IMG/VR virus record: IMGVR_UViG_3300032287_003360 | Coordinates: 1 to 56,893 of that record | Strand: one strand, 5' to 3' | DNA length: 56,893 nt | DNA from: a virus | Lineage: Duplodnaviria; Caudoviricetes | Shown: positions 1-56,893 of the stretch, in pieces | Layout: each line of letters begins with the position of its first letter | How positions within the stretch are numbered: the first letter of the stretch is position 1 | The notes under the pieces: model-generated | What the model saw: only the letters and a program-made list of their open reading frames with translations | Database searches by the model: none | What the model was told of the DNA's origin: nothing | Position numbers and translations under genes: made by a program

Positions 1-123
1 CAATCAGCAGTATACCCTTCGAACCTGTTAATAGTAGAATTATAACGCATCATGCCAGCCGAAGGGCTGGCAGGGCGCTGCGCAGTTGTACCCAAAGGCG
101 GGGTCATAGACTGTTGAGTAGGA
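1..123. repeat. Terminal overlap identical to 56771-56893 (circular contig)
   Basis: Exact 123-nt identity of both ends; an ORF reads through the join. Confidence 0.95.
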
Positions 124-299
124 TCCACAGAAATGGCAAGTTCTTGAGCCGCACCAGCAGCAGAACTATCGCGACCGAGCACTTTACCAGCCGCCATCGT
201 TATATCATGATTATCATTCCAATTCGACGGCTGAATGCGCGTCGAATCGAGTCCGTCAACTTTTGCAGAATTGAACTTATGCTTAACCACAATTGTCAT
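1..299 (-). CDS. 5' part of tail fibre gene (continues into 55681-56770 across the circular join)
   Basis: ATG at 299 with GGAG upstream; MTIVVKHKFNSAKVDG...QQSMTPPLG is in frame with the 398-aa ORF, giving about 462 aa in total. Confidence 0.85.
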   Translation of the reverse strand, partial: MTIVVKHKFNSAKVDGLDSTRIQPSNWNDNHDITMAAGKVLGRDSSAAGAAQELAISVDPTQQSMTPPLGTTAQRPASPSAGMMRYNSTINRFEGYTAD

Positions 300-311
300 G
301 AGATACGACTC

Positions 312-752
312 CTAGGTAACCGTAAAAATACCGTTGGTAGCGTCAAATGCGACAGTCAAAATTTCGCTAGGGGCAAGCGTAATTGCTGTACCATAATCCC
401 ACCATGCAATAACCGGGTTCCCTGCTGTCGTCGCATTGTAGAGAACCGCAAACTGAAACGGGCCAATTGAAATACCTGCCGTGCTGGCCGCAGTTATTAC
501 CGCATTTGAGCTCGAAACTCTGGCAACTCCAGCAGTTGTGGTGGCCGTAATTGCAGCCGTCGCTCCTCCGGCAGGGTAGCCGTTTGCCGTGCCGCTGGTC
601 GTGGAAGCGACTTCGGTCATATCGCCTTTGGCAGACATGTTGGTAGTTGGCTGAGTATTTGTAAGAAAGACCTTGAACGTGTTCGACGAAAAATTGTGCT
701 TACCGTCGATCAGGTCTTTTGTGAACTGGTTGAACTTATTGTAGACGGCCAT
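312..752 (-). CDS. Virion structural (tail-associated) protein
   Basis: 146 aa, Thr/Ala-rich, GGAG RBS, between adaptor genes and tail fibre. Confidence 0.65.
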   Translation of the reverse strand: MAVYNKFNQFTKDLIDGKHNFSSNTFKVFLTNTQPTTNMSAKGDMTEVASTTSGTANGYPAGGATAAITATTTAGVARVSSSNAVITAASTAGISIGPFQFAVLYNATTAGNPVIAWWDYGTAITLAPSEILTVAFDATNGIFTVT

Positions 753-766
753 TTGTTTCTCCTCAA

Positions 767-796
767 GTTACTTTCGAAGTTACTTTCGAAAGTAAC
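767..796. repeat. Chain of GTWAC half-sites at a late gene junction
   Basis: GTTAC-N7-GTTAC-N8-GTAAC. Confidence 0.85.
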
Positions 797-1429
797 CTAG
801 AACCCATTATAGCGACGACGGCGAGAAAACGTCTGCGGAAACCTCCAGCTCTGCGCACGATACACGTTTCCGTGAAGCGTTTCAACATATGCTCTCTGCA
901 CACCAGCTTGAAATTTTCTGGTGTGCAGAACAGACATCTGCGGCGAAGAATACGGTTTGGCAATCTGGCCCATCATCCGACCAAGTACGCCGTCCAAAAT
1001 CTCGATATTGTACTTGCTAAGAACCCAGTCCGGAAATACGGGGTATCCTTCAGCAGTCGTCGGATCTATGACAGTTTTTGCAACAGTCGCGATATAAGTA
1101 TCTGCTGTACTTGGTGCGTATTTGAGAACCAGCTTACCAGGCGTTGGCATATCGCCTTGCTGCTGAATGCTTTGTAGATTCTGCAAGTAAAGCAGCCTGA
1201 CGATCGAACCTCCCTCAGGAACAAGATCGTAAGTGTAGGCGCTCGGATTCTCAAGATACGATGAAGAAGTCGGTTGCACGGCTACCGAAATGTCTTCTGT
1301 CCAGCAGCTCGTCTGCTGAAAGAAATCGTTCATAATCGAAAAGAACTCAAGCTTGAGCACATTATCAAGCGCGCCTGGAAGCTCAATTCTGGCGTTATCC
1401 ATGAGCCGGTTGATGTCTACAGTAGCCAT
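797..1429 (-). CDS. Putative head-tail adaptor / tail tubular A-like protein
   Basis: 210 aa, downstream of the capsid genes; function inferred from size and synteny. Confidence 0.6.
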   Translation of the reverse strand: MATVDINRLMDNARIELPGALDNVLKLEFFSIMNDFFQQTSCWTEDISVAVQPTSSSYLENPSAYTYDLVPEGGSIVRLLYLQNLQSIQQQGDMPTPGKLVLKYAPSTADTYIATVAKTVIDPTTAEGYPVFPDWVLSKYNIEILDGVLGRMMGQIAKPYSSPQMSVLHTRKFQAGVQRAYVETLHGNVYRAQSWRFPQTFSRRRRYNGF

Positions 1430-1436
1430 CAGATCC

Positions 1437-1793
1437 TCATGACTGAATTGTCAGCATCTGCGACGTGAATTTGTTCAAAAACGTCACCGCGCGGGAGTCC
1501 TGAACATTCTCGTCGTCACGAAGTTGTGCCTGCCCGCAGATATAATAGACGAAAGCCACTCTATATTGCGGGTCAATCGAAACAGTTGCAGTAAGGCTGC
1601 CTGCGCTGAAGCTTGGAAGAGATGTCTGAAAAGACCCCTGGAAAAGGTCAGGACGAAGTCTGCGAGCTTCGAGGATGCCCATATTTAGCGCCTCGACAAG
1701 ATCCTCGGTAGGGTAACGGTATGCACCCGAATACGTATCCAAAAGCAACGTCCGAGCTCGATTGACATAATCTTGGACGGTATCAAGGGCCAT
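1437..1793 (-). CDS. Putative head completion/adaptor protein (DUF6682-like)
   Basis: RARTLLLD...RY...L...LN...RRLRPDLF pattern recalled; synteny. Confidence 0.55.
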   Translation of the reverse strand: MALDTVQDYVNRARTLLLDTYSGAYRYPTEDLVEALNMGILEARRLRPDLFQGSFQTSLPSFSAGSLTATVSIDPQYRVAFVYYICGQAQLRDDENVQDSRAVTFLNKFTSQMLTIQS

Positions 1794-1817
1794 CAGTTAC
1801 CTCGAAAAGTAATAAGC

Positions 1818-1840
1818 CGGGGGAGGTTACCCCTCCCCCG
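1818..1840 (-). terminator. Hairpin after capsid decoration gene (possible terminator/attenuator)
   Basis: Minus-strand GC-rich stem (CGGGGGAG/CTCCCCCG) around GTAA, followed by a weak T tract. Confidence 0.45.
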
Positions 1841-1858
1841 AGCAAGTTAGGCGACCTG

Positions 1859-2290
1859 TTAGGCGACCTGACCGACCGCGTAGATCGTGACGGCAGGAGT
1901 GGCAACGTTGGTAATCACAGCGCGGAACAGCCGAGTAGTGGTAATCGGCTGCGCAGCGGTACCAACAACCGAAAGCGTCACGCCCGCGCCCGCAGACAGT
2001 GCCACGGTGCCAGAGCTCGTATGTGAGTTCTGGATTGCCATATCGAAACCATAGCCGACCTGTGCGTCGGGAATGAGTGCGACAATGGCAGCGGCAGTTG
2101 CTGTGACAACAGTCTGAGCAGCGGTCTGACCCGAAAGAGTAAGAACGCCGCCGATCATCTGCGCGGCAGTGAGCGTCGGATTGGCAGTGGTAATCGTGCT
2201 AGCAACACGAGTACCGGCAACATCGGCCTTGTCAGCGATCGTGTTGATCGCGTCGCCAAGGCTAGTCTGGACAGTAGCAAAACGAGCCAT
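1859..2290 (-). CDS. Putative capsid decoration/cement protein
   Basis: 143 aa, Ala/Thr/Val-rich, immediately after the major capsid gene. Confidence 0.55.
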   Translation of the reverse strand: MARFATVQTSLGDAINTIADKADVAGTRVASTITTANPTLTAAQMIGGVLTLSGQTAAQTVVTATAAAIVALIPDAQVGYGFDMAIQNSHTSSGTVALSAGAGVTLSVVGTAAQPITTTRLFRAVITNVATPAVTIYAVGQVA

Positions 2291-2346
2291 GTATCTTGAT
2301 CCTCATAGAAAGGTTGAGGAGGGGCCAAAGCCCCTCCGTTTATTTG

Positions 2347-3348
2347 TTAGGCCCTGGTGATGACCGCCTGAGCCAAGGCGGTGCCGTCGACGACCTGGTA
2401 ACCGTAGACCTGAAGGCCACGGAGGATCTGACCGAAGACGAGTTCCGAACGCATGGTCTCAACCTTCGAAATCTGCGATGCGAAGGTAAGACCGTGGGCG
2501 TGCCCGGCATAGATCGCAAACTCACCAGCAGCCAGGCCACCGGCAACACCGGCAGGCAGGAGGTTGGACGAGTAGATGGTAAAGCGATCGATCATACCGA
2601 TGCGGCCATTACGCAGCGGCGAGATGTTGTCACCAGTCAGGTAAGCCTGGCGCAAATCCGAGAACTTCAGATAAGCGCAAGCCCAGACCGGAATGACAAG
2701 CCAACGGCCATCTTCCGGTATGTTCTGTTCATCGAGCACCTGACCAAGACGCAGAATCAAGTCGAGAATTTCGACCTGACCAGCCGACGGAGAACGAGAA
2801 ACAGTGGCGAGCGGAGTACCCGAAGCGCCAAGGTTGACCGACTGCGTGATGCGGCCCGCCGTGGTTCCGCGATTGCGGACGTTCATGGCGCCGAGAATGC
2901 CACCGAGGACATCGGTATCGACCTGAATTTTGAGCTGCTGAGCAGCGTCATCAGACCAAATCGACAGGGCATTCAGATCGGACTGAATGTCCATGACATC
3001 GTCGAGGATCGTGTTGAAGTACTTACCGTTGCCGATGTACAACGTCAGGGAAGAACCTTCGGGACGCTCAAGCTGGAGCGTACCGTCAGCACGATAGTCG
3101 CGGATAGTAATGGTCGGCTTCGTGCGAATACGCACACGATCGCCCTGATTGCGGATCTCACCCTCATAATCGGTGTTGGAGATCGCAGACAGAACCGTCG
3201 AGGAGTAGAACTTCTCGACGAGCTTACCCGACCAGATTTCAGGGATGAAACCATTGGCCGCGAAAGCGTTACCAGCGCCGCCGCTCGGGTATACCGACGG
3301 AGTCGACACGCCGGTAGCTACGGGAAAACTTGAAGTCGGAATTGGCAT
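2347..3348 (-). CDS. Major capsid protein
   Basis: 333 aa; FIPEIWSGKL, YEGEIRNQGDRVRI and RGLQVYG motifs of P22-coat-like HK97-fold capsids; follows scaffold. Confidence 0.9.
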   Translation of the reverse strand: MPIPTSSFPVATGVSTPSVYPSGGAGNAFAANGFIPEIWSGKLVEKFYSSTVLSAISNTDYEGEIRNQGDRVRIRTKPTITIRDYRADGTLQLERPEGSSLTLYIGNGKYFNTILDDVMDIQSDLNALSIWSDDAAQQLKIQVDTDVLGGILGAMNVRNRGTTAGRITQSVNLGASGTPLATVSRSPSAGQVEILDLILRLGQVLDEQNIPEDGRWLVIPVWACAYLKFSDLRQAYLTGDNISPLRNGRIGMIDRFTIYSSNLLPAGVAGGLAAGEFAIYAGHAHGLTFASQISKVETMRSELVFGQILRGLQVYGYQVVDGTALAQAVITRA

Positions 3349-3374
3349 TTTAGAGGTTCCTTAGAAATGAGTTG

Positions 3375-4460
3375 TCAACGGATGCGCCCCTCACGCTGTG
3401 CTTCGAAGATCTGCGCTTCGAGTTTCGACTTTTCTGCATCTTTGCCCCGGAAACGCCCGGCGGCAGCATCAGCATAAAAGGCAGCGATTTGTGCGCGTGT
3501 GAAGACTGGCTTCTCAGCGGGAGCGCTTGCGCTTGCCGCAGTCTTGGCTCTGCCCGGTGCCGCCAGGTTCTGGAGCGGGACTTTAGGAACCCTGCTGGTT
3601 CCTACTTCCGGCTCCCGCTTGGCGGGTGACGTGGCAGCCTCTTCAGCGAGGAAGCCGTTGAAGAAGGCCAATACGCGGGAGACATTGCCTTGCGCGTATG
3701 CTGCCTTCAGCATTTCATGACGAATAGCACCAGAAAATGGATCTGGCAACCGTAACCAGTCAAGAAATTCTTCATTATTGTTCAATTCCCGCCAGGCGGG
3801 CAGTTTTTCATCGAGCGTATCGAGGAGTTTCTGCTGCGAATCCTGCTGAACAACGCTGTTGACACCAGTCAGACGGCGTTCAAGATCGGCAATTTTGGCT
3901 TCGTATGCTTTGATAACCGGAGCAAGCTCCTCTTTGGCTTTCTTGCCAACTACCTTGAGGAAGTCCTCGCCATAATCGCGAACTTCATCATCGGTGACCA
4001 GCCGTTCGACCTGAAGCTCAGGAACATTGGTCTGCTGGGGTGCGGTCTGCATTGTAGCGATGACATTCTGGAGCCCCTGAATTTGCTCCGCCATCTCACG
4101 GATCTGTTCCTGCGAACGCATATAGCGCCCGTTAACAGAGTTGTACTTGTGCTCCCAGGACTCGGCATCGGGTTTCTTCGACCGAGTTTCAGAGCGGCGC
4201 TCTTGCTGAGTTTCCTGCTGAGCTTCATGCTGAGCTTCTTGTTGAGCTTCCTGCTGAGCTTCCTGCTGAGCTTCCTGCTGAGCTTCCTGCTCAGCCGAAG
4301 TTTGATCGTCATTCTGAAGTTCTTCTCCGTTACCCTTCGGAGTAACTTCAGAGTTTTCTCCCCTGAGCGAATTGACGATTTGCTCGGAACGAGCTGCTGC
4401 GGCACGGACGGCGGCAGGCAACTTGATGTTCGGATCGTCCTGGAGGGTCTGTTCCTTCAC
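3375..4460 (-). CDS. Capsid scaffolding protein
   Basis: 361 aa, acidic and coiled-coil, directly upstream of the capsid gene, C-terminal AQREGRIR. Confidence 0.8.
   Translation of the reverse strand: MKEQTLQDDPNIKLPAAVRAAAARSEQIVNSLRGENSEVTPKGNGEELQNDDQTSAEQEAQQEAQQEAQQEAQQEAQHEAQQETQQERRSETRSKKPDAESWEHKYNSVNGRYMRSQEQIREMAEQIQGLQNVIATMQTAPQQTNVPELQVERLVTDDEVRDYGEDFLKVVGKKAKEELAPVIKAYEAKIADLERRLTGVNSVVQQDSQQKLLDTLDEKLPAWRELNNNEEFLDWLRLPDPFSGAIRHEMLKAAYAQGNVSRVLAFFNGFLAEEAATSPAKREPEVGTSRVPKVPLQNLAAPGRAKTAASASAPAEKPVFTRAQIAAFYADAAAGRFRGKDAEKSKLEAQIFEAQREGRIR
4204..4287. repeat. 12-bp tandem repeat x7 encoding (QQEA)n in scaffold
   Basis: TGCTGAGCTTCC units with minor variants. Confidence 0.9.
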
Positions 4461-4699
4461 TTACTTTTTCCTTCGATTTTGTCCGCGCTCGCTATGCAAC
4501 TGGCCAGGAGGTTATAGAGGTGCGCAGCAGACTGGGCACGTCCTTGGGCTACTGGTAGTGTTTCGAGGGGGGACTGGATGCAGTTATCACGATACGTGTC
4601 GGTATAGATGCGAAGAGCCCCCAAGAACCGTTTCCAGTTCTCAGGGGATGTCCGTGCCAGCCCAGCCGAAGCCAGGATCAGATCGCGGTCAGGACTCAC
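4457..4699 (-). CDS. Hypothetical protein (head module)
   Basis: 80 aa, 4-nt overlaps with both neighbours. Confidence 0.65.
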   Translation of the reverse strand: MSPDRDLILASAGLARTSPENWKRFLGALRIYTDTYRDNCIQSPLETLPVAQGRAQSAAHLYNLLASCIASADKIEGKSK

Positions 4700-4866
4700 T
4701 TTTTACCCTGACCGAAAAGACCAAGAGGCTTGGAGTTCAACCCCTTGCCTCCTTTGGCCATCTGGAGAAAGTTCTGCGTGCCGGGCTTGGTAGAGCCCTT
4801 AGCGCCCTTCTTGTAGTCAGTGCGCTGCGAAGAATCCGAACCGGCACCATCTTTCTTGCTTGGCAT
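4696..4866 (-). CDS. Small Lys/Gly-rich protein (not in ORF track)
   Basis: MPSKKDGAG...MAKGGKG...QGKK, 56 aa, AGGAG RBS, fills the gap exactly. Confidence 0.7.
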   Translation of the reverse strand: MPSKKDGAGSDSSQRTDYKKGAKGSTKPGTQNFLQMAKGGKGLNSKPLGLFGQGKK

Positions 4867-4878
4867 AACAGGCTCCTA

Positions 4879-5250
4879 TTACGCGCTGTAAAGGCTGTCC
4901 CAGGTACCTGCGACCATGCACACGAACATGCAGCTCCTCTGCGCGGCAACGCCGCCAGAAAACGCCGCGTTGACTGCGCCGTTGTTAATGGCTTCGCCGG
5001 TAGCCGGGTACACCGCCAGAGCGCTTGCGCCTTTGTTGAACACAACAATACGCGCGCCAACAGTCGCCGCCGGAAGGCGAACACCGGTAGACGCGGCGAC
5101 CGTGGTCACACGCTGGAAAGTTGTGTAGTCCAGTGCCAGCGCGGTACCCTGAGTCGAACCGGCGGCGGTCAGGCCAGTAACGGTCGACGAAAGGTCAAAG
5201 ACTGCGTTGGGGATATCACTGGGATCGAGAAAGCTTTTACGAACCGACAT
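4879..5250 (-). CDS. Putative virion protein
   Basis: 123 aa, Ala/Thr/Val-rich, GAGG RBS. Confidence 0.6.
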   Translation of the reverse strand: MSVRKSFLDPSDIPNAVFDLSSTVTGLTAAGSTQGTALALDYTTFQRVTTVAASTGVRLPAATVGARIVVFNKGASALAVYPATGEAINNGAVNAAFSGGVAAQRSCMFVCMVAGTWDSLYSA

Positions 5251-5283
5251 TGGCTTTTACCTCACGAAGAAATCGAGTTGAAA

Positions 5284-5625
5284 TTAGATGGGCTTGGCGT
5301 TCGCAGCAGGCGAAAAACCAGCCATGTGGCCCTTGCCGCCGGAAACCTTGAAAGAATTGTCGCTGCCCGAACCAGGACCAACAGACACCTTGCCAGGCTG
5401 AGAAGCGCTGGCACCCCGCTGCTTACCCATGACACCGGTCCTGCCGCCCTTGGCCGCACCTTTGTCAGTCGGAGCAAGGCTCGGGCGGTTAGACATGCCA
5501 GGTACCTGCGGAGCTGCGTCGGATTTGCCGAACATCTTGGTCGATCCGCCCTTGGCACCGATACCGGCGCTTTCGGATTTCACTTTGGATTTGCCCGAAG
5601 GCATCGAGTTTTTGGTCTTCACCAT
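5284..5625 (-). CDS. Small basic Lys/Gly/Ser-rich protein
   Basis: 113 aa, repeated AKGG motifs, GAGG RBS. Confidence 0.7.
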   Translation of the reverse strand: MVKTKNSMPSGKSKVKSESAGIGAKGGSTKMFGKSDAAPQVPGMSNRPSLAPTDKGAAKGGRTGVMGKQRGASASQPGKVSVGPGSGSDNSFKVSGGKGHMAGFSPAANAKPI

Positions 5626-5634
5626 GGTTTTACC

Positions 5635-5907
5635 TCAGTATTTCTTGCAGGAGAGTTGTTTGCCCTTACCACTTACCATGGTTTGGGCGTTTCCGTCCTC
5701 CTGAAACTTGGGGAGGTAGGAACTTGCTTTTTTGCCAGAGGACGAGGAACCACCCACGGCTTCCTTCATAGCCCTCGACGGCTTGTATGGCTTCGGTTTC
5801 GGGATGTAACTCTTGCGCGGTTTCTTCATGCCAAGGTTCATCCCAGGTCCTTTAACCTGCCTGACGGCGGACTTCATACCTCTGGATTTTGTGAAATCTT
5901 TCATCAC
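5635..5907 (-). CDS. Small basic Lys-rich protein
   Basis: 90 aa, overlaps the portal stop. Confidence 0.6.
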   Translation of the reverse strand: MMKDFTKSRGMKSAVRQVKGPGMNLGMKKPRKSYIPKPKPYKPSRAMKEAVGGSSSSGKKASSYLPKFQEDGNAQTMVSGKGKQLSCKKY

Positions 5908-7988
5908 GAACCCCCTGAAATATTAGTACGCGGCCCCATGTCGCCGGAAGCACCAGTGCCCTGCTGCCCACCCTGCGCCAGTGCAGCCTGCTCGCCCAGA
6001 CCCGAGTGGCCAGGAATACCCTGCTGCTCAGCCTGTATAGCAGCCATCTTCTGCATGCCGTCAAGCTCATCATCAGATGGTACGATCTGCTCGCCTGGCA
6101 AGCCGATCGTCTGTGCAACGTTGCGAAGAATAGCCGCGCGACCCTTGGGACCAACGATCTGCGCATCGATCGGGTTGGCCGTGATCTGAAGAAACTCAAG
6201 CTGACGAGCACGTTGGGTTTCTTTCTGCACCGCGACAGACACACCCAGAACGCGGACTTTCTCCTCACCAGTCAGCATGCCCGACTGATCAGTGAGCATG
6301 ACCATGTCGTAGAGCGCACTTAGAAGCGGATCAAGAACATCACGATCGATGTTCGCCGCAACTGTCTGGAGGATCTTGGACGCATTGCCCATGAGCATTG
6401 CAAGCCCTGAAGCCGTGCGCCCTGCGCCGCCTGTAGCTCCAGACCCAGCAAGATATTTCGGTATGGCCGAGAGCTCATCGGCCATATCCACAAAACGCTG
6501 GTAAACCCCCAGCAGTTCCTGCGCGTTCGAGTTCGGCTGGAAGAAACTCACCGGAGGGGCACTGTTGTTACCCATCGGATCGCTCTGGACGTGCCAGCGC
6601 TTCCATGGATAAAGCTGCTCGCCATCTTCGTCGTTGGAAATCCGATCATCGTTCACAACGACCTGCGGACCTGAAGATATGCTCAGGTTGTTGATCAGCG
6701 CGCGAAGCGTAGCGTTGCTCGCCTCCTGCACGTCGTTGAGAATGTCGGGAAGCCCGTTACCGACAGGGGTGCCTGGTACCTTCTCAAAGCTGGTGATGTA
6801 GTAGGGGTGCCGTTTCCTCGGCGAAGGCGCCATCTGAACCTTGATGACATAGTTGCCAACCAGCCATGCCTGCACAAAGTAGTCCCGCAGCGGGTCCGCA
6901 ATCAGATCTTCTTCCAGGCCATAATCAAGCAACATCTGGCCCTGAATATTGCCTGTGTACTCAAGGCAGTTGATCATCCCCGACTGGTTAAGGCTCGGGT
7001 TTTCGCGGGACTCCTGTACGGCGCGCTCATTGTCAGTTGAATCCCAATTGTCAGCCAGACCTCCCTGGCCATACAAGCGTAGCACTTCGCGCAGGGCTTC
7101 CTGATTGTAGCCCGGCAAATCGAGCAGGTCATTGAGATCGGCCCTCGTAAGCCTCGTGCGCTCGATTATGGCCGCATCTTCAATGTCGCTGACGCCGGGT
7201 GTCCACCAAATATCGAACGGTGAAATGCGCATCCAGGTGAGACGCGGCATCTGCTTGACGACCGCTTCGTTGCTTTCCCAGATAACCGTCGGAACAATCC
7301 TGACAACAGGCCCTTTGATGCACGCAAAGGGAAACAGAGGAAGATCAGAGATAAACTCAGCCAGCGCTTTATAGAAGCCACCCTGTTTGAGAAGCTCGTC
7401 AAGCTTATCCTCAGCGACGCGCGCCTGATACCCGACTTTCTTCTTGGCAGCCTGGCGGGCAGCCTCAACAAGCTGCTGAGTACGATCGCGAATAGCATCG
7501 ATGTCAGGAGGCTGACCAGCACCAGCGAGCCCGGCAATCTCCGAAGTCACCAGCTCGTTGATCGATTTCATGATGTCTTCAGGAATTTTCGGATCGTCAG
7601 CAGGATCGAGTCCCCATGGGCGATCCGGGGAGAGATACACGTCCCGCAAAAGCGAGCTTGCTCCCCGGCATTTCATCGCGACGACACGGGCATAGATTTC
7701 CGAACCGCCAAACTGCTTGATCTCGGTTAGCTTGGCTGCGTCATATTGTCCATTGAAGACCCGCAATGCATTGAGGAGCCGATCTGACCAACCTGAGTAC
7801 GTATTGGACCGATGGCGCTTCATCTGATCAAACTCTCTGCGGATGTACCCCGCAAGGTTTGTCATCACTTCAGATGAAGAATTTGCTGCATCCTTGGCAG
7901 CAGCCATCTCTTCGTCACGCGCCTTGAGGGCAGCGTCAAGCTCGTTAGGACCGACAACGCGCAAGACTGCGCCCAATGCTTGTGCCAT
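5904..7988 (-). CDS. Portal protein
   Basis: About 694 aa from ATG 7988; RISPFDIWW, GNGLPDIL and GRTASGLAMLM motifs of podovirus portals; first gene of the head operon. Confidence 0.88.
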   Translation of the reverse strand: MAQALGAVLRVVGPNELDAALKARDEEMAAAKDAANSSSEVMTNLAGYIRREFDQMKRHRSNTYSGWSDRLLNALRVFNGQYDAAKLTEIKQFGGSEIYARVVAMKCRGASSLLRDVYLSPDRPWGLDPADDPKIPEDIMKSINELVTSEIAGLAGAGQPPDIDAIRDRTQQLVEAARQAAKKKVGYQARVAEDKLDELLKQGGFYKALAEFISDLPLFPFACIKGPVVRIVPTVIWESNEAVVKQMPRLTWMRISPFDIWWTPGVSDIEDAAIIERTRLTRADLNDLLDLPGYNQEALREVLRLYGQGGLADNWDSTDNERAVQESRENPSLNQSGMINCLEYTGNIQGQMLLDYGLEEDLIADPLRDYFVQAWLVGNYVIKVQMAPSPRKRHPYYITSFEKVPGTPVGNGLPDILNDVQEASNATLRALINNLSISSGPQVVVNDDRISNDEDGEQLYPWKRWHVQSDPMGNNSAPPVSFFQPNSNAQELLGVYQRFVDMADELSAIPKYLAGSGATGGAGRTASGLAMLMGNASKILQTVAANIDRDVLDPLLSALYDMVMLTDQSGMLTGEEKVRVLGVSVAVQKETQRARQLEFLQITANPIDAQIVGPKGRAAILRNVAQTIGLPGEQIVPSDDELDGMQKMAAIQAEQQGIPGHSGLGEQAALAQGGQQGTGASGDMGPRTNISGGS

Positions 7989-8077
7989 GAAAATAAAATC
8001 CCGGCTCTCGACGATCACCCCCTAAATACAGTATGATGGGGGTGGAATGCAACTACTTATCTTTGCGGAGACACTAT

Positions 8078-8557
8078 ATGGCTGATCTTTCTGAAAAGCG
8101 AGCGGGTTTTATCGAGGTGACAATGTTGAAGCTCGCACGCGAGATAGCGATGGACATTCGCCCCACCGAAGAAATACTCGAAAGCCACGGTTTAAGCACT
8201 TCAGAATGGGAAAAAACCCGCGAAAACCCCTATTTTCAGGGCATTTTGAAGTCTGAAATCGAGGCTTGGCAGAGCGCTGGAAACACCAGCGAGCGGGTAA
8301 AACTCAAGTCCCTGGCCTTCGTAGAAGAGGCTCTGCCCGAGTTTTATGCCCGCGCACACGACCCCAAAGAGCTATTATCGGCAAAAACAGATATCTTGAA
8401 GACTATTTCAAAGTTTGCTGGTATCGGTGGGTCGAATTTCGATGCTGGCGTCATGGGGGAAAGGCTTTCCGTGACCATCAACCTGGGCTCTGACCAGACC
8501 CTGCGCATCGAAAAAGACATTACTTCGAAAGTAATTGACCATGAGAGCGCAGAATGA
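8078..8557 (+). CDS. Putative terminase small subunit
   Basis: 159 aa from ATG 8078 (GGAG RBS); helical, with C-terminal VTINLG; upstream of TerL. Confidence 0.65.
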   Translation: MADLSEKRAGFIEVTMLKLAREIAMDIRPTEEILESHGLSTSEWEKTRENPYFQGILKSEIEAWQSAGNTSERVKLKSLAFVEEALPEFYARAHDPKELLSAKTDILKTISKFAGIGGSNFDAGVMGERLSVTINLGSDQTLRIEKDITSKVIDHESAE

Positions 8558-8796
8558 ACAACATCGTAAAGTTCTACCCTAAAGACGCTGCAAAAAACCC
8601 TGACAACGTACTTGAGCAGGCTGTTGGAATCTATGATCAGGTGCTTGTTATCGGATACAACAAAGACGGCGGACTTGATGTGCGCTCTTCTCTGAACTTC
8701 CTAATAAAGGACATTTTCTTCGCGATCGATGAATTCAAGTTCAAAGTCCTCAACGGCGAATACGGCCACCGCCCCGAAGAAAAAGACACCGAATGA
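8554..8796 (+). CDS. Hypothetical protein
   Basis: 80 aa, ATGA overlaps on both sides. Confidence 0.7.
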   Translation: MNNIVKFYPKDAAKNPDNVLEQAVGIYDQVLVIGYNKDGGLDVRSSLNFLIKDIFFAIDEFKFKVLNGEYGHRPEEKDTE

Positions 8797-10238
8797 CAAC
8801 GATTAATTATACAGCACCCCCAACCTGCGCCCGTTTCATGAAGTCAGAGGCGTTCGGACGCCTGATCGCCGGTCCTGTCGGCTCCGGCAAGACTACTGCC
8901 TGCCTTTTCGAGCTTTTCCGCCGCGCCTGTGAACAGGTGCCAGCTTCGGACGGGCTGCGCTACACGCGCTTTGCGATCGTGCGCCAGACCCTTAAGCAGT
9001 TGAAAGACACTGTCCTCAAGGACATTACAAGCTGGCTGAAGGGCATCGCTGAGTACAAGGTCAGCGACAACACGATCTACATCGAAGTAGGCGATATCCG
9101 CTCCGAGTGGCTGCTGATCCCTCTCGACAACCCGGAAGACCAGCGCCGCCTGCTGTCTTTGCAGCTCACGGGCGCATGGATGTCAGAATCAATCGAAATG
9201 GATGTCGCCATCGTCTCGCCACTGGCTGGCCGCTGCGGGCGCTACCCAAGTGCAGCACAAGGCGGCGCTACCTGGTTCGGCATTATCGCCGATACCAACA
9301 TGCCATCTGAAGGCTCGTCATGGCACAAGTTCATGACGCAGACCCCTTCGGACTGGCAGATCTTCATCCAGCCAGGCGGCATGAGCGATGAAGCAGAGAA
9401 CCTGGAGTGGCTTACCCAGACCCCCGAAACGCTCAAATACCCCGTGAACGACGAACGCCGCAAGGCACAAGGGCGTACCTACTACGAGCGTTTCATCCGT
9501 TCCAACTCGCCAGACTGGTGCAAGCGCTATGTTCACGCTGAGTTTGGTGACGACCCTTCAGGCTCAGCAGTGTTCCGCGATTCATTCAAGCGGTCGTTTC
9601 ATGTCGTGGACGAAGTTGAACCAGTGAGCTCTTACCCTCTTCTGATGGGCCTGGACTTCGGGCGCGACCCTTGTGCGATCATCTGCCAGGCGGACCACAA
9701 GGGCCGTCTTCTGGTGCTTGAGGAAATCATCGCTGAAGACATCGGCCTTGAAACCCAACTTCAGCGCGGCATCAAGCCCGTGCTGATGCAGGAACGCTAC
9801 CTGGGCAAGTCGATCGTCGTGGTTGGAGACCCGGCAGGACGCCAGCGTTCGACGTTGTACGAAGAGACCAGCTTCGATCTGATCAAGCGCTATGGCCTCA
9901 GAGCATACCCTGCTCCGACCAACGACATCTCCAAGAGGCTGGGTGCTGTAGAGGCATGGCTCCTGGGCCAGCGCGATGGTGGCCCTGCTGTTCTTATCGA
10001 CGGCACCAGGTGCCCAACGCTCGTCAGGGCTCTCGATGGCGGCTACCGCTATGGCAAAACGCGCGGTGGCTTGCGCAAGCCCAATCCCGACAAGAACGAA
10101 TACTCGCATATCGCTGACGCGTTTCAGTACGCGTGTGTCACAGCGCACGGTGGCATGAGCGAGATGATCGCCAACAGGCTCATGTCGTCCAAGACGCGCA
10201 CATCACGGCAGCGGGTGCGCGCAGGCGCGTGGACTTAA
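8793..10238 (+). CDS. terL: Terminase large subunit
   Basis: Walker A GPVGSGKT, RFAIVRQT, DTN coupling motif, GLDFG and HIADA nuclease motifs. Confidence 0.93.
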   Translation: MTTINYTAPPTCARFMKSEAFGRLIAGPVGSGKTTACLFELFRRACEQVPASDGLRYTRFAIVRQTLKQLKDTVLKDITSWLKGIAEYKVSDNTIYIEVGDIRSEWLLIPLDNPEDQRRLLSLQLTGAWMSESIEMDVAIVSPLAGRCGRYPSAAQGGATWFGIIADTNMPSEGSSWHKFMTQTPSDWQIFIQPGGMSDEAENLEWLTQTPETLKYPVNDERRKAQGRTYYERFIRSNSPDWCKRYVHAEFGDDPSGSAVFRDSFKRSFHVVDEVEPVSSYPLLMGLDFGRDPCAIICQADHKGRLLVLEEIIAEDIGLETQLQRGIKPVLMQERYLGKSIVVVGDPAGRQRSTLYEETSFDLIKRYGLRAYPAPTNDISKRLGAVEAWLLGQRDGGPAVLIDGTRCPTLVRALDGGYRYGKTRGGLRKPNPDKNEYSHIADAFQYACVTAHGGMSEMIANRLMSSKTRTSRQRVRAGAWT

Positions 10239-10251
10239 CACCTAGTAGATA

Positions 10252-10315
10252 AGAAAAACCCCCGGCGGTGAAGCCGGGGGGAAGTTCAGGGAGGAAACTG
10301 CCTCGCAAAAGGCAG
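10252..10315 (-). ncRNA. Candidate suhB/MmgR-like small RNA with anti-SD segment
   Basis: Minus strand: hairpin, TTTCCTCCCTGAACTT, GC hairpin, T tract; upstream TTGCAA-N17-CATAAA. Confidence 0.55.
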
Positions 10316-10322
10316 TTTTTTA
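10295..10322 (+). terminator. Rho-independent terminator of terminase operon
   Basis: AAACTGCCT-CGCAAA-AGGCAGTTT followed by further T. Confidence 0.65.
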
Positions 10323-10544
10323 TGCGCGCTATTTTCAGCGTTTGCAAGTTAATGTTCTGATAATATTATGATAATGTTTGTAATTTGTTATGATGTGAGT
10401 TTGTAAGGTACCTAAAAAACATACCCCCCTACCCCCCGCCCCCCTGTCCAGATGGGGGTGGGGGTCTGGGCATCCCCTCCCTCCCCACCGTCGCATTACT
10501 TCGCCGGGTAACTAGGGCAAGAGGTAACAACGGAGGGAAATAAA

Positions 10545-10974
10545 CGGAGATACTGAGACAGTTGCAGGCTTCCCACCTGTCCCCGGCGCGCGGGAGAGCG
10601 CCAGCTTAAGGTCCCCATGCCATGAGGCATACGCGACGGTCGCCCATATAGGGATGACGGCACGCGAGGTGGACGGTTCGGCCCCACGCGGCACCTAGTA
10701 AGACCGCGCTGCAAGGGGCGAAGCGGGAAGGATTTGAAAATAACATAATCCTAGGCCGCTTCAGGAAGCCGAAACTATCGCACCATTGCATCATGGGGCG
10801 CCGCAAGCCGCAAGAGCGGCCCCGCGCCATAGGTAGTAACTCCGAAAGATCGGCTCGGTTTACGGTTCAATGCCAAAACCGTGAAACTCATTAACAGGCC
10901 GGGAGGTCAGAGCCCCGGCCCTGTTACTTTCCAAAGTTATCATTATGTTACCATTAGATTGCTTTGGAAAGTAA
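10545..10974 (+). ncRNA. Candidate large structured RNA with hammerhead-like basal junction
   Basis: No credible ORF; more than 10 hairpins plus long-range pairs GGCTTCC/GGAAGCC, ACTATC/GGTAGT and CGGAG/CTCCG. Confidence 0.6.
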
Positions 10975-10989
10975 TAGGAGGATAATCCA

Positions 10990-11214
10990 GTGAACCGCAA
11001 TCTCGCAGCCAAAGCCGTCAAGGCGAAAGCCGCTCGCATCGAAGCAGGCAAGCTTGAAGGCAGCAAGGCTGCCTACACCACCAAGATATCAGACCACCAA
11101 AGGCTTGCTGGTGCGCTCGCCTCAATGCCAGACGTTGTTATGGTGGCTGGTGTCACTGTGCGACGGTTCAAGGCCGGGCAGAACATGCGCCAGCATCTAC
11201 GGGCAATGTTCTAA
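10990..11214 (+). CDS. Small basic hypothetical protein
   Basis: 74 aa, AGGAGG RBS at 10976. Confidence 0.7.
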   Translation: MNRNLAAKAVKAKAARIEAGKLEGSKAAYTTKISDHQRLAGALASMPDVVMVAGVTVRRFKAGQNMRQHLRAMF

Positions 11215-11549
11215 ACACAACCTTAGGGTGATATGGGAACCTTGTAAGAACGTCACCTGAAAGACGCCAGCGGCGGTGCTCTCTATTCATATTCTTAATT
11301 CTTAATTCTGTATTATATATATATATGGGAGTAAAGTTGCTGCCATGCGGCAGTGACCCGCCCCCGCATCATCTCATCATCCCATCATCCCATTTTCCAA
11401 AAACCCCGAAATTTTTTATTGAGAATTAAGAATAAGAACTTATCGTTCAATATCAATGACTTAGCTCGTTGATATTCTGAACCGGCTTTTTCGTGTGATC
11501 AATTCCTGTCACGCTCGTGGCGGCACCTTGGCTGGAGCATGTGTCACCT

Positions 11550-11611
11550 CACATAGTTTTGCCACAATCGCACATAGTTTTGCCACAATCGCACATAGTT
11601 TTGCCACAATC
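11550..11611. repeat. 21-bp tandem repeat x3 (iteron/operator-like)
   Basis: CACATAGTTTTGCCACAATCG x2 plus a 20-nt third copy, non-coding. Confidence 0.9.
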
Positions 11612-11676
11612 TGCGAACGTGGTGCGATGACCCGGCAAACAGCAAAAGATCGCTGACGATTTCTTGTGATCACTTC

Positions 11677-11705
11677 TTGACACAAGCACAAGCGCGCTTT
11701 ATATC
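11677..11705 (+). promoter_or_regulatory. Sigma70-type early promoter
   Basis: TTGACA-N17-TATATC. Confidence 0.6.
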
Positions 11706-11708
11706 ACC

Positions 11709-11999
11709 GTGACAACTTTTGATCACATGAGGCACTATCTCGTGGCGACTATTGAACACATGCACGTGGTGGATATTGACAGCATGATATCAGATTTGCT
11801 CACAGAACGTGCCGAGATTAAATCGCGGCAAAGAGATATAGCCCGGCTTTTGCATGCCTTACGCATGAAGAGGCAACGTGGCGTGATGAAAGTTGATCAC
11901 AAGTCCTTGCCTTCAGCTCCCGTGGAGCGTACAGAAATCGAAGCAGTGCTGGACCCCAGCCTGTCAGATAACGAAACCGCCGAGGACATCGGCGGGTAA
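11709..11999 (+). CDS. Hypothetical early protein (start uncertain)
   Basis: Coiled-coil-like; stop lies in a GTAAC half-site. Confidence 0.55.
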   Translation: MTTFDHMRHYLVATIEHMHVVDIDSMISDLLTERAEIKSRQRDIARLLHALRMKRQRGVMKVDHKSLPSAPVERTEIEAVLDPSLSDNETAEDIGG

Positions 12000-12036
12000 C
12001 CTCAAGAAGTAAATCACAACCAAGGAGAACTATCCT

Positions 12037-12810
12037 ATGACTACGCTTGCCCACGACACTCAGAACGACAACCGCTTCGAGCTGGCAATCAAGCGCGCTC
12101 GTGAACTCGGACGCGACTCCGTGAAGAGTGCGCTGTCCAAGCCCAATCTGGCAATCGAGCTGGTGCGCGGCATTGTCGATGACGTCATCGATGATGACAC
12201 CAAGATCGAAGGGCTCTTCGATGCCTATGTGGCGGCGCGCACCAAGGAAGTTGCGAAGCACGCCACGGCCCTGGGGGCCAACGAGGACAACGAGAACTCG
12301 ATCAAGTCCAATCGCTCCAAGCATCGGCAGCTTGCCCTCATGGCGAACCTGCCCATCCTCAAGAAGGAAGAGGACGGCGCGGTTCAGTTACTCGAAGAAG
12401 TAACCGAGCGGCGCACCGCGCTGATCTCTGGCGGTATCAAGGTCAAGCCGACCTATGATGCGTATGTCGATGTTGCGCGGGCACAGCTCAAGCAGGATCG
12501 CGAGCGGATTGGCGGCGACCTGATTGACGCCATCATCGCCAAGCCCGACGCCAAGGAAAGTGAGCTGATCGACAAGCTGATCACTCAGTACAAGGGGGTC
12601 TATCGCCTTGCCGAGAAGATGGCAGCCGACCAGGTTGACGTGACGCACATCGACACAGCGCGCCATGCGCTCGGTGACGCGATCACTGCCTTGGGATACG
12701 AACTCCCGGCCATGACCAAGGAGTCCAAGAAGGAAGCTGAAGTTGTCGGCTTCCTGATGGCCAAGGGGTTCGGCAAGGAGCAGGCGCGCGAGATCGCCCT
12801 GAAGAAGTAA
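12037..12810 (+). CDS. Hypothetical early protein (all-alpha)
   Basis: 257 aa, AAGGAG RBS, strong GC3 codon bias. Confidence 0.85.
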   Translation: MTTLAHDTQNDNRFELAIKRARELGRDSVKSALSKPNLAIELVRGIVDDVIDDDTKIEGLFDAYVAARTKEVAKHATALGANEDNENSIKSNRSKHRQLALMANLPILKKEEDGAVQLLEEVTERRTALISGGIKVKPTYDAYVDVARAQLKQDRERIGGDLIDAIIAKPDAKESELIDKLITQYKGVYRLAEKMAADQVDVTHIDTARHALGDAITALGYELPAMTKESKKEAEVVGFLMAKGFGKEQAREIALKK

Positions 12811-12837
12811 CTTCGCAAGGTAACCCTGCGAAGTAAC
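12807..12837. repeat. Triple GTAAC chain, 13-bp period
   Basis: GTAAC-TTCGCAAG-GTAAC-CCTGCGAA-GTAAC. Confidence 0.9.
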
Positions 12838-12845
12838 GCACAAGA

Positions 12846-13036
12846 TGACGGGCAGTAACCTCCTCCCCTGCCCGTTCCCATCATCACACCGTAATATCGC
12901 ACCAACCAGAGGCTTCCCCAGCGCATAAACGCTTGAGCCTGTGCGGCGGTGTGGTGGTGTGGCGAGCGCACTCTCCAGAACGCCGCAGCTCTGCTGACGT
13001 AAGTCGGGGGATGGGTGCGCTCACCACATCATCACA
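12846..13036 (+). promoter_or_regulatory. Structured leader with alternative pairings
   Basis: 12947-12972 can pair with either 12879-12891 or 13014-13036 using G-U wobbles. Confidence 0.5.
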
Positions 13037-13053
13037 TTACTTCAGGAGGTAAC

Positions 13054-13278
13054 ATGGACTGCAAGCTATGTGGCAAGCCGATCGTCCTCTCGCCGTCAGC
13101 GGCGCACCGCGCTGCCAAGTATGGCGGCGAGCCGGAGGATTACACCAAGCTGTTCACAGTACACAGCGAGTGCGCTAAATCCCAAAACGAAGCAGAATTG
13201 CTGGAATTGCTGATGCGCCGCCGGGAGCAAGTCAAAGCAAATCGTGTCGTGCTCAAGTCAACACCAACGGAGGAATAA
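13054..13278 (+). CDS. Hypothetical protein, CxxC/HxxC possible Zn binder
   Basis: MDCKLCGK...HSEC; ATG follows TTCAGGAGGTAAC. Confidence 0.75.
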   Translation: MDCKLCGKPIVLSPSAAHRAAKYGGEPEDYTKLFTVHSECAKSQNEAELLELLMRRREQVKANRVVLKSTPTEE

Positions 13279-13279
13279 C

Positions 13280-13537
13280 ATGACCTACACCTATCACACG
13301 GATCCCAGCCACGGCTGGCTTGAAGTCCCTGTATCGGACCTCATGGGCCTGGGGCTGAAGCCCGAAGACTTCAGCGAATACTCCTATCGCAGGGGGGAGT
13401 TTGTGTTCCTCGAAGAGGACTGCGATGCTTCCGTGTTCGTCGATGCTTATGTCCAACGACATGGCGCACGCCCCCAGTTCCGTGAAGTCCACACGGACAG
13501 TGACCATCCCATCCGCGCCTATGATCGGATCAAGTAG
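13280..13537 (+). CDS. Conserved phage hypothetical protein
   Basis: TDPSHGWLEV...YSY...FLEEDCDA motif recalled from phages; GGAGG RBS. Confidence 0.8.
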   Translation: MTYTYHTDPSHGWLEVPVSDLMGLGLKPEDFSEYSYRRGEFVFLEEDCDASVFVDAYVQRHGARPQFREVHTDSDHPIRAYDRIK

Positions 13538-13566
13538 CTTCAGCTATTACTTCACGAGGTAACATC

Positions 13567-13782
13567 ATGACATGGGTGGATATACCCAAGCCCGCCGCTG
13601 CTCAATTCAAAGCGCTTGTCGCGCGCCTGCAAGAGCGCCTGACGAATTGCAAAGCCTCGCGCAAATTGAAAGCAGCCAACCCCAACGAATACCAGGCTGC
13701 ATGGACAAGTGGCTATGACGCCTCTCTCGATGACGAGATCGAGTTCCTGAGTGATCTGCTCGCCGCCATCGAGAAATCGTAA
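13567..13782 (+). CDS. Hypothetical protein
   Basis: 71 aa, bounded by motif copies. Confidence 0.75.
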   Translation: MTWVDIPKPAAAQFKALVARLQERLTNCKASRKLKAANPNEYQAAWTSGYDASLDDEIEFLSDLLAAIEKS

Positions 13783-13812
13783 CTTCACGAAGTAACTTCA
13801 GGAGGTAACTTT

Positions 13813-13992
13813 ATGCTCGCATACATCAAAAATGTGCTCACCTGGCTGGGGATCGGACTGCTGGCCACTGCCGGGTTTCTCCTCGGTGTCGCTGTCTGGT
13901 CGCTGATGTTCGGCGCTGTTCTGCTTGCGCTGTTGAGTGCGGTATACCTAGCCTTGAGAGCGTTTTCCTACCTGTTCGAACTCCTGGCGTGA
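13813..13992 (+). CDS. Small membrane protein (not in ORF track)
   Basis: MLAYIKNVLTWLGIGLLATAGFLLGVAVW..., 59 aa, hydrophobic; motif-borne GGAGG RBS. Confidence 0.7.
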   Translation: MLAYIKNVLTWLGIGLLATAGFLLGVAVWSLMFGAVLLALLSAVYLALRAFSYLFELLA

Positions 13993-14007
13993 AATAAGTA
14001 CGCCACC

Positions 14008-14286
14008 ATGTACAGCCATTGCTCCTATCGCATAAATGTCTCGACTTATGTCGAGTGGTTGATACCCAAGAGGGAGCAGCGGATCTTCATCCCAACCTAT
14101 AACGGGACTGTGGCTGACGGGCGAATAGAAAAAAATATTGATGATGTGATATCAAAATTGCCCGCCATCCTGTCTTGGAAACAACATGCTGCCGTCACTG
14201 TGAAGATCACGATGGTACTGAAACACGTGCATACCAACGTAATTACAAAAGTAGTTCGTGTCGTCACCCTGCATTCAATTACTTGA
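14008..14286 (+). CDS. Hypothetical protein
   Basis: 92 aa, weak RBS, stop inside the motif. Confidence 0.5.
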   Translation: MYSHCSYRINVSTYVEWLIPKREQRIFIPTYNGTVADGRIEKNIDDVISKLPAILSWKQHAAVTVKITMVLKHVHTNVITKVVRVVTLHSIT

Positions 14287-14298
14287 GGAGGTAACATC

Positions 14299-14523
14299 AT
14301 GGCACACACCAATGATATCGGGCTCGCAATCGTCGATGGGTTGCACGAGCTCGAACTTGTAGGGCGGTGGGAACGCCCAACATTCGACTGGACAAAAGAA
14401 GATCCAGAAGAAACCGGAAATAAGATCATCCTGAGCGTTGACGCTAGTTATAGTTTCAGCGATCTCATCATCGAATCGTCGGACAACTGCAAATTCCGCG
14501 TGTCGGTGACGCGCATCGGGTAA
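14299..14523 (+). CDS. Hypothetical acidic protein
   Basis: 74 aa, bounded by motif copies. Confidence 0.75.
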   Translation: MAHTNDIGLAIVDGLHELELVGRWERPTFDWTKEDPEETGNKIILSVDASYSFSDLIIESSDNCKFRVSVTRIG

Positions 14524-14550
14524 CTTCACGAAATAACTTCAGGAGGTAAC

Positions 14551-14751
14551 ATGCTCAGCATCGACAGCAAAGACTGGAAGCTGCGATATTTCGATCGCGT
14601 GCTCACGCTTATGTACAGGCCGACAGGGCGCATGCGCACCTATCATGGGCGGGACATGCTGCCGAGCGACCAGCACCTTGTCGCCATGAGCGAGCGAAAG
14701 TTCAATGCCCTGTGCCGAGAGATATTTGACACAGGCGGGCGCGCATGGTGA
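14551..14751 (+). CDS. Hypothetical protein
   Basis: 66 aa, motif-borne RBS. Confidence 0.75.
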   Translation: MLSIDSKDWKLRYFDRVLTLMYRPTGRMRTYHGRDMLPSDQHLVAMSERKFNALCREIFDTGGRAW

Positions 14752-15119
14752 CCCAGACCGTGTCTTATGTAGTCGCTACAGCTTTTTCTAAGCGCCGAGC
14801 ATATAGAGCGAGCGCTAACACGTCCACTGATGGCAAGTCGGTTACTTTACATGGTAGCAAGATCGCATGGTGGAACGATGACGGGTCCGTATCGTTGACG
14901 CTTGCGGGGTACCCTACCCCCACAACACGGGACCGGCTCAACACTATCTGCATGGTACTGGGATACGGTCATCCTTTCTACCAGCAGGGCTTTACTCAGT
15001 ACCACAGCGGGGCAGAAATCGGACAACATAGCGTCATCACATATCACCCGCTCTCTGGGGAGCTTGACCCGGAGAAGTTACTTCAGGAGGTAACTTCGGG
15101 AGATAACTTCGGGAGGTAA
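14745..15119 (+). CDS. Conserved phage hypothetical protein
   Basis: LHGSKIA...GYPTPTTRDRLN motif recalled from early phage genes. Confidence 0.7.
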   Translation: MVTQTVSYVVATAFSKRRAYRASANTSTDGKSVTLHGSKIAWWNDDGSVSLTLAGYPTPTTRDRLNTICMVLGYGHPFYQQGFTQYHSGAEIGQHSVITYHPLSGELDPEKLLQEVTSGDNFGR

Positions 15120-15120
15120 C
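15077..15120. repeat. Quadruple half-site chain, 13-bp period
   Basis: GTTAC-TTCAGGAG-GTAAC-TTCGGGAG-ATAAC-TTCGGGAG-GTAAC. Confidence 0.9.
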
Positions 15121-15121
15121 T

Positions 15122-15442
15122 ATGAAAGACGACAAACTGCGAGTGCTCGTGCATCGGCGCACACCTGAAGGCAAGCTTAGCAGTGAGTTCTATAGAGCAC
15201 ACCCTACTAGCTCCGTCTGGCGTGAAGCTAAAATGCTACGCCGCACCAATCCGTATAAGGTGTACAACCTGTTGCTTGACCATGTAAGTGAACTTCAAGT
15301 CCTGCCAGACTCAACAAAACAGTGGCACGCCGTTATAAAGGACAACACCCACGGCCCTATCTACAAATTGGACGTGGTCCTCGACCTTGGTGTTGACGCC
15401 AAAGTCGTCGCAACTAGACACATACACTACCTTATAGAGTAA
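15122..15442 (+). CDS. Hypothetical protein
   Basis: 106 aa, bounded by motif copies. Confidence 0.75.
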   Translation: MKDDKLRVLVHRRTPEGKLSSEFYRAHPTSSVWREAKMLRRTNPYKVYNLLLDHVSELQVLPDSTKQWHAVIKDNTHGPIYKLDVVLDLGVDAKVVATRHIHYLIE

Positions 15443-15456
15443 CTTCAGGAGGTAAC

Positions 15457-15738
15457 ATGCTCACATCATATCATCGTTTCATGCACACTGCTGCACTGTG
15501 CGCCAGTGCAGTGCTGTTCAAGTGTGCATCCATGGCGCTTGACAGAGCGATTCACCACAAGAGCGAGATGAACGCACGAGCTCGCACGCGATCGTTCGGA
15601 GTTCACCCGCCCTACGAGATGCCGCCAGACTTCCTTCGCCTGGCGCCACCGTCGGCCAACAAGTGGGTTGAAGCAGAACCTTGCTCTGACTTCGATCCGA
15701 TCCACCCTGATTACACGGAAACTTACTCGGAGAAGTAA
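15457..15738 (+). CDS. Hypothetical protein
   Basis: 93 aa, bounded by motif copies. Confidence 0.7.
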   Translation: MLTSYHRFMHTAALCASAVLFKCASMALDRAIHHKSEMNARARTRSFGVHPPYEMPPDFLRLAPPSANKWVEAEPCSDFDPIHPDYTETYSEK

Positions 15739-15739
15739 C

Positions 15740-15874
15740 ATGATCCGCGACTATCTCGTCGGTGCAGCTCTCATGCTCGCCCTCTGGCTGGCAGTCGGCT
15801 GGTGGAACGCGCCAGCCTACAAAGCGTGCGCCAAGTCACACTCCCAGGAGTTCTGCTACACGGTGCTGAAGTGA
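15740..15874 (+). CDS. Small membrane-anchored protein
   Basis: MIRDYLVGAALMLALWLAVGWW..., 44 aa, ATG directly after GTAAC. Confidence 0.65.
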   Translation: MIRDYLVGAALMLALWLAVGWWNAPAYKACAKSHSQEFCYTVLK

Positions 15875-16173
15875 GCTTGTCAGATGACACTGTCGCTGCG
15901 TTGCAGCTACTCATGAGCGACTTGACCCCGGACGAGCGTTGTGATGCGTTTCGCAAAGCGTTCGATGATACCATTATTTTCCGGTCCCCGGTAGGTATGA
16001 AGATCTTCGAAGGCTACATGCACAAGCTTTACGCGGAGCTAAAAGAAGTATGCGAAATCACGGACGGAAGCTCTGGCCTTGGTGTCGTCGCTGTGAAGAA
16101 CCTGCACACCAGGCTCAGAAATGCCTTAGCGGTATCGGGTAGTGCAGCCGCTCTCTGTCATGTAAACATATAA
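15871..16173 (+). CDS. Hypothetical protein
   Basis: GTGA overlap with previous gene; 100 aa. Confidence 0.55.
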   Translation: MSLSDDTVAALQLLMSDLTPDERCDAFRKAFDDTIIFRSPVGMKIFEGYMHKLYAELKEVCEITDGSSGLGVVAVKNLHTRLRNALAVSGSAAALCHVNI

Positions 16174-16192
16174 GATTTGGGAGCAAGAAGCC

Positions 16193-16729
16193 ATGATTAC
16201 TTTGGTAGGTTACTACCCCAAGGCCATCGAGCAGGTATGCAATGATATCGATGCAACGTACCAGCATTGGTATCAAACGGGTATTTTTGTGCTACCTAGA
16301 CCGTTTGTTTTCGATGGGCATTCGTGGCGGCGCAAGCATGACAAAGGCATCAAGCTGCCCGCTTCCGCGCTGCGTAACATCGTCAATCGTGCTGCAAAAG
16401 AGCTCAAGCGTCCTATAATCACCTACAAAAGACTATTCGCGGTCGACGCCGACAATCCTCCTTCTACCAAGTGGCGTGACCGCACTTACCTAGTCCATGG
16501 CGGAGTGCTTGAAATTAAAGGACGCAAGTATCTGTCGCCTATCATAAACCCGCTAATGCTCGTTGCCAAAAGACATTACGAAGTAGGGCAGGATCAGTGC
16601 CCGCTAGTTGTAGAACAAACACCCACGAAACTATACTTTCGCTTCTACGACACTGAACTTCTCGACAGCATGCTTGAGAATTTCCGCACGCGTGAAGAGA
16701 TGCGCGCGGCACTGAAACTACCAACGTAA
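16193..16729 (+). CDS. Hypothetical protein
   Basis: 178 aa, GGAG RBS, stop in the motif. Confidence 0.75.
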   Translation: MITLVGYYPKAIEQVCNDIDATYQHWYQTGIFVLPRPFVFDGHSWRRKHDKGIKLPASALRNIVNRAAKELKRPIITYKRLFAVDADNPPSTKWRDRTYLVHGGVLEIKGRKYLSPIINPLMLVAKRHYEVGQDQCPLVVEQTPTKLYFRFYDTELLDSMLENFRTREEMRAALKLPT

Positions 16730-16743
16730 CTTCAGGAGGTAAC

Positions 16744-16920
16744 ATGGCCCGTGAAAAACCGATCTGCTCCAGGTGCAAGTCAGACAATGTCCGACTGGAT
16801 GCGTTCGCGAAGTGGGATATCGACAGGCAGGAATGGGTCTTGTGGAAGACTTATGACTACAGCCACTGCATGCAATGCGAGGAGGAGACGCGCCTCGTGT
16901 GGGTCGAAGTCGCAGCGTAA
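16744..16920 (+). CDS. Small Zn-ribbon-like protein (not in ORF track)
   Basis: MAREKPICSRC...HCMQCEEE..., 58 aa, bounded by motif copies. Confidence 0.75.
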   Translation: MAREKPICSRCKSDNVRLDAFAKWDIDRQEWVLWKTYDYSHCMQCEEETRLVWVEVAA

Positions 16921-16953
16921 CTTCGAGAAGTAACTTCCAACAGGAGAACAACG

Positions 16954-17526
16954 ATGAAGAAGTCAACACAAAAAGAAATAGTCTGGAGCGAGTTTTCTCG
17001 TGCTCTGGCAAATGCGATCGCAGATAAATTTCTGGCACCAGAAAGAGAGGCCGTTGAGGCTACTCTGAAGGACCTGAAAGACAGGGTCGTGAACGAGCAC
17101 TACTTGCCCCTCAAAAAGCATTTGGACAAACTGCCGGATGGAGTGGTGGGTGTGGGGAGTGGTGTCTTTGTTGCGTGCCCTGAACTCAAACGGGGGCTAT
17201 CTATGTATGTGAGGGTGTCGCAAGATATTCAACGTGTTCCGCATGCGCTGTTCCTGCCAGCATCATTGTTCGGTGCTCTTAAAGCGGCTCAGGAAACGAG
17301 AAACGAAATTGAAAGACGTGCCGAAGCTCTGGCTATGGACCTGTGCAACAACATCGTGATGGCCGACAGCTTCGAAGAAGTCATCGCCAAGTGGCCAGAG
17401 TGCAAGGAACTCGCCGAAGAATGTGCAGTGAAGCACGCCACGACGATGTGCTATCCTTTGTCGCGGATCCTCGGCAAGTACAGCTTGGCTCCTCTTCCTG
17501 CACCCGAAGCAAAGCGCCTGACGTAA
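16954..17526 (+). CDS. Nmad5-like hypothetical protein
   Basis: 190 aa, C-terminal EEVIAKWPE pattern resembles Nmad5 (recall). Confidence 0.5.
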   Translation: MKKSTQKEIVWSEFSRALANAIADKFLAPEREAVEATLKDLKDRVVNEHYLPLKKHLDKLPDGVVGVGSGVFVACPELKRGLSMYVRVSQDIQRVPHALFLPASLFGALKAAQETRNEIERRAEALAMDLCNNIVMADSFEEVIAKWPECKELAEECAVKHATTMCYPLSRILGKYSLAPLPAPEAKRLT

Positions 17527-17542
17527 CTTCAGGGGGTAACTC

Positions 17543-17797
17543 ATGCCTGAGAAAACCGTAAACGAAGTCATCAGAGATATGATTATGGATGCTTTTGGCT
17601 GGCATATTACTGCCAGTCGGCGGATCGATGCGCATGGTACTCTCCATTTTGCTCCCGAAGACAACCACGATCGCCGAATGCTTCTCATATACGTTCGAGA
17701 AGGCCGGTGGTCGCGGGTTAAAGCGAAACTTCCATATGTCGGGATCAGCGAAAGTAAACAGGACACTATCCGCAACGCAATCACATTACTTGAGTGA
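17543..17797 (+). CDS. Tandem paralog family member 1
   Basis: KTVNEVI...DAF...IRNAITLLE. Confidence 0.8.
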   Translation: MPEKTVNEVIRDMIMDAFGWHITASRRIDAHGTLHFAPEDNHDRRMLLIYVREGRWSRVKAKLPYVGISESKQDTIRNAITLLE

Positions 17798-17804
17798 GTA
17801 ACTC

Positions 17805-18095
17805 ATGACCATAGAAGAGACCCATCTGGAAGTAATCCAGGAACTTCTTCGACAGTTCCCGGTGCGGCAGTGCTACGACAAGGACGGTAAGAAATGCGGG
17901 ATATCGAAGACACGCCAGTACCGCGCCAGGGAAAAAGCGCTTGCGGAAATGCAGTATATTTTGACGCAAACACAGCGGGGTTATTTGTGGAAGTCCACAT
18001 ACCGTAAGGACAGATTTGGGTATGTGATAAAGAACCTCGTTCGTGGCGGCGTTCCCGAGCAAGTCCTCAGCAGCGTTTTCTTGTTACTTGAGTGA
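17805..18095 (+). CDS. Divergent member of, or insert in, the paralog array
   Basis: EVIQELL at N-terminus, LLE C-terminus encoded by the motif. Confidence 0.7.
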   Translation: MTIEETHLEVIQELLRQFPVRQCYDKDGKKCGISKTRQYRAREKALAEMQYILTQTQRGYLWKSTYRKDRFGYVIKNLVRGGVPEQVLSSVFLLLE

Positions 18096-18102
18096 GTAAC
18101 TC

Positions 18103-18366
18103 ATGCCAGAAGAAAGAGCTGACCCTGACAAATGTGCGGTCATCGTGCAGATGCTTTTCGATGCTTACACGCGGAGACCTGTTGAGTACCTTAGCAATAT
18201 ACCAAACACCTTTAGCAGTGTCCACATGGCACGTTCTTACCGGTACGAGCTTCTCGAATACGCCAGCGAAGGGCATTTCCAGCTTGTGAAGTTCACGCTT
18301 TGGCAGACCGGTATTAGCCCGGACGACCAAGTCGCTATCCGCAACGCCATCACATTACTTGAATGA
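18103..18366 (+). CDS. Tandem paralog family member
   Basis: VIVQMLFDAY...ISPDD...IRNAITLLE. Confidence 0.8.
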   Translation: MPEERADPDKCAVIVQMLFDAYTRRPVEYLSNIPNTFSSVHMARSYRYELLEYASEGHFQLVKFTLWQTGISPDDQVAIRNAITLLE

Positions 18367-18373
18367 GTAACTC

Positions 18374-18622
18374 ATGACCGATAATGCAGACAAGAAAACC
18401 GCAAACGAAGTCATCGCGCAAATGCTTTCCGATGCTTACGATCGAAATCCCGTCGCGCTTGATGCTAATTCAACTGCCCAGCTAGTACGCTTCACGCGAA
18501 ACGATGCTATATTTTCCGCAGTCAGTGGGCGTTTTGAGTATGTGCGCCGCCAGCTTTGCATGCTTAAAATCAGCAAGGACGACGCGGTCACTATCCGCGA
18601 CGCCATCATGTTACTTTCGTAA
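18374..18622 (+). CDS. Tandem paralog family member
   Basis: KTANEVIAQMLSDAY...GRFEYVR...IRDAIMLLS. Confidence 0.8.
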   Translation: MTDNADKKTANEVIAQMLSDAYDRNPVALDANSTAQLVRFTRNDAIFSAVSGRFEYVRRQLCMLKISKDDAVTIRDAIMLLS

Positions 18623-18629
18623 GTAACTC

Positions 18630-18869
18630 ATGGTTGAGAAAACCGCGAACAAAGTCATCAAGCAAATGCTTTTCGACGCTTACGAGCGAAACCCCGTCGC
18701 CGCGCGCTATGCTGATTCAACTCCTCCGCTAGTACACTTCACGCGGGACGCGGTTGTATGTTTTGCAGACCGTGGGCGTTTTGAGTATGTGCGCTATTCG
18801 CTCTCCAGACTTAAAATCAGCGCAGATGACGAGATCGCTATCCACAACGCCATTACGTTACTTTCGTAA
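18630..18869 (+). CDS. Tandem paralog family member
   Basis: KTANKVIKQMLFDAY...GRFEYVR...IHNAITLLS; visibly similar to the previous gene at DNA level. Confidence 0.8.
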   Translation: MVEKTANKVIKQMLFDAYERNPVAARYADSTPPLVHFTRDAVVCFADRGRFEYVRYSLSRLKISADDEIAIHNAITLLS

Positions 18870-18907
18870 GTAACGCACAAGGATCAGTATAGGAATACAA
18901 TCCTGTA

Positions 18908-18936
18908 TTGACAAAAGGTTGTCAATGCGTTATGTG
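18908..18936 (+). promoter_or_regulatory. Sigma70-type promoter with palindrome over -35
   Basis: TTGACA-N17-TATGTG; ATTGACAA-AAGG-TTGTCAAT inverted repeat. Confidence 0.55.
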
Positions 18937-18985
18937 TTGCAACCGTACTGTTCTTCTGTCCAACCCAACTTGAAAGGAAACTGCT

Positions 18986-19324
18986 TTGAACACCTCCACC
19001 ATAGGCAACCCAACCAATCCCGTCAATGACTACAGCGGTTCGATCAGCGCGCTGATCGACGCGCGCAGCAGAACCCATGGCGATTTCGATGATCACGCCC
19101 GCATCACGCAGCAGATCAAGAATGTCTGCTATGCGGAACTGACGGAGAGGGAACTGCGGAGCCAGGACCGCCTCACATCTCAACAGATCGAAGCCCTCGA
19201 CATGATCGCCCATAAGATCGGGAGGATCCTTGCTGGCGACCCGTGCTTCAAGGATCACTGGGATGATATCGCGGGTTATGCCATGCTCGCTGCCCGCGAA
19301 GCCGACAAGCTCAGCCGTCTGTGA
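18986..19324 (+). CDS. DUF6378-like protein
   Basis: R..THGDF...EALDMIAHKIGRILAGD....DHWDDIAGYA. Confidence 0.75.
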   Translation: MNTSTIGNPTNPVNDYSGSISALIDARSRTHGDFDDHARITQQIKNVCYAELTERELRSQDRLTSQQIEALDMIAHKIGRILAGDPCFKDHWDDIAGYAMLAAREADKLSRL

Positions 19325-19408
19325 CGTAGTCCGGTTACTCTAGGAAGTAATTCCTAGAGTAACCTACCCATAACATCATTTCACGAAACACCAGAACAGG
19401 AGAACAGC

Positions 19409-19735
19409 ATGAAAGTGGACGACGTGATGGATCATATCGAACTTGCCGAAAAATTCATGAATGATTTGAAGCCGTGCCCTTTTTGCGGAAGCAAGGGCGA
19501 CCTTGTTTATGTGGAGGCCTCAGACCGAAAGGAGGTGTATGTGCAATGCTCGCATTGCGCTGCGAGAGGCCCGTCACAGGTCAGCCTTGTTACTTTGCAA
19601 GGTAAGTTCGTCGAGTCTGTGGCCCCCCTGTGCAAGAAAGCATCTCTCTCCTGGAACTACAGGCCCGCTGTCGGGAGAATTGTTGCGTCATCATCCATAC
19701 CAAACACCAGAACAGGAGAACAGCATGAAATCTGA
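19409..19735 (+). CDS. Lar-family restriction alleviation protein
   Basis: LKPCPFCG...VQCSHCAARGP...WNYR. Confidence 0.75.
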   Translation: MKVDDVMDHIELAEKFMNDLKPCPFCGSKGDLVYVEASDRKEVYVQCSHCAARGPSQVSLVTLQGKFVESVAPLCKKASLSWNYRPAVGRIVASSSIPNTRTGEQHEI

Positions 19736-19943
19736 ACCGCTCGCACGGTTGTACCGTCCGAGCCCGGCCAGTTTCTTCCCGGAAACCGATATCGTTGCGA
19801 TGCTCGATGGAGACCGCAACATCGTCTACTTCCGGCAAGACCTCTTCGATCGGTTGTCGTCTCTTGATCAGTCGAAGGTCTACAATCTGAGAGACAAGTA
19901 TCTGCGGTTCACCACCACGGAACCCGGTTACTCCTACAGGTAA
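19725..19943 (+). CDS. Hypothetical protein
   Basis: MKSEPLARL..., AGGAG RBS, stop in the motif. Confidence 0.7.
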   Translation: MKSEPLARLYRPSPASFFPETDIVAMLDGDRNIVYFRQDLFDRLSSLDQSKVYNLRDKYLRFTTTEPGYSYR

Positions 19944-19969
19944 CAACCCACAACTCACGGAGAACTATC

Positions 19970-21055
19970 ATGAAGCTCAAGACTTTTTCTCGGCTTGCCA
20001 CTTCGCTCTATGTCTCTGGCAAGTGCGTGTATCTTCGCTCTGGTCCTGGTCGCGGCAAGACCACGACGATCCTCGACACGATCCCGCGCATCGCTGCTGC
20101 TACCAAGAAGCGGCTGGGTGTGTCGGTTGTCTCTGGCCCCAACCTCCAGCCCGGTGACACTGTCGGTTTCGGTATCCCCAAGCACAGCGAGAAGCATTCC
20201 GAAATGGTGTTCACGCTGCCCTTCTTCTGGCGCACCGAAGAGGGCAAGCTTCTCGAAGAGTATGACGGTGGCGTGATCTTTGTTGACGAAGCCGACAAGA
20301 TGGACGTTGACATCAAGAAGGTCATGGGTGAGATGGCGCTTTCTGGCCGCTGCGGTCCTCATCGTCTGCCGCCTGGTTGGGTGGTGTGGATGGCTGGCAA
20401 CCGTGCCGAGGATCGCTCCGGTTCCACCAAGGAACTTGATCACCTCATCAACCGGCGATACGAGATCAACGTCGATGACGACATCGAAGGCTGGGAAGAA
20501 TGGGCGCACAAGAACGGCGTGCATCCGTCGATCATCGCCTTTTCTGTATCCAACCCTCAGATCGTGTTCCCCGACAAGCTCCCCGAGAAGCAGGGTCCGT
20601 TCTGTACCCCCCGCTCGATCGTCAGTGTCGGCGAGGTGCTGGTTACTCTGTCAGGTAACCCCGATGGCAACCTGCCAACTGATACCGACGCAGTCGAGCT
20701 CGCTGCCGCTGGCATCGGTCCTGCTGCCGCTGGTCAGTTGTTCGCTACCTTGCGGCTTGAGGCAGAGTTGCCGAGCATCGAGAGCATCATCAACAGCCCT
20801 ACCACTACCAGGTTGCCCACAAAGCCCGACGCGCAGATGCTGGTCTGCTACAAGCTAGCGTCTCTGACCAAGGCGGAGAACATCACGCCGGTCATTACCT
20901 ACATCGAGCGCTTGCCTGCTGACTTCGCTGCCACTTATGCCAAGGCGGTTGTGACGCGGGTACCGACACTCGTCGCCCACAAGGCGGTGCTCGACTGGAC
21001 CAAGCGTAACGCCACACTGATGTCCACACTGTCGATGCTCAAGTCGGCGGCTTGA
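19970..21055 (+). CDS. MoxR-like AAA+ ATPase
   Basis: Walker A SGPGRGKT, Walker B IFVDE, sensor AGN, LINR, TPRS. Confidence 0.88.
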   Translation: MKLKTFSRLATSLYVSGKCVYLRSGPGRGKTTTILDTIPRIAAATKKRLGVSVVSGPNLQPGDTVGFGIPKHSEKHSEMVFTLPFFWRTEEGKLLEEYDGGVIFVDEADKMDVDIKKVMGEMALSGRCGPHRLPPGWVVWMAGNRAEDRSGSTKELDHLINRRYEINVDDDIEGWEEWAHKNGVHPSIIAFSVSNPQIVFPDKLPEKQGPFCTPRSIVSVGEVLVTLSGNPDGNLPTDTDAVELAAAGIGPAAAGQLFATLRLEAELPSIESIINSPTTTRLPTKPDAQMLVCYKLASLTKAENITPVITYIERLPADFAATYAKAVVTRVPTLVAHKAVLDWTKRNATLMSTLSMLKSAA

Positions 21056-21462
21056 TGGCGCACGTCAAGGTCGGGCGTTACAAATTTCACGGCTCGGAAG
21101 TTGAAGTTACTATGAAAGGTAACAACGACTTCCGAGAGACGTGGGCCGCCCGCTTCTGGGGTAACATAGACAAAACCGAATACTACCGAATGGTCGGCGG
21201 TGTTCTTAACTGGGATCACATCATGGCACGTAAAACCTACCGCATCGAACTGAAAATCGACTTCAACGACGACTCCAGACATGAAGCGCTTATCGGGGTG
21301 GCGAAGCAGTACGCTCGCGATTTCCTTGCCAGCGCCACGCTTCTCCAGGACCGAACCCGGCCTGCGTGCGTTCTCATCACTGACGATACTTTCGTCGGTA
21401 TGGAGGAAGTCAGCATCATTCCGGAGAGCGTCAACATCCACAAGGCTGGCGATGGACAGTGA
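21052..21462 (+). CDS. Hypothetical protein (start uncertain)
   Basis: 136 aa, between the AAA and vWA genes. Confidence 0.6.
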   Translation: MMAHVKVGRYKFHGSEVEVTMKGNNDFRETWAARFWGNIDKTEYYRMVGGVLNWDHIMARKTYRIELKIDFNDDSRHEALIGVAKQYARDFLASATLLQDRTRPACVLITDDTFVGMEEVSIIPESVNIHKAGDGQ

Positions 21463-21646
21463 CACCGCCAAGCTACTCGTCAAGGCGCTGTTGCTTTTCA
21501 ACGACAAGCAACGCTTTGTGCTACGTCGCGGGGGTCTTGACTCCTACGTCGTAGCTCACGAGATCACGCAACACCTCAAAGCCCATGGTCTGGATTGGCT
21601 GGACCCTGAGCTCCAGCCACCACCTGCTCGTTACCACGCAAAGTAA
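21452..21646 (+). CDS. Hypothetical protein
   Basis: MDSDTAKLL..., 64 aa, stop in the motif. Confidence 0.55.
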   Translation: MDSDTAKLLVKALLLFNDKQRFVLRRGGLDSYVVAHEITQHLKAHGLDWLDPELQPPPARYHAK

Positions 21647-21664
21647 CCCACGGAGAAATATCAC

Positions 21665-22933
21665 ATGAAAATCGAAGAGATCGAACTCGACGCGCCCACC
21701 AAGCGTAAGTGGATCGAGACGCGCAGCGCGCTGCTCTGGTCCTGCCCAGCCTTCACTCACATCTTGTTCAGCATGCTCAACCCCACCAAGGGGGAGCTTG
21801 CCGCCATCTTCACCAAAGACAGCACAATACCTATTGCTGCTACTGACGGCGAGAACCTCATTCTCAACCCTGACGGCTTCTTCAAGATGTCGCTGGCTGA
21901 ACGGGTGTTCGTTGTCGCGCACGAGATCATGCACTGCATTTACAACCATTGCGCCTTGTCGCGACCCTACCGCCAGACGGGTAAAGTCAAGTACAGCGAT
22001 GGTACTGAACTTGGCTATGACCCAATGCTCATGAATGCAGCTATGGACTTTGTGATCAACGACGCGCTCATCAAGTCGAACATCGGCTCGTTCCCGAAGG
22101 ACGGCTGCCATGATCAGTCTATCGCGACCGCTGACAACTCGTTCCTCGATGCTTACAAGAAGCTTTACAAGAAGCAACAGGGGCAGGGGCAGGGGCAGGG
22201 GCAGGGGCAGGGCAACGGTCCCAAGTCTTTCGACGTGCTTCTTGAGCCCGGCGCTGCTCAGGGCAAGGACCCCGGACAAGCCTCGCAGGGGCGCTCCCAG
22301 GCCGAGTGGGACACCGCCGTCGCTGGCGCCATCGCTGCGGCCAAGGTGCAAGGCAAGATGCCTGCTGCTCTTGAGCGGTTACTTTCCCAAGTACTCGACC
22401 CGGTTGTCCCGTGGCAGGAACACATTCGTGCGTTCTTCGCCCGCAAGGTCGGCAGCTCCAGCTACAACTGGCGCAAGGCAGACAAGCGCCTCATCCAGCG
22501 TGACATCTTTTCACCGGCACGCTCTGGTTATGGATGCGGCGACGTCATCATTGCTATCGACACGTCCGGATCAATCGGTCAGCAGGAGATCGACGTGTTC
22601 TTTGCCGAGGTGCGCGGTATACTTGAGGACGTCAAGCCAACCAAGATTTGGCTCGTCTGGTGCGACGCTCGTGTGCATGGTGTCGAAGAACTCGAATCTG
22701 CATCCGACCTGACTGGTCTCAAACCCAAGGGTGGCGGCGGCACGGACTTCCGCCCGGTGTTCGAGTGGGCCGAGAAGTCTGACATTCGCGCTGACGCCAT
22801 TGTCTACTTCACCGACATGATGGGGTGCTTCCCCAGCTACGCGCCCGAGACCCCGGTGATCTGGGCTGATATTCATGGTCACATCAAGGCACCGTTTGGC
22901 GAGACGATCGCCATACCGTTGCGGGGTAAGTAA
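21665..22933 (+). CDS. DUF2201-type metallopeptidase-like + vWA domain protein
   Basis: AATDG, HEIMH (HExxH), DTSGS MIDAS, GGGGTDF, YFTD. Confidence 0.88.
   Translation: MKIEEIELDAPTKRKWIETRSALLWSCPAFTHILFSMLNPTKGELAAIFTKDSTIPIAATDGENLILNPDGFFKMSLAERVFVVAHEIMHCIYNHCALSRPYRQTGKVKYSDGTELGYDPMLMNAAMDFVINDALIKSNIGSFPKDGCHDQSIATADNSFLDAYKKLYKKQQGQGQGQGQGQGNGPKSFDVLLEPGAAQGKDPGQASQGRSQAEWDTAVAGAIAAAKVQGKMPAALERLLSQVLDPVVPWQEHIRAFFARKVGSSSYNWRKADKRLIQRDIFSPARSGYGCGDVIIAIDTSGSIGQQEIDVFFAEVRGILEDVKPTKIWLVWCDARVHGVEELESASDLTGLKPKGGGGTDFRPVFEWAEKSDIRADAIVYFTDMMGCFPSYAPETPVIWADIHGHIKAPFGETIAIPLRGK
22178..22212. repeat. (CAGGGG)5-CAGGG encoding a QG linker
   Basis: Direct reading. Confidence 0.9.
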
Positions 22934-22935
22934 TT

Positions 22936-23091
22936 ATGCAGTGTGAAAAATGTCTCGCCGAAGTGACCGTCTTGCGCTTTCGCCGGGGGCGCAAGCGGTC
23001 TTCCACTAGCTATGTATGCAACGACTGTGGGAAGCAAGGTGTGGAGTGGAGAGATAACACACCGGCTGACGACAGTAACTTCAGCAAGTAA
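22936..23091 (+). CDS. Small Zn-ribbon-like protein (not in ORF track)
   Basis: MQCEKC...VCNDCG..., 51 aa, stop in the motif. Confidence 0.6.
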   Translation: MQCEKCLAEVTVLRFRRGRKRSSTSYVCNDCGKQGVEWRDNTPADDSNFSK

Positions 23092-23119
23092 CCCCCCAGA
23101 CAACACGGAGACTTACCAC

Positions 23120-23908
23120 ATGGGTACGACTGTTTTTACACCTAACATTATGGCCAGACTTGCTGCCGAGGTGCGCGGTATGGCGAACAGGTTTTTCCTG
23201 ACAACCCCCATTGAAATCACCGCAGAGGAGTTTATATCCGGCTTTATCGATCCGGATCATGTGTCAATCCTCCGGCAAACAGAAAAAATATGCGGGCATA
23301 TCGGCAGCACGGGGGTCGCCGAGTTTCCGATCGTGGTCGGAGATACTGAAGAAACAAAAACCGCCATGGGGCTCTCGCTTAGCTTCAACAGGAAAACGCC
23401 TATCATAATCCCAAACTATGTGGCGGACGGGCTTCGAGAAAGCGCACCCGAAGCATTACGCGCTAAGATTACCGAGTGGGCAGAGCAGCGTTTTTCTCAT
23501 GGCTCCATGTTCGGTGACGCGCTTGACGCGCTTGAGTTTCTCAACAGATTGTGTGCTAATGCTCAAGCCATGACGGTTATGATGCCGATCGTACCTATTC
23601 TGATGCACAACTATGACCCTTCCGAAGGGTCACGCATGAGCAAGATCGCCGCAAAATTAACCGCCAAAAGAGCCGCAGGTAAGCTGCCCATGCTACCTCG
23701 CAAAGTAACTCAGCGGTTTCAGGACGTTTCCGCTTTTTTGACGGCGGTCAGCATGCTCGGAAAAGATGGCGCGCCTACTTCGTTATCGAATAGGCCGGAT
23801 GGAGCTGTACTCGATGTTTCACATCGTTTTGCCGCACGGCCTCATCGGCTGCATATGTGCTGTGGTATTGAACACATTGCCTCCAACCAAAAGGGCTCGT
23901 TCTTCTGA
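23120..23908 (+). CDS. Hypothetical protein
   Basis: 262 aa from ATG 23120 with GGAG RBS. Confidence 0.75.
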   Translation: MGTTVFTPNIMARLAAEVRGMANRFFLTTPIEITAEEFISGFIDPDHVSILRQTEKICGHIGSTGVAEFPIVVGDTEETKTAMGLSLSFNRKTPIIIPNYVADGLRESAPEALRAKITEWAEQRFSHGSMFGDALDALEFLNRLCANAQAMTVMMPIVPILMHNYDPSEGSRMSKIAAKLTAKRAAGKLPMLPRKVTQRFQDVSAFLTAVSMLGKDGAPTSLSNRPDGAVLDVSHRFAARPHRLHMCCGIEHIASNQKGSFF

Positions 23909-24046
23909 AACAGAAGCGGCGGCCCCCCACCACGAGGGCCGCCGCTAGTCCCCGAAAGGACGAAACCAACCCACGGAAGGAAGGCTGCGCACAACATATA
24001 TGCGCGAACTTCAAACGTCAATACCATTACTTGTGCAGGTAACCGA

Positions 24047-25918
24047 ATGAAAACCATCGTGCTGGATTACGAGACCTACTATAGCAGCGAGTACTCTCTA
24101 CGCAAGATGACGCCGGTCGAGTACATTCTCGATCCGCGCTTTGAGGTTATCGGTTGCGCGGTCAAGGATGATGATTTCGCAAGGTGGTATGCTGACGATG
24201 AACTGCGCGAATATCTCAAGACGTTGCCTAAGAAGACAATTGTTGTAAGCCACAATGCGCTGTTTGACATGTGCATCCTTTCGTGGCGGTATAACTACCG
24301 TCCACACCTTATGGCCGACACGCTGGGTATGGCTCGCGCCTGGGTAGGACACAAGCTCAATTCTCTTTCGCTGGCGTCACTCGCTACCTACTATGGGGTA
24401 GGCGCGAAAGGCAACACAGTACGCTCGGTGGAAGGTATGAACCTTGCCGCCATCAAGCAGGCAGGCTTGTACAGCGAGTACGCACAGTACTCCTGTAACG
24501 ACGCTGATCTCTGCTACACCATATACCGCAAGATGATTACGGAGGGTTTTCCTGCCAGCGAGATTGCTGTCATGGACACCGTTCTCCGGTGTGCGACCCA
24601 ACCGCGCTTTGTTCTGGACCAGAACCTTCTTGCCGAGCACCTGCATAACACCGTGGCACGCAAGAGTGATTTGCTGGCGCGCTGCGGGTTGAGTTCCCGT
24701 GATGAACTCATGAGTAACGACAAGTTCGCAGAAGCACTTAGAAAACTTGGTGTAGAACCCCCAACAAAAATCTCTCCAACTACCGGTAAAGAGACATATG
24801 CTTTTGCTAAAACTGACTCTGCATTCATAGAGCTCGACGAACACGAGAATCCGGAAGTTCAGGCTCTGGTGGCGGCACGCTTGGGCGTCAAATCGACGCT
24901 GGAAGAAAGCCGCACGCAGCGCCTGATGACGATCGGAAATCTTACTTGGCCAGGTAACAAGCAGGGGCTTATGCCTATTCCGCTCAGGTTCTCGGGCGCC
25001 CATACACATCGTCTAAGTGGTGATTGGAAGCTGAATATGCAGAACCTCCCTCGCGGGGGCAATCTGCGTAAAGCCCTCAGAGCCCCGCCAGGGTACCGCG
25101 TAGTGACTGTAGATGCTGCACAGATTGAAGCGCGCATGGCTGGGTGGTTTGCTGGAGCCACCGCCCTGACGAGTGCCTTTGCCAACAAGGAAGACGTCTA
25201 TAGCTCATTCGCCTCCAAGGTGTTCGGACGGCCCATCAACAAGAAGGAACACCCGGTTGAGCGCTTCATTGGAAAGACTGCTGTGTTGGGACTTCAGTAT
25301 GGGCTGGGCTGGCCGAAGTTCCAGAAGACCGTGAAGATCCAGAGCAAAATCCAGCTAGGGCAGGAGATATCTCTTAGCGACGAAGAAGCCGCTAACGTCA
25401 TCAAGACCTACCGCACGCTATACTACCAGATCCCCGCCATGTGGAACCGGCTTACCACTCTGCTGCCTCGCATGACATCACCTGATCTTTTCGAGATGCA
25501 GTTCCCTGTAACATTCGAGCATGAGCGTATCAGGCTGCCTAGCGGGCTCTATCTGAACTACCATGATCTGGAAAACAGGGGTGGACAGTGGTGGTTTACT
25601 TTCGCAGGTAAGCCTAAGTATATTTACGGAGGTAAACTTCTGGAAAACATCACGCAGGCGCTGGCGCGCATTCATGTCATGGACGCGGCTGTTCGCGTGC
25701 GCAAGAGACTTAAATCCCTCGGACTCGCTGAAGAGGTCTTGGAACCTAACCTTGCGCTCCAGGCGCATGACGAGTTGGCCTACATTGCGCATGAAGAAAT
25801 CGAAGCCATGGTGCTCAGTATCGTACTCGAAGAGATGCGCCGCCCGCCCGCGTGGGGTACGGACATTCCGCTCGACGCTGAAGGCGGCTGCGGGGCGTCT
25901 TATGGGGACGCCAAGTAA
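24047..25918 (+). CDS. polA: Family A DNA polymerase with 3'-5' exonuclease
   Basis: ExoI DYET, ExoII HNALFD, NMQNLP, motif A DAAQIEAR, motif B KTAVLGLQYG, motif C HDE. Confidence 0.95.
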   Translation: MKTIVLDYETYYSSEYSLRKMTPVEYILDPRFEVIGCAVKDDDFARWYADDELREYLKTLPKKTIVVSHNALFDMCILSWRYNYRPHLMADTLGMARAWVGHKLNSLSLASLATYYGVGAKGNTVRSVEGMNLAAIKQAGLYSEYAQYSCNDADLCYTIYRKMITEGFPASEIAVMDTVLRCATQPRFVLDQNLLAEHLHNTVARKSDLLARCGLSSRDELMSNDKFAEALRKLGVEPPTKISPTTGKETYAFAKTDSAFIELDEHENPEVQALVAARLGVKSTLEESRTQRLMTIGNLTWPGNKQGLMPIPLRFSGAHTHRLSGDWKLNMQNLPRGGNLRKALRAPPGYRVVTVDAAQIEARMAGWFAGATALTSAFANKEDVYSSFASKVFGRPINKKEHPVERFIGKTAVLGLQYGLGWPKFQKTVKIQSKIQLGQEISLSDEEAANVIKTYRTLYYQIPAMWNRLTTLLPRMTSPDLFEMQFPVTFEHERIRLPSGLYLNYHDLENRGGQWWFTFAGKPKYIYGGKLLENITQALARIHVMDAAVRVRKRLKSLGLAEEVLEPNLALQAHDELAYIAHEEIEAMVLSIVLEEMRRPPAWGTDIPLDAEGGCGASYGDAK

Positions 25919-25963
25919 CTCCGAACGAGGTAAATAAATGCTCACTACCTGTTGATTATATAC

Positions 25964-25992
25964 TTGACAAGTTACGGGTAAGTTATTATATG
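25964..25992 (+). promoter_or_regulatory. Sigma70-type promoter of wHTH gene
   Basis: TTGACA-N17-TATATG; spacer contains GTTAC. Confidence 0.6.
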
Positions 25993-26019
25993 TGTAATTC
26001 GTTACTGAGAGATTTATAG

Positions 26020-26346
26020 ATGGACGCCACCACAGAAGATAAACCGATCGAGCTTGCTGACTTGCAGGTAAAGTTTCGGCTCTCGACCAGCATGGCCAAG
26101 GTCGTGATGCTATTGTTGAACAACAAGCGCGTCACTACGAACATGATCGAGTTTGATCACAAGATCGTAGTGGATGCTGGAGTCACAATTCATCACATTC
26201 GCCGCCGCCTTGAGGGCAGCGGTATTGTAGTTCGGTCTCAGCGCGACGTTGGGTACTGGATCGACGCGGATTCTAGGGTCAAGCTTTATCAGGCTCTCGG
26301 CATCGAAACACCTGTCGTTACTTCGCAGAGTAACCATAATGCATAG
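26020..26346 (+). CDS. Receiver-less OmpR/PhoB(CtrA)-type winged-helix protein
   Basis: VTIHHIRRRL...IVVRSQRDVGYWI matches the recognition helix and wing pattern. Confidence 0.65.
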   Translation: MDATTEDKPIELADLQVKFRLSTSMAKVVMLLLNNKRVTTNMIEFDHKIVVDAGVTIHHIRRRLEGSGIVVRSQRDVGYWIDADSRVKLYQALGIETPVVTSQSNHNA

Positions 26347-26800
26347 CAGTTCTCGTTGGGATCAAAGGTTTCTGGATCTTGCCGAGATGGTCGGTAAGTG
26401 GTCGAAAGACCCCAGCACGAAAGTCGGCGCGGTCATTGTTCGGCCCGATCGCACCGTTGCATCGTTGGGGTATAACGGGTTCCCGCGCGGGGTCGATGAC
26501 GTTTACTTGAGTCGTGAGCATAAATTACTGCGTACTGTTCACGCCGAGATGAACGCCATCCTCTCTGCGCGGGAGCCGCTTTGGGGCTACACAATATACG
26601 TGACACCTCTTTGCCCGTGTGCGAATTGCGCAGCAGCAATAATTCAAGCTGGTATTTTCAAGGTCGTGGCGCGTACCCCGCCCAAGATACGCCCGGAATG
26701 GAAAGCTTCGATGGACGCTGCCGCTGAGATGTTCCGGCAAACCGAAATGACCGTTGAAGTAAACGGACGTCCGTTTAATCCGCGCATGTTCGAGGAGTGA
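26339..26800 (+). CDS. dCMP deaminase
   Basis: SKDPSTKVGA, GYNG, HAE, PCANC. Confidence 0.92.
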   Translation: MHSSSRWDQRFLDLAEMVGKWSKDPSTKVGAVIVRPDRTVASLGYNGFPRGVDDVYLSREHKLLRTVHAEMNAILSAREPLWGYTIYVTPLCPCANCAAAIIQAGIFKVVARTPPKIRPEWKASMDAAAEMFRQTEMTVEVNGRPFNPRMFEE

Positions 26801-26803
26801 CTT

Positions 26804-27181
26804 ATGTCGAAAATAGAGGAAATCATCGACACAATTACTACGGACAACACTCATGGGCTTATGGTACCCCGTCGCCCTTATTCGGGTGGGTACCCGCATA
26901 TTCCGCCACAGAAGCACACGCCTGTCGTTGTCCCGCATTCAACTTCCCAGTGCGACGATACCATTTTTTCGGTTATGGGGCGGTTGGCAATGATAAGCAT
27001 GCGGCTGCGCAGGCCTAGCAGCTTAATACCGCAGGAGTTTGAGGACCTTCATACCGTTCTCTCCAAAGATAAAGTCTTTGTACTGATCGTCACCAAGGGA
27101 GAGCTCGTGTCGCTTGTGGATGATGCTTCGATGTTTCCTTCCGACACGCTGATCACTCAAATCCGCCTGCTTATGGATTAG
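26804..27181 (+). CDS. Hypothetical protein
   Basis: 125 aa, GAGGAG RBS. Confidence 0.7.
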   Translation: MSKIEEIIDTITTDNTHGLMVPRRPYSGGYPHIPPQKHTPVVVPHSTSQCDDTIFSVMGRLAMISMRLRRPSSLIPQEFEDLHTVLSKDKVFVLIVTKGELVSLVDDASMFPSDTLITQIRLLMD

Positions 27182-27184
27182 GTT

Positions 27185-27340
27185 ATGTATATCGTCGTGT
27201 CTTCAGCAAACGCTCGCTCTTTCTATCTTGCCAGACGCCTCATCGGTGGTACAGAGTATGTCGTCATTGCTACGTTTAATAGCTTGGCGACAGCGAAAGA
27301 TATCGCGGCTCAATTGAACAAGAAGGGTGAACAGCGTTGA
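27185..27340 (+). CDS. Small hypothetical protein (not in ORF track)
   Basis: MYIVVSSANARS..., 51 aa, fills the gap with a TTGA overlap. Confidence 0.55.
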   Translation: MYIVVSSANARSFYLARRLIGGTEYVVIATFNSLATAKDIAAQLNKKGEQR

Positions 27341-28023
27341 CAACCGTTGTTACTACGAGAAGTAAGCCTAAGGCGTTCGCCTGGAGCTATTCGAAGCTCA
27401 AGAACTTCGAGACGTGCCCCAAGCGCTACTACAACGTAGATGTGGCGAAGATCGTCAAGGAAGAGGAGAGCGAGCAGCTTCAGTATGGCAATGCCTTGCA
27501 CAAGGCGCTTGCTGACGCTATCTCGGGCAAGGCAGACCTTCCCAAGCCCTTTTCGGGCTTTCAGTCGTGGGTAGACAAGGTTACTCGCACCAGCGGACAG
27601 ATACTCGTCGAGCAGCAGCTTGCAATTCGTCAGGATCTTGGTCCTACTGAGTGGTTCGGCAAGGATGCTTGGTATCGCGGGATTGCCGACGTTATCAAGA
27701 TCGCTGGCCCTGTTGCTGTAGTGCTGGACTGGAAGACAGGCAAGATCTTGGAAGACGGAGTACAGCTCGCGCTAATGGCGCAGTGCGTGTTTGCCCACCA
27801 CCCGGCGATCAAAAAGATCAGGACTGAGTTTGTCTGGCTCAAAGAGGACGCCACCACGCGCGCTGATTTTGCCCGCGAGGATATGGTCAAGGTCTGGGCT
27901 GGGTTACTTCCCAGAGTAAAGCAGCTTGAAGACGCGCACACTGGTGCGATGTTCCCGCCTAAACCTGGTCACCTTTGTCGCAAATGGTGCCCTGTTACGA
28001 GTTGCCCGCACCATGAGATATAA
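27337..28023 (+). CDS. PD-(D/E)XK Cas4-like exonuclease
   Basis: WSYS, CP, GIAD...DWKTG, QL, C-terminal CxxC-C. Confidence 0.85.
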   Translation: MTTVVTTRSKPKAFAWSYSKLKNFETCPKRYYNVDVAKIVKEEESEQLQYGNALHKALADAISGKADLPKPFSGFQSWVDKVTRTSGQILVEQQLAIRQDLGPTEWFGKDAWYRGIADVIKIAGPVAVVLDWKTGKILEDGVQLALMAQCVFAHHPAIKKIRTEFVWLKEDATTRADFAREDMVKVWAGLLPRVKQLEDAHTGAMFPPKPGHLCRKWCPVTSCPHHEI

Positions 28024-28354
28024 AGTAGAGTGGGCGACATGTACAGTCATGTACAATCCAGATGCTAGTCATGGTGATATTCATTACGATATAGTTGAAG
28101 GCGCGATCATTATAACATCACCGTATGACTTCTACTATAAGGATAAGCTTGAGCACTATGTGTTTATCCCGCGTGAGCACTATAAAGCACTAACTGATTA
28201 CCGTGATTGGAGAAAATCAGATGACCCCGGAAGGGAAAATCAAGAAAAACATCTCACTCCACCTTCGCCAGCGCAAGGGCCTTTGGTACAACATGCCGGT
28301 ACCGGGTGGTTACGGAACGCCTACGCTCGACTACTTCGGCTGCTACAGGGGTAG
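28013..28354 (+). CDS. Hypothetical protein, AT-rich 5' part, overlaps next gene
   Basis: Only ORF covering 28024-28220. Confidence 0.4.
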   Translation: MRYKVEWATCTVMYNPDASHGDIHYDIVEGAIIITSPYDFYYKDKLEHYVFIPREHYKALTDYRDWRKSDDPGRENQEKHLTPPSPAQGPLVQHAGTGWLRNAYARLLRLLQG

Positions 28355-28514
28355 GTTTTTTGCCATTGAAGCTAAGGCTCCAGGCAAGAAACCCACTGAC
28401 CGCCAGCGGCTTCTCATTGAGCTGATCGCTGCTAGCGGGGGTAAAACCTTTGTGATCGACAGCGAGGACATTTCTGAATTGAAAGCATGGATTGAAGGGT
28501 TATCCGTCACATGA
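28221..28514 (+). CDS. VRR-NUC domain nuclease (resolvase-like)
   Basis: TPEGKIK, PTLD, AIEAKAPGKKPT..Q. Confidence 0.88.
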   Translation: MTPEGKIKKNISLHLRQRKGLWYNMPVPGGYGTPTLDYFGCYRGRFFAIEAKAPGKKPTDRQRLLIELIAASGGKTFVIDSEDISELKAWIEGLSVT

Positions 28515-30058
28515 TCCACATATCACAAAAACACCGTGTCATCGGTGTACCGTGGCGACCTGAGTTTGATCAGTTCTTCCCGGAAGCCAAGCGGGTTACT
28601 TTGGGAGGTAACAAGCTGGTGGTTGTTCCTCACGAGATGAACGTCACGCGTTACCTCCGAAACATCGGACTCGATGTTCCTGCCCCGATTATTGCCCACT
28701 ATGATTGGGCTGGCGGTAAACCGTTCGATATTCAGAAGAAGACCGCTGCGCTCTTAACCATGAACTCGCGGGCATATGTGCTCAACGGTATGGGCACTGG
28801 CAAGACCAAGGCTAGCCTGTGGTCGTGGCATTACCTTTATACGACAGGGGGAGCGGGAAAGCTCCTGGTGGTCGCTCCTCTGTCTACCCTCAACTTCACT
28901 TGGGCACGGGAGATATTTCAGACCCTGTCCGGCATCAAGGTACAAGTACTGCATGGCAGCAAACAAAAGAGGCTGGATAAGCTCGCTGATCAAGAAGCTG
29001 ACGTTTATATTGTCAATCACGACGGTCTTAATGTTATCGCTGGGGCTCTCGCGGACAGACCGGATATTGACTGCTGTATCCTTGATGAGTTGGCTGTCTA
29101 TCGGAATGGTGCTTCACAGCGCGCGAAGGTTACTCGACAAGTAACGAAGCGCATGAAGTGGTTGTGGGGCATGACTGGGTCACCAACGCCCAACGCCCCA
29201 ACAGACGCATGGGCGCAGTGTTCTATCATCACGCCCGGCAACGTCCCAAAATACTTCAATCGGTTCCGTGATGAGACGATGAACCGAGTCACACAGTTCA
29301 AGTACGCGCCGAAAGAAGGCGCGCTGGACCGGGTATTCGAGGTGATGCAGCCCGCTGTGCGGTTTACACTGGACGACGTGATGGAGTTACCTGAGCTCGT
29401 TGAGCGCACGATCGACATCGATATGGGACCGCGTCAGGCCAAGGTCTACAAGCAAATGGAAGAGCGTGCATACGCCATGGTAGCCTCTAACGAGATCACT
29501 GCCATGAACGCTGGCGCGGTTCTCATGAAGCTGCTTCAGATCAGTACCGGCTATGTCTACGCCAGGGACAAGTCAGTTGTATCGCTCGATAACGACGAGC
29601 GTCTGGAAGCACTGGTCGACGTGGTCAACTCGTCTGACCGGAAAGTGATTGTGTTTGTGCCCTTCGTGCATGCCCTTGGGAGCATCGCAGGGCGGCTTAC
29701 TTCGGAAGGTTACGATATCAGGACCGTATCAGGAGACACGCCCAAATCGGAAAGAGATCAGATATTCCAGCTTTTCCAGAATACCAGCGCCGTGAAAGTA
29801 ATCGTTGCGCATCCACAGTGCATGGCTCATGGCATTACGCTTACGGCTGCCGACACCATCATATGGTTCGCGCCAACTCCGAACCTTGAGATCTTCGAGC
29901 AAGCCAATGCTCGCATTCGCCGCGTAGGTCAGAAGCATCGACAGCAAGTGCTGATGTTTCAGGCTACCAAAGCGGAGAAAAAGATGTACGCGAAGCTCCG
30001 TGCGAAGCAGCGCGTTCAGAATGCCCTCCTCGAAATGTTTGAGGATGGATCAGAGTAA
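28511..30058 (+). CDS. SNF2-family helicase
   Basis: MGTGKT, ILDE, MTGSP, QANARIRRVGQ. Confidence 0.9.
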   Translation: MIHISQKHRVIGVPWRPEFDQFFPEAKRVTLGGNKLVVVPHEMNVTRYLRNIGLDVPAPIIAHYDWAGGKPFDIQKKTAALLTMNSRAYVLNGMGTGKTKASLWSWHYLYTTGGAGKLLVVAPLSTLNFTWAREIFQTLSGIKVQVLHGSKQKRLDKLADQEADVYIVNHDGLNVIAGALADRPDIDCCILDELAVYRNGASQRAKVTRQVTKRMKWLWGMTGSPTPNAPTDAWAQCSIITPGNVPKYFNRFRDETMNRVTQFKYAPKEGALDRVFEVMQPAVRFTLDDVMELPELVERTIDIDMGPRQAKVYKQMEERAYAMVASNEITAMNAGAVLMKLLQISTGYVYARDKSVVSLDNDERLEALVDVVNSSDRKVIVFVPFVHALGSIAGRLTSEGYDIRTVSGDTPKSERDQIFQLFQNTSAVKVIVAHPQCMAHGITLTAADTIIWFAPTPNLEIFEQANARIRRVGQKHRQQVLMFQATKAEKKMYAKLRAKQRVQNALLEMFEDGSE

Positions 30059-30148
30059 CTCGCACAAGTAACCACATAGTAATCTGAAGGAAATGGTTTC
30101 CCACCACGGAACCGCTTACTCTCAACAACCCACGGAGCACCCCACCAA

Positions 30149-30559
30149 ATGACTGTTCTTACTCAGGTCAAACTGCCTGACAACATCGACGACCTTGTCA
30201 ATCAGTACGTCCGCTTGCGCGACAAACTCAAGGAAGCTGACGACGCTCACAAAGCGAAGACCAAGTCCGCGCGTGCGTATCTCGATCTCCTCAACACCAA
30301 GCTGCTGGAGCGACTCAACGACGTCGGTGGCGAGAGCGTGAAGACCCCCCATGGTACAGTCTACCGTACTACACGGCGCTCTGCTACGATCGCCGACGGC
30401 GATGTTTTCCGCCAGTACGTCATTGCGAACGAGCAGTTCGATCTTGTCGACTGGCATGCCAATGCCACGGCTGTCGGTGATTTCATCACCGAGAACGGTG
30501 CCCAGCCCCCTGGCATCAATTTCTCTCAGGCGTTCACCGTTGGTGTTCGCCGGTCTTAA
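30149..30559 (+). CDS. Conserved replication-module protein
   Basis: 136 aa, coiled coil plus SVKTPHGTVY...PPG. Confidence 0.75.
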   Translation: MTVLTQVKLPDNIDDLVNQYVRLRDKLKEADDAHKAKTKSARAYLDLLNTKLLERLNDVGGESVKTPHGTVYRTTRRSATIADGDVFRQYVIANEQFDLVDWHANATAVGDFITENGAQPPGINFSQAFTVGVRRS

Positions 30560-30586
30560 ATCCCACAACTACTTCACGAGGTAATC

Positions 30587-30895
30587 ATGGAACCGAAACT
30601 GTCACTCAACGAAGCCAAAGCTGTCGTCGCCACCAAGACCGCTCCTCGCGTCACCGAGGAAAGCATCAAAGCGAAGATCGCTTCGGTCGGCTATCATCCG
30701 ATCCTGCCGCTCGGAACGCTCTGCGTCATCACTATGAAGAATGGCTGGATCGCTACTGGCTTCAGTGCTCCTGCCAGTGTCGAGAACTTCGACGCTGAGG
30801 TCGGTAAGCGCTACGCTTACGACAATGCTTTCAAGTCGCTCTGGCAGCTTGAAGGCTACCTGCTGCGCGAAACCCTCTCCAACAGCAACAAGTAA
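30587..30895 (+). CDS. Phage gp49/66-family protein
   Basis: APRVT...KNG...SAPASVENFD...LWQLEGYLL. Confidence 0.75.
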   Translation: MEPKLSLNEAKAVVATKTAPRVTEESIKAKIASVGYHPILPLGTLCVITMKNGWIATGFSAPASVENFDAEVGKRYAYDNAFKSLWQLEGYLLRETLSNSNK

Positions 30896-30912
30896 CTTCG
30901 AAAGGTAACATC

Positions 30913-31971
30913 ATGACATCCAACAATCTTGCACTTCCGAAAACTTTCGGCGCTGTCTCCAGCGTTTTTGCCGGTCAACACAGGGCGAACGATGAGCTCG
31001 GCGCTGGCATCATGTCGTCTTACGGCGTGATGGGATATCGCGGAAAGGTCTGGTCTACGAAGTATCAGGGCAAAGAGACACCACTGATGCGCCAGGACGG
31101 CGATGGCCCGCGCGGCTCGATTGAAGTGGTTCTCGTCAAGGCTGCATCGGCAATCTCCAAGATCTACTATGCCGACGGTTATCAGGACGGTGCCAACGCT
31201 GCTCCGGACTGCTGGTCTTCTGACGGCATCAAGCCTGATGCTTCTTGCCAGAAGAAGCAACACGCAACTTGCGCGGCCTGCCCTCGCAACGCCTGGGGGT
31301 CACGTGTAACCGAGTCTGGTAAACAGGGCAAGCAGTGCGCCGACTCCCGCCGCGTGGCAGTGGTTCCGCTTAACGACATCGCCAACGAGATGTTTGGTGG
31401 TCCGATGCTACTCCGGATCCCTGCTGCTTCACTCAAGGACCTCAAGGCTTACGGCGAGATGCTTAACTCGTATGGCTACCCATATTACTCTGTGGGGACA
31501 CGCATCTCGTTCGACCCCAAGGAAGCCTTCCCTAAGTTCGTTTTCTCGGCGATCCAGCCTCTGGATGACGAAACCGCGCTTCAGGTGCTTGAGCTGCGCA
31601 ACGATGAACGCATATCCCGTCTTCTCAATGAGGCGACCGAGCATGGGCAGCGCGCCCAGGGAGAGAGGCAGGAAGAGGAGCAGGGCAGTGTCCCCGCTTC
31701 CCCTTTCGAAGAGCCGCCGACGGGTCGTGTTTCGGGTGCATCTTCCGGCGCGGCATCGAAAGCCAACCCATCTGCGACGGCTGCTACGTCGACCGCCACG
31801 GCGACAACGGCTGCTTCTGCGAAGGCCCCTGCCAAGGCTTCTGCACCGAAGCCCTCGACTAAGTCAACGACAGCTACCGAATCCAAACCGGAAGTTACTT
31901 CGAGCGGTAACGAGGAAGAGGGTGGCTCCGTGCCTTCTTCTTTCGAAGACTTGCTCGAAAACATGCTCTGA
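30913..31971 (+). CDS. Putative ssDNA-binding/annealing protein
   Basis: PDCWS, CxxC, low-complexity linker, acidic C-terminal tail; synteny. Confidence 0.55.
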   Translation: MTSNNLALPKTFGAVSSVFAGQHRANDELGAGIMSSYGVMGYRGKVWSTKYQGKETPLMRQDGDGPRGSIEVVLVKAASAISKIYYADGYQDGANAAPDCWSSDGIKPDASCQKKQHATCAACPRNAWGSRVTESGKQGKQCADSRRVAVVPLNDIANEMFGGPMLLRIPAASLKDLKAYGEMLNSYGYPYYSVGTRISFDPKEAFPKFVFSAIQPLDDETALQVLELRNDERISRLLNEATEHGQRAQGERQEEEQGSVPASPFEEPPTGRVSGASSGAASKANPSATAATSTATATTAASAKAPAKASAPKPSTKSTTATESKPEVTSSGNEEEGGSVPSSFEDLLENML

Positions 31972-31978
31972 GTTTGGC

Positions 31979-32008
31979 GGGGGTGGGGTAACGCCCACCC
32001 CCATTTTT
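31979..32008 (+). terminator. Rho-independent terminator
   Basis: GGGGGTGGG-GTAACG-CCCACCCCC then ATTTTT. Confidence 0.6.
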
Positions 32009-32021
32009 GGGAGCATACGTT

Positions 32022-34877
32022 GTGCTCGATCTTGCCCGCAAGTTTGCATCGCTGCATTTACCCTGGCCCGCTGATGGGCAGGATGGTTTCATCAACATTC
32101 ACTGGAGCGCGCCTGGCCAGAACGGCAGAAAGTTCTGGGATGGACGCGCTTGCAAAAACATTGACGAGTTCATTCGCACACTCGACTGGTTGAACAAAAC
32201 CGGTGAACATAAAGACATTTACATCTGTATGAGCTCTCAGCTTCGCGCTGAAGAGAAGGTGTCGAAAAAGGGCTTCAAGTACCTCAAAGCCTTGCGCGCT
32301 CGCCCTGACGTAGGCTTGCTTAAATCGCTATTTCTCGATATCGACGTCAAAGAAGGGGCGTATTCCGATACAAAAGCAGCGCTATCTGCGCTCAAGGATT
32401 TCATTACTTCAGCAGGTATCCCGCTTCCTACCGGTGTGGTGGCTTCAGGCTCCGGCGGATTTCATGCTCATTGGGCGCTAGACAAGGCGCTCCCCCGTGA
32501 TGAATGGCAGTCTCTAGCCAACGCCTTTGCCAAAGCGGCGCAGGAGCACGGGCTTCTGTTTGACTCCCAATGCACTGTGGATGCCGTGCGTATCTTGCGC
32601 ATTCCGGATACATTGAACTGGAAGTCGGATCCGCCCAAGCCGGTGAAACTGCTTTCATGCAGCCAGGAGATCTCACATGATGAGATGGTTGCATCGTTAA
32701 ACCGTTACATGGAGGTACTTCCTCCCCGGCAGGTGAGCAAGATAGCAGCCAATGACGAACTTGGCGCGGGGGTAACAACTCAAGCCCAAGAGATCGAAAT
32801 CACCGAAGTCGCCAAGCACTGTGGCTTTGTTGCAAGATCGCTCGGTACCGGGGGTGCAGAGAACGCCAACCCGCTATGGTTCATGACTGCTTCGATCGCG
32901 ACTTTTGTCGTTGAGGGCCGCGATGCGCTCCACTTGATGAGCAAGAAGCATACGGACTATGTACCCGCTAAAACCGACGAGTTGTATGACCGTGTTACTG
33001 CCCACCAGAAAGAACGAAATCTAGGCTGGCCCAAGTGCGAGAAGATCGCCGCTTACGGTTGCAAGGAATGCCAAAGTTGCCCACTGCTCGCGCAGAAAAA
33101 GAGCCCGCTCAACTTCGTACTCAAAGCCGCTGGTGACAAACCGGACCTTACACTTCCCGACCGTTACGTTCGCAATGGTGATGGGATTATCATGGTACGC
33201 ACGGTAGACGAATCAGGAACACCGATTACGTTCCCGATTTGTGCGTATCCGATGACCAACGGCTGGCTTAGCAACAACCCCTGGACGCTACACTTCACGA
33301 CCAAGCTTGACAGCGGACGCCGTCAGTTGATCGAGATACCTTGCGAAGTAATCACGGCCAAGGACAGTCTTGCCAAATATCTTGGCGGCAAGGGTTTCTT
33401 CGCTTCAGACAAGGACTACAAAATTCTCAAGGAGTTTCTCGTGGCGTGGCTAAGAAAATTGCAGATGTCTAAGGACAGCGTTATCAGCGCATCTCCGTTT
33501 GGCTGGTCTGTGGTGGACGGTAAGATCGAAGGTTTTGCTTACGGCGGGCGTGTCTGGATGAAGGGCATAGATCGCCCGGCAGCCAATCCTGATCCCGTTC
33601 TGGCGTACCAGTACTCGCCGCGAGGCAACCGCGAAGCGTGGGATAAGCTGGTTAGGATCATTTGTGACCAGCAGCGGGCGTCTCTGAACGCGGTCCTTGC
33701 ATCTGGCTTTGCTGGCCCTCTGGTGCGGTTTACAGGCCATCCTGGCTTGCTTCTCAATGCCTACAGCTCGGAGTCTGGTATCGGCAAGACAACCGCTATG
33801 AAGTGCGCGCAGTCGATCTGGGGCGATCCTATTCGTGCTATGCAGGGACTGAACGACACCTCGAACTCGGTGCTGAATAAGATGGGCCACATCAAGGCGC
33901 TGCCCATGTATTGGGATGAGATCAAGAGCGAGGCTCAGGTTAAACGCTTCTGCCAAGTGGTGTTTGACCTTACCGGTGGCCGTGAGAAGACGCGCCTTTC
34001 CGCCGACAGCACTCTCAAGATGTCTGGCACTTGGCAAACCATCATGACGTCAGCTTCGAACGACTCACTGATTGACCCCATGGCACGCGAAGTGGGTAGC
34101 ACCACGGCTGGGCTTTACCGCATGTTTGAGTATGTGGTGCCGGTTCCTACTTCGCAAAGTAACGAGCCCGGCGCGGTTCAGCGTCTTATTGGGCAGCTCG
34201 ACGACAACTTTGGGCACCCCGGCTTGGCATACGCTCAGTTTCTCGGCGCGAACCACGATCGTGTCGCCGAGGAAGTTGCCAAGATCCAGGATGAACTTGC
34301 CCGCGACAACTCTGGTAAGCAGGACGAACGGTTTTGGTTCGGGACCATGGCGGTGCTCATCAAGGGCGCTGAGTACGGCAATGAGCTGGGGCTTACTTCT
34401 ATTGACGTGCCGGACCTCAGAGATTTTCTTATAGGTGTGCTGGCTGACATGCGTAAGCAGGTAGCAGCTACGCCCAGTGACGTCACCACTGACATGAATG
34501 CCAGCGCTATTCTTGCCGAGTTCCTGAACGTACACCGTTCGCGTAACACCATCGTCACCAACCGCATTCACGTCTCTAAGGGCAAACCTCCCGTGGGGTC
34601 GATCAAGGTGCTCAGCGACATCTCCAAACTTGCCGAGTTGCGCATTCAGATCGGCAAAGACGACAAACTGATCAGGGTCTCTTCAACATACTTCACGAGC
34701 TGGATTGGGAAGGCTGGGCATTCGAGGGTTGCTTGGACCAAAAAGATGGAGGCAGAGTTTGGTCTGCGCCTTGTCAACGGGCGCCTCGGCGGTGGCACTG
34801 ATCTTGCTGCCACTGCAACAGAGCTTCTCCTGGAGCTCGATATGAACCACCCCAAACTTAGTCAGTACGTGGAATAA
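32022..34877 (+). CDS. Primase-helicase (AEP/RepB-like primase + DUF927 helicase)
   Basis: FLDID, SGSGGFHAHW, RILRIP, Cys cluster, Walker A SGIGKT, WDE; GTG start after GGAG. Confidence 0.85.
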   Translation: MLDLARKFASLHLPWPADGQDGFINIHWSAPGQNGRKFWDGRACKNIDEFIRTLDWLNKTGEHKDIYICMSSQLRAEEKVSKKGFKYLKALRARPDVGLLKSLFLDIDVKEGAYSDTKAALSALKDFITSAGIPLPTGVVASGSGGFHAHWALDKALPRDEWQSLANAFAKAAQEHGLLFDSQCTVDAVRILRIPDTLNWKSDPPKPVKLLSCSQEISHDEMVASLNRYMEVLPPRQVSKIAANDELGAGVTTQAQEIEITEVAKHCGFVARSLGTGGAENANPLWFMTASIATFVVEGRDALHLMSKKHTDYVPAKTDELYDRVTAHQKERNLGWPKCEKIAAYGCKECQSCPLLAQKKSPLNFVLKAAGDKPDLTLPDRYVRNGDGIIMVRTVDESGTPITFPICAYPMTNGWLSNNPWTLHFTTKLDSGRRQLIEIPCEVITAKDSLAKYLGGKGFFASDKDYKILKEFLVAWLRKLQMSKDSVISASPFGWSVVDGKIEGFAYGGRVWMKGIDRPAANPDPVLAYQYSPRGNREAWDKLVRIICDQQRASLNAVLASGFAGPLVRFTGHPGLLLNAYSSESGIGKTTAMKCAQSIWGDPIRAMQGLNDTSNSVLNKMGHIKALPMYWDEIKSEAQVKRFCQVVFDLTGGREKTRLSADSTLKMSGTWQTIMTSASNDSLIDPMAREVGSTTAGLYRMFEYVVPVPTSQSNEPGAVQRLIGQLDDNFGHPGLAYAQFLGANHDRVAEEVAKIQDELARDNSGKQDERFWFGTMAVLIKGAEYGNELGLTSIDVPDLRDFLIGVLADMRKQVAATPSDVTTDMNASAILAEFLNVHRSRNTIVTNRIHVSKGKPPVGSIKVLSDISKLAELRIQIGKDDKLIRVSSTYFTSWIGKAGHSRVAWTKKMEAEFGLRLVNGRLGGGTDLAATATELLLELDMNHPKLSQYVE

Positions 34878-34879
34878 TC

Positions 34880-35110
34880 ATGAGTGGCATGCACAAACGA
34901 TTACGTGGATTTTTTGATGTGCTCAGAAAATTACCTGTCGAAGTAACCGAGTACAAGCCTACAGGGTCAAGCCATTACAAAATTCGCCTTTCGTGTATGG
35001 GTCAGCAGAAACTGTTCGTTGCGGCTGGATCGCCGTCGGATTGCCGAGCTATCAAAAACTTCAAGGGCGATGTCGCTCGATGGGTACGTCAAGTAAAGGA
35101 GAAATCATGA
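34880..35110 (+). CDS. Hypothetical protein (HicA-like pattern)
   Basis: GSSHYK...SPSD.RA.KN. Confidence 0.55.
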   Translation: MSGMHKRLRGFFDVLRKLPVEVTEYKPTGSSHYKIRLSCMGQQKLFVAAGSPSDCRAIKNFKGDVARWVRQVKEKS

Positions 35111-35526
35111 TGACTGACGTCGTGGAACGGTTAAATAGCCTATTGGTTTTAAGGTGTTTACTTGTAAAGGAACATGTGATTGCCGCAGATGCTAAAACAG
35201 AAATCGAGAAGCTGCGCGCTGAAAACAAGCAGCTTCGGGAGGATTTAGATACTTGGAAAAGCGTCTTTCCGGACGTTGCGCCAGAGTCGGTGCTTCCTGA
35301 TCGCTCGAAGATTGAGGAAGAAAACAAGAAGTTACGCGCCAAAAATAAGCGACTTCAGGCGGCGCTGGAGCCATTTGCAAAAAGCGCGAATGCCTTTGAC
35401 CAACTAAAGCACTTCAAGCCAGAGGAATGCTTTGTTTATGGAGGTCAGAGCCGACCAGATGGAAACGTTGGCGCAATCACAGTTGGCGACCTGAGACGCG
35501 CCCGCGCCGCACTGGAGGGGAGGTGA
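35107..35526 (+). CDS. Coiled-coil hypothetical protein
   Basis: ATGA overlap, AAGGAG RBS. Confidence 0.7.
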   Translation: MMTDVVERLNSLLVLRCLLVKEHVIAADAKTEIEKLRAENKQLREDLDTWKSVFPDVAPESVLPDRSKIEEENKKLRAKNKRLQAALEPFAKSANAFDQLKHFKPEECFVYGGQSRPDGNVGAITVGDLRRARAALEGR

Positions 35527-35762
35527 TGCGCATGAAAGTAGGCGATTTCTACCCTGTGTGGTGGGATACTGGACTCCCGAAACAGGGTAATTACTATCCT
35601 GGCAGGATACGTGAGATACACTCGTATCATGGAAAGTATCCTGAGTTTTTTACCCATGTTATTTACGTGGAAACACCACGCTCAATGCGTGGGCATCCGC
35701 TCGCTATCAAAGTAACCGAAAAGGAAAACGATGCTCGCGCTGCATTGGAGGGAAAGCTGTGA
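35526..35762 (+). CDS. Hypothetical protein
   Basis: GGAGG RBS, coupled to neighbours. Confidence 0.65.
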   Translation: MRMKVGDFYPVWWDTGLPKQGNYYPGRIREIHSYHGKYPEFFTHVIYVETPRSMRGHPLAIKVTEKENDARAALEGKL

Positions 35763-36073
35763 GTGACATTGTGCAAAGATACTTAGACTCCAAAAAAAGA
35801 AACTGCCCATGTCCTTTTCCTGTTGTTACTCTTAAAGGGCAATATTGTGTACCGCGTTACCTTCTGTCCTTTCATGACCTAGATAATTTGGTTAACCAGA
35901 TTTTGGTCCTACGCGCTGAAAACGAGCGACTGCGGACAGCGCTGCGCGATGCTTATGAGGTCTACGCCGGAAGCGATGGCTTCATTCCAGAAACCGCAGC
36001 CGAGGGTTATCTGCAACACATCATCAAGCAAATGGTAGATTGCATCAACACCGGACTGGAGAAGAAGCTATGA
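35759..36073 (+). CDS. Hypothetical protein
   Basis: 104 aa, GTGA overlap. Confidence 0.65.
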   Translation: MSDIVQRYLDSKKRNCPCPFPVVTLKGQYCVPRYLLSFHDLDNLVNQILVLRAENERLRTALRDAYEVYAGSDGFIPETAAEGYLQHIIKQMVDCINTGLEKKL

Positions 36074-36366
36074 GCTATTATAGAAAAAAGCCTGTAACAA
36101 TCAAGGCAGTGCAATGGACTGGCAATATGGAACCTGTTGTTTCACTTGTCGGGCACGAGTTGCCGACCTACGGCGAGGGCCGCGAAGGCTCGCTTCGCAT
36201 CCGCACGCTTGAGGGCGATCACGAATGTCGCATGGGCGACTGGATCATCAAAGGCGTTCGTGGCGAATTTTACCCCTGCAAGCCTGATATTTTCGCGGCG
36301 ACTTATGAGCCGGTTTCGGGGCTCCAAAACTTCAAATTCAGTGATTTTATGGAGGGAATATCGTGA
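36070..36366 (+). CDS. Conserved phage protein
   Basis: YRKKPVTIKAVQW...TLEG...GDWIIKG..GEFYPCKPDIF. Confidence 0.8.
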   Translation: MSYYRKKPVTIKAVQWTGNMEPVVSLVGHELPTYGEGREGSLRIRTLEGDHECRMGDWIIKGVRGEFYPCKPDIFAATYEPVSGLQNFKFSDFMEGIS

Positions 36367-36566
36367 TCGACCCGAAGCAGATACCAGAAGAAGTAATAAG
36401 GGCAGTGGATCGCGCATTGGCCGAACTGCTGACTGATGAAATAATAAGGAAAGCGTGGGCTGCTGGCATCAATGCTTGGCCAGATATGCACGTATGGGAC
36501 GCAAAACAAGTGTGGCATCACCCCTCTATTGTGCTCCCGCTGCCAGCGCCGCAGGAGAAGCAATGA
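36363..36566 (+). CDS. Hypothetical protein
   Basis: 67 aa, coupled to neighbours. Confidence 0.65.
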   Translation: MIDPKQIPEEVIRAVDRALAELLTDEIIRKAWAAGINAWPDMHVWDAKQVWHHPSIVLPLPAPQEKQ

Positions 36567-36676
36567 CCCGCGATCAAATCGCGACGTTGGAGAGCATGGG
36601 ATACCATTTTGCCGACGTCGGCAAAATGGTTGCTCCGCCCGCCGATACGACACCAGCGCTGGAGGAGAAGCCATGA
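36563..36676 (+). CDS. Small hypothetical protein
   Basis: 37 aa, AGGAG RBS, ATGA overlap. Confidence 0.45.
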   Translation: MTRDQIATLESMGYHFADVGKMVAPPADTTPALEEKP

Positions 36677-36704
36677 TTGATCCTGTGGCGGTGTTCGATG
36701 AACG

Positions 36705-36944
36705 TCACATACCTTTACGCCAAGCGCGGTTCTTACTACGCGAAGTAACCTCAAGGTTGGAGCGAGCGTTGGACCCTCCTGCCCTCAGCGGAGTCTTGTG
36801 GTTGACTTCTTTACCATCACCTTTTTTGACCCGGCCTTCAGACTTGAGCTCATTGCGCGCAGCGTTCCGCAAGGCGCGCTTTTTCTTTTGCTCTGGCTTG
36901 GCATGGTAGGTGTCATATTCTTCGCGGTAGTTGCGGTTGCGCAT
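36705..36944 (-). CDS. Small HNH-like protein
   Basis: EVNHKTPL..GGSN...NL......NR. Confidence 0.75.
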   Translation of the reverse strand: MRNRNYREEYDTYHAKPEQKKKRALRNAARNELKSEGRVKKGDGKEVNHKTPLRAGGSNARSNLEVTSRSKNRAWRKGM

Positions 36945-36968
36945 AGCGAGTTGATCCTTGATACAGTG

Positions 36969-39900
36969 CTATTTTCTCTGGTCTTTGAACCAGTATTTGC
37001 GAATTTGCGCCGCGTTGACGGGGCGAGCGTTGGGATTTTTCCGCCTGAGTTCAGCGTTGTACTGTCTGATGGCCGCAATCGCTTTAAGCTCGGCAGCGCG
37101 GTCACGGCGATCGAGAGCCGCGCGCAAGTCGTTGGTAAGCGACTTTTCCGTAGCCTTCCGTTGATCCCCCTGGCGCTTGAACGCCCCGCGCTCGCGACCT
37201 GTCTCTGCCCGCTCAAGAGTCCGAAGCCCAAACACCTGAGCAGCAGCGCCAGCAGGACCGACGTTCCCGCTCTTGTAGTTGTTGTAGGCCGACACCGAGT
37301 CGGCAATAAGCTTGTTGGGGATAAGCTTCTGAATTGCTTTTTCGCGTGCATCAGCCGAGTCGGCTTTGACGAGCTCCCGAGTACCCGTGATCCAGTCAAC
37401 TACCGTACCACCCGGCGCGCCACCAATCGTGCGCCCTGCATAGGCCATGAGCCCATCAGCGTCGAAGCTCTTTGGTGGCAAGCCTGTGATCATGTCGGCA
37501 AGACTCAAGCGACTGGCAAAATCCAGCCCGGTTACCGTGGAAAGTAACCCGTTGTTGATAACCGAACCTAGCGTCTTGCCAGCCGCATCTTCGATCATCT
37601 TCCTAAGAGTATACTCTTCGTCATCCCAGCCTTCGCCGCCAGCGAGCATAGACACAGCCATAAAGCCCAGCTTGAAGATCTCAAGTCCAGGCAAGCCCCA
37701 AGTGCCCGCAAGTAAAGCCTGAGTAGAAACAAGGTGCATAAGCTGCTTGCGAGCGATGACACGTTCAGCAGGATCCGCGTCCTTAAATGCCCGTACCGTC
37801 ATGTCGCTCATAAGCTGATACTGAAGCAACGCGTACTTTTTGAACTGAAGCATCCAGCCGAGGCCAGGAGCTTTCATCCAGTTGGGTGCGTTACTTGCGC
37901 GGTAATCGCCTTGCGTGTTGGAAACTGTATTGTATGCTTCCTGAATCGCATCCTGCTTTGACTTCTTGGCTTGAAGCGCAAGGTCGTAAGTCGCCACTGC
38001 CGTGATGGCACGGTTGAGAACTTCAACGCTATTAGGAAGCTGCCGCCCAATGCGGTCTACTTTGTGCAGTGTACGGCCCCATGCGCCGCGTCCTTGCTCA
38101 ATAACAGATCCGATCTCAAGCCCCGTGTCTACGCTCAAAAGCCCGCGCTCGACGAACTCGTCAATAAGCGCTTCGTATTCTTTGCCGAGGTTCTTGCGCA
38201 GCGAGCCTATGAGATCGCTCGTATCGATCATGCTTTTGTTAAACTGTGTGGTAGCCTTCACCGTGTTCCCAGCGCCAGAGGCAACGGTATCGCGCAAACC
38301 TACTTTCTGGTAGGCTTTACCCATCGCTTTGACGGTTTCATCCCAACCATAGCGCCCAGCCAGCACCGGCCATGTCGTGGTCAGCGGCTGCATAGAGTTG
38401 ATAAGCGAGTATGCAGGCGAGAACAACTTGTCGAAGTAAGACAGTGTCGCGATGTCACGCGTCCACTTCATAGGCTTATTGGGGTTTTCGATGTTCGCTT
38501 CACGAGCGCGCATCTCGTTCATCACGTCAGTGATGACTGCTTCGTTGTTCGTGTTCTTTGATGCCTTTTCTACTTCCACCATCTGCTGCATGGCTTTGCG
38601 CATCTCAGGCGCGGTGCGCAGCGTGGCGTGGTAATTGCCAGCGGCGCGAGCAAACGTGAACGCAGCGCGTGCAGTGTCCTGCGAAGCACCTATCACATTC
38701 CTACGAGCCAGGTACCGCTTCTGAGCACGATTGCCACTCATCTGTGCGATTACGGCGTTTTCAACCAGGTTTACCATCCTCTGGCGCAATTCGCCTTTTT
38801 CGCTGCCGCCGATGTGGTTAACAATCGCCGCAAGCTGAGACGCGCTGATTGAGTCCTCGCCCGCATACTGACGGCGGGTCTTTACTTGCGAAGTAATATG
38901 TGAGTCGCTCTGCTTCCGGAACTCTTCAGCTTCCTTGGCGCTCTCAAAGAAATGCACGCCTTCGGTCTGAAAGCTGGCTTCGTACACCGTGTCATATTCG
39001 CGATCTACAAGTTGCTCGCCATTGGAAACAAGCTTACCTGTCTGCCTGTCGCGGTACATTGTTGCGATGTTCTGAAGCGTGAGCTCGTGGCTTGCCGCGT
39101 ATTCGCGAAGCGCGCGCTTGGCAGCAGTCTGAGACCCACGAATTGTTGGATCTACTTGCACCCGAAGTATGTTGCCTTCAATCTCAGTCGACACCGGCAA
39201 ATCTTTGGACGTTGTAACCGTCTTACCGTTTTTCTCGCGGGTTACTTTGAGAGGTACCGTTTTCCAACCGGGATCGGTAAGCTTCTCAGTAGTGGTCACG
39301 ACGTAGTCGCCGTAGCGCATCATGGGAAAGTAATCCCCCTTGAGTACTTTCAGCTCGGCGGCGCGCTCCAAAGCACGAAACACAGTGTTGTTATTGATAA
39401 GCTTGGCATCGTCTTCAGTAAGGCGTCCTTCAACTACACGCTTCAGCATATCCATAAGATCAGAGTTGGAGAGCTTCGTATCCAACTGTGACAAGATGTT
39501 ATATGCCAAGGCTTCGACGTTGGCGTTGTGCGCTTCGCGGTAGAGCTTGGTCAGACGGCTGTAGAGCTCGCGGCCTTCCTCCGAAAGATTATTTTCAAAG
39601 CGCGCGTTGAGCTTGTCCAGTGCTTTCTTGCCCTGAAGTCCTTTTGTTGCATTCTTGCCAAGATGCGAGTTATCCTGGCTTTTGCCAAGCTTCACATTCA
39701 GGCGACTAGCGTCGACCGCAAGCTGGGCAAACTCAAGAGCTTCTTCGGGGTTCTTCTTAGCAAACGCTTCAAACTCTACGCCAGCGCGTTCCAAAGGCTC
39801 AGCAAATTCGTCCACGATGTTATCGCGGCGCTGCACAGCCTTGACGAACCGATCCAATGGGTTGCCGTCTTTGGTCCCGAATAGCTTGCCAAACTTCTGA

Positions 39901-42900
39901 CGCATGAAATCCAGCGTCATGGTTTTCAGCGCTGCACTACGGAAAAACCGGGCAACACGGCTTTCGCCTTTACCTTTGAAGGCAGGAGCTTCGGGCCGCT
40001 TGGGGACACTAGGACCCATACCTGGAGAAGGAGGCTCTTTGTACGGCGGCACCACACCGGTATCAGCCTGGTTACTTTCTGAAGTATCCTTTTTGCCGAA
40101 CGTTTTTATGGCTTCTTCGATAAGGTATGGTACTGTCTCGGGGTCGACGCTCTTACCAACCTCAGCTTTCAAGTAGTCATTGATCTCTTTGGCTTGAGCC
40201 TGAGATACGCCGCCGTCGCGCAGCATTGTCCAGTAAGACTGCTTTTTCTGCTCTGGCTGACTCCGAAACGCTTGCGCGACTGCGCCCAGATCAGCATCGC
40301 TGATTCCGCCTTTGAAATTCTCAGCGATAATTTTGGCTGCGTTGCGCGCTGTCTTGGGCTCAAGGCCGCGCTTGATAAGCTCGCCGACATTGGGGTTTTT
40401 AGCCTTGGCGTAGCGCACTTCCGACATAGGACCGGGAGCAACCGCCGTGTCGCCTTTACGCTTACGAATTTCAGTACCCAGCTTATCGAGGCGACCACCG
40501 ATTTCCATGATGGCATCGAGAACAGAGTATCCATCACCGTCGCCAAAAAGCGCTTTGTTGATGGACAGCACCACATCGCGAACCATGCTGCGCAGCGCGC
40601 CCCAGACAGTCTTGTCGGCTTCTTTATCGAGCCTAAGAAGCGCTGCAACTTCATCAGGGATCGGAGTATCGCGCAGAATCTCTTGAAACTCAGGTTCACT
40701 TAGCGCCTCCGAGAGGAACTCGTGCGGATCGACGCGCCCGGTCCTCTTGTCGATAGTCAAGCCATAGTGTTCGTTGGCAGCTTCTTCAGTAACAAACGAC
40801 CCACGGACATAGTCACCAAGCGACGTCACCAGTTCATGCAGCTCAGGGTCGTTTACAAGAGCAGCAGAGAACAGTGCGTGCAAGCCCTCATGTGCAACAA
40901 GATGAGCGCGCGGGCGACCATCTACAGCGTATTTGGTACTGATGGCAATGTAGCCGCTCTTACCAAAGCGAGAAGGCCTGGGGTCAAAATAAGCAGCAGC
41001 GCCGTTGTTCGTAATACGCATCATCTCTGAGTGCGGGATGATAATGATCGGCAGGTCAGGGATAGCTTCTTTGAGGCGACCAAGAATTGCACTGATGACT
41101 TTTTGGGTATTCTTGTCACCAAACAGTTTGATGCTGCCAGGGTCCAGCCGATCCATTGCTTCCGCTACCGTCATCTTTTCAGAGATAATGCGCGGCGTTG
41201 CGTCCAGGACTACGTTGCCTTTGTCCGAACGAACGGTAGTATCCTGTTTCAGTGCCAGCTTAGGGCGATCTGAAGCATTCGAAGCAGCCTTTGCAGCGCC
41301 GGTCAGCGCCTTGGCTGCGGCAGTAGCCTTCGTTTTATCTTCTGCCGAGAGCTCAATCTTCTTGCGCCCTTTGCCGACTTTCTCGACAACTTTGGCTGTC
41401 TTATTGCCAGATACTGCCGTGTAGCCAGGGTTACTCTCAGAAGTAACTTGCTGGCGCTTACCAGAAACCGGTGCCTGATCTGCTACTTCGTCGTTAGCAA
41501 CCGCCTGGGCGTCCTCGTCGCCCTCTTGACGGGCAATAAGGTTATCTTCCGGCGTCATGTTGTTAGCCGGGATATCTTCGATAATATCGTCGGTTTCACC
41601 GGTCTTGCTGGTCTTGGTCGCTTTCGCCATGCTGGCGATATCGCCTTCGACGCCGCGAGCTTCAAGGTAATCCTTGACCATGCCCGCGCGCAGTAACGCT
41701 TCCGCAGACCGAAAGTTGTCAAAATCTTCGAGCGTAGGGTTCTTTCTGCCCGCCAGCTTGCGAGCTTCCCACAAGATCATCTGGGCAGCATTCGGAGCAA
41801 GAGTTGGATCAGCCGACGGCTTGAGGCGATCGAACAATACCTTGCCACTCCTGTCAGGAGCAAGGCGGCTACCAGTCTTTTCCGCCATCTGCTTGACGCG
41901 AGCCAGAATCGAGTTCCTCGCCACATCACCCTGCGGGCCGTTGCTGCGGTACTTATCCTCGCGCTCGTTGGTAGTGTGCTCGTCAATAATTTCGTCGGCT
42001 ACGCGCTTGTTGTTTACGCGGCGCGCAGTTTCTGCTTTGCCTTCTTTTGATGCACGGTCAAGAGTTTCTTCTTCAACCTGACCGGAAGCCGCACGCTCTT
42101 GTTCCGCTTCTTGACGGGCTTCAGCTTCCCTCAGACTGGCTTCAGCCTTTTCCTGTTGCTCACGCTGTCCAATTGCATTCTCGGCTTCTTGCCGAATAGC
42201 CTCGTCTGTTACTGACTTGAGTATGCGCGGTTTGCCGGTCTCTGGAGAAGCAACAGTTTCTTCTTGCGCCTTCTGGCGCTGCTCTTCTACATAAGCGTTA
42301 ATACGCGCCTGGCGCTCGGCTTTCTGTTGCGCGACAAGATCCTCGGCGGCGGGGCCTTCCTTCGCTTTAGATGCCTCAGCAGCCTTCTGTGTTTTGGGCG
42401 GTAGCTTAGCAACGCGCTCAGCACGATCGGCAGCAGCTTTCTCTGCTGCTTTGGTACGCAGACCCTGAATCTCAGTCCATGCCTTCGTCAGGGCCTGCTC
42501 GCGCTCAGCAGGGTCCATGTACTCCAGGCGCTCGCCCGTATCACGCTGCACCTTCGCGCGCAGATCAGCAGCCATGCGATCGCGAGCTTTTGGTTTCATT
42601 GTGTCGTACTGCTCAGCAGGAATACCTGCATCAAGCAGTACGTCCCGCCGTGTTACGGTGCGGTACTTGCGTTTTTCGGGTGCAGCAGGCGCTTCAGCCG
42701 GTGCGACAGGACTTTCCTGCTCGGCTGAAGGGAGGACGTCTGGAACAGCCTCAACAGGGCTAAAAGGGGCCTCTACAGGGGCAACATTGGTAGGAGCAGC
42801 CTCAGTAGGGTCAGGTTCTTCAAGCCTCTGTAGGGCTTCCGCTGGGGCGCTGGGAGCCTGTGTAGCTTCGGGGGTAGGAGCAGGAGCAGGAGCAGAAGTG

Positions 42901-44390
42901 GGCGGGACCGCAGGCGCACCCCCCGCCTGCGGTCCCTCTGCGACCGGAGCCGGAGAACTTGCTCCTGGTGCAGTACTCTGAACTTGAGACTGGCGCTCCA
43001 TCTCGCGAAAGCGCGCAAGTTGCTTGATATACTCGCCAGCGGCACCAGGACCAGTTCCGGGAACAGGCGGTTTAGGCGCTTGCGAGGTGTTACCTGTCAA
43101 AGTAACAGCAGCCGTCACGTCGGGCGGTGTATCGCCGACAGTTACACCTGATTTTGCTACTGCTGGCTCACGGGCGGCTGGGCTGACCGGGGCAGGTTGC
43201 GACGGTGTAGTGGTTTGATTTGTAGCGCTGAGAGCTGCTGCTTCGGCGGAGTTAGCACCTTTTTCGGTAATGGGCTCTACCACAGGTGCTTTAGTTTTTT
43301 CTGCGCTAGGCTCACTTCTAGCCGCTCCTACCGCGCCAACACCGCCACCAAGAATCGCGCCAATCAAGGCGTTTTCGGCAGCGCCCTCATTCCACGGCTT
43401 GTCCTCGTAGCCTGCAAGATTCTGAGCAACTTGTGACAGATACTCTTGTACGGCTTCTTCGCCGGAGCTCTCAAGAATTTCGCCAACTTTTTTTACAAGA
43501 GTGTTAGTAGTTTTAAGTTTCAACGGCGCAGGAATATACTTCAGGCCGGTAAGGATCGGCACGACTTCGGATGCGCCGATCAGAGCTCCCCACTGAGCTG
43601 CTTTAAGTGCGTCTTCTTCGTTTGCCCCGGCTTGAACAGCTTCGCGATACATTTGCGAAGATGTGGAAGTTGCGCCCATAGTGCCGCCGACAATTGCACC
43701 GCCAGCAGGACCAGCAGCAACGCCGCCAAGTAGTGTAGCCGCAACAAAGGCCACCATGCTGCCAGCACCTGAAGCAAGCTTCCCAGAAAAACCGGTGTCG
43801 CGAGGATCAGGTTTGCCAATTAAAGTCTCAGCGCTTTCGCGTAGTGCTTTGCCAGCTTGAAAGCCCATAGTCTCGTCGACCGGCGTAGCAAGCTCAGTAT
43901 CTGCCTGTTCTTTTAGGTTTCCAGCCATTTGCATCTGGTTTTCAACCTGGCTCAAACGCATTTTAGCCGCGTTTACACGAGCTTTGGCTTCCCAGTCGCC
44001 TTGATCTGCTTTTGGGCCGTATTCTGTAATAATGCTTTCAAGCTCGGCTTTTTCTTTTGGAAAATCCTGAAGAACTTCTTCTGAACTAGACTGCAAAGTA
44101 CGCAACCGTGTCCGGTTGGCGAGTGCTGCACCTTCCGGAACACCAGCAACAACTTCAGTAGCACCAGCGGCAAACTGCTGACCACGACGTCTAAGCGTCT
44201 GAAGCAGCTTTTCACCGGCAAACGGATCTGGATCGTTTTCTTGCTCGCGAGCAGAAATTGGTACCGCTTCCCGCTTTTGTGGGGCAGTTGCCTCCATAGG
44301 GACGTCGTCGAAACTCAGATCGTCTGGTATCGATGCAGACTTACTGGACTCAGTTTCGAACGGAACGTCATCAAAACTCAGCGAGTCCAT
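36969..44390 (-). CDS. Giant internal virion/ejection (polyvalent) protein
   Basis: 2473 aa; HEGLH zincin motif with downstream EFLSE; YFPMMRYGDY (PLxRFG-like); Gly/Ala hydrophobic stretches; last of the ejection trio. Confidence 0.75.
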   Translation of the reverse strand: MDSLSFDDVPFETESSKSASIPDDLSFDDVPMEATAPQKREAVPISAREQENDPDPFAGEKLLQTLRRRGQQFAAGATEVVAGVPEGAALANRTRLRTLQSSSEEVLQDFPKEKAELESIITEYGPKADQGDWEAKARVNAAKMRLSQVENQMQMAGNLKEQADTELATPVDETMGFQAGKALRESAETLIGKPDPRDTGFSGKLASGAGSMVAFVAATLLGGVAAGPAGGAIVGGTMGATSTSSQMYREAVQAGANEEDALKAAQWGALIGASEVVPILTGLKYIPAPLKLKTTNTLVKKVGEILESSGEEAVQEYLSQVAQNLAGYEDKPWNEGAAENALIGAILGGGVGAVGAARSEPSAEKTKAPVVEPITEKGANSAEAAALSATNQTTTPSQPAPVSPAAREPAVAKSGVTVGDTPPDVTAAVTLTGNTSQAPKPPVPGTGPGAAGEYIKQLARFREMERQSQVQSTAPGASSPAPVAEGPQAGGAPAVPPTSAPAPAPTPEATQAPSAPAEALQRLEEPDPTEAAPTNVAPVEAPFSPVEAVPDVLPSAEQESPVAPAEAPAAPEKRKYRTVTRRDVLLDAGIPAEQYDTMKPKARDRMAADLRAKVQRDTGERLEYMDPAEREQALTKAWTEIQGLRTKAAEKAAADRAERVAKLPPKTQKAAEASKAKEGPAAEDLVAQQKAERQARINAYVEEQRQKAQEETVASPETGKPRILKSVTDEAIRQEAENAIGQREQQEKAEASLREAEARQEAEQERAASGQVEEETLDRASKEGKAETARRVNNKRVADEIIDEHTTNEREDKYRSNGPQGDVARNSILARVKQMAEKTGSRLAPDRSGKVLFDRLKPSADPTLAPNAAQMILWEARKLAGRKNPTLEDFDNFRSAEALLRAGMVKDYLEARGVEGDIASMAKATKTSKTGETDDIIEDIPANNMTPEDNLIARQEGDEDAQAVANDEVADQAPVSGKRQQVTSESNPGYTAVSGNKTAKVVEKVGKGRKKIELSAEDKTKATAAAKALTGAAKAASNASDRPKLALKQDTTVRSDKGNVVLDATPRIISEKMTVAEAMDRLDPGSIKLFGDKNTQKVISAILGRLKEAIPDLPIIIIPHSEMMRITNNGAAAYFDPRPSRFGKSGYIAISTKYAVDGRPRAHLVAHEGLHALFSAALVNDPELHELVTSLGDYVRGSFVTEEAANEHYGLTIDKRTGRVDPHEFLSEALSEPEFQEILRDTPIPDEVAALLRLDKEADKTVWGALRSMVRDVVLSINKALFGDGDGYSVLDAIMEIGGRLDKLGTEIRKRKGDTAVAPGPMSEVRYAKAKNPNVGELIKRGLEPKTARNAAKIIAENFKGGISDADLGAVAQAFRSQPEQKKQSYWTMLRDGGVSQAQAKEINDYLKAEVGKSVDPETVPYLIEEAIKTFGKKDTSESNQADTGVVPPYKEPPSPGMGPSVPKRPEAPAFKGKGESRVARFFRSAALKTMTLDFMRQKFGKLFGTKDGNPLDRFVKAVQRRDNIVDEFAEPLERAGVEFEAFAKKNPEEALEFAQLAVDASRLNVKLGKSQDNSHLGKNATKGLQGKKALDKLNARFENNLSEEGRELYSRLTKLYREAHNANVEALAYNILSQLDTKLSNSDLMDMLKRVVEGRLTEDDAKLINNNTVFRALERAAELKVLKGDYFPMMRYGDYVVTTTEKLTDPGWKTVPLKVTREKNGKTVTTSKDLPVSTEIEGNILRVQVDPTIRGSQTAAKRALREYAASHELTLQNIATMYRDRQTGKLVSNGEQLVDREYDTVYEASFQTEGVHFFESAKEAEEFRKQSDSHITSQVKTRRQYAGEDSISASQLAAIVNHIGGSEKGELRQRMVNLVENAVIAQMSGNRAQKRYLARRNVIGASQDTARAAFTFARAAGNYHATLRTAPEMRKAMQQMVEVEKASKNTNNEAVITDVMNEMRAREANIENPNKPMKWTRDIATLSYFDKLFSPAYSLINSMQPLTTTWPVLAGRYGWDETVKAMGKAYQKVGLRDTVASGAGNTVKATTQFNKSMIDTSDLIGSLRKNLGKEYEALIDEFVERGLLSVDTGLEIGSVIEQGRGAWGRTLHKVDRIGRQLPNSVEVLNRAITAVATYDLALQAKKSKQDAIQEAYNTVSNTQGDYRASNAPNWMKAPGLGWMLQFKKYALLQYQLMSDMTVRAFKDADPAERVIARKQLMHLVSTQALLAGTWGLPGLEIFKLGFMAVSMLAGGEGWDDEEYTLRKMIEDAAGKTLGSVINNGLLSTVTGLDFASRLSLADMITGLPPKSFDADGLMAYAGRTIGGAPGGTVVDWITGTRELVKADSADAREKAIQKLIPNKLIADSVSAYNNYKSGNVGPAGAAAQVFGLRTLERAETGRERGAFKRQGDQRKATEKSLTNDLRAALDRRDRAAELKAIAAIRQYNAELRRKNPNARPVNAAQIRKYWFKDQRK

Positions 44391-47300
44391 CAGAGGCCCT
44401 CAACAGAATAGCCTGCGTCCTGAAGCTTCTTGATTACACCAGCGCGGCTGCGCCCCTCGGCAATTGCCGCTTTTGCCTTCGCCAGCACATCAGGTGGCAC
44501 CGGTTTACCTTTGGAAGTAACCGGTGCGGTCTTATTTTGCAAATACCCAGCTTTGCTACCTACAGGTGCCGCCTGAGCGTCACCGCTAACAGGCGGCGGA
44601 ACTGGATTGGTCGGAATTGCTTCTTCGCCAGTGCCCTCTTCGCCAGGCATAGGAGCGCCAAAGCTTCTATCAATCGAGTCAATGATGACTTGGAGCGTTT
44701 CCGGATCGTTGTCTTGAAACGCTTTCTGCCATGCCCGTTTCTGCCCGGCAGTCATCTGCGGGGCGTAAGCGTCGTACAACTCGTTAAGCGTACCCGCCCG
44801 GCGCGTGCGCTTATCAAGATCGCGCTGCTCCTGAGCAGTGCGGTTTTTCTCGGTACGCTCGTCGACCGCTTGGTTTTGCTCCTGGAAACGCTTGTCAGAA
44901 CGAGTGTTCTCACGCCGCCTATCGACATTTGCCATAATGTCGTCAAGCGCTTCGGGATCAACTTCTTCAACAGCGGCGTCCCACTGCTCCCTTTCACTTG
45001 GCGTCATATCCGCTTCGTAATCGGCGCGCAGCTTAACCTTACCGTTTACGCGGCGCTGACGCTTTGCGAGATCTTTTTCTTCGGCTTCTTTGCTGCGCTT
45101 ATCGATACGCTCTTCGCTGGCGTCGAGGCGCTTATCAAGATTGGCTTCGGTAGCCTTGCGGCCTTCTTCAAGACGACGATCAATGATTTCGTCGCGTTTG
45201 GTCTGAGTTTTCTCTTTGGCTTTCTCGCGGCGACGAAATTGCACATTCCCGATGATTTTGTTAAGCGTTTCGTAGTCTCCGTCTTCGACCGCAGCGCTCC
45301 ACGCTTCGATCTCGCCAGGATCCATATCTTGCTCCATATCGGGAAGAAGCTTATCAAGGTTGCTCGCCCGCGCTTTAGCCCGTTCCTCTTTGCGGGCAGA
45401 AGCGGAAGCAGAAGCCGACGTGCCAGGTTCGGCTACGTTCATCAAGGCCTCAAAGTAACCCGAGCCCGCCGAAATGCCAGTAGCCATTTGGAAGACCTGC
45501 TGCGGTGTCAGCATATGCTGATCAACTACATCGCCACTTTCGTTGGTGCGCGTGACCTGGTATCCGCCGCTAACAGGCTGAACGTCTGCATTCAATCCAT
45601 CAGGAACAGCATCATATGCTTTGATTGCATACTTAACCATACCATCTACGTCGCCGTTTTTGCCCGCTTGCACGGCTTCGTAGCCATACCGGCGTGACAG
45701 CAAGTTCGAATACTGAATAAGCGCTCCAGCCCATTTGCCCGCTTTGTCGACGTCGCCACGCTTCAGGTAGAACTCCACGCCTTTCTGCATAGCGTAGACC
45801 GTGCGCATGCTATCTTCGATCTCGCCATTAGGGTCTACCAACTGGTAAATTTGCTGAACTTCTTGCGAAGTCGGCGGACCTTCATTTGGAGCGATTGCTC
45901 CGTTTACCAACTTGCGTTGCTTGTTCCGTAAATCGGGATCAGGACCAATAGCAGACCCGCTGCGATCGAGGCCCAGTGACTTGGTGAGATGCTTCAAGCC
46001 GAGATCAATAGCCTTGCCAACACTTACACTTTCGCCAGCGGGGCGTTCGCGTTGGTCCATTGCCAAGGCGTTGCGGTTAGCGTTACGGTTGGCATCGCTC
46101 CGGTTACTTGCCGGAGTAACCGGAATTGCTTGAGCAGGTGCTTCTTCGAGCTGGTTATCGGTTTCTTCCATTGGTGCCGAGGCAACAGTACCGCCATCGG
46201 CAAACATACCAATGCTTTTTTTGTTACCTGGTTTTTTCGGAAAACCACCCAAGCCACCCAAGCCACCAAAGCCACTGAGGATAGAAGGTTTGTTGGATGG
46301 AGGTTTAGAAGGCTTTTTGTTCGGAGGTTTGAAACTTCCATCAATCATGTAGTCAATAACAGAAGGTTTGTTGGATGGAGGTTTAGAAGGCTTTTTGTTC
46401 GGAAGTTGGAAGTTTTCAGCAAGCATGTAGTCAATAACAGAAGGTTTGTTGCCCTGTGACCCAGAGTGAATACTGTCTGTAATACTGTTTATAATATTGT
46501 TAGATTTCTGGGGTTTTTTATCTTCCGCAACGTCTGGCACATCTGCAACAGCCCCAACAGTCTGCTGCGGACGCCAAACACCCAAAGAGTTTGTCGGTCT
46601 AACAACGCGCGAAACTTCGTCTGCCCACGGTACAGTAGTCGTAGAAGCCGAGTACGGTGCATCGAGTGGAATAGCTTCTACCGGCGCAGGCGCAGGTATT
46701 GGTCCAGTCCGAGGATCACGCGGGGGTATCCATGGGTTTTTTTTCTTGGGCGACTTACCCAATGAAGGCTTGGGACGGACCATGGGCTTGGGACGGACCA
46801 TGGGCTTGGTCTGCCGTGATGGTACAGACATACCACGGGCCGCATACAGGGTAGGAGTCCCGGTCAGATCGCCCGGCTTGTAGAGTTTTGCGCCTTCCGG
46901 AATATCGATCGCAGAAATATCATTTGACGCATCACGCGAGCTTTCAAGTAAGTCATCTGCCTGATAAGGATCTTCGCTTGAACCTTCAGCAGGGGCACTT
47001 TCTGGATTGCCCGCTACTTCAGTATTACTAGAGCCGGGAGGAGACCATTCAGTGTAGCTGGAAGGAATAGCGCTATCGCCCTGCGGGCTACCTTTGCCAA
47101 TATCAAAACCATAGAAGCTGGCAATCTGGGTCGCAGCTTCCATACCCGTAGATTTAATACCGTTTACGGCAAGTCCCTTTTGAACTTGCCTGGCAAGCTT
47201 GTCGCTACCCTTACCCGTCAAAAGGTAGGTCGCTCCACCGAGCCCTTGCTGGTGTGCCAAAGCGAGTTCGCCATAAGTTGGCTCGCGACCAAGTGTTTTT

Positions 47301-47743
47301 TTAAGTCCTGCCCGGTTGTCTTCTGTAAGCTTGACAAACGCTTGCGTGTTCAACGCAGGATCGCTACGCGCATCACCGCTCTGACTGACAAGGCCGTAAT
47401 TTGTTCCCGTTCCTTTGGTGAACTGAAACAGGCCTGTTGCACCAGTGGGCGACACCGCCGAAGGGTTGTACGTGCTTTCCTTATACGCCATACGATAAGC
47501 GTATGGACGCAAATCCTCCGGAACATTTGCGTCAATAACTTTCTTTATGCCATCTGGAGGATCGTAGTATTTGCCACTAGTTTTGCCGACACCGGGGCCG
47601 AACGTACCCGGCGAACTTTTCTTAGCGGCATCGAAATCAAACGTATTTTTCCGGTTGTCAATGCGGTCGCGAATACCCCGAGAAACGCTCGAAGTTGCCT
47701 GGAACGCCGAAAAGAAATCCCGCATCTCAGCAGCGAAAGACAT
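44390..47743 (-). CDS. Internal virion protein with N-terminal lytic transglycosylase
   Basis: KESTYNPSAVS..GATGLFQF SLT motifs; 1117 aa. Confidence 0.8.
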   Translation of the reverse strand: MSFAAEMRDFFSAFQATSSVSRGIRDRIDNRKNTFDFDAAKKSSPGTFGPGVGKTSGKYYDPPDGIKKVIDANVPEDLRPYAYRMAYKESTYNPSAVSPTGATGLFQFTKGTGTNYGLVSQSGDARSDPALNTQAFVKLTEDNRAGLKKTLGREPTYGELALAHQQGLGGATYLLTGKGSDKLARQVQKGLAVNGIKSTGMEAATQIASFYGFDIGKGSPQGDSAIPSSYTEWSPPGSSNTEVAGNPESAPAEGSSEDPYQADDLLESSRDASNDISAIDIPEGAKLYKPGDLTGTPTLYAARGMSVPSRQTKPMVRPKPMVRPKPSLGKSPKKKNPWIPPRDPRTGPIPAPAPVEAIPLDAPYSASTTTVPWADEVSRVVRPTNSLGVWRPQQTVGAVADVPDVAEDKKPQKSNNIINSITDSIHSGSQGNKPSVIDYMLAENFQLPNKKPSKPPSNKPSVIDYMIDGSFKPPNKKPSKPPSNKPSILSGFGGLGGLGGFPKKPGNKKSIGMFADGGTVASAPMEETDNQLEEAPAQAIPVTPASNRSDANRNANRNALAMDQRERPAGESVSVGKAIDLGLKHLTKSLGLDRSGSAIGPDPDLRNKQRKLVNGAIAPNEGPPTSQEVQQIYQLVDPNGEIEDSMRTVYAMQKGVEFYLKRGDVDKAGKWAGALIQYSNLLSRRYGYEAVQAGKNGDVDGMVKYAIKAYDAVPDGLNADVQPVSGGYQVTRTNESGDVVDQHMLTPQQVFQMATGISAGSGYFEALMNVAEPGTSASASASARKEERAKARASNLDKLLPDMEQDMDPGEIEAWSAAVEDGDYETLNKIIGNVQFRRREKAKEKTQTKRDEIIDRRLEEGRKATEANLDKRLDASEERIDKRSKEAEEKDLAKRQRRVNGKVKLRADYEADMTPSEREQWDAAVEEVDPEALDDIMANVDRRRENTRSDKRFQEQNQAVDERTEKNRTAQEQRDLDKRTRRAGTLNELYDAYAPQMTAGQKRAWQKAFQDNDPETLQVIIDSIDRSFGAPMPGEEGTGEEAIPTNPVPPPVSGDAQAAPVGSKAGYLQNKTAPVTSKGKPVPPDVLAKAKAAIAEGRSRAGVIKKLQDAGYSVEGL
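46283..46450. repeat. 78-bp-period duplication (KKPSKPPSNKPSVIDYM)
   Basis: 46283-46325 = 46361-46403; 46346-46372 = 46424-46450. Confidence 0.85.
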
Positions 47744-47751
47744 ACTTTACC

Positions 47752-48852
47752 TCACACAGGCAGGGCAGCCGGAACGTTACCCGGCGGCTGATAACTTGGC
47801 TTTGCAGGAGCTGTATCCTTCTGTTTGCGACTCTGGTCAATCAGCTTCTGAAAAAATTCTTCGCCTTTCCACTTAGCAACGTCGGCGGGGACAACAAACT
47901 CGTCGGTGTTAAGACGAACCTCCTGGCCAGTCTGATTGACGCGCGCTGGAATATCGTCAATAGCCGCGCCACGACTTGGAGACAGTGCCGGATCCAACCT
48001 ACCTCCAGAAGTAACTTCGTCTGGAACAGCACCGCCTTCGGAAAGAAACGCCGGAATAATGCCAAGTACACCCCCGACAAGGCTGCCAATGCCAGAGCTA
48101 GACTGCTGATTGGCTTGGTACTGCGCAAGCTGATTCTGATACCCCATGTTAAGCGTATTGCCCCAGATACCCAGCGCCTGATTACCCAGTGCCTGATACT
48201 GAGGAGCTGTACCCATAGCGTTTGCACCAGCCGAGTAATTGGCAAGCTGCGAGTTAACTGCCTGATTGCCCGACTGAAGCGCTACACCATAAGTACCGGC
48301 AACCTGCCCAGGATACCCACGGCCTACGTTGATTGCTTCCGAACGTAGTGCGCGTCCCACAGCTTCAGTTTGCGCACGAGCTTGGTTGGCAGCACCAGCT
48401 TGAGCAGCAGCACTCTGAATACGCGCATTCGAGTCTAATGCTGCAAACCGCGTATCTGACGGGTTGATACCAAAGCTTTCAAGCTGCTGACGAGCATTAC
48501 GGCGCTGCAACTCCATAGCCTGTGCCACTTCAGCGGAAGCACGACCCATTTCAAGCTGCTGCCGCTCGGGGGACGCATAGCTGCGCGCTTCTGCGATAGC
48601 TGTATCTTCGAGCGGCTGATAAAGACCTTCGTAACGAGCCCGATCTGCCTGAGCCGACTGATCGTTGATTTCTTGGCGACGAAGCGAAGAACCGACAACC
48701 GTATCTACAAGCTCGCGATTGCGGCCATATTCTTCACGCGCCCAGGCAAGCTGTTCGCGACCAAGCTTGTAGGAAAGCTGAGCAGATTCCTTACTGGCTG
48801 CTGCAATAGGGCCATAATCCGGCGGATCAGGCGCATTGTTTTTACCACCCAT
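47752..48852 (-). CDS. Putative pilot/ejection protein
   Basis: MGGK..AP.PPDY N-terminus; Gln/Ala-rich; hydrophobic segment; DDIPAR...EFVVPA. Confidence 0.7.
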   Translation of the reverse strand: MGGKNNAPDPPDYGPIAAASKESAQLSYKLGREQLAWAREEYGRNRELVDTVVGSSLRRQEINDQSAQADRARYEGLYQPLEDTAIAEARSYASPERQQLEMGRASAEVAQAMELQRRNARQQLESFGINPSDTRFAALDSNARIQSAAAQAGAANQARAQTEAVGRALRSEAINVGRGYPGQVAGTYGVALQSGNQAVNSQLANYSAGANAMGTAPQYQALGNQALGIWGNTLNMGYQNQLAQYQANQQSSSGIGSLVGGVLGIIPAFLSEGGAVPDEVTSGGRLDPALSPSRGAAIDDIPARVNQTGQEVRLNTDEFVVPADVAKWKGEEFFQKLIDQSRKQKDTAPAKPSYQPPGNVPAALPV

Positions 48853-48855
48853 GAC

Positions 48856-49296
48856 TCAAGCTCCCCGCAGCGACCGCAAAGAACGCGGTTTCATTTTTAG
48901 CCACCGGCATTCCTCTGGTGTAATTGCCAAAACCAGACATGCCCCCTCTGGATAAGCATCATCGATCTTAGCTATGATCTTAAACCCGAGCTTTAGGTCA
49001 ATTTCAAGTGCTTTTATGTTGCTCTCGCAAACTTGACCAAAAACCTTCTTGCAACCTAGCTGATTAAATGGGTAGTCAAACACGCACCAGATCAGATCAC
49101 GCGTCGCCCAGTTATCTACAAAACCCGCCATATGGAGGTGAATACTCGCCCCGGTAAAGCATGTGAAGATTACTCCGCCAAGTAACCAGCCTTTATCGTC
49201 AACGCGGGAAATCACTCTGTCGCATACCGGATTGTAGTAGCAGCGAGCAGCATTGGCTATGGCATGCCCATGTTCTTCTTCCTGAAAAACAATCAT
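48856..49296 (-). CDS. GNAT-fold protein (T7 gp13-like position)
   Basis: FDYPFNQLG...N.KA....KLGF. Confidence 0.8.
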   Translation of the reverse strand: MIVFQEEEHGHAIANAARCYYNPVCDRVISRVDDKGWLLGGVIFTCFTGASIHLHMAGFVDNWATRDLIWCVFDYPFNQLGCKKVFGQVCESNIKALEIDLKLGFKIIAKIDDAYPEGACLVLAITPEECRWLKMKPRSLRSLRGA

Positions 49297-49553
49297 CCCA
49301 GCACCTGCCAATAACCATTACGATAGCAGTGCAACTTGTTCTCGTCGCTCTTAATCCAAAAATCACCGGTCTGGAGATTGTTGAACCGCTCCCTAGGTTC
49401 AGTATCCTGAACGTAGACCGCAGGCGAACCAAGCGATTGCCCTTGCCGCTGACCAGTCAGAGTCTCTAAGATTTGCTTCATGGCGCGTAGCGCAGTAGAC
49501 ATGCTTTTTATGTCGCCATCAGTAAACTCCGGGATACCAACTGACTTAGACAC
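49293..49553 (-). CDS. Small virion-module protein
   Basis: 86 aa, coupled to neighbours. Confidence 0.65.
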   Translation of the reverse strand: MSKSVGIPEFTDGDIKSMSTALRAMKQILETLTGQRQGQSLGSPAVYVQDTEPRERFNNLQTGDFWIKSDENKLHCYRNGYWQVLG

Positions 49554-51696
49554 TTATAAGCTCCTTGGCCGCCGTGGCGACTTCGACGTTGTTCACCTGG
49601 ACACGAGCTTCGACTTCGATTTGCCACCAGGTAGCTTTGAACCCAGAAGGCAACCGGAACAGCTCATTCGACACTCTAAGCTCGCGGGAATAAACCAGAC
49701 GATCATCCGCGTAAACCCGAACAATCCCCCACATATTAGAAGCAAGCGTAGTGGGATTAACTACCGGGATAGGGTTAAGTGTCGGTGTATCGGCATACGT
49801 CGAAAACCGAACCCGCATAGCTTCTAGGTTGCGCTGGTTTACCATTTCGAAGATCTTCGAGCGCCATTTATAAGGTTCATGGGGCCGGTCATAGGACAGA
49901 TCCAACCAATAAACCTGTCCGTTCCGGATAATGAAAATCTCATTTGTCCAAATATCAGTAGAAGTGTTTACTGTTTCGACACTTGTGCTTAGCAAGTTAA
50001 ATGCAACCCGGTTACTAGTAAGGTCGACAAAAATACCACGATACGAACCGTCGTAATTATCCAGCTCAAAAGCAGTTGTCTCGAACGCAGTTTCTTCGAA
50101 GACTCCAGGTTGAATAGCTCCCCATCCATAATACGCTCCGCCAAGCTGGCATGCGCGCAAAGTAACTGTGCTGACAAGTTGTCCCCAGCGATCCTTTGTA
50201 ATAAGATCGCGTGTAATTATGGAAACATCACCAGGGGTCGCTATAGCCAATCCGTTAGGTGAGCAGTAAACAACTCCGCTTGTAGTCGAAACAATAGAGC
50301 CCTTAGAAATACAAGGCTCAACTCGCTTCAAACGAGAAACGGCCATCTGGCTAGGATTGATACCTGTAACAGCGTAAGGCGTACTATTAGTTAGCACCAT
50401 CAGCGTCTGCCCAACTACACCAAGGCCGACAATGTCAGCATCAAATGTGAGCGTGTAGGGGGCAGGCCATGCGTGTAAACGATATGGTTCGCAAAACCAT
50501 ACCTCGCGCTTGCGAAATCCCGCAACCATGCCGTTTGACATGGATGTAATACCTTTCATATCAGCGGGAGGAGGAGCCCAATAATAGCTTTCGAGAATAG
50601 CAGCGTCACTAACTACATCGTCAGGCTTTGTATCTGTATATAGAAGAGTCGCAACAGGCAGCTCATCCACGTAGAAATATGTCGTAGCGCCGCCAGAGCC
50701 CGTCACAGTGCGGTAGATGCGCGCCTTGGTAATGTTACGGTCTGCGTTCTCTGCACTCGTCGGCGCGGTAATCTTTACGTACCACGGATCTCCAGACCAA
50801 CCACTGCTGCTAGTAGCAGGAGAAGGAGGACCTTCTTCGCCGTATTCCGAAACCCAAGTGTATACATATGCGCGTACTTCAAGAACACCTTGTCCGGTGT
50901 AATTTGGCTTTCCTTCGATCGATGGCGGAACACCGATGGTCAACCTACCGTCATCTGCAATAGTGATACGGTTTGTCGGTGTACCATTGGTATAGCGTAG
51001 CTCGGCAGAGAAACCTTTAGTGGTGTACTGGTTAACTGGACCACCAGATTGAACAGGTGTCGATTTATCAATATCCCGAGTGAAGCCACTTGTAGTCAAT
51101 AACGGACGAGTTGCACCAAAAGAACCATAGTTAATGCTCGGGATAACTGTCCCGTCGTAGAACGAGTTTCTATCGACGTTATAGGTCATCGTCTCGTAAA
51201 GAGCCGCTGCGCCACCAGCCAGTTTGTAAGAAATAGACGCGCAATCGAAGTAATAGGTTGAATTGATCCAAGAAACGCGAGGAGCAACTGTCGGAGCCGG
51301 AATACCTAGTTTTAGCGGCGCATTAACTCCAGAATTACCGTTTATAATCCGCGCCTTGGTATTATAGCGAGGTACGTCAACATTATTCGCCCAATAAAAA
51401 CGATCGAACGAGTCGTCTGCAACAGGAGAGCTAATTACATCTGTATCGCGATCAGAAAACTCCAACCAGTACGAATCAACAATACGGCTTTTATCATAGT
51501 ATTCAATCGGAATACGAAAAACACGCGTAGTCCCCAAGCTGGTAAGTGTATAGACCGATTTAGGTTCGCGAATACCCTCAAGAACTCCGGCAAACAACCA
51601 AGTATTTTGGCTGAGCTCCGCCTGGTTTTCCGGCAGCAGACGCGGGTCCACTGCCGGAATCATGCCGCCAAACTCTTTCAGCTTAAATGCGACCAC
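49546..51696 (-). CDS. Tail nozzle / tubular B-like (stabilization) protein
   Basis: FGGMIP..DPRLLP N-terminus; YVYTWV...GEEGPPS; WRSKIF; beta-rich. Confidence 0.75.
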   Translation of the reverse strand: MVAFKLKEFGGMIPAVDPRLLPENQAELSQNTWLFAGVLEGIREPKSVYTLTSLGTTRVFRIPIEYYDKSRIVDSYWLEFSDRDTDVISSPVADDSFDRFYWANNVDVPRYNTKARIINGNSGVNAPLKLGIPAPTVAPRVSWINSTYYFDCASISYKLAGGAAALYETMTYNVDRNSFYDGTVIPSINYGSFGATRPLLTTSGFTRDIDKSTPVQSGGPVNQYTTKGFSAELRYTNGTPTNRITIADDGRLTIGVPPSIEGKPNYTGQGVLEVRAYVYTWVSEYGEEGPPSPATSSSGWSGDPWYVKITAPTSAENADRNITKARIYRTVTGSGGATTYFYVDELPVATLLYTDTKPDDVVSDAAILESYYWAPPPADMKGITSMSNGMVAGFRKREVWFCEPYRLHAWPAPYTLTFDADIVGLGVVGQTLMVLTNSTPYAVTGINPSQMAVSRLKRVEPCISKGSIVSTTSGVVYCSPNGLAIATPGDVSIITRDLITKDRWGQLVSTVTLRACQLGGAYYGWGAIQPGVFEETAFETTAFELDNYDGSYRGIFVDLTSNRVAFNLLSTSVETVNTSTDIWTNEIFIIRNGQVYWLDLSYDRPHEPYKWRSKIFEMVNQRNLEAMRVRFSTYADTPTLNPIPVVNPTTLASNMWGIVRVYADDRLVYSRELRVSNELFRLPSGFKATWWQIEVEARVQVNNVEVATAAKELISV

Positions 51697-51718
51697 AGCG
51701 CGCTCCTGGCTTGCGTGC

Positions 51719-52039
51719 TTATTTGTCTTCCTTAGCTAGATATTCCCGAGTCCTGGCCAAAGCAGCAGCGCCAGCCTGCATCTCAAGCATTGTCGTTGCA
51801 CTGACAAAGGCAGTCTCTTCGGCTGCTGAAACAGTCCGTTCGGCTGCTGAAACAGTCCGTTCGGCTGCTGAAACAGTCCGTTCGGCTGCTGAAACAGTCT
51901 GTTCAGGCGCCGGGACAGGATCTTCGAGAATTTCAGAAGGGACAATCAGCACGTCGCCGACGGGCTCGGCCAAAGCCTCGATAATAGCTTCCGGGGATTT
52001 GTCGACAGTCGCTTCAATAGTCTTGGGGGCTTTCGCCAT
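51719..52039 (-). CDS. Acidic hypothetical protein with heptad repeats
   Basis: 106 aa, AAGGAG RBS. Confidence 0.7.
   Translation of the reverse strand: MAKAPKTIEATVDKSPEAIIEALAEPVGDVLIVPSEILEDPVPAPEQTVSAAERTVSAAERTVSAAERTVSAAEETAFVSATTMLEMQAGAAALARTREYLAKEDK
51818..51899. repeat. 21-bp tandem repeat x~4 (RTVSAAE)
   Basis: TTCGGCTGCTGAAACAGTCCG. Confidence 0.9.
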
Positions 52040-52053
52040 TTGGGGTCTCCTTG

Positions 52054-52084
52054 GTTACTTCGAAAAGTTACTTCACAGAGTAAT
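52054..52084. repeat. Triple half-site chain at a late gene junction
   Basis: GTTAC-N8-GTTAC-N8-GTAAT. Confidence 0.85.
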
Positions 52085-52338
52085 TAGCAATTCCATGCCC
52101 GCAGCGACTTGTTGATGCGGGAGTTGGGATCGTTCGCCGTCTTAGCGCTGGTGAGCTTCTTCTTCATACCTTTCATACGGGCACAGAAAGAATCACGACG
52201 CGGGCCACCTTCCGGCTGAGGCGCCTTGAGTCCTGGTTTTCCAGGATTGGCTTTGTTGTAGGACGCGCGGCCTTTGGCATTCAGGCCCCCGCGAGGATTT
52301 TTCCCTTCCTCGCGCTGCCATGCGGGTGTCTTGGCCAC
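52084..52338 (-). CDS. Basic conserved phage protein (DUF6321-like)
   Basis: AWQR.EGKNP.GGLN...SFCARM...SLRAWNC; GTG start overlapping the upstream TAG. Confidence 0.75.
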   Translation of the reverse strand: MAKTPAWQREEGKNPRGGLNAKGRASYNKANPGKPGLKAPQPEGGPRRDSFCARMKGMKKKLTSAKTANDPNSRINKSLRAWNC

Positions 52339-52514
52339 TACTTCATGCCCTTCTTCATAAAGGCGGGCATAGCTTTCTTTCCTTTCGGAGCAGACTTCAT
52401 AGCCATGGCGTCTTTCTTGAGATCGACTTTCGAATTTTCCTTGATGCCCCTCTTTTTGTCCATCGCCATGTCTTTCTTTTCGAAAGGCATCATCTTTTTG
52501 TTCATCTTCGCCAT
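52338..52514 (-). CDS. Small Lys/Met-rich protein (not in ORF track)
   Basis: MAKMNKKMMPFEKKD...MKKGMK, 58 aa, AAGGA RBS. Confidence 0.75.
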   Translation of the reverse strand: MAKMNKKMMPFEKKDMAMDKKRGIKENSKVDLKKDAMAMKSAPKGKKAMPAFMKKGMK

Positions 52515-52541
52515 CTGGATATTCCTTTGCTGGTTTAAGGG

Positions 52542-54041
52542 TTACGACATAGCTTCCTGACAAATCAAGTGCGCGCCTACGTTGGCACTGTTGCCAGAAT
52601 TGTTCGTGAAAGCAAGAGTCAGAATGTCTGGCTGCGAGCCACGAATTGTATTGTACAGCGGAAACAGATTTGAAAGGTCAATCTGCTGAAGGCCAGAACC
52701 GCCAGCGGGAGAAGTAAAGGCCATAACTACCTCTCCTCCAGAAAGTACTGTAGATGATACGTCGCGCTCTGCGAAGCTGTTAGCAGAACCAAGTCCTGAC
52801 AGAGCAGCCCAGTTCACGCCGGTCAAAGTGACAGGACTGGTCGGTGTGCTGGCGATAATTTCAAAAATGCCCACTTGGTCAGCAGACACCATGAGGTTGC
52901 GCGGCAAGATCTGCCCACGGTTCACAAGCCCGATCGTGTAGTTCTGGCCAGCTACAGGTGCAGCAGCCAGTGCGGCACCAGTGCAGATATCCGCAATGGT
53001 CAGCGTGTTATTTGTGTTTGAAAGAATACGTGCCGTATAGATGACGCCAGAGTTCACATAAGAAACTCCGCGTCCTTGCCACTGATTGGTCGTCCAGGGG
53101 GTGCCAGAGACTGTCAGTGAAGTAGTTGTTCCAGATGCGATCGCAGCAGTGGCTTGAGTATATTCTTGTGCGCCCATCACGCGGTTGCGGATAGACAGAA
53201 CTGGAAAACGTGTTGAGGCATTGGTGATAACACGGCGTGGTGTAGCTGGAGCCATTCCATACGAGTAAGTAAACCCGCGCTGGTCATCGACTCCACCTTC
53301 GACAAGAACCGACACGCCATAATGGATAAAGCTGTTGTCGCCCGATGTAGCGCCGGTATTGCGCAGCTCGTAGCGAACGGGAAGGTTACCTGTACGCGCC
53401 CATGGCACAGACTGTCCAGGACGATTACCGATCCCGATCTGGTGCAGGATAACCGGTTCGCCATCCAGCAAGCAGCCCCAGCGAAGAGCACCTGCGCCAT
53501 ACCAAGCGTACTCCATCCAGAGCATCTGAATACGGGTAAAATCGAGCCTGTTAATGGTCGGTTTATCACCATTCCACTGCGAAAGATCGATTCTTGTATC
53601 AGTCACCGTGCCACTGATATCTGAGCGAATAACAACGCCCATGCCAAATGGATTGTCAGCCGAAGCCGTACCCTGCTCAAAAAAAATACCGTTGGAATCG
53701 TCAAAATAGCCGATGCGCTGGCGGTTGTTTGGATTCGGGTTACCAAACAGGCAAGCAGTAGCCATGAACATAGCTTTACCTGGCTGGTAACGATGATACG
53801 GGCGCGACTGGCGAATAACAAGATCCCCGCTCGCATTAGTTACCGACAGGCGCACGCCGCCCTGGCTGGGAAGATGCACAATAGTACCGCTACCAGAAGT
53901 CAGAGACTCCCAGCGCAACGGCTGCGGGCCGTATTCAAAGTCGGCTTCATAGATGTTCTGGTGCATGGACATCTTGAGCCGCCCAACAACATCGGTGCTT
54001 TGGCTGGGAAACGCTTTGAAAACGGTGTTACCAAACATCAT
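52542..54041 (-). CDS. Virion structural protein (beta-rich, possible spike/receptor-binding)
   Basis: RYQPGK, WYGAG and LPVRYE motifs recalled from phage structural proteins. Confidence 0.65.
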   Translation of the reverse strand: MMFGNTVFKAFPSQSTDVVGRLKMSMHQNIYEADFEYGPQPLRWESLTSGSGTIVHLPSQGGVRLSVTNASGDLVIRQSRPYHRYQPGKAMFMATACLFGNPNPNNRQRIGYFDDSNGIFFEQGTASADNPFGMGVVIRSDISGTVTDTRIDLSQWNGDKPTINRLDFTRIQMLWMEYAWYGAGALRWGCLLDGEPVILHQIGIGNRPGQSVPWARTGNLPVRYELRNTGATSGDNSFIHYGVSVLVEGGVDDQRGFTYSYGMAPATPRRVITNASTRFPVLSIRNRVMGAQEYTQATAAIASGTTTSLTVSGTPWTTNQWQGRGVSYVNSGVIYTARILSNTNNTLTIADICTGAALAAAPVAGQNYTIGLVNRGQILPRNLMVSADQVGIFEIIASTPTSPVTLTGVNWAALSGLGSANSFAERDVSSTVLSGGEVVMAFTSPAGGSGLQQIDLSNLFPLYNTIRGSQPDILTLAFTNNSGNSANVGAHLICQEAMS

Positions 54042-54238
54042 TACCTCCTAGGGCATACCGCCCGATAGACCTGATTGTGCGCGAGAACTTGCCTCTTCGT
54101 ATCTGCGGTATCCGCACGCGACGGACGAATAACGCTGAAAGCACCGCAAACCCCGTCAACGGGAGGCGGGCTTTCGGGTCTGTAGGTGCAACCGCTAATC
54201 GCGATAGTCACCCCTAAGAGCAGCGTCAACTTCGTCAT
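54041..54238 (-). CDS. o-spanin (Rz1-like lipoprotein)
   Basis: Lipobox ISGC, Pro-rich, overlaps i-spanin 3' end. Confidence 0.75.
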   Translation of the reverse strand: MTKLTLLLGVTIAISGCTYRPESPPPVDGVCGAFSVIRPSRADTADTKRQVLAHNQVYRAVCPRR

Positions 54239-54419
54239 TCGTCATCGTTCCGACTTTAGTATGTATTTCTTTGGAACGGGCAATCAACTTGTTTGTCCGT
54301 TCCAACTCTCGTGCGATCTGCTGGCGGGCGCCTTCATCGAGAAGGCGCTTTTCTTCAAGGTACCGGATCAGCGAATTAATGATCTGGAGCCCAACAAGAA
54401 CCAGCTTGATATAAGTCAC
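54195..54419 (-). CDS. i-spanin (Rz-like)
   Basis: N-terminal hydrophobic helix plus coiled coil. Confidence 0.7.
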   Translation of the reverse strand: MTYIKLVLVGLQIINSLIRYLEEKRLLDEGARQQIARELERTNKLIARSKEIHTKVGTMTNDEVDAALRGDYRD

Positions 54420-54634
54420 TTCCTGGCTGCCTCGTTCGCTGCTTCGACGGACTGCACCGCCTTGTTCACCGTCGTGGTCACGCCATTACGGATAAACATG
54501 CCCATAAGCGCAGGCCAAATGATGTTGAGCGTCTGGCCAAGATCAGCCACGCCCGCAAGGTATGAACAGATAGCACTGATAATGACACCAGCGCCGAGAA
54601 GGTAGGTCTTGTAGCCGACAAGCGAAGTAAACAT
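54416..54634 (-). CDS. Putative holin
   Basis: GYKTY plus two TM segments, between endolysin and spanins. Confidence 0.65.
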   Translation of the reverse strand: MFTSLVGYKTYLLGAGVIISAICSYLAGVADLGQTLNIIWPALMGMFIRNGVTTTVNKAVQSVEAANEAARK

Positions 54635-54653
54635 GAACGTCTCCTATAGGGGG

Positions 54654-55145
54654 TTAAAGCCGGGCAAACTGGAAGTGCATTCCGTCACAGGATGCACCTG
54701 CCCAGCGGCCACCCCAGACTGCCCCTTGATCCTCAAACGCTTTGATGATGAAGGGGTACTTCAGAAAATTCGGCGACGTATCGCCCATTGCGTTCCGCGC
54801 CGGATCAAAGTCGATCGCGCACCCATACGAGTGCATCGACAAGCTGTTTCCGTTGCGCTTGAGTCGAAAATTGTAAGACCCACCGAAAACATTCGCGCCG
54901 CTTTCGGTAAGAAGCTGCTTGTCGCTTTTGACCGCACGATCGATGGAAATCAGCGCCTGGAGAACGGCTACGGCGCACTTCCGATGAACTCTGAAAGTCC
55001 TAATCGGCTTGCCCGCGTAGAACATCTGGAACGGCGGTACAAGGGGTACAAGATGCTCGCTTTCCCACTTGGAAGAAGGCCGGTCATTCCGCCCGCGCGG
55101 ATTACCGTAGAAAGCACCGCACTCACTTTGCTTGGGCCAGTTCAT
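54654..55145 (-). CDS. Endolysin, M15 zinc peptidase
   Basis: SMHSYGCAIDF and DGMHFQ. Confidence 0.9.
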   Translation of the reverse strand: MNWPKQSECGAFYGNPRGRNDRPSSKWESEHLVPLVPPFQMFYAGKPIRTFRVHRKCAVAVLQALISIDRAVKSDKQLLTESGANVFGGSYNFRLKRNGNSLSMHSYGCAIDFDPARNAMGDTSPNFLKYPFIIKAFEDQGAVWGGRWAGASCDGMHFQFARL

Positions 55146-55384
55146 TTGCGTAGCGCTTCCTCGATGCTATCCAGCTTCGCCATAATAGCTCGACTGGTTT
55201 CACGTATCTCTTTGATCTCGCGATCGTGAGCTTGCCTTGCAGTGGTTGTCGCGGTTTTAAGCACGGCAATCTCAGTATCATGACTTTGAAGCTTTGTATA
55301 GTTCAACCAAACGAAAGCTGCAACAGGCGCGATGACCCACTGTAAAATAGTCCTGATAGCCTCAATAACTTGTCCTTCGGGCAT
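55142..55384 (-). CDS. Single-TM coiled-coil protein (holin/antiholin-like)
   Basis: One TM then coiled coil; AAGGAG RBS. Confidence 0.6.
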   Translation of the reverse strand: MPEGQVIEAIRTILQWVIAPVAAFVWLNYTKLQSHDTEIAVLKTATTTARQAHDREIKEIRETSRAIMAKLDSIEEALRK

Positions 55385-55420
55385 TCGATTATACTCCTTA
55401 CCCATACGTAAACCGCTCAG

Positions 55421-55684
55421 CTATCCGTACAGAAAAACTTGGACATATACAAGAGCTAGAACATAGACAAATGCACAGATAAGTACAGGAGCAAGAAGGC
55501 CTGGCCAATCGAACGGCAATCCAGCTCCACCACCTTGCTCCCATTGAGTGTACTCCCGGCCTACGTAGAATGCTGCGCCAGCCGAGAGCCCGGCAGAAAG
55601 CCCCAAGAAAGGCCATAGTAAAACAGCGATGGCAAGCGCAAAAACTGCATGGCAGATGTAATAGCGCCCGAAAGGACAAATCAC
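55421..55684 (-). CDS. Membrane protein
   Basis: Multiple hydrophobic segments, GREYTQ. Confidence 0.65.
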   Translation of the reverse strand: MICPFGRYYICHAVFALAIAVLLWPFLGLSAGLSAGAAFYVGREYTQWEQGGGAGLPFDWPGLLAPVLICAFVYVLALVYVQVFLYG

Positions 55685-56893
55685 GTTTTATCCCCTTCCA
55701 GTTTTGAAATCCTTTCTTCAAGGTTTGCAATCTTAGCGTTTGCCGCTTCAAGTTGTGCGCTAACTTCCTGTAGCGCCCGCACTACGACAGGCATTAGCGA
55801 ACCGGGACCCACGGACCTGTAAGGATCGTTCGGGTCATCACTCTCGCCCCAAATATCGACCGCATCCGGGAACACCTGTTCAATCTCTTGGGCAATAAAC
55901 CCAAGCTGGTCTTTCTTTCCGCCGCCAAATTCTTCTTTGAAATCGAACCGCACTGGCCTCAGCGCATTGATGACGCTGAGGCCTTCGGTAGAGTTCCGAA
56001 TGTTCTCTTTCATCCGGATGTCGGACACAGACTGGACAGCGGTATTGACGGCGAAGATGGTTCCCGCGCCGTTTACGCGAAACACGGTCCCACTGCCGCC
56101 CGATTGGGCGTTAATGTGATTGAAAGCGGGTGAGGAAGAAGTGTTCGTGTACGAATGGAAAATGCCGTCCGACGTGCAGCTTGAAGAAGCGGAAATGGCC
56201 TGAATTACCTTTGCCGCCGGAGAGGTGCCGTTGGATTGTATTAGCCCGATTGGGTTAGCCCCGGTTGCATCTCCAACCACCACCAGGCCGTTTTGAGTAT
56301 TAACAAAGTTGATACTTGGACCGATAACAAGATTTCCGTTTGGGTCAATCCGCATCCGCTCCTGAGCACTGCTACCCTGGCAAAAAAGAATCTCGCCGGA
56401 TGGAAAAACGATAATTCTTGCAAATTCAACACCACCAATTTTATAAAAATCGTAACACGGAAACCCTGAAAAAGCTTGGCGCTCCATAGCTGCGTAACCA
56501 GCAGATCCAACTGCGGCAACAATACCATTTGTATTTCGCGCAGCAAATCCATTATATACAGTAAGCCCATTTTGTACCACAAGACTACCTGAAATGTTGC
56601 CGCCAGCTAAAGGAAGGTATACGTTACCTCCAGCAATAACCCACTGCGACAACACCCCGTTATTATAGTAAACATACAACAGGCCGTCGCTGTTTTTCCA
56701 CCACAAGTCGCCGACTTGAGGGTTACTAGGAGCTGTATTAGAAACAAAACAACTAATACTCAACGCGCCCCAATCAGCAGTATACCCTTCGAACCTGTTA
56801 ATAGTAGAATTATAACGCATCATGCCAGCCGAAGGGCTGGCAGGGCGCTGCGCAGTTGTACCCAAAGGCGGGGTCATAGACTGTTGAGTAGGA
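55681..56893 (-). CDS. Tail fibre with C-terminal S74 intramolecular chaperone (3' part)
   Basis: GTTAQRP...RYN, SDIRMKENI, GFIAQE, terminal coiled coil; true start at 299 across the join. Confidence 0.88.
   Translation of the reverse strand, partial: PTQQSMTPPLGTTAQRPASPSAGMMRYNSTINRFEGYTADWGALSISCFVSNTAPSNPQVGDLWWKNSDGLLYVYYNNGVLSQWVIAGGNVYLPLAGGNISGSLVVQNGLTVYNGFAARNTNGIVAAVGSAGYAAMERQAFSGFPCYDFYKIGGVEFARIIVFPSGEILFCQGSSAQERMRIDPNGNLVIGPSINFVNTQNGLVVVGDATGANPIGLIQSNGTSPAAKVIQAISASSSCTSDGIFHSYTNTSSSPAFNHINAQSGGSGTVFRVNGAGTIFAVNTAVQSVSDIRMKENIRNSTEGLSVINALRPVRFDFKEEFGGGKKDQLGFIAQEIEQVFPDAVDIWGESDDPNDPYRSVGPGSLMPVVVRALQEVSAQLEAANAKIANLEERISKLEGDKT
56771..56893. repeat. Terminal overlap identical to 1-123
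   Basis: Exact identity. Confidence 0.95.

What the first reader, a model, noticed from the sequence alone, without database searches (positions are those of the whole stretch)
767..52084. Genome-wide 18-bp element GTWAC-N8-GTWAC with 13-bp phasing
Seen: exact pairs start at 779, 4329, 12387, 12807, 12820, 13779, 13792, 15077, 15439, 16726, 16917, 17523, 18083, 18610, 18857, 19927, 20642, 21106, 21630, 23075, 26317, 28595, 30055, 30892, 31894, 37531, 41430, 43089, 46103 and 52054 (30 by manual count). Uniform base composition would give about 0.2. A similar number of near or N7 variants also occur (e.g. 1796, 8519, 10495, 13036, 24026, 24941, 29696, 34930, 36732, 44504, 49169). The spacer usually starts with T and ends with a purine. 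Copies lie inside essential genes on both strands, leaving VTS/EVT peptide scars. They occur in palindromic and direct forms and chain with a 13-bp period. Inference: direct forms cannot fold as hairpins, so this looks like a DNA site for a phage protein that binds or polymerises along the whole genome. Possible roles are stoperator-like repression, genome organisation or ejection, recombination, or programmed nicking. Known analogues (mycobacteriophage L5 stoperators, cluster K start-associated sequences) differ in sequence.
Basis: partly seen in the sequence, partly recalled or inferred. Interest (0 to 1): 0.92.

Follow-up and report, generated by a model that had tools for sequence, protein, structure and literature searches.

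The report
Genome-wide paired GTWAC sites in a phage
This phage and its relatives carry dozens of copies of an 18-base two-part DNA word, packed mostly between their early genes, which looks like the landing site of an unidentified DNA-binding protein that may switch whole blocks of phage genes.

Summary
GTWAC-N8-GTWAC occurs 30 times at exactly the listed coordinates, against 0.07 in shuffles. GTWAC spacings spike only at 13 bp. Twelve intragenic copies compare with 1.1 in codon-preserving shuffles.

The window is a complete 56.9-kb podophage genome, distantly related to HMO-2011-type phages. The element is family-wide. Rhizobium phage RHph_TM27A has 25 copies, and other lineages carry their own versions. 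Pentamers are 87% conserved against 69% for flanks at alignable sites. The element is absent from a presumptive host chromosome.

Sites are densest in the early small-gene block (3.7/kb). They often span stop codon, RBS and start codon.

Base pairing is not what is selected. The doubly changed, pairing form is the rarest (7 of 255). Mirror positions are less complementary than independence predicts.

The best reading (about 0.5) is a two-half-site dsDNA site for a symmetric, probably phage-encoded, dimer acting as a genome-wide operator or roadblock. No binder was found. An mRNA or translation role (about 0.2) remains open. This is a new variant of the stoperator and start-associated-sequence kind.

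The parts
779..796 (-). exact site, perfect 18-bp palindrome. Member of the 3-pentamer array 767-796, between the stop of gene 797-1429 and the RBS of gene 312-752
1796..1813 (-). 1-mismatch site (ATTAC left pentamer), ATG 2 nt downstream (gene 1437-1793)
4329..4346 (-). exact site inside gene 3375-4460 (VTPKGN)
10495..10512 (+). 1-mismatch site in the non-coding regulatory region
10923..10940 (+). 1-mismatch site. Its left arm also pairs with 10961-10974 in a longer inverted repeat just before the RBS of ORF 10990-11214
   Evidence: read from the sequence
12387..12404 (+). exact site inside the conserved first early gene 12037-12810
12807..12837 (+). 3-pentamer array (exact sites 12807 and 12820). 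The TAA stop of gene 12037-12810 lies in the first pentamer. Near-perfect palindrome, MFE -13.0
13036..13053 (+). 1-mismatch site with AGGAGG in the spacer, ATG 0 nt downstream
13546..13563 (+). 1-mismatch site, ATG 3 nt downstream
13779..13809 (+). 3-pentamer array (exact sites 13779 and 13792). Stop codon in the first pentamer, AGGAGG in the second spacer, ATG 3 nt downstream
14278..14295 (+). 1-mismatch site, ATG 3 nt downstream
14520..14550 (+). 3-pentamer array of two 1-mismatch sites, ATG 0 nt downstream
15077..15120 (+). 4-pentamer array (exact site 15077 plus 1-mismatch sites 15090 and 15103), ATG 1 nt downstream
15439..15456 (+). exact direct site spanning the TAA stop, AGGAGG and then ATG at 0 nt
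15722..15739 (+). 1-mismatch site (CTTAC), ATG 0 nt downstream
16726..16743 (+). exact direct site spanning the TAA stop, AGGAGG and then ATG at 0 nt
16917..16934 (+). exact direct site at a gene end
17523..17540 (+). exact direct site, stop in the left pentamer, ATG 2 nt downstream
17785..17802 (+). 1-mismatch site at a junction of the tandem paralogue block, ATG 2 nt downstream
18083..18100 (+). exact site at a paralogue junction, TGA stop in the spacer, ATG 2 nt downstream
18354..18371 (+). 1-mismatch site at a paralogue junction, ATG 2 nt downstream
18610..18627 (+). exact site at a paralogue junction, ATG 2 nt downstream
18857..18874 (+). exact site at the end of the last paralogue. Position and motif are kept in relative G004
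19321..19364 (+). array after gene 18986-19324. The stretch 19333-19364 is a 14-bp-stem perfect palindrome centred on a GTAAT pentamer; one search gives MFE -18.8 for 19334-19363
19927..19944 (+). exact site at a gene end
20642..20659 (+). exact site inside the ATPase gene 19970-21055 (VTLSGN). Kept in G004
21106..21123 (+). exact site inside gene 21052-21462
21630..21647 (+). exact intergenic site upstream of the DUF2201 gene
23075..23092 (+). exact direct site with the stop codon in the right pentamer
24026..24043 (+). 1-mismatch site 3 nt upstream of the DNA polymerase ATG
26317..26334 (+). exact site 4 nt upstream of the likely true ATG (26339) of dCMP deaminase. Natural variants carry a 13-nt duplication that adds a pentamer
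28595..28612 (+). exact site inside the SNF2 helicase gene (VTLGGN). Kept in G004 and lost in G001 by a synonymous change
30055..30072 (+). exact direct site with the helicase stop codon in the left pentamer. Kept in G004
30892..30909 (+). exact direct site, stop in the left pentamer, ATG 3 nt downstream (352-aa gene)
31894..31911 (+). exact site inside gene 30913-31971. Kept in G004
37531..37548 (-). exact site inside the 2473-aa virion protein gene
41430..41447 (-). exact site inside the 2473-aa gene
43089..43106 (-). exact site inside the 2473-aa gene. Both pentamers are kept in G004 while 5 of 8 spacer bases differ
46103..46120 (-). exact site inside the 1117-aa gene
52054..52084 (-). 3-pentamer array (exact site 52054 plus 1-mismatch site 52067) between the stop of gene 52084-52563 and the RBS of gene 51719-52039
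14841..56640 (.). the other one-mismatch N8 sites, mostly intragenic. Starts: 11996, 14841, 16196, 19589, 23692, 24941, 27349, 27903, 29696, 31306, 34930, 36732, 39241, 40071, 44504, 49169, 54027, 56623. About 5 of the 35 one-mismatch sites are expected by chance

Best explanation
The element is a two-half-site recognition sequence on double-stranded DNA. Its idealised form in this phage is GTTACTTC-NN-GAAGTAAC. A sequence-specific protein, most likely phage-encoded, binds it as a symmetric dimer, one subunit per half-site.

About 30 strong and about 30 weaker sites are spread over the genome. They are packed into the early small-gene block, where they fill the short stop-codon/RBS/start-codon junctions.

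I infer that the bound protein acts as a genome-wide operator or roadblock that throttles host-RNA-polymerase transcription. The effect would be graded by site density: early block first, replication genes next, structural genes least. Neighbouring pentamers 13 bp apart would allow cooperative arrays.

Shown:
- the enrichment
- conservation of the pentamers
- lineage-specific symmetric versions in relatives
- independence of the two half-sites
- absence from one presumptive host genome

Inferred:
- that the ligand is a protein on dsDNA
- that the protein is phage-encoded
- that the effect is on transcription
For: 1. Real and selected.
- 30 sites against 0.07 in shuffles.
- 12 intragenic sites against 1.1 in codon-preserving shuffles.
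- The sites impose codons such as GTT-ACT and TTA-CTT.
- In 11 sites alignable to relatives G004 and G001, pentamer bases are 96/110 identical. Spacer bases are 60/88 identical and flank bases 305/440.
- 6 of the 11 sites alignable to G004 keep the exact motif there, while none of the 2 alignable to G001 does.

2. Inverted half-sites that vary independently.
- Over 255 exact sites in 35 sequences, the centre letters of the two pentamers are TA 166, AA 48, TT 34 and AT 7.
- By my arithmetic, independent flips at q = 0.19 predict 168 for TA, 78 for AA plus TT (82 observed) and 9 for AT.
- The AT class would restore a base pair, yet it is the rarest.
- The 135 intragenic sites alone give TA 99, TT 26, AA 5 and AT 5.

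3. Complementarity is not selected.
- Within genomes, mirror positions are less complementary than independence predicts. Positions (3,16) give 129 against 140.9 expected (lower-tail P = 0.0012). Positions (7,12) give 101 against 115.1 (lower-tail P = 0.001).
- The same holds for intragenic sites.
- This fits additive half-site affinity, with one good half compensating a weak one.
- There is no family-wide excess of G.U over C.A: TG 40 against CA 35 over all sites, and 23:15 and 25:25 in intragenic sites.

4. Direct forms do not fold, with MFE about 0.

5. Each lineage has its own symmetric version, which is what a co-evolving protein and site would give:
- TTACCT..AGGTAA
- TTACTC..GAGTAA
- TACCTC-N-GAGGTA
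- TTACCG..CGGTAA
- TAACTG..CAGTTA
- TACTGT..ACAGTA
- TGCTC..AGCAA

6. Phage-specific. In a Bradyrhizobium assembly of 8.7 Mb, 6 of 13 N8 matches and 5 of 6 TTACC-N6-GGTAA matches lie on the 60.5-kb phage-like contig.

7. Intragenic sites make up about 40% of the exact sites. They have no purpose in a pure translation-start model.

8. The flanks carry no conserved -10 or -35 box and no T-run. That argues against a promoter or a terminator.

9. Density falls from 3.67/kb in the early block to 1.14/kb in the replication genes and 0.4 to 0.6/kb in the structural arms.
Against: - No DNA-binding protein was found. Pfam and PHROGs scans of about 60 window proteins gave no HTH or RHH hit.
- The one widely conserved early protein (12037-12810) folds as an all-alpha orphan with no PDB match. 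Its pLDDT is 85 and the best Foldseek E-value is 0.7.
- The sites are tied to translation signals. 18 of 65 have an ATG 0 to 4 nt downstream, against a background of 1.8% for 0 to 12 nt. The upstream stop codon lies in the left pentamer in 7 exact sites. AGGAGG sits in the spacer.
- In the window the element is polar with transcription. All 12 direct forms are sense-oriented. ATTAC outnumbers GTAAT 11 to 2. T.G outnumbers C.A about 15 to 2. Coding constraints explain this only in part.
- Three arrays are long near-perfect palindromes whose two spacers are reverse complements of each other, with MFE -13 to -19. That looks like selection for a real hairpin at those places.
- N7 forms coexist with N8 forms: 8 against 25 exact in RHph_TM27A. 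A rigid dimer would tolerate this poorly.
- A pentamer centre-to-centre distance of 13 bp is not one helical turn.
- The transcription-roadblock function is pure inference. No expression data exist, and no RNA run was listed.
Confidence: 0.5

Rival explanations
1. The element works in mRNA as a start-associated translational operator. A phage or host RNA-binding factor, or the ribosome itself, would recognise the element around the Shine-Dalgarno sequence. It would then set or time the translation of early and middle genes, or enforce coupling between adjacent cistrons.
For: - 18 of 65 sites have an ATG 0 to 4 nt downstream.
- AGGAGG or GAGG sits in the spacer or right arm, at good spacing from the ATG.
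- The upstream stop codon lies inside the site.
- Sites are densest in the non-structural early block.
- In the window the element is polar with the sense strand.
- In several lineages the left arm resembles an anti-SD sequence and the right arm an SD sequence (CCTC..GAGG, CTCC..GGAG).
- It shares position, embedded stop codon, SD content and absence from the host with the cluster K start-associated sequences (passages of PMC3203893).
Against: - About 40% of exact sites are inside genes, far from any start. They are selected (12 against 1.1) and partly conserved in position.
- The half-sites are inverted, not direct. A symmetric RNA binder on single-stranded RNA would see direct repeats.
- There is no pairing selection and no family-wide G.U over C.A asymmetry.
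- Some sites lie after the last gene of a block, or between a stop codon and a separate RBS (779, 52054, 18857).
Confidence: 0.2
2. The element is a structural hairpin in RNA or single-stranded DNA. It would serve as a processing, stabilising or terminating stem-loop whose base is GUUAC/GUAAC.
For: - The palindromic forms fold weakly, at -3.4 to -5.6 kcal/mol.
- Three arrays form 12- to 14-bp stems at -13 to -19 kcal/mol, with spacers that are reverse complements of each other.
- N7, N8 and longer versions coexist.
- Inner stem letters change symmetrically between lineages.
- GTWAC sits in the loops of terminator-like hairpins.
Against: - 12 of 30 exact sites do not fold at all, with MFE about 0.
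- The doubly changed, pairing class is the rarest: 7 of 255.
- Complementarity is below independence within genomes.
- The stem sequence is fixed within a genome rather than free to covary.
- There is no T-run after the sites.
- Rfam gave no match.
Confidence: 0.08
3. The element serves recombination, replication or DNA marking. Options are a micro-homology linker for shuffling early-gene cassettes, a priming or loading site, or a target of a phage nickase or modifying enzyme.
For: - Sites flank nearly every small early gene, in a hypervariable block that is not conserved at the DNA level in relatives.
- A 13-nt tandem duplication sits at a site in 3 of 4 runs. One variant contig breaks off exactly at 15439, and others at 15738 and 15743.
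- The mean spacing, about one site per 0.9 kb, is of Okazaki-fragment scale.
Against: - Only 3 to 4 of the 24 loose ends shown lie near a site, and about 2 are expected (my count).
- HSP ends do not pile up at sites: 2 of 23, against a background of 9%.
- The paralogue deletion 18158 to 18430 lies within gene bodies, not at sites.
- A palindromic nick site would give double-strand breaks.
- Lone GTWAC pentamers occur at about the composition-expected number. I count 103 unpaired against about 102 expected by my arithmetic from the base counts. So a pentamer-targeting enzyme is unlikely.
Confidence: 0.1
4. The element is a promoter for a phage-redirected or phage-encoded RNA polymerase (middle or late promoter).
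For: - The copy number of 30 to 60 and the sense orientation in the window resemble phage-specific promoter sets.
- Sites precede many genes.
Against: - The core is symmetric.
- Sites end 0 to 4 nt before the ATG and contain the SD sequence, so transcripts started there would lack it.
- There is no conserved flanking box.
- No RNA polymerase or sigma factor was recognised in the genome.
- The giant virion protein has no PDB sequence match.
- Many sites are inside genes.
Confidence: 0.04
5. The element is a binding site for a host transcription factor or nucleoid protein that the phage exploits.
For: The outer GTTAC/GTAAC is shared by lineages that probably infect different Alphaproteobacteria.
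Against: - There is no enrichment in the 8.6 Mb of a Bradyrhizobium assembly outside the phage-like contig. Seven N8 matches compare with 22 for the control pattern. One TTACC-N6-GGTAA match lies outside that contig.
- The inner half-site differs between related phages.
Confidence: 0.05

Closest known systems
Stoperators of cluster A mycobacteriophages (L5, TipsytheTRex). I read passages of PMC9283540.
   Same: - More than twenty copies of one short site spread over the phage genome.
- Sites lie in promoter regions and in short intergenic spaces.
- Site orientation correlates with the direction of transcription.
- The sites are proposed to stop elongating RNA polymerase.
   Different: - Stoperators are asymmetric 13-mers bound by a monomeric two-domain immunity repressor of temperate phages.
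- Here the site is an 18-bp inverted repeat of two half-sites.
- About 40% of exact copies are inside genes.
- No repressor or integrase is recognised in this genome.
- The polarity seen in the window is not seen family-wide.
Start-associated sequences (SAS and ESAS) of cluster K mycobacteriophages. I read passages of PMC3203893.
   Same: - A repeated motif a few nt upstream of start codons, mostly ATG.
- It contains a Shine-Dalgarno core.
- The upstream stop codon can lie inside it.
- It is confined to or enriched in the non-structural part of the genome.
- It is absent from the host genome.
- Its function and binder are unknown.
- ESAS add imperfect inverted repeats with a variable spacer.
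   Different: - SAS is an asymmetric 13-mer that is almost never inside genes.
- The present element is a bipartite palindrome.
- It chains at 13 bp.
- It also occurs in structural genes and after gene ends.
- It belongs to a Gram-negative podophage family.
Classical dimeric phage repressor or LexA-type operators, that is short inverted half-sites with a fixed spacer. The tolerance of two spacer lengths by the phage 16-3 C repressor is relevant. All of this is recalled and comes from no call.
   Same: - 16- to 18-bp inverted repeat.
- Half-sites of 5 to 8 bp.
- A minor class with a spacer one base shorter.
   Different: - Classical operators number 2 to 6 per genome and sit at promoters.
- Here there are about 60 sites, at gene junctions and inside genes.
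Promoter-stem-loop cassettes (PeSL) of T4-type phages.
   Same: Repeated regulatory elements flanking small early genes in a hyperplastic region.
   Different: - PeSLs contain sigma-70 promoters and real stem-loops.
- No promoter boxes flank the present sites.
- Most units do not fold.

Membership tests
Stoperator system (cluster A mycobacteriophages) | Asymmetric 13-bp site bound by a monomer | tested here: not met
   The site is an 18-bp inverted repeat. The half-sites vary independently.
Stoperator system (cluster A mycobacteriophages) | Many copies genome-wide, enriched in short intergenic spaces | tested here: met
   There are 30 exact and 35 one-mismatch sites. 18 of the 30 exact sites overlap junctions that make up about 6.5% of the genome.
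Stoperator system (cluster A mycobacteriophages) | Orientation tied to the direction of transcription | tested here: inconclusive
   In the window all 12 direct forms are sense-oriented and ATTAC outnumbers GTAAT 11 to 2. Coding constraints can produce this. Relatives show no polarity: TG 40 against CA 35, and AA 48 against TT 34.
Stoperator system (cluster A mycobacteriophages) | Cognate immunity repressor in a temperate phage | tested here: not met
   Pfam and PHROGs gave no integrase or repressor hit among about 60 window proteins. One distant relative does look integrated next to a tyrosine integrase.
Start-associated sequences (cluster K mycobacteriophages) | Motif within a few nt of the start codon of the downstream gene | tested here: inconclusive
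   This holds for 18 of 65 sites, with an ATG 0 to 4 nt downstream. It does not hold for the intragenic or gene-end sites.
Start-associated sequences (cluster K mycobacteriophages) | Asymmetric single 13-mer of the published consensus | tested here: not met
   The sequence and architecture differ. The window consensus comes and the SAS consensus from passages of PMC3203893.
Start-associated sequences (cluster K mycobacteriophages) | Absent from the host genome | tested here: met
   This was tested only for a relative's presumptive host. In the Bradyrhizobium assembly, 5 of 6 TTACC-N6-GGTAA matches and 6 of 13 N8 matches lie on the phage-like contig. The host of the window phage is unknown.
Intrinsic terminator or structural hairpin repeat (REP-like) | A stable stem maintained by compensatory changes, followed by a T-run for terminators | tested here: not met
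   MFE is 0 to -5.6 kcal/mol. The compensated class is the rarest. Complementarity is below independence. There is no T enrichment downstream. Three arrays are exceptions.
Phage-specific promoter | Asymmetric consensus at a fixed distance upstream of transcript starts, with a cognate polymerase or sigma factor | tested here: not met
   The core is symmetric and abuts the ATG, with the SD inside it. No polymerase or sigma factor was recognised. Transcript starts are not testable here, because no RNA run was listed.

The most novel reading that the evidence does not exclude
A large podophage family spans freshwater and soil relatives of the abundant marine HMO-2011-type phages. In this family each lineage may tag its genome with its own 13- to 18-bp palindromic word. 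That word would co-evolve with a still unknown, fold-orphan phage DNA-binding protein. The pair would form a lytic-phage counterpart of the stoperator system: a single protein that gates whole transcription units, or marks self DNA, through dozens of sites. Those sites are woven into stop codons, ribosome-binding sites and even protein-coding sequence.
Probability: 0.3. Interest if true: 0.8.

Novelty: new variant of a known kind. Interest (0 to 1): 0.62.

Why it matters
If the element is a genome-wide operator set, it would reveal how a polymerase-less lytic podophage family times its genes. Members of that family are among the most abundant marine phages. The mechanism would be unlike the textbook promoter cascades.

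It would also point to a new DNA-binding protein family with lineage-specific, re-programmable specificity.

The sites shape protein sequences (the VT..GN and LL..VT scars), stop codons and ribosome-binding sites. They are therefore a clean case of overlapping codes.

The question is directly testable. Rhizobium phage RHph_TM27A carries 25 exact copies and was deposited as an isolate on Rhizobium phaseoli.

Practically, the motif helps to correct gene starts. The dCMP deaminase start at 26339 is an example. It also helps to recognise members of this family in metagenomes.

Tried and rejected
- **Nucleotide search of named phages** with window 12000-20000 found nothing.
- **Literature.**
  - No paper holds 'RHph_TM27A'.
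  - The search 'GTTAC + GTAAC + phage' gave 11 papers, of which 9 were listed. None was on this motif by title or abstract.
  - A broad five-term search was too unspecific to be useful.
  - The main HMO-2011-type paper (PMC9038755) has no occurrence of palindrom, inverted repeat, promoter, stem-loop or RNA polymerase in its main text (find mode).
  - A search for 'RHph / Rhizobium phage' listed nothing on such a motif.
  - Supplements were not seen and could hold motif tables.
- **RNA and expression.** No RNA holder was listed, so expression could not be examined.
- **Read laying** gave contigs only, from 4 freshwater runs. It listed 40 of 379 differences, so a SNP-density test on the motif was not possible. 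No pile-up of molecule ends was reported, but contigs cannot show nicks.
- **Sigma-70 and terminator scan** of 7500-20000 found 14 promoter-like sites against 8.3 in shuffles, and 14 terminator-like sites against 13.0. Neither is informative.
- **Mosaic-joint test.** The early block is not alignable to the available relatives. HSP ends lie near sites in 2 of 23 cases, against a background of 9%.
- **Binder hunt.**
  - Pfam and PHROGs found no DNA-binding domain.
  - The protein atlas gave only 'hypothetical protein' clusters for the 352-aa and 257-aa proteins.
  - The AlphaFold model of the 257-aa early protein (pLDDT 85.3) has no PDB fold match, with a best E-value of 0.7.
  - By eye, the conserved 136-aa protein 30149-30559 has a coiled-coil followed by a beta-rich part. 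I judged it an unlikely site-specific binder and did not fold it.
- **Giant 2473-aa protein as a virion RNA polymerase.** It has no PDB sequence match. PHROGs gave only unknown-function and DarB-like families. I dropped the idea.
- **RNA families.** Rfam gave 0 matches and there are 0 tRNAs.
- **Sense-strand G.U excess.** I first took the excess in the window as evidence for an RNA hairpin. I rejected this after the family-wide and intragenic counts.

Full report
**1. What the window is**

The window is a complete virus record of 56,893 bp with 123-bp direct terminal repeats and 53% G+C.

Its genes form two transcription blocks.
- One block runs on the minus strand from about 8030 down to 1, and on across the ends from 56893 down to 36969. 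It holds the structural and lysis genes. These include:
  - portal, 5904-7907
  - capsid, 2347-3348
  - internal virion proteins
  - a 2473-aa giant protein
  - an endolysin-like protein
- The other block runs on the plus strand from 8078 to 36909. In order, it holds:
  - the terminase
  - a 1.8-kb non-coding control region
  - about 25 small early genes
  - the replication genes: a MoxR-like ATPase, a DUF2201/VWA protein, DNA polymerase A, dCMP deaminase, an exonuclease, a VRR-NUC nuclease, an SNF2 helicase and a primase-helicase

No RNA polymerase, sigma factor, integrase or repressor was recognised.

The nearest named phages are:
- Rhizobium phages of the RHph_TM27A group, with portal 65% and primase 38.5% identical
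- more distantly, HMO-2011-type marine phages, with portal 22 to 25% identical

The same DNA, or close strains of it, occurs in freshwater metagenome runs.

**2.

- Dinucleotide shuffles give 0.07.
- The histogram of GTWAC spacings has one spike, with 30 pairs at 13 and at most 4 at any other distance.
- One-mismatch forms number 35 for N8, against 4 to 12 for other spacers.
- Unpaired pentamers number 103. By my arithmetic from the base counts, composition predicts about 102 pentamers in all. So the selected unit is the pair, not the pentamer.
- With protein sequences and codon usage held fixed, 300 shuffles give 1.1 intragenic sites (maximum 5), against 12 observed.
- Five of the junction sites lie in a block of tandem paralogous genes, 17543-18869. 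They are therefore not independent in origin.

**3. Anatomy**

Read on the sense strand, the consensus is GTWAC-T-T-(C/T)-NNN-A-R-GTAAC. This is an 8+2+8 palindrome, GTTACTTC-NN-GAAGTAAC.

Eighteen exact sites are inverted. Twelve are direct, and all twelve read GTAAC..GTAAC on the sense strand.

The left pentamer is the looser one, with ATTAC 11 times and CTTAC 4 times among the one-mismatch sites.

Sites are densest in the early block. There are 3.67 per kb at 12.0-19.4 kb, 1.14 per kb in the replication genes and 0.4 to 0.6 per kb in the structural arms.

At junctions the element is woven into the translation signals.
- The TAA of the upstream gene lies in the left pentamer in 7 exact sites.
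- AGGAGG often fills the spacer.
- An ATG follows within 0 to 4 nt in 18 of 65 sites. The background is 1.8% of positions for 0 to 12 nt.

Intragenic copies use the two frames that avoid an in-frame TAA. They give VT..(G/S)N or LL..VT.

Pentamers chain at 13 bp in arrays of 3 to 4. In three freshwater populations a 13-nt duplication adds one more pentamer at 26324.

**4. Relatives**

The same element is enriched in every sizeable relative examined.

| Record | Length | Exact sites |
|---|---|---|
| IMG/VR contig G001 | 43.7 kb | 11 |
| IMG/VR contig G004 | 33.1 kb | 11 |
| IMG/VR contig G003 | 11.8 kb | 3 |
| RHph_TM27A | 60.9 kb | 25 |

The backwards control pattern gave 0 in all of these.

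RHph_TM27A prefers GTTACC..GGTAAC. It also has 8 exact N7 forms.

Across 160 further loci the exact pattern is present in many but not all.

De novo counting shows that lineages lacking it carry a related symmetric word instead. Searches show:
- TTACTC[4]GAGTAA
- TACCTC-N-GAGGTA
- TTACCG[3]CGGTAA
- TAACTG[4]CAGTTA
- TACTGT[3]ACAGTA
- TGTGTAT[5]ATACACA

A probably integrated relative next to a tyrosine integrase in a Rhodospirillales MAG contig has TGCTC-N5-AGCAA 17 times.

Of the 11 window sites alignable to G004, 6 keep the exact motif there; none of the 2 alignable to G001 does. Over 11 sites with alignable flanks in G004 and G001, the ten pentamer bases are 87% identical, against 68% for spacers and 69% for flanks.

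In a Bradyrhizobium assembly holding a 60.5-kb phage-like contig, the motif is essentially confined to that contig.

**5. Hairpin or protein site?**

This was the key question, and I changed my mind during the work.

The window alone suggested an RNA hairpin.
- It shows sense polarity.
- U.G is allowed but C.A is rare.
- N7 and N8 variants coexist.
- Mismatches fray at the terminal pair.

Three tests speak against pairing as the selected property.

(a) Direct forms have an MFE of about 0, and palindromic forms only -3.4 to -5.6 kcal/mol.

(b) The centre letters of the two pentamers give an orientation-free test.
- Over 255 sites they are TA 166, AA+TT 82 and AT 7.
- AT would pair as well as TA does, yet it is the rarest class.
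- Independent flips of each half-site at q = 0.19 predict 168, 78 and 9 (my arithmetic).
- The 135 intragenic sites give 99, 31 and 5.

(c) Within genomes, mirror positions are less complementary than shuffling the right halves among sites predicts.
- A site with a poor half tends to have a good other half.
- This is the signature of additive binding energy.
- Family-wide there is no excess of T.G over C.A.

Inverted half-sites that vary independently are what a symmetric dimer on double-stranded DNA sees.

The window's polarity can largely be traced to coding.
- A stop codon needs TAA in the left pentamer.
- The SD sequence needs purines on the right.
- In the common frame, the base after the left pentamer is a synonymous third position (ACT). 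Its mirror base is a first codon position (GGT or AGT).

I regard this explanation as partial, and I list the polarity as unexplained.

**6. What does not fit**

- Three arrays are long near-perfect palindromes centred on the middle pentamer: 767-796, 12807-12837 and 19333-19364. Their two spacers are reverse complements of each other, and their MFE is -13 to -19 kcal/mol. Here a real hairpin or cruciform seems to be selected.
- GTWAC also sits in the loop of terminator-like GC-rich hairpins, in the window at 1820-1840 and 31979-32006 and in relatives.
- N7 forms coexist with N8 forms.
- No binder was found.

**7. Mechanism proposed**

A phage-encoded dimer binds the sites on dsDNA.

The sites fill almost every junction of the early operon, thin out through the replication genes and are rare in late genes. 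As the protein accumulates it would therefore silence or throttle transcription in that order, by blocking elongating host RNA polymerase or by occluding local promoters.

Arrays at 13-bp phase would give cooperative, high-occupancy stops at block boundaries: after gene 12037-12810, after 18986-19324, at 767-796 and at 52054-52084.

The binding to dsDNA is inferred from statistics. The transcriptional effect is inferred from location only.

The chief rival is an mRNA-level, start-associated role like that proposed for the cluster K SAS. Both could hold if the site was built into the ribosome-binding region.

**8. Comparison with known systems**

The element works like stoperators in number, intergenic location and presumed roadblock action. 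It fails their defining features: it is not an asymmetric 13-mer, there is no monomeric immunity repressor, and the phage is not recognisably temperate (PMC9283540 passages).

It resembles SAS and ESAS in position, SD content, embedded stop codons and absence from the host. It differs from them in symmetry, in chaining and in its many intragenic copies (PMC3203893 passages).

I found no description of this motif. The searches are named under Tried and rejected, and supplements were not seen.

**9. Verdict**

This is a real, selected, family-wide element with lineage-specific sequence. It is most likely a protein-binding DNA site whose function is not yet shown.

I rate it a new variant of a known kind, with interest 0.62.

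Noticed in passing
window 10238-12036: A 1.8-kb non-coding control region follows the terminase gene. It holds a GC-rich terminator-like hairpin (10259-10280), an AT-rich stretch (about 10330-10400), C-rich and G-rich runs (10425-10470), three exact 21-bp tandem repeats (11550-11611) and a sigma-70-like TTGACA-17-TATATC (about 11678-11706). It looks like the early promoter and origin region.
   Followed up: partly
window 17543-18869: A run of five small tandem genes; four are paralogues by BLASTP (33 to 60% identical) and 17805-18095 gave no hit at E 1e-3. All five end in a similar ...LL(E/S) C-terminus that is encoded by the motif itself. All four freshwater runs carry a variant that skips 271 nt (18158 to 18430), fusing two neighbouring paralogues.
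   Followed up: partly
window 26317-26341: Three of four freshwater runs have a 13-nt tandem duplication behind 26324, which adds a pentamer in phase. It would shift the frame of the long ORF call. The dCMP deaminase therefore most likely starts at the ATG at 26339.
   Followed up: yes
window 31979-32012; G004 13505-13535: An intrinsic-terminator-like hairpin with a T-run follows the 352-aa gene and carries GTAAC in its loop. The orthologous hairpin in G004 has a different stem but GTTAC at its centre.
   Followed up: partly
window 36969-44390 (-): A 2473-aa virion-block protein has no Pfam hit and no PDB sequence match. Its C-terminal third matches large unknown PHROGs and a 'DarB-like antirestriction' family.
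   Followed up: partly
window 19970-22933, 30587-30895: A MoxR-like ATPase (phrog_1297) is paired with a DUF2201 metallopeptidase-like/VWA protein, and there is an N4 gp49-family protein. This gene set is shared with N4-like phages according to the family names.
   Followed up: no
window 19409-19735: A small zinc-ribbon protein matches the Lar restriction-alleviation family (E = 5.7e-8). It lies just after the long palindromic array at 19333-19364.
   Followed up: no
G007:C12, about 12-65 kb (loci L183, L186-L190): A relative (portal 56% identical) lies inside a 137.8-kb Rhodospirillales MAG contig. Its flanks have higher G+C (0.66 to 0.68 against 0.62), with a xylose-isomerase-like gene on one side and a tyrosine integrase on the other. 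It is probably an integrated prophage, so the wider family may include temperate members.
   Followed up: partly
G006:C42 (locus L182): A Bradyrhizobium isolate assembly contains a 60,568-bp contig that is the same size as a full phage genome of this family. It is also listed in IMG/VR. It may be a carried or episomal phage.
   Followed up: no
window 4204-4295, 46283-46451, 51811-51904: There are in-frame tandem repeats inside structural genes: 12 bp x 7.7, 78 bp x 2.2 and 21 bp x 4.5.
   Followed up: no
locus L023, e.g. 3356-3374, 3520-3538, 3944-3962: In this relative the element has shrunk to a 13-bp perfect palindrome, TACCTC-G-GAGGTA. It is repeated almost identically and often sits 3 to 4 nt before an ATG. 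Its right half is a full Shine-Dalgarno sequence and its left half is the complement of that.
   Followed up: partly

What the first reader, a model, noticed from the sequence alone, without database searches (positions are those of the whole stretch)
10545..10974. Large structured non-coding RNA candidate with a hammerhead-like basal junction
Seen, basal junction: stem I CGGAG(10545)/CTCCG(10840); CTGAGA at 10553; stem II GGCTTCC(10567)/GGAAGCC(10764) followed directly by GAAA; stem III ACTATC(10774)/GGTAGT(10832) followed by A, giving a GUA triplet. Stem II encloses about 190 nt of nested helices (CCACCT/AGGTGG, GGCGC/GCGCC, ATGCC/GGCAT, CGCGG/CCGCG, GAAGCGG/CCGCTTC with AGGATT/AATCCT). Stem III encloses GCCGC-AAGA-GCGGC. 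Further hairpins follow to 10974. Established: the hammerhead core is CUGANGA-II-GAAA-III-NUH-I. Deviations: extra nucleotides between CUGA and stem II, and an imperfect stem I base. Inference: a greatly expanded or degenerate hammerhead, or a new ncRNA class, at the head of the early transcript.
Basis: partly seen in the sequence, partly recalled or inferred. Interest (0 to 1): 0.85.

Follow-up and report, generated by a model that had tools for sequence, protein, structure and literature searches.

The report
Structured phage leader RNA, not hammerhead
The stretch is a real, conserved, folded non-coding RNA at the head of a phage's early genes, found in a handful of uncultivated phages and in no catalogued RNA family, but it is not a hammerhead ribozyme.

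Summary
The region folds better than shuffles (z -4.63 for 10545-10974; z -3.72 for 10545-10844).

The hammerhead reading fails:
- CTGAGAC is not C3-U4-G5-A6-N7-G8-A9, and no CTGANGA occurs in 10350-11050 on either strand or in 12 relatives.
- None of 13 homologues has G8/A9.
- Extra bases separate the "core" from stems I and II.
- The minimum-energy fold zips the "core" into a helix.
- Rfam gives nothing.

The RNA does have homologues in about nine lineages of uncultivated phage contigs, always in the same place: after a conserved box and C/G hairpin, and before a small basic ORF. Three hairpins are supported by compensating changes: H1 (10564-10580), Ha (10862-10882) and Hb (10897-20). G·U pairs outnumber A·C 14 to 2, which points to a plus-strand RNA.

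Stems I and II clash with a helix inferred by comparison next to a conserved CGGTT.

Most likely this is a cis-acting structured leader of the first early transcript. Its function is untested. It is a new, narrow RNA family of moderate interest.

The parts
10341..10369 (+). Candidate sigma-70-type promoter TTTGCA-17-TATTAT for the leader (context)
   Evidence: Consensus scan, (9 of 12 matches). No transcript data. The promoter position in relatives was not resolved.
10400..10419 (+). Conserved box TTTGTAAGGTACCTAAAAAA containing the palindrome AGGTACCT
   Evidence: Unique in the window at up to 3 mismatches. Conserved by blastn in relatives and seen in 15 loci.
10432..10464 (+). C-run/G-run hairpin (CCCCCCGCCCCCC / GGGGGTGGGGG) with conserved loop TGTCCAGA
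   Evidence: Read. Kept in relatives with G·T or T-A at the interrupting position. Read by eye, no statistics.
10507..10519 (+). GGTAACTAGGGCA motif (CTAGGG kept in relatives)
   Evidence: One exact copy in the window.
10531..10563 (+).
   Evidence: Model R2 matches 14 of 14 family rows at E 1e-17 to 2e-6. Alignments A4/A5.
10564..10580 (+). Hairpin H1: GCAGG / CCUGU with conserved loop CUUCCCA.
   Evidence: 13 distinct sequences, 93.8% of cells paired vs 84.0% shuffled. 4 of 5 pairs changed on both sides. 0-1 of 500 shuffles reach the observed values.
10581..10766 (+). Variable central domain. P5 is CCCC 10682-85 / GGGG 10715-18. P6 is CGCGG 10687-91 / CCGCG 10704-08, with a 3' CUGCAA. A window-specific hairpin lies at 10720-10763.
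   Evidence: P5/P6 have counterparts with changes on both sides in L023/L151/L158/L161 (columns 214-256). All other helices here are thermodynamic predictions only.
10767..10855 (+). Helix AGCCGA 10767-72 / UCGGCU 10850-55 abutting CGGUU.
   Evidence: The equivalent helix in L023/L151/L158/L161 has 4 pairs changed on both sides (columns 259-300). In the window it is placed by position only. An alignment-free test was not significant (272 of 300 shuffles did as well).
10856..10882 (+). Conserved CGGUU, then hairpin Ha: ACGGUU / AACCGU with 9-nt loop CAAUGCCAA
   Evidence: Model R1. Helix 1: 7 pairs, 100% of cells paired, 5 pairs changed on both sides (stems ACG/CGU, GAU/AUC, UUC/GAA, GAG/CUC, UCA/UGA, and UCUU/AAGA in L029).
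10897..10920 (+). Hairpin Hb: GGCCGGG / CCCGGCC, loop AGGUCAGAGC, followed by a partly U-rich conserved tail
   Evidence: helix 2: 8 pairs, 86.7% of cells paired, 6 pairs changed on both sides.
10920..10981 (+). Long hairpin Hc (arms 10920-41 / 10957-78). Its 3' arm overlaps the first bases of the Shine-Dalgarno AGGAGG 10976-81.
   Evidence: I1: 22-nt arms, 86% complementary. A similar hairpin in L004, L037 and L014.
10990..11214 (+). First ORF after the leader: a 74-aa basic protein with N-terminal NRNLAAK and an aromatic C-terminal end
   Evidence: No Pfam or PHROG family. Low-confidence model with an N-terminal helix.

Best explanation
Window about 10531-10981 is the structured, non-coding 5' leader of the first plus-strand (early/replication-side) transcription unit of a 57-kb tailed phage. 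The leader probably begins near the box at 10400.

It belongs to a small, previously uncatalogued family of RNAs found in about nine lineages of related uncultivated phages, one copy per genome, always laid out in the same order:
1. conserved box and C/G hairpin
2. a near-invariant 5' motif
3. hairpin H1
4. a variable, GC-rich middle
5. a helix abutting CGGUU
6. hairpin Ha with loop CAAYGCCNA
7. hairpin Hb
8. a hairpin overlapping the ribosome-binding site
9. a small basic protein gene

It is not a hammerhead ribozyme.

Inferred, not shown: it acts in cis on expression of the early genes. The invariant 5' motif and the conserved loops of H1, Ha and Hb would serve as recognition surfaces for a factor. 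The candidates I favour are the adjacent small basic protein (as in lambda N/nut) or the transcribing RNA polymerase itself (as in HK022 put). Hb with its tail, and Hc over the Shine-Dalgarno, would set read-through and translation of the first gene.
For: **Family**
- Pattern scans found relatives in 5 of 41 hits, 9 of 31, 11 of 14 metagenome hits and 11 of 13.
- Model R1 hit 15 plus-sense sites in 93 sources, including a new one, L029. Model R2 hit 14.

**Structure**
- Ha and Hb: 92.5% of cells paired vs 73.9% shuffled; 11 of 15 pairs changed on both sides; 0 of 500 shuffles as high; slid controls 29-52%.
- H1: 93.8% vs 84.0%; 4 of 5 pairs changed on both sides.
- RNAalifold on four relatives finds P5, P6 and the helix next to CGGUU, each with changes on both sides.
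- MFE z-scores for 8 members run from -1.6 to -4.4.

**Strand:** G·U/U·G 14 vs A·C/C·A 2 in the three helices.

**Non-coding:** translated similarity is confined to the 5' motif and appears on both strands. There is no start codon in the window at the L023/L151 'ATG'.

**Context:** TerL and terminators lie upstream, and a promoter-like site is present. There is one copy per record in 3 of 3 records. The small-ORF family is always downstream. Hc overlaps the SD.
Against: - No transcript evidence. No RNA run holds the stretch (told under Tried and rejected).
- The global fold is unresolved, and the family is small and related, so shuffle controls overstate significance.
- The alignments used for counting were fitted to the models.
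- The window-specific middle (about 190 nt) has no comparative support.
- My helix next to CGGUU is not significant in an alignment-free test.
- The closest TerL relative (L003, 92% aa) carries an unrelated leader of similar length that folds no better than shuffles (z -0.17). The element is therefore dispensable or swappable within the clade.
- Only 3-4 of 80 TerL-related loci carry it.
- Nothing links the small protein or RNA polymerase to the RNA except position.
- No clear intrinsic terminator was predicted downstream.
Confidence: 0.55

Rival explanations
1. Hammerhead, or another small self-cleaving ribozyme, greatly expanded, cleaving after A10838.
For: GAAA 10771-74, the A10774-U10837 pair and a GUA triplet are present, and stems I and II are in the MFE.
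Against: - The core as defined in PMC3088659 section 13 is C3 U4 G5 A6 N7 G8 A9. The window has CUGAGAC, with A at position 8 and C at 9.
- No CTGANGA occurs in 10350-11050 on either strand, nor in 12 relatives.
- 0 of 13 homologues have G8 and A9.
- There are 3 nt between stem I and CUGA, and 8 nt between CUGAGA and stem II.
- Stem III is not in the MFE.
- Stem II competes with the covarying H1.
- There is no Rfam ribozyme match at E<=10 or at gathering threshold in 11 relatives.
Confidence: 0.02
2. A stable trans-acting non-coding RNA, processed out of the early transcript, that acts on a host or phage target (decoy, scaffold or multimeric particle like the large ornate phage-borne RNAs).
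For: - About 300-450 nt in size.
- An invariant 18-25-nt motif and conserved loops.
- One copy per phage.
- Strong folding.
- Flanking hairpins that could be processing sites.
Against: It always sits directly upstream of one ORF family in the same orientation, as a leader would. There is no terminator between it and the ORF. No transcript ends are known. It is swappable among close relatives.
Confidence: 0.17
3. A ligand-sensing riboswitch-type attenuator: a large aptamer, with Hb plus its U-rich tail as terminator and Hc as ribosome-binding-site sequestor.
For: - Hb is GC-rich and followed by a partly U-rich conserved tail.
- Hc overlaps the SD.
- In one subgroup an upstream copy of Ha's 3' strand could compete with Ha. 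This is clearest in L158 (0 of 200 shuffles as good). For L023, L151, L105 and L110, 8-21 of 200 did as well.
Against: - The alternative pairing is not significant in the window (35 of 200) or in 7 other sequences.
- 0 of 7 hits in 185,579 species' genomes belong to the family. The family is phage-only, which is unusual for metabolite riboswitches.
- The aptamer-sized middle is the least conserved part.
Confidence: 0.1
4. A DNA-level element (genome end, packaging or replication signal) whose hairpins form in single-stranded DNA, not RNA.
For: - It lies next to the terminase genes, with a unique conserved box and C/G-run hairpin upstream.
- Many contigs of relatives end nearby: 15 of 80 loci.
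- Assembly contigs of 3 of 4 runs break at 10400-10412.
- Both strands fold equally well.
Against: The G·U over A·C asymmetry (14 vs 2) fits a plus-strand RNA. The contig breaks lie at the box, upstream of the finding. The element ends in a hairpin overlapping an SD.
Confidence: 0.08
5. No function: a GC-rich spacer that folds well by composition.
For: Replacement leaders exist and one (L003) is not structured. 6-7-bp G·U-tolerant complements are what chance gives here.
Against: Near-invariant motifs persist across lineages whose flanks have diverged. Compensating changes are seen in three hairpins. z-scores are below -2 in 7 of 8 members.
Confidence: 0.05

Closest known systems
Hammerhead ribozyme
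   Same: A GAAA followed by an A-U-closed helix and a GUA triplet. Long-range stems can be drawn around them in the window sequence.
   Different: The CUGANGA half of the core is missing in the window and in every homologue. Spacers separate the 'core' from the stems. The stems are not conserved. No covariance-model match. The MFE pairs the two 'core' strands with each other.
Lambda N-leader with nutL and its RNase III hairpin (recalled textbook knowledge; no call)
   Same: A long structured leader directly after an early promoter, carrying conserved hairpins. Next comes a hairpin beside the ribosome-binding site, then a small basic protein as the first gene. The leader-plus-protein cassette differs between close relatives.
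   Different: No sequence or Rfam relation. This element is several times larger than boxA/boxB. The protein has no detectable relation to N (no Pfam hit). Binding and antitermination are untested.
HK022 put RNA (PMC9378689; abstract seen in the listing)
   Same: A cis-acting nascent RNA element of the early phage transcripts that could act on the transcribing polymerase without a protein factor. Same position downstream of the early promoter.
   Different: put is a short element of two stem-loops (recalled). This RNA is 300-450 nt and has no sequence similarity. No terminators needing read-through were identified.
Large ornate phage-associated RNAs GOLLD and ROOL (10.1101/2024.12.08.627333; abstract start seen in the listing)
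   Same: A large, strongly structured, phage-borne RNA of unknown function.
   Different: No Rfam match to those families. It is smaller, sits as a 5' leader of an ORF, and is known from only about nine phage lineages.

Membership tests
Hammerhead ribozyme | Core strand C3 U4 G5 A6 N7 G8 A9 (definition: PMC3088659 section 13) | tested here: not met
   The window has CUGAGAC at 10553-59 (A at position 8, C at 9). No CTGANGA occurs in 10350-11050 on either strand or in 12 family sequences.
Hammerhead ribozyme | Core strand G12 A13 A14, A15.1-U16.1 pair, H17 cleavage-site nucleotide | tested here: met
   GAAA 10771-74. A10774 can pair with T10837. A10838 follows. The MFE does not form this pair.
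Hammerhead ribozyme | Stems I, II and III abut the core with no mispair or spacer next to it | tested here: not met
   ATA lies between stem I and CTGA, and CAGTTGCA between CTGAGA and stem II. Stem II's 5' strand overlaps the covarying hairpin H1.
Hammerhead ribozyme | Core conserved among homologues | tested here: not met
   The homologous heptamers are CCGACAC, CCGATAC, CCGAAAC, CTGAAAC, CCGATCAC, ATCGGGC and ACAGGAG. 0 of 13 fit.
Hammerhead ribozyme | Match to a curated covariance model | tested here: not met
   0 matches at gathering threshold on the whole window. None of the 17 matches at E<=10 in 10200-11100 is a ribozyme. 0 matches in 11 homologous loci.
Hammerhead ribozyme | Mg-dependent self-cleavage | not testable with these tools
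   Needs in vitro transcription.
Any Rfam 15 family | Score at or above the family's gathering threshold | tested here: not met
   The only near-threshold hit is suhB/mmgR on the minus strand at 10244-10320, outside the finding.
Metabolite riboswitch | Conserved aptamer with a mutually exclusive expression-platform pairing, widespread in cellular genomes | tested here: inconclusive
   The alternative pairing with Ha is clearest in L158 and borderline in four other sequences of two subgroups. 0 of 7 hits in bacterial and archaeal genomes belong to the family. The ligand could not be tested.
N/nut-type or put-type antitermination leader | Nascent leader RNA binds a cognate small basic protein or RNA polymerase and suppresses downstream termination | not testable with these tools
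   Only position and cassette-like replacement were seen. No boxA/boxB search was made.

The most novel reading that the evidence does not exclude
This would be a large, autonomously folding phage RNA of a new class. Its invariant 5' motif and conserved hairpin loops would assemble into a tertiary core, and the nascent transcript would directly reprogram the host transcription or translation machinery (a put-like, protein-independent antiterminator several times larger than put). Alternatively, it would carry an as yet unknown catalytic or ligand-sensing activity. Either way it would be exchanged between related phages as a specificity cassette together with its small basic partner protein.
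Probability: 0.15. Interest if true: 0.8.

Novelty: new variant of a known kind. Interest (0 to 1): 0.45.

Why it matters
Long structured leaders at the start of phage early operons are where takeover decisions are made; lambda N/nut and HK022 put are the known cases. Few such leaders are known outside the coliphages.

This finding gives a defined, covariation-supported RNA family from freshwater and soil phages, whose nearest cultured relatives infect Rhizobium (54% TerL identity). It supplies concrete motifs to mutate and a candidate protein partner.

It also shows that a hand-drawn hammerhead junction in a GC-rich region can be an artefact: 6-7-bp complements are at chance level here.

If the RNA acts on RNA polymerase by itself, it would be a second, much larger example of RNA-only antitermination.

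Tried and rejected
**Searches that found nothing**
- blastn 'distant' of 10300-11000 against 50,697 phage records: no match.
- blastn of 10376-10990 against 80 TerL loci: 14 loci hit, all within window 10376-10519 only.
- Iterated nhmmer with the 315-nt core found only the window.
- tRNA/tmRNA scan: none.
- Two further pattern scans (TGATATTAGSCGCGC: 41 hits; CGCGCTGCAAKGGGG: 101 hits, 80 listed) gave no new member.
- The genome-contig scan gave 7 hits. I judged none to be family, from their flanks.
- Protein-anchored locus search with the small-ORF alignment: 110 pattern hits, 4 confirmed, all already known.
- T7-type RNA polymerase family search in the record: no match, but the control rang nowhere, so it is uninformative.
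- The cultured Rhizobium phage MN988472.1 has no R1 match and a different gene order after TerL.
- The two literature searches that ran turned up no paper describing this element in their listings.

**Tests that were uninformative**
- Alignment-free test of the helix next to CGGTT: not significant in most sequences.
- Pairing of 5' AGGUG with the Ha loop CGCCU was predicted for four relatives. Both motifs are invariant there, and the window, L152 and L127 do not fit, so I dropped it.
- A possible H-type pseudoknot after H1 in L023/L151/L158/L161 was seen by eye only and not tested.
- The AlphaFold model of the 74-aa protein has pLDDT 65, too low for a fold search.

**Expression**
- No RNA holder was listed for 10300-11300.
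- Contigs of four DNA runs showed no variation inside 10412-10981, so no population-level covariation could be read.

- mafft-qinsi and mafft-xinsi were not usable.
- A full-length covariance model was not attempted, because the calibration limit excludes about 400 columns. The third model build was left unused.
- Supplements of papers were not consulted.

Full report
**What the window is.** The window is a complete 56,893-bp viral record. It carries the following genes:

| Coordinates | Strand | Gene |
|---|---|---|
| 2347-3348 | - | capsid |
| 5904-8018 | - | SU10-type portal |
| 8793-10238 | + | large terminase (TerL) |
| 24047-25918 | + | DNA polymerase |
| 28511-30058 | + | helicase |
| 32007-34877 | + | primase/helicase |
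| 36969-54041 | - | large virion proteins |

The nearest cultured phages are Rhizobium phages, at 54% TerL identity.

The finding lies in the 750-nt gap between TerL and the first plus-strand ORF (GTG 10990, preceded by AGGAGG 10976-81). Upstream of the finding lie:
- terminator hairpins at 10259-10322
- a promoter-like site at 10341-10369
- a box, TTTGTAAGGTACCTAAAAAA, that is unique in the genome
- a C-run/G-run hairpin at 10432-10464

The region folds much better than dinucleotide shuffles. For 10545-10974, z is -4.63. For 10545-10844, z is -3.72. The opposite strand does as well (z -3.97). Part of the full-region signal comes from the long hairpin 10920-10978 (z -2.53 without its 3' arm).

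Instead, UACUG 10551-55 pairs with UAGUA 10834-38, and 10557-63 pairs with 10773-79. The supposed single-stranded core strands, CUGAGA and GAAA, are therefore zipped together.

**The hammerhead test.** Perreault et al. (PMC3088659, section 13, seen as a passage) define the core as C3 U4 G5 A6 N7 G8 A9, G12 A13 A14, A15-U16, H17. They reject any core mutation or any mispair beside the core.
- The window has CUGAGAC, with A at position 8 and C at 9.
- Three bases lie before CUGA and eight before stem II.
- No CTGANGA occurs anywhere in 10350-11050 on either strand, or in 12 family sequences.
- In the 13 aligned homologues the heptamer reads CCGACAC, CCGATAC, CCGAAAC, CTGAAAC, CCGATCAC, ATCGGGC or ACAGGAG. 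None fits.
- Rfam 15 gives no match at gathering threshold on the window or on 11 homologous loci. None of the 17 matches at E<=10 in 10200-11100 is a ribozyme.

The GAAA / A-U / GUA half is present, but it is not sufficient.

**Finding relatives.**
- TerL retrieved 80 related viral loci (88 confirmed of 94 candidates).
- By blastn only window 10376-10519 (the box and C/G hairpin) is conserved in them (14 loci).
- In the closest relative (L003, 92% TerL identity) the interval between the box and the next conserved block has the same length but an unrelated sequence.
- nhmmer found one weak full-length relative, L023 (E 1.3e-4).
- From the two motifs shared with L023 I scanned the collections. 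TACYGANACAGTYGCRGG gave 5 family loci of 41. GGTTCAAYGCCWAAACC gave 9 of 31. CGGTTN{3,4}GGTTCRAYGCCNAAACC gave 11 of 14 in metagenome contigs, 11 of 13 in viral contigs and 0 of 7 in one-genome-per-species bacterial and archaeal contigs. I judged the non-family hits by their flanks.
- Two further scans added nothing.

After removing duplicates there are about nine lineages: the window; L023/L151/L158; L161; L152/L153; L105/L110; L033; L029; L007 (5' half only); and a more distant group, L127/L155 and L157/L165.

Only 3 (R1) or 4 (R2) of the 80 TerL loci carry the RNA. There is one copy per record in the three records searched whole, and none in the cultured Rhizobium phage.

**Common anatomy.**
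1. box and C/G hairpin
2. a CTAGGG motif
3. a near-invariant 5' motif, (GAGGUG..)GGAGAUACYGAnACAGUY
4. hairpin H1 with loop YUUCCCR
5. 150-250 variable, GC-rich nucleotides
6. a helix ending 0-2 nt before an invariant CGGUU
7. hairpin Ha, GGUU-CAAYGCCNA-AACC, plus three variable outer pairs
8. an A/C-rich linker
9. GC-rich hairpin Hb with a partly U-rich conserved tail
10. a hairpin next to the ribosome-binding site
11. a small basic ORF with N-terminal NRN[LM]AAK and C-terminal HF/HW

**Covariation.**
- *Model R1 (CGGUU, Ha, Hb).* It re-aligned 16 matches. One of them is a spurious reverse-strand row at E 0.68, which stayed in the count. Of cells, 92.5% are paired against 73.9% in shuffles. 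Eleven of 15 pairs changed on both sides. No shuffle of 500 reached any of the five measures, and slid partners gave 29-52% paired.
- *Model R2 (5' motif and H1).* It re-aligned 14 matches. Of cells, 93.8% are paired against 84.0%. Four of 5 pairs changed on both sides, and 0-1 of 500 shuffles reached the observed values.
- *Caveats.* The sequences are related and the alignments were fitted to the models, so these figures lean towards the structure.
- *RNAalifold on four relatives.* It independently predicts P5 and P6, whose window counterparts are CCCC 10682-85/GGGG 10715-18 and CGCGG 10687-91/CCGCG 10704-08. It also predicts the helix next to CGGUU, with four pairs changed on both sides.
- *Window helix by position only.* I place AGCCGA 10767-72/UCGGCU 10850-55 in the window by position. 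An alignment-free test shows such a 6-bp helix is at chance level (272 of 300 shuffles).
- *Strand.* In the three hairpins G·U/U·G cells number 14 and A·C/C·A cells 2. This favours an RNA read from the plus strand over a DNA-level or minus-strand element.
- *Folding of members.* z-scores are -1.6 to -4.4 (8 sequences, 50 shuffles each).

- Stem II's 5' strand (10567-73) uses two stem bases and the loop of H1 (10564-68/10576-80), so the two exclude each other. H1 is the one kept in 13 sequences.
- Stem II's 3' strand overlaps the 5' strand of the helix next to CGGUU.
- Stem I's 3' strand lies inside that helix and would cross it.
- Stem III (ACTATC/GGTAGT) is compatible with the comparative model. 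It corresponds in position to the inner hairpin of L023 (GUACC/GGUAC).
The others are window-specific predictions.

**Not coding.** Stop-to-stop frames of the region give translated similarity to relatives only over the 5' motif, and in both orientations. The SD-plus-ATG seen in L023/L151 at that motif is absent from the window, L105, L033 and L007. The substitutions there are the compensating ones of H1.

**Function.** Nothing was measured. No RNA run holds the stretch, and four DNA runs show no variation inside 10412-10981.

From anatomy I favour a cis-acting leader. It is always oriented towards, and directly precedes, the same small-ORF family, and it ends in a hairpin overlapping the Shine-Dalgarno. 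It sits where lambda has nutL and the N-leader, and where HK022 has put (PMC9378689; abstract seen in the listing).

The invariant 5' motif and the conserved loops of H1, Ha and Hb look like recognition surfaces. The small basic protein has conserved ends, a variable middle and a predicted N-terminal helix (low confidence), and it is a natural candidate partner.

Against a necessary role: leader and protein differ together between close relatives. One replacement leader (L003) is not detectably structured (z -0.17), although another (L012) is (z -2.63).

A switch between Ha and an upstream copy of its 3' strand is plausible in L158 (0 of 200 shuffles as good). It is borderline in L023, L151, L105 and L110, and absent in the window (35 of 200) and seven others.

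**Verdict.** This is a real, conserved, structured non-coding element in no catalogue and with no known function. It is not a hammerhead. It is narrowly distributed, its global fold is unresolved, and its interest is moderate.

Noticed in passing
window 10244-10320, minus strand; L003 5433-5519, minus strand: Two hairpins separated by UUUCCUCCCU and ending in a U-tail score 39.2 bits to Rfam suhB/mmgR (RF00519, gathering 41, E 2e-6 for the 901-nt search). The same place in L003 scores 29 bits. This could be a phage-borne mmgR-like small RNA convergent with TerL, or only the bidirectional terminator.
   Followed up: partly
window 10400-10464: The box TTTGTAAGGTACCTAAAAAA (unique in the genome) and a C-run/G-run hairpin with loop TGTCCA are kept in 15 loci, even where the leader downstream is unrelated. 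Assembly contigs of 3 of 4 public runs break at 10400-10412. 15 of 80 TerL loci end 100-800 nt after TerL. Possible explanations are a genome end, a recombination junction or an assembly-graph branch point.
   Followed up: partly
window 1-299 and 55681-56892: Minus-strand ORFs run off both ends of the record. The record's 'direct terminal repeat' therefore looks like a circular-assembly overlap cut inside a gene, not a physical end.
   Followed up: no
window 10990-11214; L023, L105, L127, L007, L012, L003 equivalents: A family of 55-95-aa basic proteins follows the leader in every relative, including those with unrelated leaders. It has N-terminal NRN[LM]AAK..K and C-terminal HF/HW. There is no Pfam or PHROG match.
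   Followed up: partly
L003 5440-7450 and L004 5440-7600: About 2 kb of extra DNA with minus-strand ORFs lies between TerL and the conserved box in the two closest relatives. It is absent from the window. Not annotated here.
   Followed up: no
L007 3790-3970; L014 6265-6290; L012 6510-6530: A motif like TAACCTCGAAAGGTAACA(C/T)CATG precedes successive early ORFs in relatives (a shared ribosome-binding or intergenic signal).
   Followed up: no
window 11367-11398: Three overlapping copies of CATCATCYCATCATCC (8-nt period) lie in the next intergenic stretch.
   Followed up: no
L023 5722-5780; L161 1058-1115: After H1, two interleaved complementary pairs (GCAUGG/CCAUGC with GGGUCC/GGACCC in L023; CGCAC/GUGCG with GGGUUU/AAACCC in L161) could form an H-type pseudoknot. 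Seen by eye only. A weaker equivalent in the window is GGCGC/GCGCC with GGGA/UCCC.
   Followed up: no

Follow-up and report, generated by a model that had tools for sequence, protein, structure and literature searches.

A family-wide 18-bp dyad at the early-gene junctions of a podophage: a putative regulator-binding site and not primarily a cassette joint

Why are the early genes of this phage separated by near-identical joints in which a stop codon, a Shine-Dalgarno (SD) sequence and a start codon are packed together? A sequence-only reading of positions 12807-19944 had taken these joints for the boundaries of self-contained modules that are gained and lost by recombination. The window, i.e. 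the whole stretch of 56,893 nucleotides that was analysed, is a complete 56.9-kb podophage genome with terminal repeats. The explanation that we tentatively prefer, without calling it probable, is that the conserved dyad is a putative double-stranded DNA site of a dimeric, probably phage-encoded regulator of early expression, recombination at the joints being a by-product.

The element is an 18-bp dyad, GTTACY-N6-RGTAAC, with the half-site RRGTAAC; in a variant form, GTAAC-N8-GTAAC, the TAA is a stop codon. Across the whole window the TWAC-N8-GTAA core gave 95 matches on both strands, corresponding to 57 distinct sites, versus a mean of 1.29 and a maximum of 5 in 100 shuffled sequences. GTAAC occurred 161 times on both strands (69 ± 9 in 100 shuffles, largest 92). 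When GTTAC-Nx-GTAAC was scanned with x from 0 to 20, 18 matches had N8 spacing, one had N7 and two had N20, with none at other spacings. GTAAC-N8-GTAAC was found 11 times on the plus strand and once on the minus strand, and divergent GTAAC-Nx-GTTAC gave no match in the window at any spacing tested. The element was present at all 14 junctions previously listed as examples. It extends well beyond 12807-19944: this interval contains 23 of the 54 sense-oriented dyad sites, and others fall within conserved genes, in the late region or in non-coding DNA (10495). Dyad density tracks expression class (early >> middle > late): a dyad was located within 45 nt upstream of 16/22 early genes (a set curated by hand), 6/25 middle, 0/3 packaging and 3/28 late genes. 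The features are as follows.

779..796, minus strand: perfect 18-bp palindrome GTTACTTTCGAAAGTAAC with an extra half-site, upstream of late gene 312-752
12807..12837, plus strand: chain of three half-sites (GTAAC-N8-GTAAC-N8-GTAAC), itself an 11-bp palindrome; the first TAA is the stop of a conserved 257-aa early gene (12037-12810)
13036..13053, plus strand: dyad ATTACTTCAGGAGGTAAC with SD in the spacer; ATG at 13054 (0 nt)
13546..13563, plus strand: dyad; ATG at 13567, 3 nt downstream
13779..13809, plus strand: chain of three half-sites (13-nt unit, 2.5 copies); stop TAA in the first GTAAC, ATG at 13813
14278..14295, plus strand: dyad whose spacer contains the TGA of the preceding gene; ATG at 14299
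14520..14550, plus strand: chain of three half-sites, near-identical to that at 13779; its first GTAAC supplies the stop, and the ATG is at 14551
15077..15120, plus strand: chain of four half-sites (13-nt unit, 3.2 copies, repeated spacer TTCGGGAG), read through by gene 14745-15119, whose TAA lies in the last GTAAC; ATG at 15122
15439..15456, plus strand: joint GTAACTTCAGGAGGTAAC plus ATG, where strain homology begins in three metagenome runs
15722..15742, plus strand: dyad plus ATG, a joint with at least one extra cassette in other strains
16726..16743, plus strand: joint identical to that at 15439; the first GTAAC holds the stop, and the ATG is at 16744
16917..16934, plus strand: type B junction, where a distinct C/A-rich leader and SD come after the dyad; ATG 19 nt downstream
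17523..17540, plus strand: joint preceding the first of five paralogues; ATG 2 nt downstream
17785..18874, plus strand: five paralogue dyads (17785, 18083, 18354, 18610, 18857), whose left half and spacer encode the conserved C-terminus (..TLLE or ..LLS) and the stop; four of the five are followed by TC and ATG
19332..19363, plus strand: 32-nt perfect palindrome on dyad arms (GTTAC-N20-GTAAC), following gene 18986-19324; the fold of 19334-19363 has -18.8 kcal/mol, versus -4.7 with the interior shuffled
19383..19730, plus strand: 32-nt direct repeats (19383-19414 and 19699-19730; C/A-rich leader, SD and ATG) around a Lar-like gene
19927..19944, plus strand: type B junction dyad that includes the stop codon of gene 19725-19943 and lies 25 nt upstream of the ATPase start
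20642..20659, plus strand: an example of an intragenic dyad, in ATPase gene 19970-21055; the position is also occupied in both closest relatives covering that spot

The junctions of the early operon are only 18-44 nt long, and the dyad therefore overlaps the translation signals. As had been proposed, the ATG lies 0-3 nt past the last GTAAC, but this holds for 14 of the 22 early genes, and six (11742, 13280, 14008, 14745, 15913 and 16193) have no element. The upstream stop, read from the sequence and the site list, is inside the element at 16 junctions: as the TAA of a GTAAC at 12807, 13779, 14520, 15116, 15439, 15735, 16726, 16917, 17523 and 19940, and as TGA or TAA within the spacer at 14284, 17795, 18093, 18364, 18620 and 18867. 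It is not inside the element at 13036, which has no upstream gene, or at 13546, where TAG lies 9 nt upstream, both of which had been counted as examples. The claimed SD was found in the spacer of the non-paralogue joints (GGAG, GAGG or GGGG). Thus arranged, the upstream gene would end at the TAA in GTAAC or at a spacer stop, the right arm's inner half, rich in purines, would double as the SD, and the start codon would follow 0-3 nt past the element. In middle genes the dyad is located 17-27 nt upstream of a separate SD.

The dyad is common to the whole phage family, including the cultured Rhizobium phage RHph_TM27A, over a G+C range of 48-64% and with ATPase identity down to 35-40%. The arm sequence is near-invariant, without drift by compensatory changes, and lineage-specific variants occur (TTACC-N6-GGTAA, TTACC-N5-GGTAA, TTTCC-N5-GGAAA). 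In the related loci L042 and L043, a 21-nt island of identity falls on the dyad amid a diverged segment. RHph_TM27A (50 kb) has TTAC-N8-GTAA 30 times and the N7 spacing 11 times; its dyads lie between convergent genes, between divergent genes and in a 680-bp non-coding gap, with 18 of 45 sites deep inside coding sequences. Since copies are found inside conserved genes and between convergent genes across the family, the dyad is not primarily a cassette joint, contrary to the sequence-only reading.

The overlap with translation signals could also mean that the element acts in mRNA: it may be a standard translation-initiation or coupling module, or it may be recognised by an RNA-binding repressor or an endoribonuclease, with T4 RegA and RegB as a possible parallel. 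It would then resemble the start-associated sequences (SAS) of Cluster K mycobacteriophages, described as a 13-bp repeat with an SD core, a few nucleotides upstream of the starts of unrelated non-structural genes, sometimes with the upstream stop inside and of unknown function; an extended form has added inverted repeats thought to bind protein (Pope et al. 2011, PMC3203893). Both repeats carry an SD near gene starts and, in some copies, the upstream stop. However, as far as that account goes, the SAS is asymmetric, single in orientation, tied to starts and confined to one genome half, whereas the present element is a dyad of unrelated sequence that also occurs without any start (inside genes and at convergent junctions) and is separate from the SD in middle genes.

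Several observations agree with an RNA-level role, some of them also counting against a DNA site. The tight ATG distance at the 14 early genes points to translation, and the SD in the spacer, the stops inside 16 junctions and the high density in early genes fit as well. Of 19 copies of the asymmetric TAAC form, 16 point in the sense direction, and positions 6/13 of the window's sense strand show T..G 27 times versus C..A 4 times, although use of the element as stop and SD can also explain both biases. Inverted copies can form 6-7-bp hairpins that would bury the SD (-1.8 to -4.9 kcal/mol). The mixed N8/N7 spacing in RHph_TM27A is easier to reconcile with a hairpin than with a rigid dimer, and some long-spaced dyads (N17-N32) enclose self-complementary inserts, their arms resembling the base of a stem.

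Covariation spoke against base pairing. Among 428 sites, the mirrored inner positions formed 738 Watson-Crick pairs compared to 793 expected, and all 1000 permutations of right halves within genomes reached or exceeded the observed count. The dyad halves thus vary independently, and the inner positions are significantly less complementary than chance. The wobble asymmetry of the window was absent family-wide, U.G and C.A being similarly frequent in non-start sites (39 vs 34), and the closest relative did not show it either (5 vs 6). For the commonest early joint, GUAACUUCAGGAGGUAAC, the RNA minimum free energy (MFE) is 0 kcal/mol, other sites ranging from -1.5 to -4.9 kcal/mol, and a search of Rfam gave no match for the element. 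The invariant arms, the separate SD of middle genes and the many copies deep in genes, in convergent gaps or in non-coding DNA are likewise at odds with an mRNA signal. Because the halves are independent and the commonest joint does not fold, a double-stranded DNA site for a dimeric protein is favoured over an RNA hairpin, and we regard the RNA-level element as unlikely, if still a serious contender.

The binding-site reading draws on the enrichment with strict N8 spacing (57 sites vs 1.3 expected), on conservation despite ATPase divergence, including the L042/L043 island, on copies where an mRNA signal makes little sense, and on lineage variants such as a co-evolving protein and site would give. 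The occupancy gradient suggests early control: a dimeric regulator might control early expression globally, for example by shut-off or as a roadblock, the dyad acting like an operator at each gene. Cluster A mycobacteriophages offer a comparison in their stoperators (the L5 gp71 sites), dozens of copies of one short protein-binding site, scattered genome-wide in small intergenic gaps near stops and starts, that exert global expression control. Unlike the present dyad, those sites lack symmetry, follow the direction of transcription and are recognised by a temperate phage's immunity repressor; scans of the proteins here revealed neither a repressor nor an integrase. Closer in form is the 17-bp dyad TGTTCGG-N3-CCGAACA that recurs in Cluster O mycobacteriophages, described as present in more than 30 copies genome-wide, denser in one region, conserved within the group, with many intergenic and about one third inside genes (Cresawn et al. 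2015, PMC4351075). Their authors predicted a dimeric DNA-binding protein, gave the function as unknown and the phages as not obviously temperate, and, in the portion of the report drawn on here, noted few if any repeats at indels. The present element shares the short many-copy dyad, the regional density, the partly intragenic placement and the group-wide conservation, but differs in sequence and geometry (5-7-bp arms, N8 between pentamers), hosts and phage family, in merging with the stop, SD and start signals of 14 early genes, with a stop-bearing asymmetric variant, and in coinciding with some strain-level breakpoints.

Alternatively, the phage family may exploit a host protein that is itself conserved, either a transcription factor or a nucleoid protein. 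No RNA polymerase was found among the window's proteins and sigma-70-like promoters occur at 11677, 18908 and 25964, so the phage appears to rely on the host enzyme, which also fits the regulator-site reading; this and the near-invariance of the arms over such a G+C range would suit a host factor. Inner positions and spacing vary by phage lineage, however, one lineage having TTTCC...GGAAA, which better fits a phage-encoded partner. The hosts are presumably diverse (the relatives come from freshwater and soil, with Rhizobium the sole host on record) and the dyad is not known to match the alphaproteobacterial operators of CtrA or LexA. We consider a host-protein site improbable. Two further features bear on this point.

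11677..11705, plus strand: sigma-70-like promoter TTGACA-17-TATATC ahead of the early operon, predicted from sequence
26020..26346, plus strand: conserved 108-aa OmpR/PhoB-type winged-helix protein, a candidate dyad binder

The winged-helix protein is a weak candidate for the regulator. Its gene follows a promoter-like TTGACA-17-TATATG (25964-25992), the model (pLDDT 77) shows a helix-turn-helix plus wing, the best five profile matches to PDB all belong to the OmpR/PhoB effector family (E 0.011-0.08), and the best Foldseek matches are the DNA-binding domains of SaeR, AdeR and PhoP; neither set of matches is strong (E >= 0.01). Direct repeats, not inverted ones, are the usual targets of OmpR-type domains. 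Together with the weak matches, this preference counts against the candidate, as does its non-detection in four of five further complete motif-bearing genomes, a point that would also favour a host factor.

The recombining-cassette idea has a published precedent in the PeSL (promoter-early stem-loop) cassettes of T4-type phages, reportedly also treated by Comeau et al. in 2014. In the account used here, these repeated regulatory motifs, composites of a sigma-70 promoter and a terminator stem-loop, flank small non-essential ORFs in hyperplastic regions, and crossovers between copies lead to gene shuffling, loss and insertion (Arbiol et al. 2010, PMC2839356). The present motif likewise accompanies variable small ORFs, but it is an 18-bp dyad without promoter hexamers, forms at best a weak hairpin and is found beyond the variable region as well. 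Taken in its strong form, the idea makes the element a recombination joint, site-specific or of dedicated short homology, with ORFs as mobile cassettes and half-site chains as empty-site scars. The 18-31-nt joints are indeed near-identical, and early-gene content is highly variable between relatives, as had been anticipated: only seven ORFs of the span had any tblastn match, in 17 related loci, most of them partial genomes, and the closest relative shared only short blastn pieces.

Near-identical strains were compared in four freshwater runs from three studies. In three runs strain homology started exactly at the first base of the 15439 element. At 15722-15742 loose ends lay at 15738 ('before') and 15743 ('behind'), at the ATG, the breakpoints sharing the microhomology ACATGA. 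Between the Rhizobium phages TM27A and TM29, which are 99.3% identical, a 340-bp cassette has been replaced; its limits are two start codons, one with a dyad directly before it. The two phages also differ by a 16-bp indel within a half-site chain. The expected coincidence of breakpoints and elements thus holds in part: only 3 of about 14 strain-level breakpoints touched the element, the others lying within genes (13403, 13446, 14462, 15310) or between paralogues (18158/18430), kinds at least as frequent as breaks at the element, and homology ends near dyads were only about 1.5-fold enriched family-wide. As nearly every early junction carries the element, a breakpoint at the element is inseparable from one at a gene boundary. 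With their near-identical spacers, the chains resemble products of slippage of a 13-nt unit rather than scars. Scans of the proteins (55 per scan) turned up no tyrosine or serine recombinase and no transposase, in line with the earlier remark on recombinases, and the copies in conserved genes and the late region extend far beyond the variable part. A dedicated recombination joint is therefore very improbable.

Under the regulator-site explanation, the near-identical joints and ribosome-site leaders would supply short homologies at which ordinary rather than site-specific recombination might add, exchange, remove or duplicate ORFs. The ORFs, taken earlier to be unrelated, include five tandem paralogues (17543-18869). 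The crossover point is not fixed, falling at ACATGA, at start codons or in leaders: in one run the Lar-like gene (19409-19735) was deleted by loss of 316 nt between the flanking 32-nt leader repeats, which are not the dyad.

The pentamer GTAAC was found 161 times in the window, compared to 69 ± 9 times in shuffled sequences. Its arrangement was strongly constrained: when pairs of the form GTTAC-Nx-GTAAC were counted at each spacing from 0 to 20, 18 were found at N8, one at N7 and two at N20, with none at any other spacing. The form GTAAC-N8-GTAAC gave 11 matches on the plus strand and one on the minus strand, and the divergent arrangement of half-sites had no occurrences. The degenerate core TWAC-N8-GTAA gave 95 matches on both strands, representing 57 sites (1.29 expected; maximum of 5 in 100 shuffles), in 38 of which the core is palindromic. 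The full form of the element is the 18-bp dyad GTTACY-N6-RGTAAC, with a perfect palindrome, GTTACTTTCGAAAGTAAC, at position 779. The apparent direct repeat GTAAC-N8-GTAAC is the same dyad in which A replaces the central T of the left arm, giving a TAA on the sense strand; of 19 copies of this stop-bearing form, 16 are sense-oriented. Three early junctions are arrays of 13-nt units.

A sequence-only reading had described the early genes in 12807-19944 as motif-bounded cassettes that recombination could move. The element was present at every junction cited there as an example, and 23 TWAC-N8-GTAA sites lie within this span, but the motif is not confined to it and sites occur genome-wide. They include intragenic sites in long open reading frames (20642 in the ATPase gene; 37531, 41430 and 43089 in the gene for a 2473-aa protein) and a dyad in non-coding DNA at 10495; about 20 sites in the window are located inside open frames or have no start nearby. 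Large composite palindromes of nested dyad arms were also observed, in non-coding DNA downstream of the terminase gene, at 10923-10975 in the window and at a conserved position in two relatives (L031, 14127-14168; L048, 7244-7285), whose copies have folding energies of -15.7 to -24.7 kcal/mol.

At 56,893 bp, the virus record that makes up the window is complete and carries direct terminal repeats, 123 bp long by our own check. Its layout, according to PHROGs and Pfam, is podophage-like:

312-8018, minus strand: capsid and portal genes (PHROGs, Pfam)
8033-36909, plus strand: terminase, small ORFs, ATPase, DUF2201 VWA/metallopeptidase, DNA polymerase, exonuclease, VRR-NUC, helicase and primase/helicase
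36969-56877, minus strand: 2473-aa and 1117-aa virion proteins, tail fibre and lysis genes

No RNA polymerase was found among the window proteins (PHROGs and Pfam, with the 2473-aa protein also compared with PDB sequences), and sigma-70-like promoters (TTGACA-17-TATATC or similar) are readable at 11677, 18908 and 25964; transcription is therefore probably host-dependent. Consensus scans did not rise above shuffled sequences for either promoters (19 vs. 12.3 ± 3.2) or terminators (23 vs. 18.3 ± 4.1). The window has no tRNA gene and no match in Rfam. Three perfect 21-nt tandem repeats, CACATAGTTTTGCCACAATCG, are located at 11550-11611, directly 5' of an early promoter-like site, and copies of TGTGATCA/TGATCACA are present on both sides of the TTGACA-17-TATATC promoter in 11497-11735; this set may be a second operator or origin-like iterons. 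In the late region (36969-47743, minus strand), the 1117-aa virion protein has an SLT transglycosylase domain, and for the 2473-aa protein the only matches were a DarB-like entry and PHROGs without known function, with none in Pfam or among PDB sequences. In-frame tandem repeats were found in late genes at 4204-4295 (12 nt × 7.7), 46283-46451 (78 nt × 2.2) and 51811-51904 (21 nt × 4.5).

The proposed fusion of the element with translation signals was borne out at the early junctions. At 16 junctions the element contains the stop codon of the upstream gene, GGAG-like purines (GGAG or GAGG) are found in the spacer, and 14 of the 22 hand-curated early genes have their ATG 0-3 nt behind the last GTAAC; the element is missing from six early genes. 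Counted at gene starts, it was found in 16/22 early, 6/25 middle, 0/3 packaging and 3/28 late genes. In middle genes the dyad lies 17-27 nt 5' of a distinct C/A-rich leader that has a Shine-Dalgarno sequence (SD) of its own. The dyad can thus be separated from the SD, and the two merge only at very short junctions. The view that the early ORFs are all unrelated did not hold, as five of them (17543-18869) are tandem paralogues; the dyad's left arm and spacer code for their conserved C-terminus (..TLLE*).

The association with starts raises the alternative that the element acts at the RNA level, which we consider rather unlikely. Such a role would fit the bias of the stop-bearing form towards the sense orientation, the SD within the spacer, the tight distance to ATG and, in the window, the excess of T..G over C..A at positions 6/13 (27 vs. 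4); N7 and N8 spacings are also mixed in the cultured Rhizobium phage RHph_TM27A (TM27A), and some long-spaced arms flank self-complementary inserts, e.g., a 32-nt palindrome at 19332-19363. However, when right halves were permuted within each genome for 428 non-redundant sites, the mirrored inner positions proved less complementary than chance (738 Watson-Crick pairs vs. 793 expected; 1000/1000 permutations gave at least the observed number), as expected if the two half-sites are read independently. At non-start sites the wobble excess was lost (39 vs. 34), as it was in the closest relative (5 vs. 6), the commonest joint, GUAACUUCAGGAGGUAAC, has no fold at all while others reach only -1.5 to -4.9 kcal/mol, and the arms do not co-vary but keep one invariant sequence. 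An RNA hairpin was thus judged less likely on wobble asymmetry, within-genome permutation and folding. Because of this evidence against RNA (no excess of complementarity, loss of the wobble excess, a non-folding joint and invariant arms), we tentatively favour, at somewhat less than even confidence, the reading of the dyad as a double-stranded binding site for a dimeric protein, over both the RNA-level role and a site for a host factor, the latter appearing improbable.

Several specific candidates were discarded. A hairpin promoter for an N4-like virion RNA polymerase was considered because of the 2473-aa virion protein; the sites are far too many and genome-wide, and none of the PHROG matches of this protein is annotated as an RNA polymerase. 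ECF-sigma -35-like and CtrA/LexA-like boxes were dropped as not matching the 13-bp spacing and the symmetry.

Relatives were collected in terminase, ATPase and primase searches, which yielded approximately 100 IMG/VR loci and cultured Rhizobium phages. The genome plan of the latter (RHph_TM27A/B, TM29 and TM3_14A) matches that of the window. The dyad was found in many relatives, at 48-64% G+C and with ATPase identity down to 35-40%, and in the loci L042 and L043 it forms a 21-nt island of identity within a diverged stretch. Its inner positions and spacing vary among lineages (TTACT-N6, TTACC-N6, TTACC-N5 and one TTTCC-N5-GGAAA). In TM27A (50 kb), TTAC-N8-GTAA occurs 30 times and the N7 form 11 times; the GenBank gene map puts 27 of 45 sites at gene boundaries or no more than 15 nt away (non-coding DNA makes up only 11%), including gaps between convergent and between divergent genes, and 18 of 45 lie deep in coding sequences. 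With such conservation, the motif can be neither a chance occurrence nor of purely local origin: the dyad is a real, strongly non-random and family-conserved cis element. In the IMG/VR relative L026, 12 copies of a different palindrome, TTTCCCA-N-TGGGAAA, were observed in place of the TTACC dyad; the same system may have switched specificity there.

Megablast of 12000-20000 against 50,697 phage records gave no match, and no related loci were found for the early protein 15457-15735 among viral contigs or, in one scan, for a 257-aa early protein in metagenome contigs. The exact 17-nt joint was found at 12 loci in viral contigs, only two of which (L112 and L113) are motif-bearing relatives; the other 10 look like chance matches (G+C 28-41%, at most two dyads each).

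A candidate reader of the dyad, a lead and not a finding, is the 108-aa product of gene 26020-26346 (plus strand), which has its own consensus-like promoter. OmpR/PhoB-type winged-helix domains consist of a three-helix bundle with a recognition helix and a C-terminal beta-hairpin wing, and have a family sequence signature. The protein gave faint winged-helix matches in NCBIfam and nothing at E ≤ 0.01 in Pfam. When a five-homologue profile was compared with PDB, the five best matches were all OmpR/PhoB-type DNA-binding domains, albeit weak (E 0.011-0.7). The predicted structure (pLDDT 77; H-H-H-H-beta-beta) is a helix bundle with a beta-hairpin wing, and its best Foldseek matches were the DNA-binding domains of SaeR, AdeR and PhoP (E 0.03-0.4, TM ~0.5). 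Conservation of the gene product extends to the closest relatives of the window, TM27A (homologue EVB29_062) and several others; among five further complete motif-bearing genomes it was found in one and not detected in four. Two other conserved proteins were set aside: the 257-aa early protein as a binder, for which the Atlas search was uninformative and NCBIfam gave only a weak RpoD-region match (E 3.8e-4; 19.6 bits vs. a cut-off of 555), and a 125-aa protein (26804-27181), whose conserved C-terminal domain provided no lead.

The proposed exchange of early genes at the joints was examined in related loci and natural strains. Early-gene content is indeed hypervariable: only seven ORFs of the span have any match in 17 related loci, most of which are part of a genome only, and the closest relative shares no more than fragments. 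Strains were represented by four freshwater metagenome runs from three studies, containing 30-43% of the span's words, and contigs were compared over 11500-21500; stretches without contig cover in runs X3-X5 (e.g., 14172-14505) were left out as evidence. Three of approximately 14 breakpoints (15439, 15738 and 15743) fall at the element and the others elsewhere. In three runs homology starts precisely on the first base of a joint (15439). At the joint 15722-15742, some contigs part from the window sequence immediately behind GTAAC+ATGA (15743), and others enter it at 15738; extra DNA is therefore present at this point in those strains, and the window form corresponds to a join at the microhomology ACATGA.

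Other breakpoints involve different sequences. A 271-nt deletion (18158 to 18430), present in all four runs, fuses two paralogues well inside the coding sequence, and the paralogue copy number (17543-18869) thus varies in nature. A Lar-like restriction-alleviation gene (19409-19735) is flanked by 32-nt direct repeats; in one run it is deleted (19385 to 19702) between these repeats, which comprise the leader, SD and ATG, and this candidate anti-restriction gene is therefore strain-variable. Further breakpoints lie inside genes, at 13403, 13446, 14462 and 15310. A 9-nt tandem duplication (GAATTGCTG × 2; 13194-13212) in the early gene 13054-13278 has one extra copy in all four runs, and in contigs of two runs (X4 and X5) the C-terminal end of the ATPase gene (20840-21044) is swapped for 33 other letters.

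Among the cultured phages, TM27A and TM29 are 99.3% identical and differ by a 340-bp ORF replacement, with its left edge just past one ATG and its right edge at the next ATG, directly 5' of which TM29 has a dyad; a 16-bp indel removes one half-site from a chain. According to the annotation table, the gene map of the TM3_14A early region is the same as that of TM27A but for a 9-nt difference in a methyltransferase gene. Family-wide, blastn homology ends within 12 nt of dyads in 64 of 2204 cases compared to 43 expected (1.5-fold).

Junction sequences thus serve as crossover points, as do other short homologies, and the strain-level data provide concrete cases of early-gene turnover there. As nearly every early boundary carries the element, its own contribution to the crossovers is not separable. 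Nothing points to a site-specific mechanism. No tyrosine or serine recombinase was found among 55 proteins compared with PHROGs and 55 with Pfam. Chains of half-sites, previously proposed as possible empty-site scars, have near-identical spacers and differ in length between isolates, which fits slippage. Recombination, offered as the mechanism of the element, is at best a secondary consequence.

The element shares traits with several known repeat systems but belongs to none of them. The 17-bp dyad repeats of Cluster O mycobacteriophages, described in PMC4351075, number more than 30, lie within genes in a third of cases and have a predicted dimeric binder. The window dyad resembles them as a short inverted repeat of fixed spacing (N8 almost exclusively), with more than 30 copies (57 here) and conservation in relatives. 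However, the Cluster O repeat TGTTCGG-N3-CCGAACA is unrelated in sequence, and only the window element is fused to translation signals; the dimeric binder is a prediction of the Cluster O authors. In the present element the half-sites vary independently, and a winged-helix protein, not detected in four of five further genomes, is a candidate binder. The start-associated sequences (SAS) of Cluster K have a conserved repeat with an SD core 3-8 nt 5' of starts (PMC3203893). The early subset alone is similar (14/22 genes, element 0-3 nt before ATG, GGAG/GAGG spacer), but SAS are asymmetric, in one orientation and virtually always at starts, whereas the window element is a dyad and often startless. 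PeSL cassettes of T4-type phages mediate modular shuffling (PMC2839356). A PeSL combines a sigma-70-like early promoter with a terminator stem-loop; the window element has neither, its 18-mer showing no -35/-10 pair, an RNA minimum free energy of 0 to -4.9 kcal/mol and no T-run after it. Of the indel or replacement breakpoints that a PeSL would be expected to attract, three of approximately 14 strain-level ones lie at the element here, and TM27A and TM29 differ by one replacement and one 16-bp indel. Cluster A stoperators are asymmetric, oriented with transcription and serve as binding sites for a temperate phage's immunity repressor; in contrast, the window site has dyad symmetry, and no repressor or integrase was detected with PHROGs and Pfam. 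Integron-like cassette systems differ in having a dedicated recombinase, none of which was found here in the same databases. No paper on the window motif or on repeats of RHph_TM27A-like genomes was found in the literature.

Genome-wide short repeats are known in phages (stoperators, SAS, Cluster O dyads, PeSLs), of which mainly the stoperators have an established reader and role. The present dyad is unusually tractable, being conserved in a large uncultured family of freshwater and soil phages and also in cultured phages of Rhizobium, a non-pathogenic host, which makes binding, transcript mapping and reporter tests feasible. It unites two traits so far described apart, an operator-like dyad repeat and a start-associated translation module. 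It may be, although this seems unlikely, that a single 18-bp element acts as operator, stop, ribosome-binding site and portable joint in an integrase-free 'plug-and-play' cassette system. An ORF placed between two copies would then be automatically terminated, translated and subject to the same global regulator, and shared joints would enable members of the whole family to exchange early genes (host-takeover or anti-defence) with no recombinase involved. The effect would be like that of integron attC sites or T4 PeSLs, with the binding site of a regulator as its basis. If the regulator were found, it would define a regulon spanning nearly every early gene of a phage and provide a sequence tag for early genes and junctions in related metagenomic phages.

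One annotation in the cultured relatives also deserves mention. The GenBank record of RHph_TM27A (MN988461.1) names a 'putative integrase' and places attL/attR inside genes. This protein was rejected as a cassette recombinase, since it is a primase/helicase homologue. The window's homologue is grouped with primase/helicases by PHROGs, and the annotation of TM27A as a temperate phage therefore looks doubtful.
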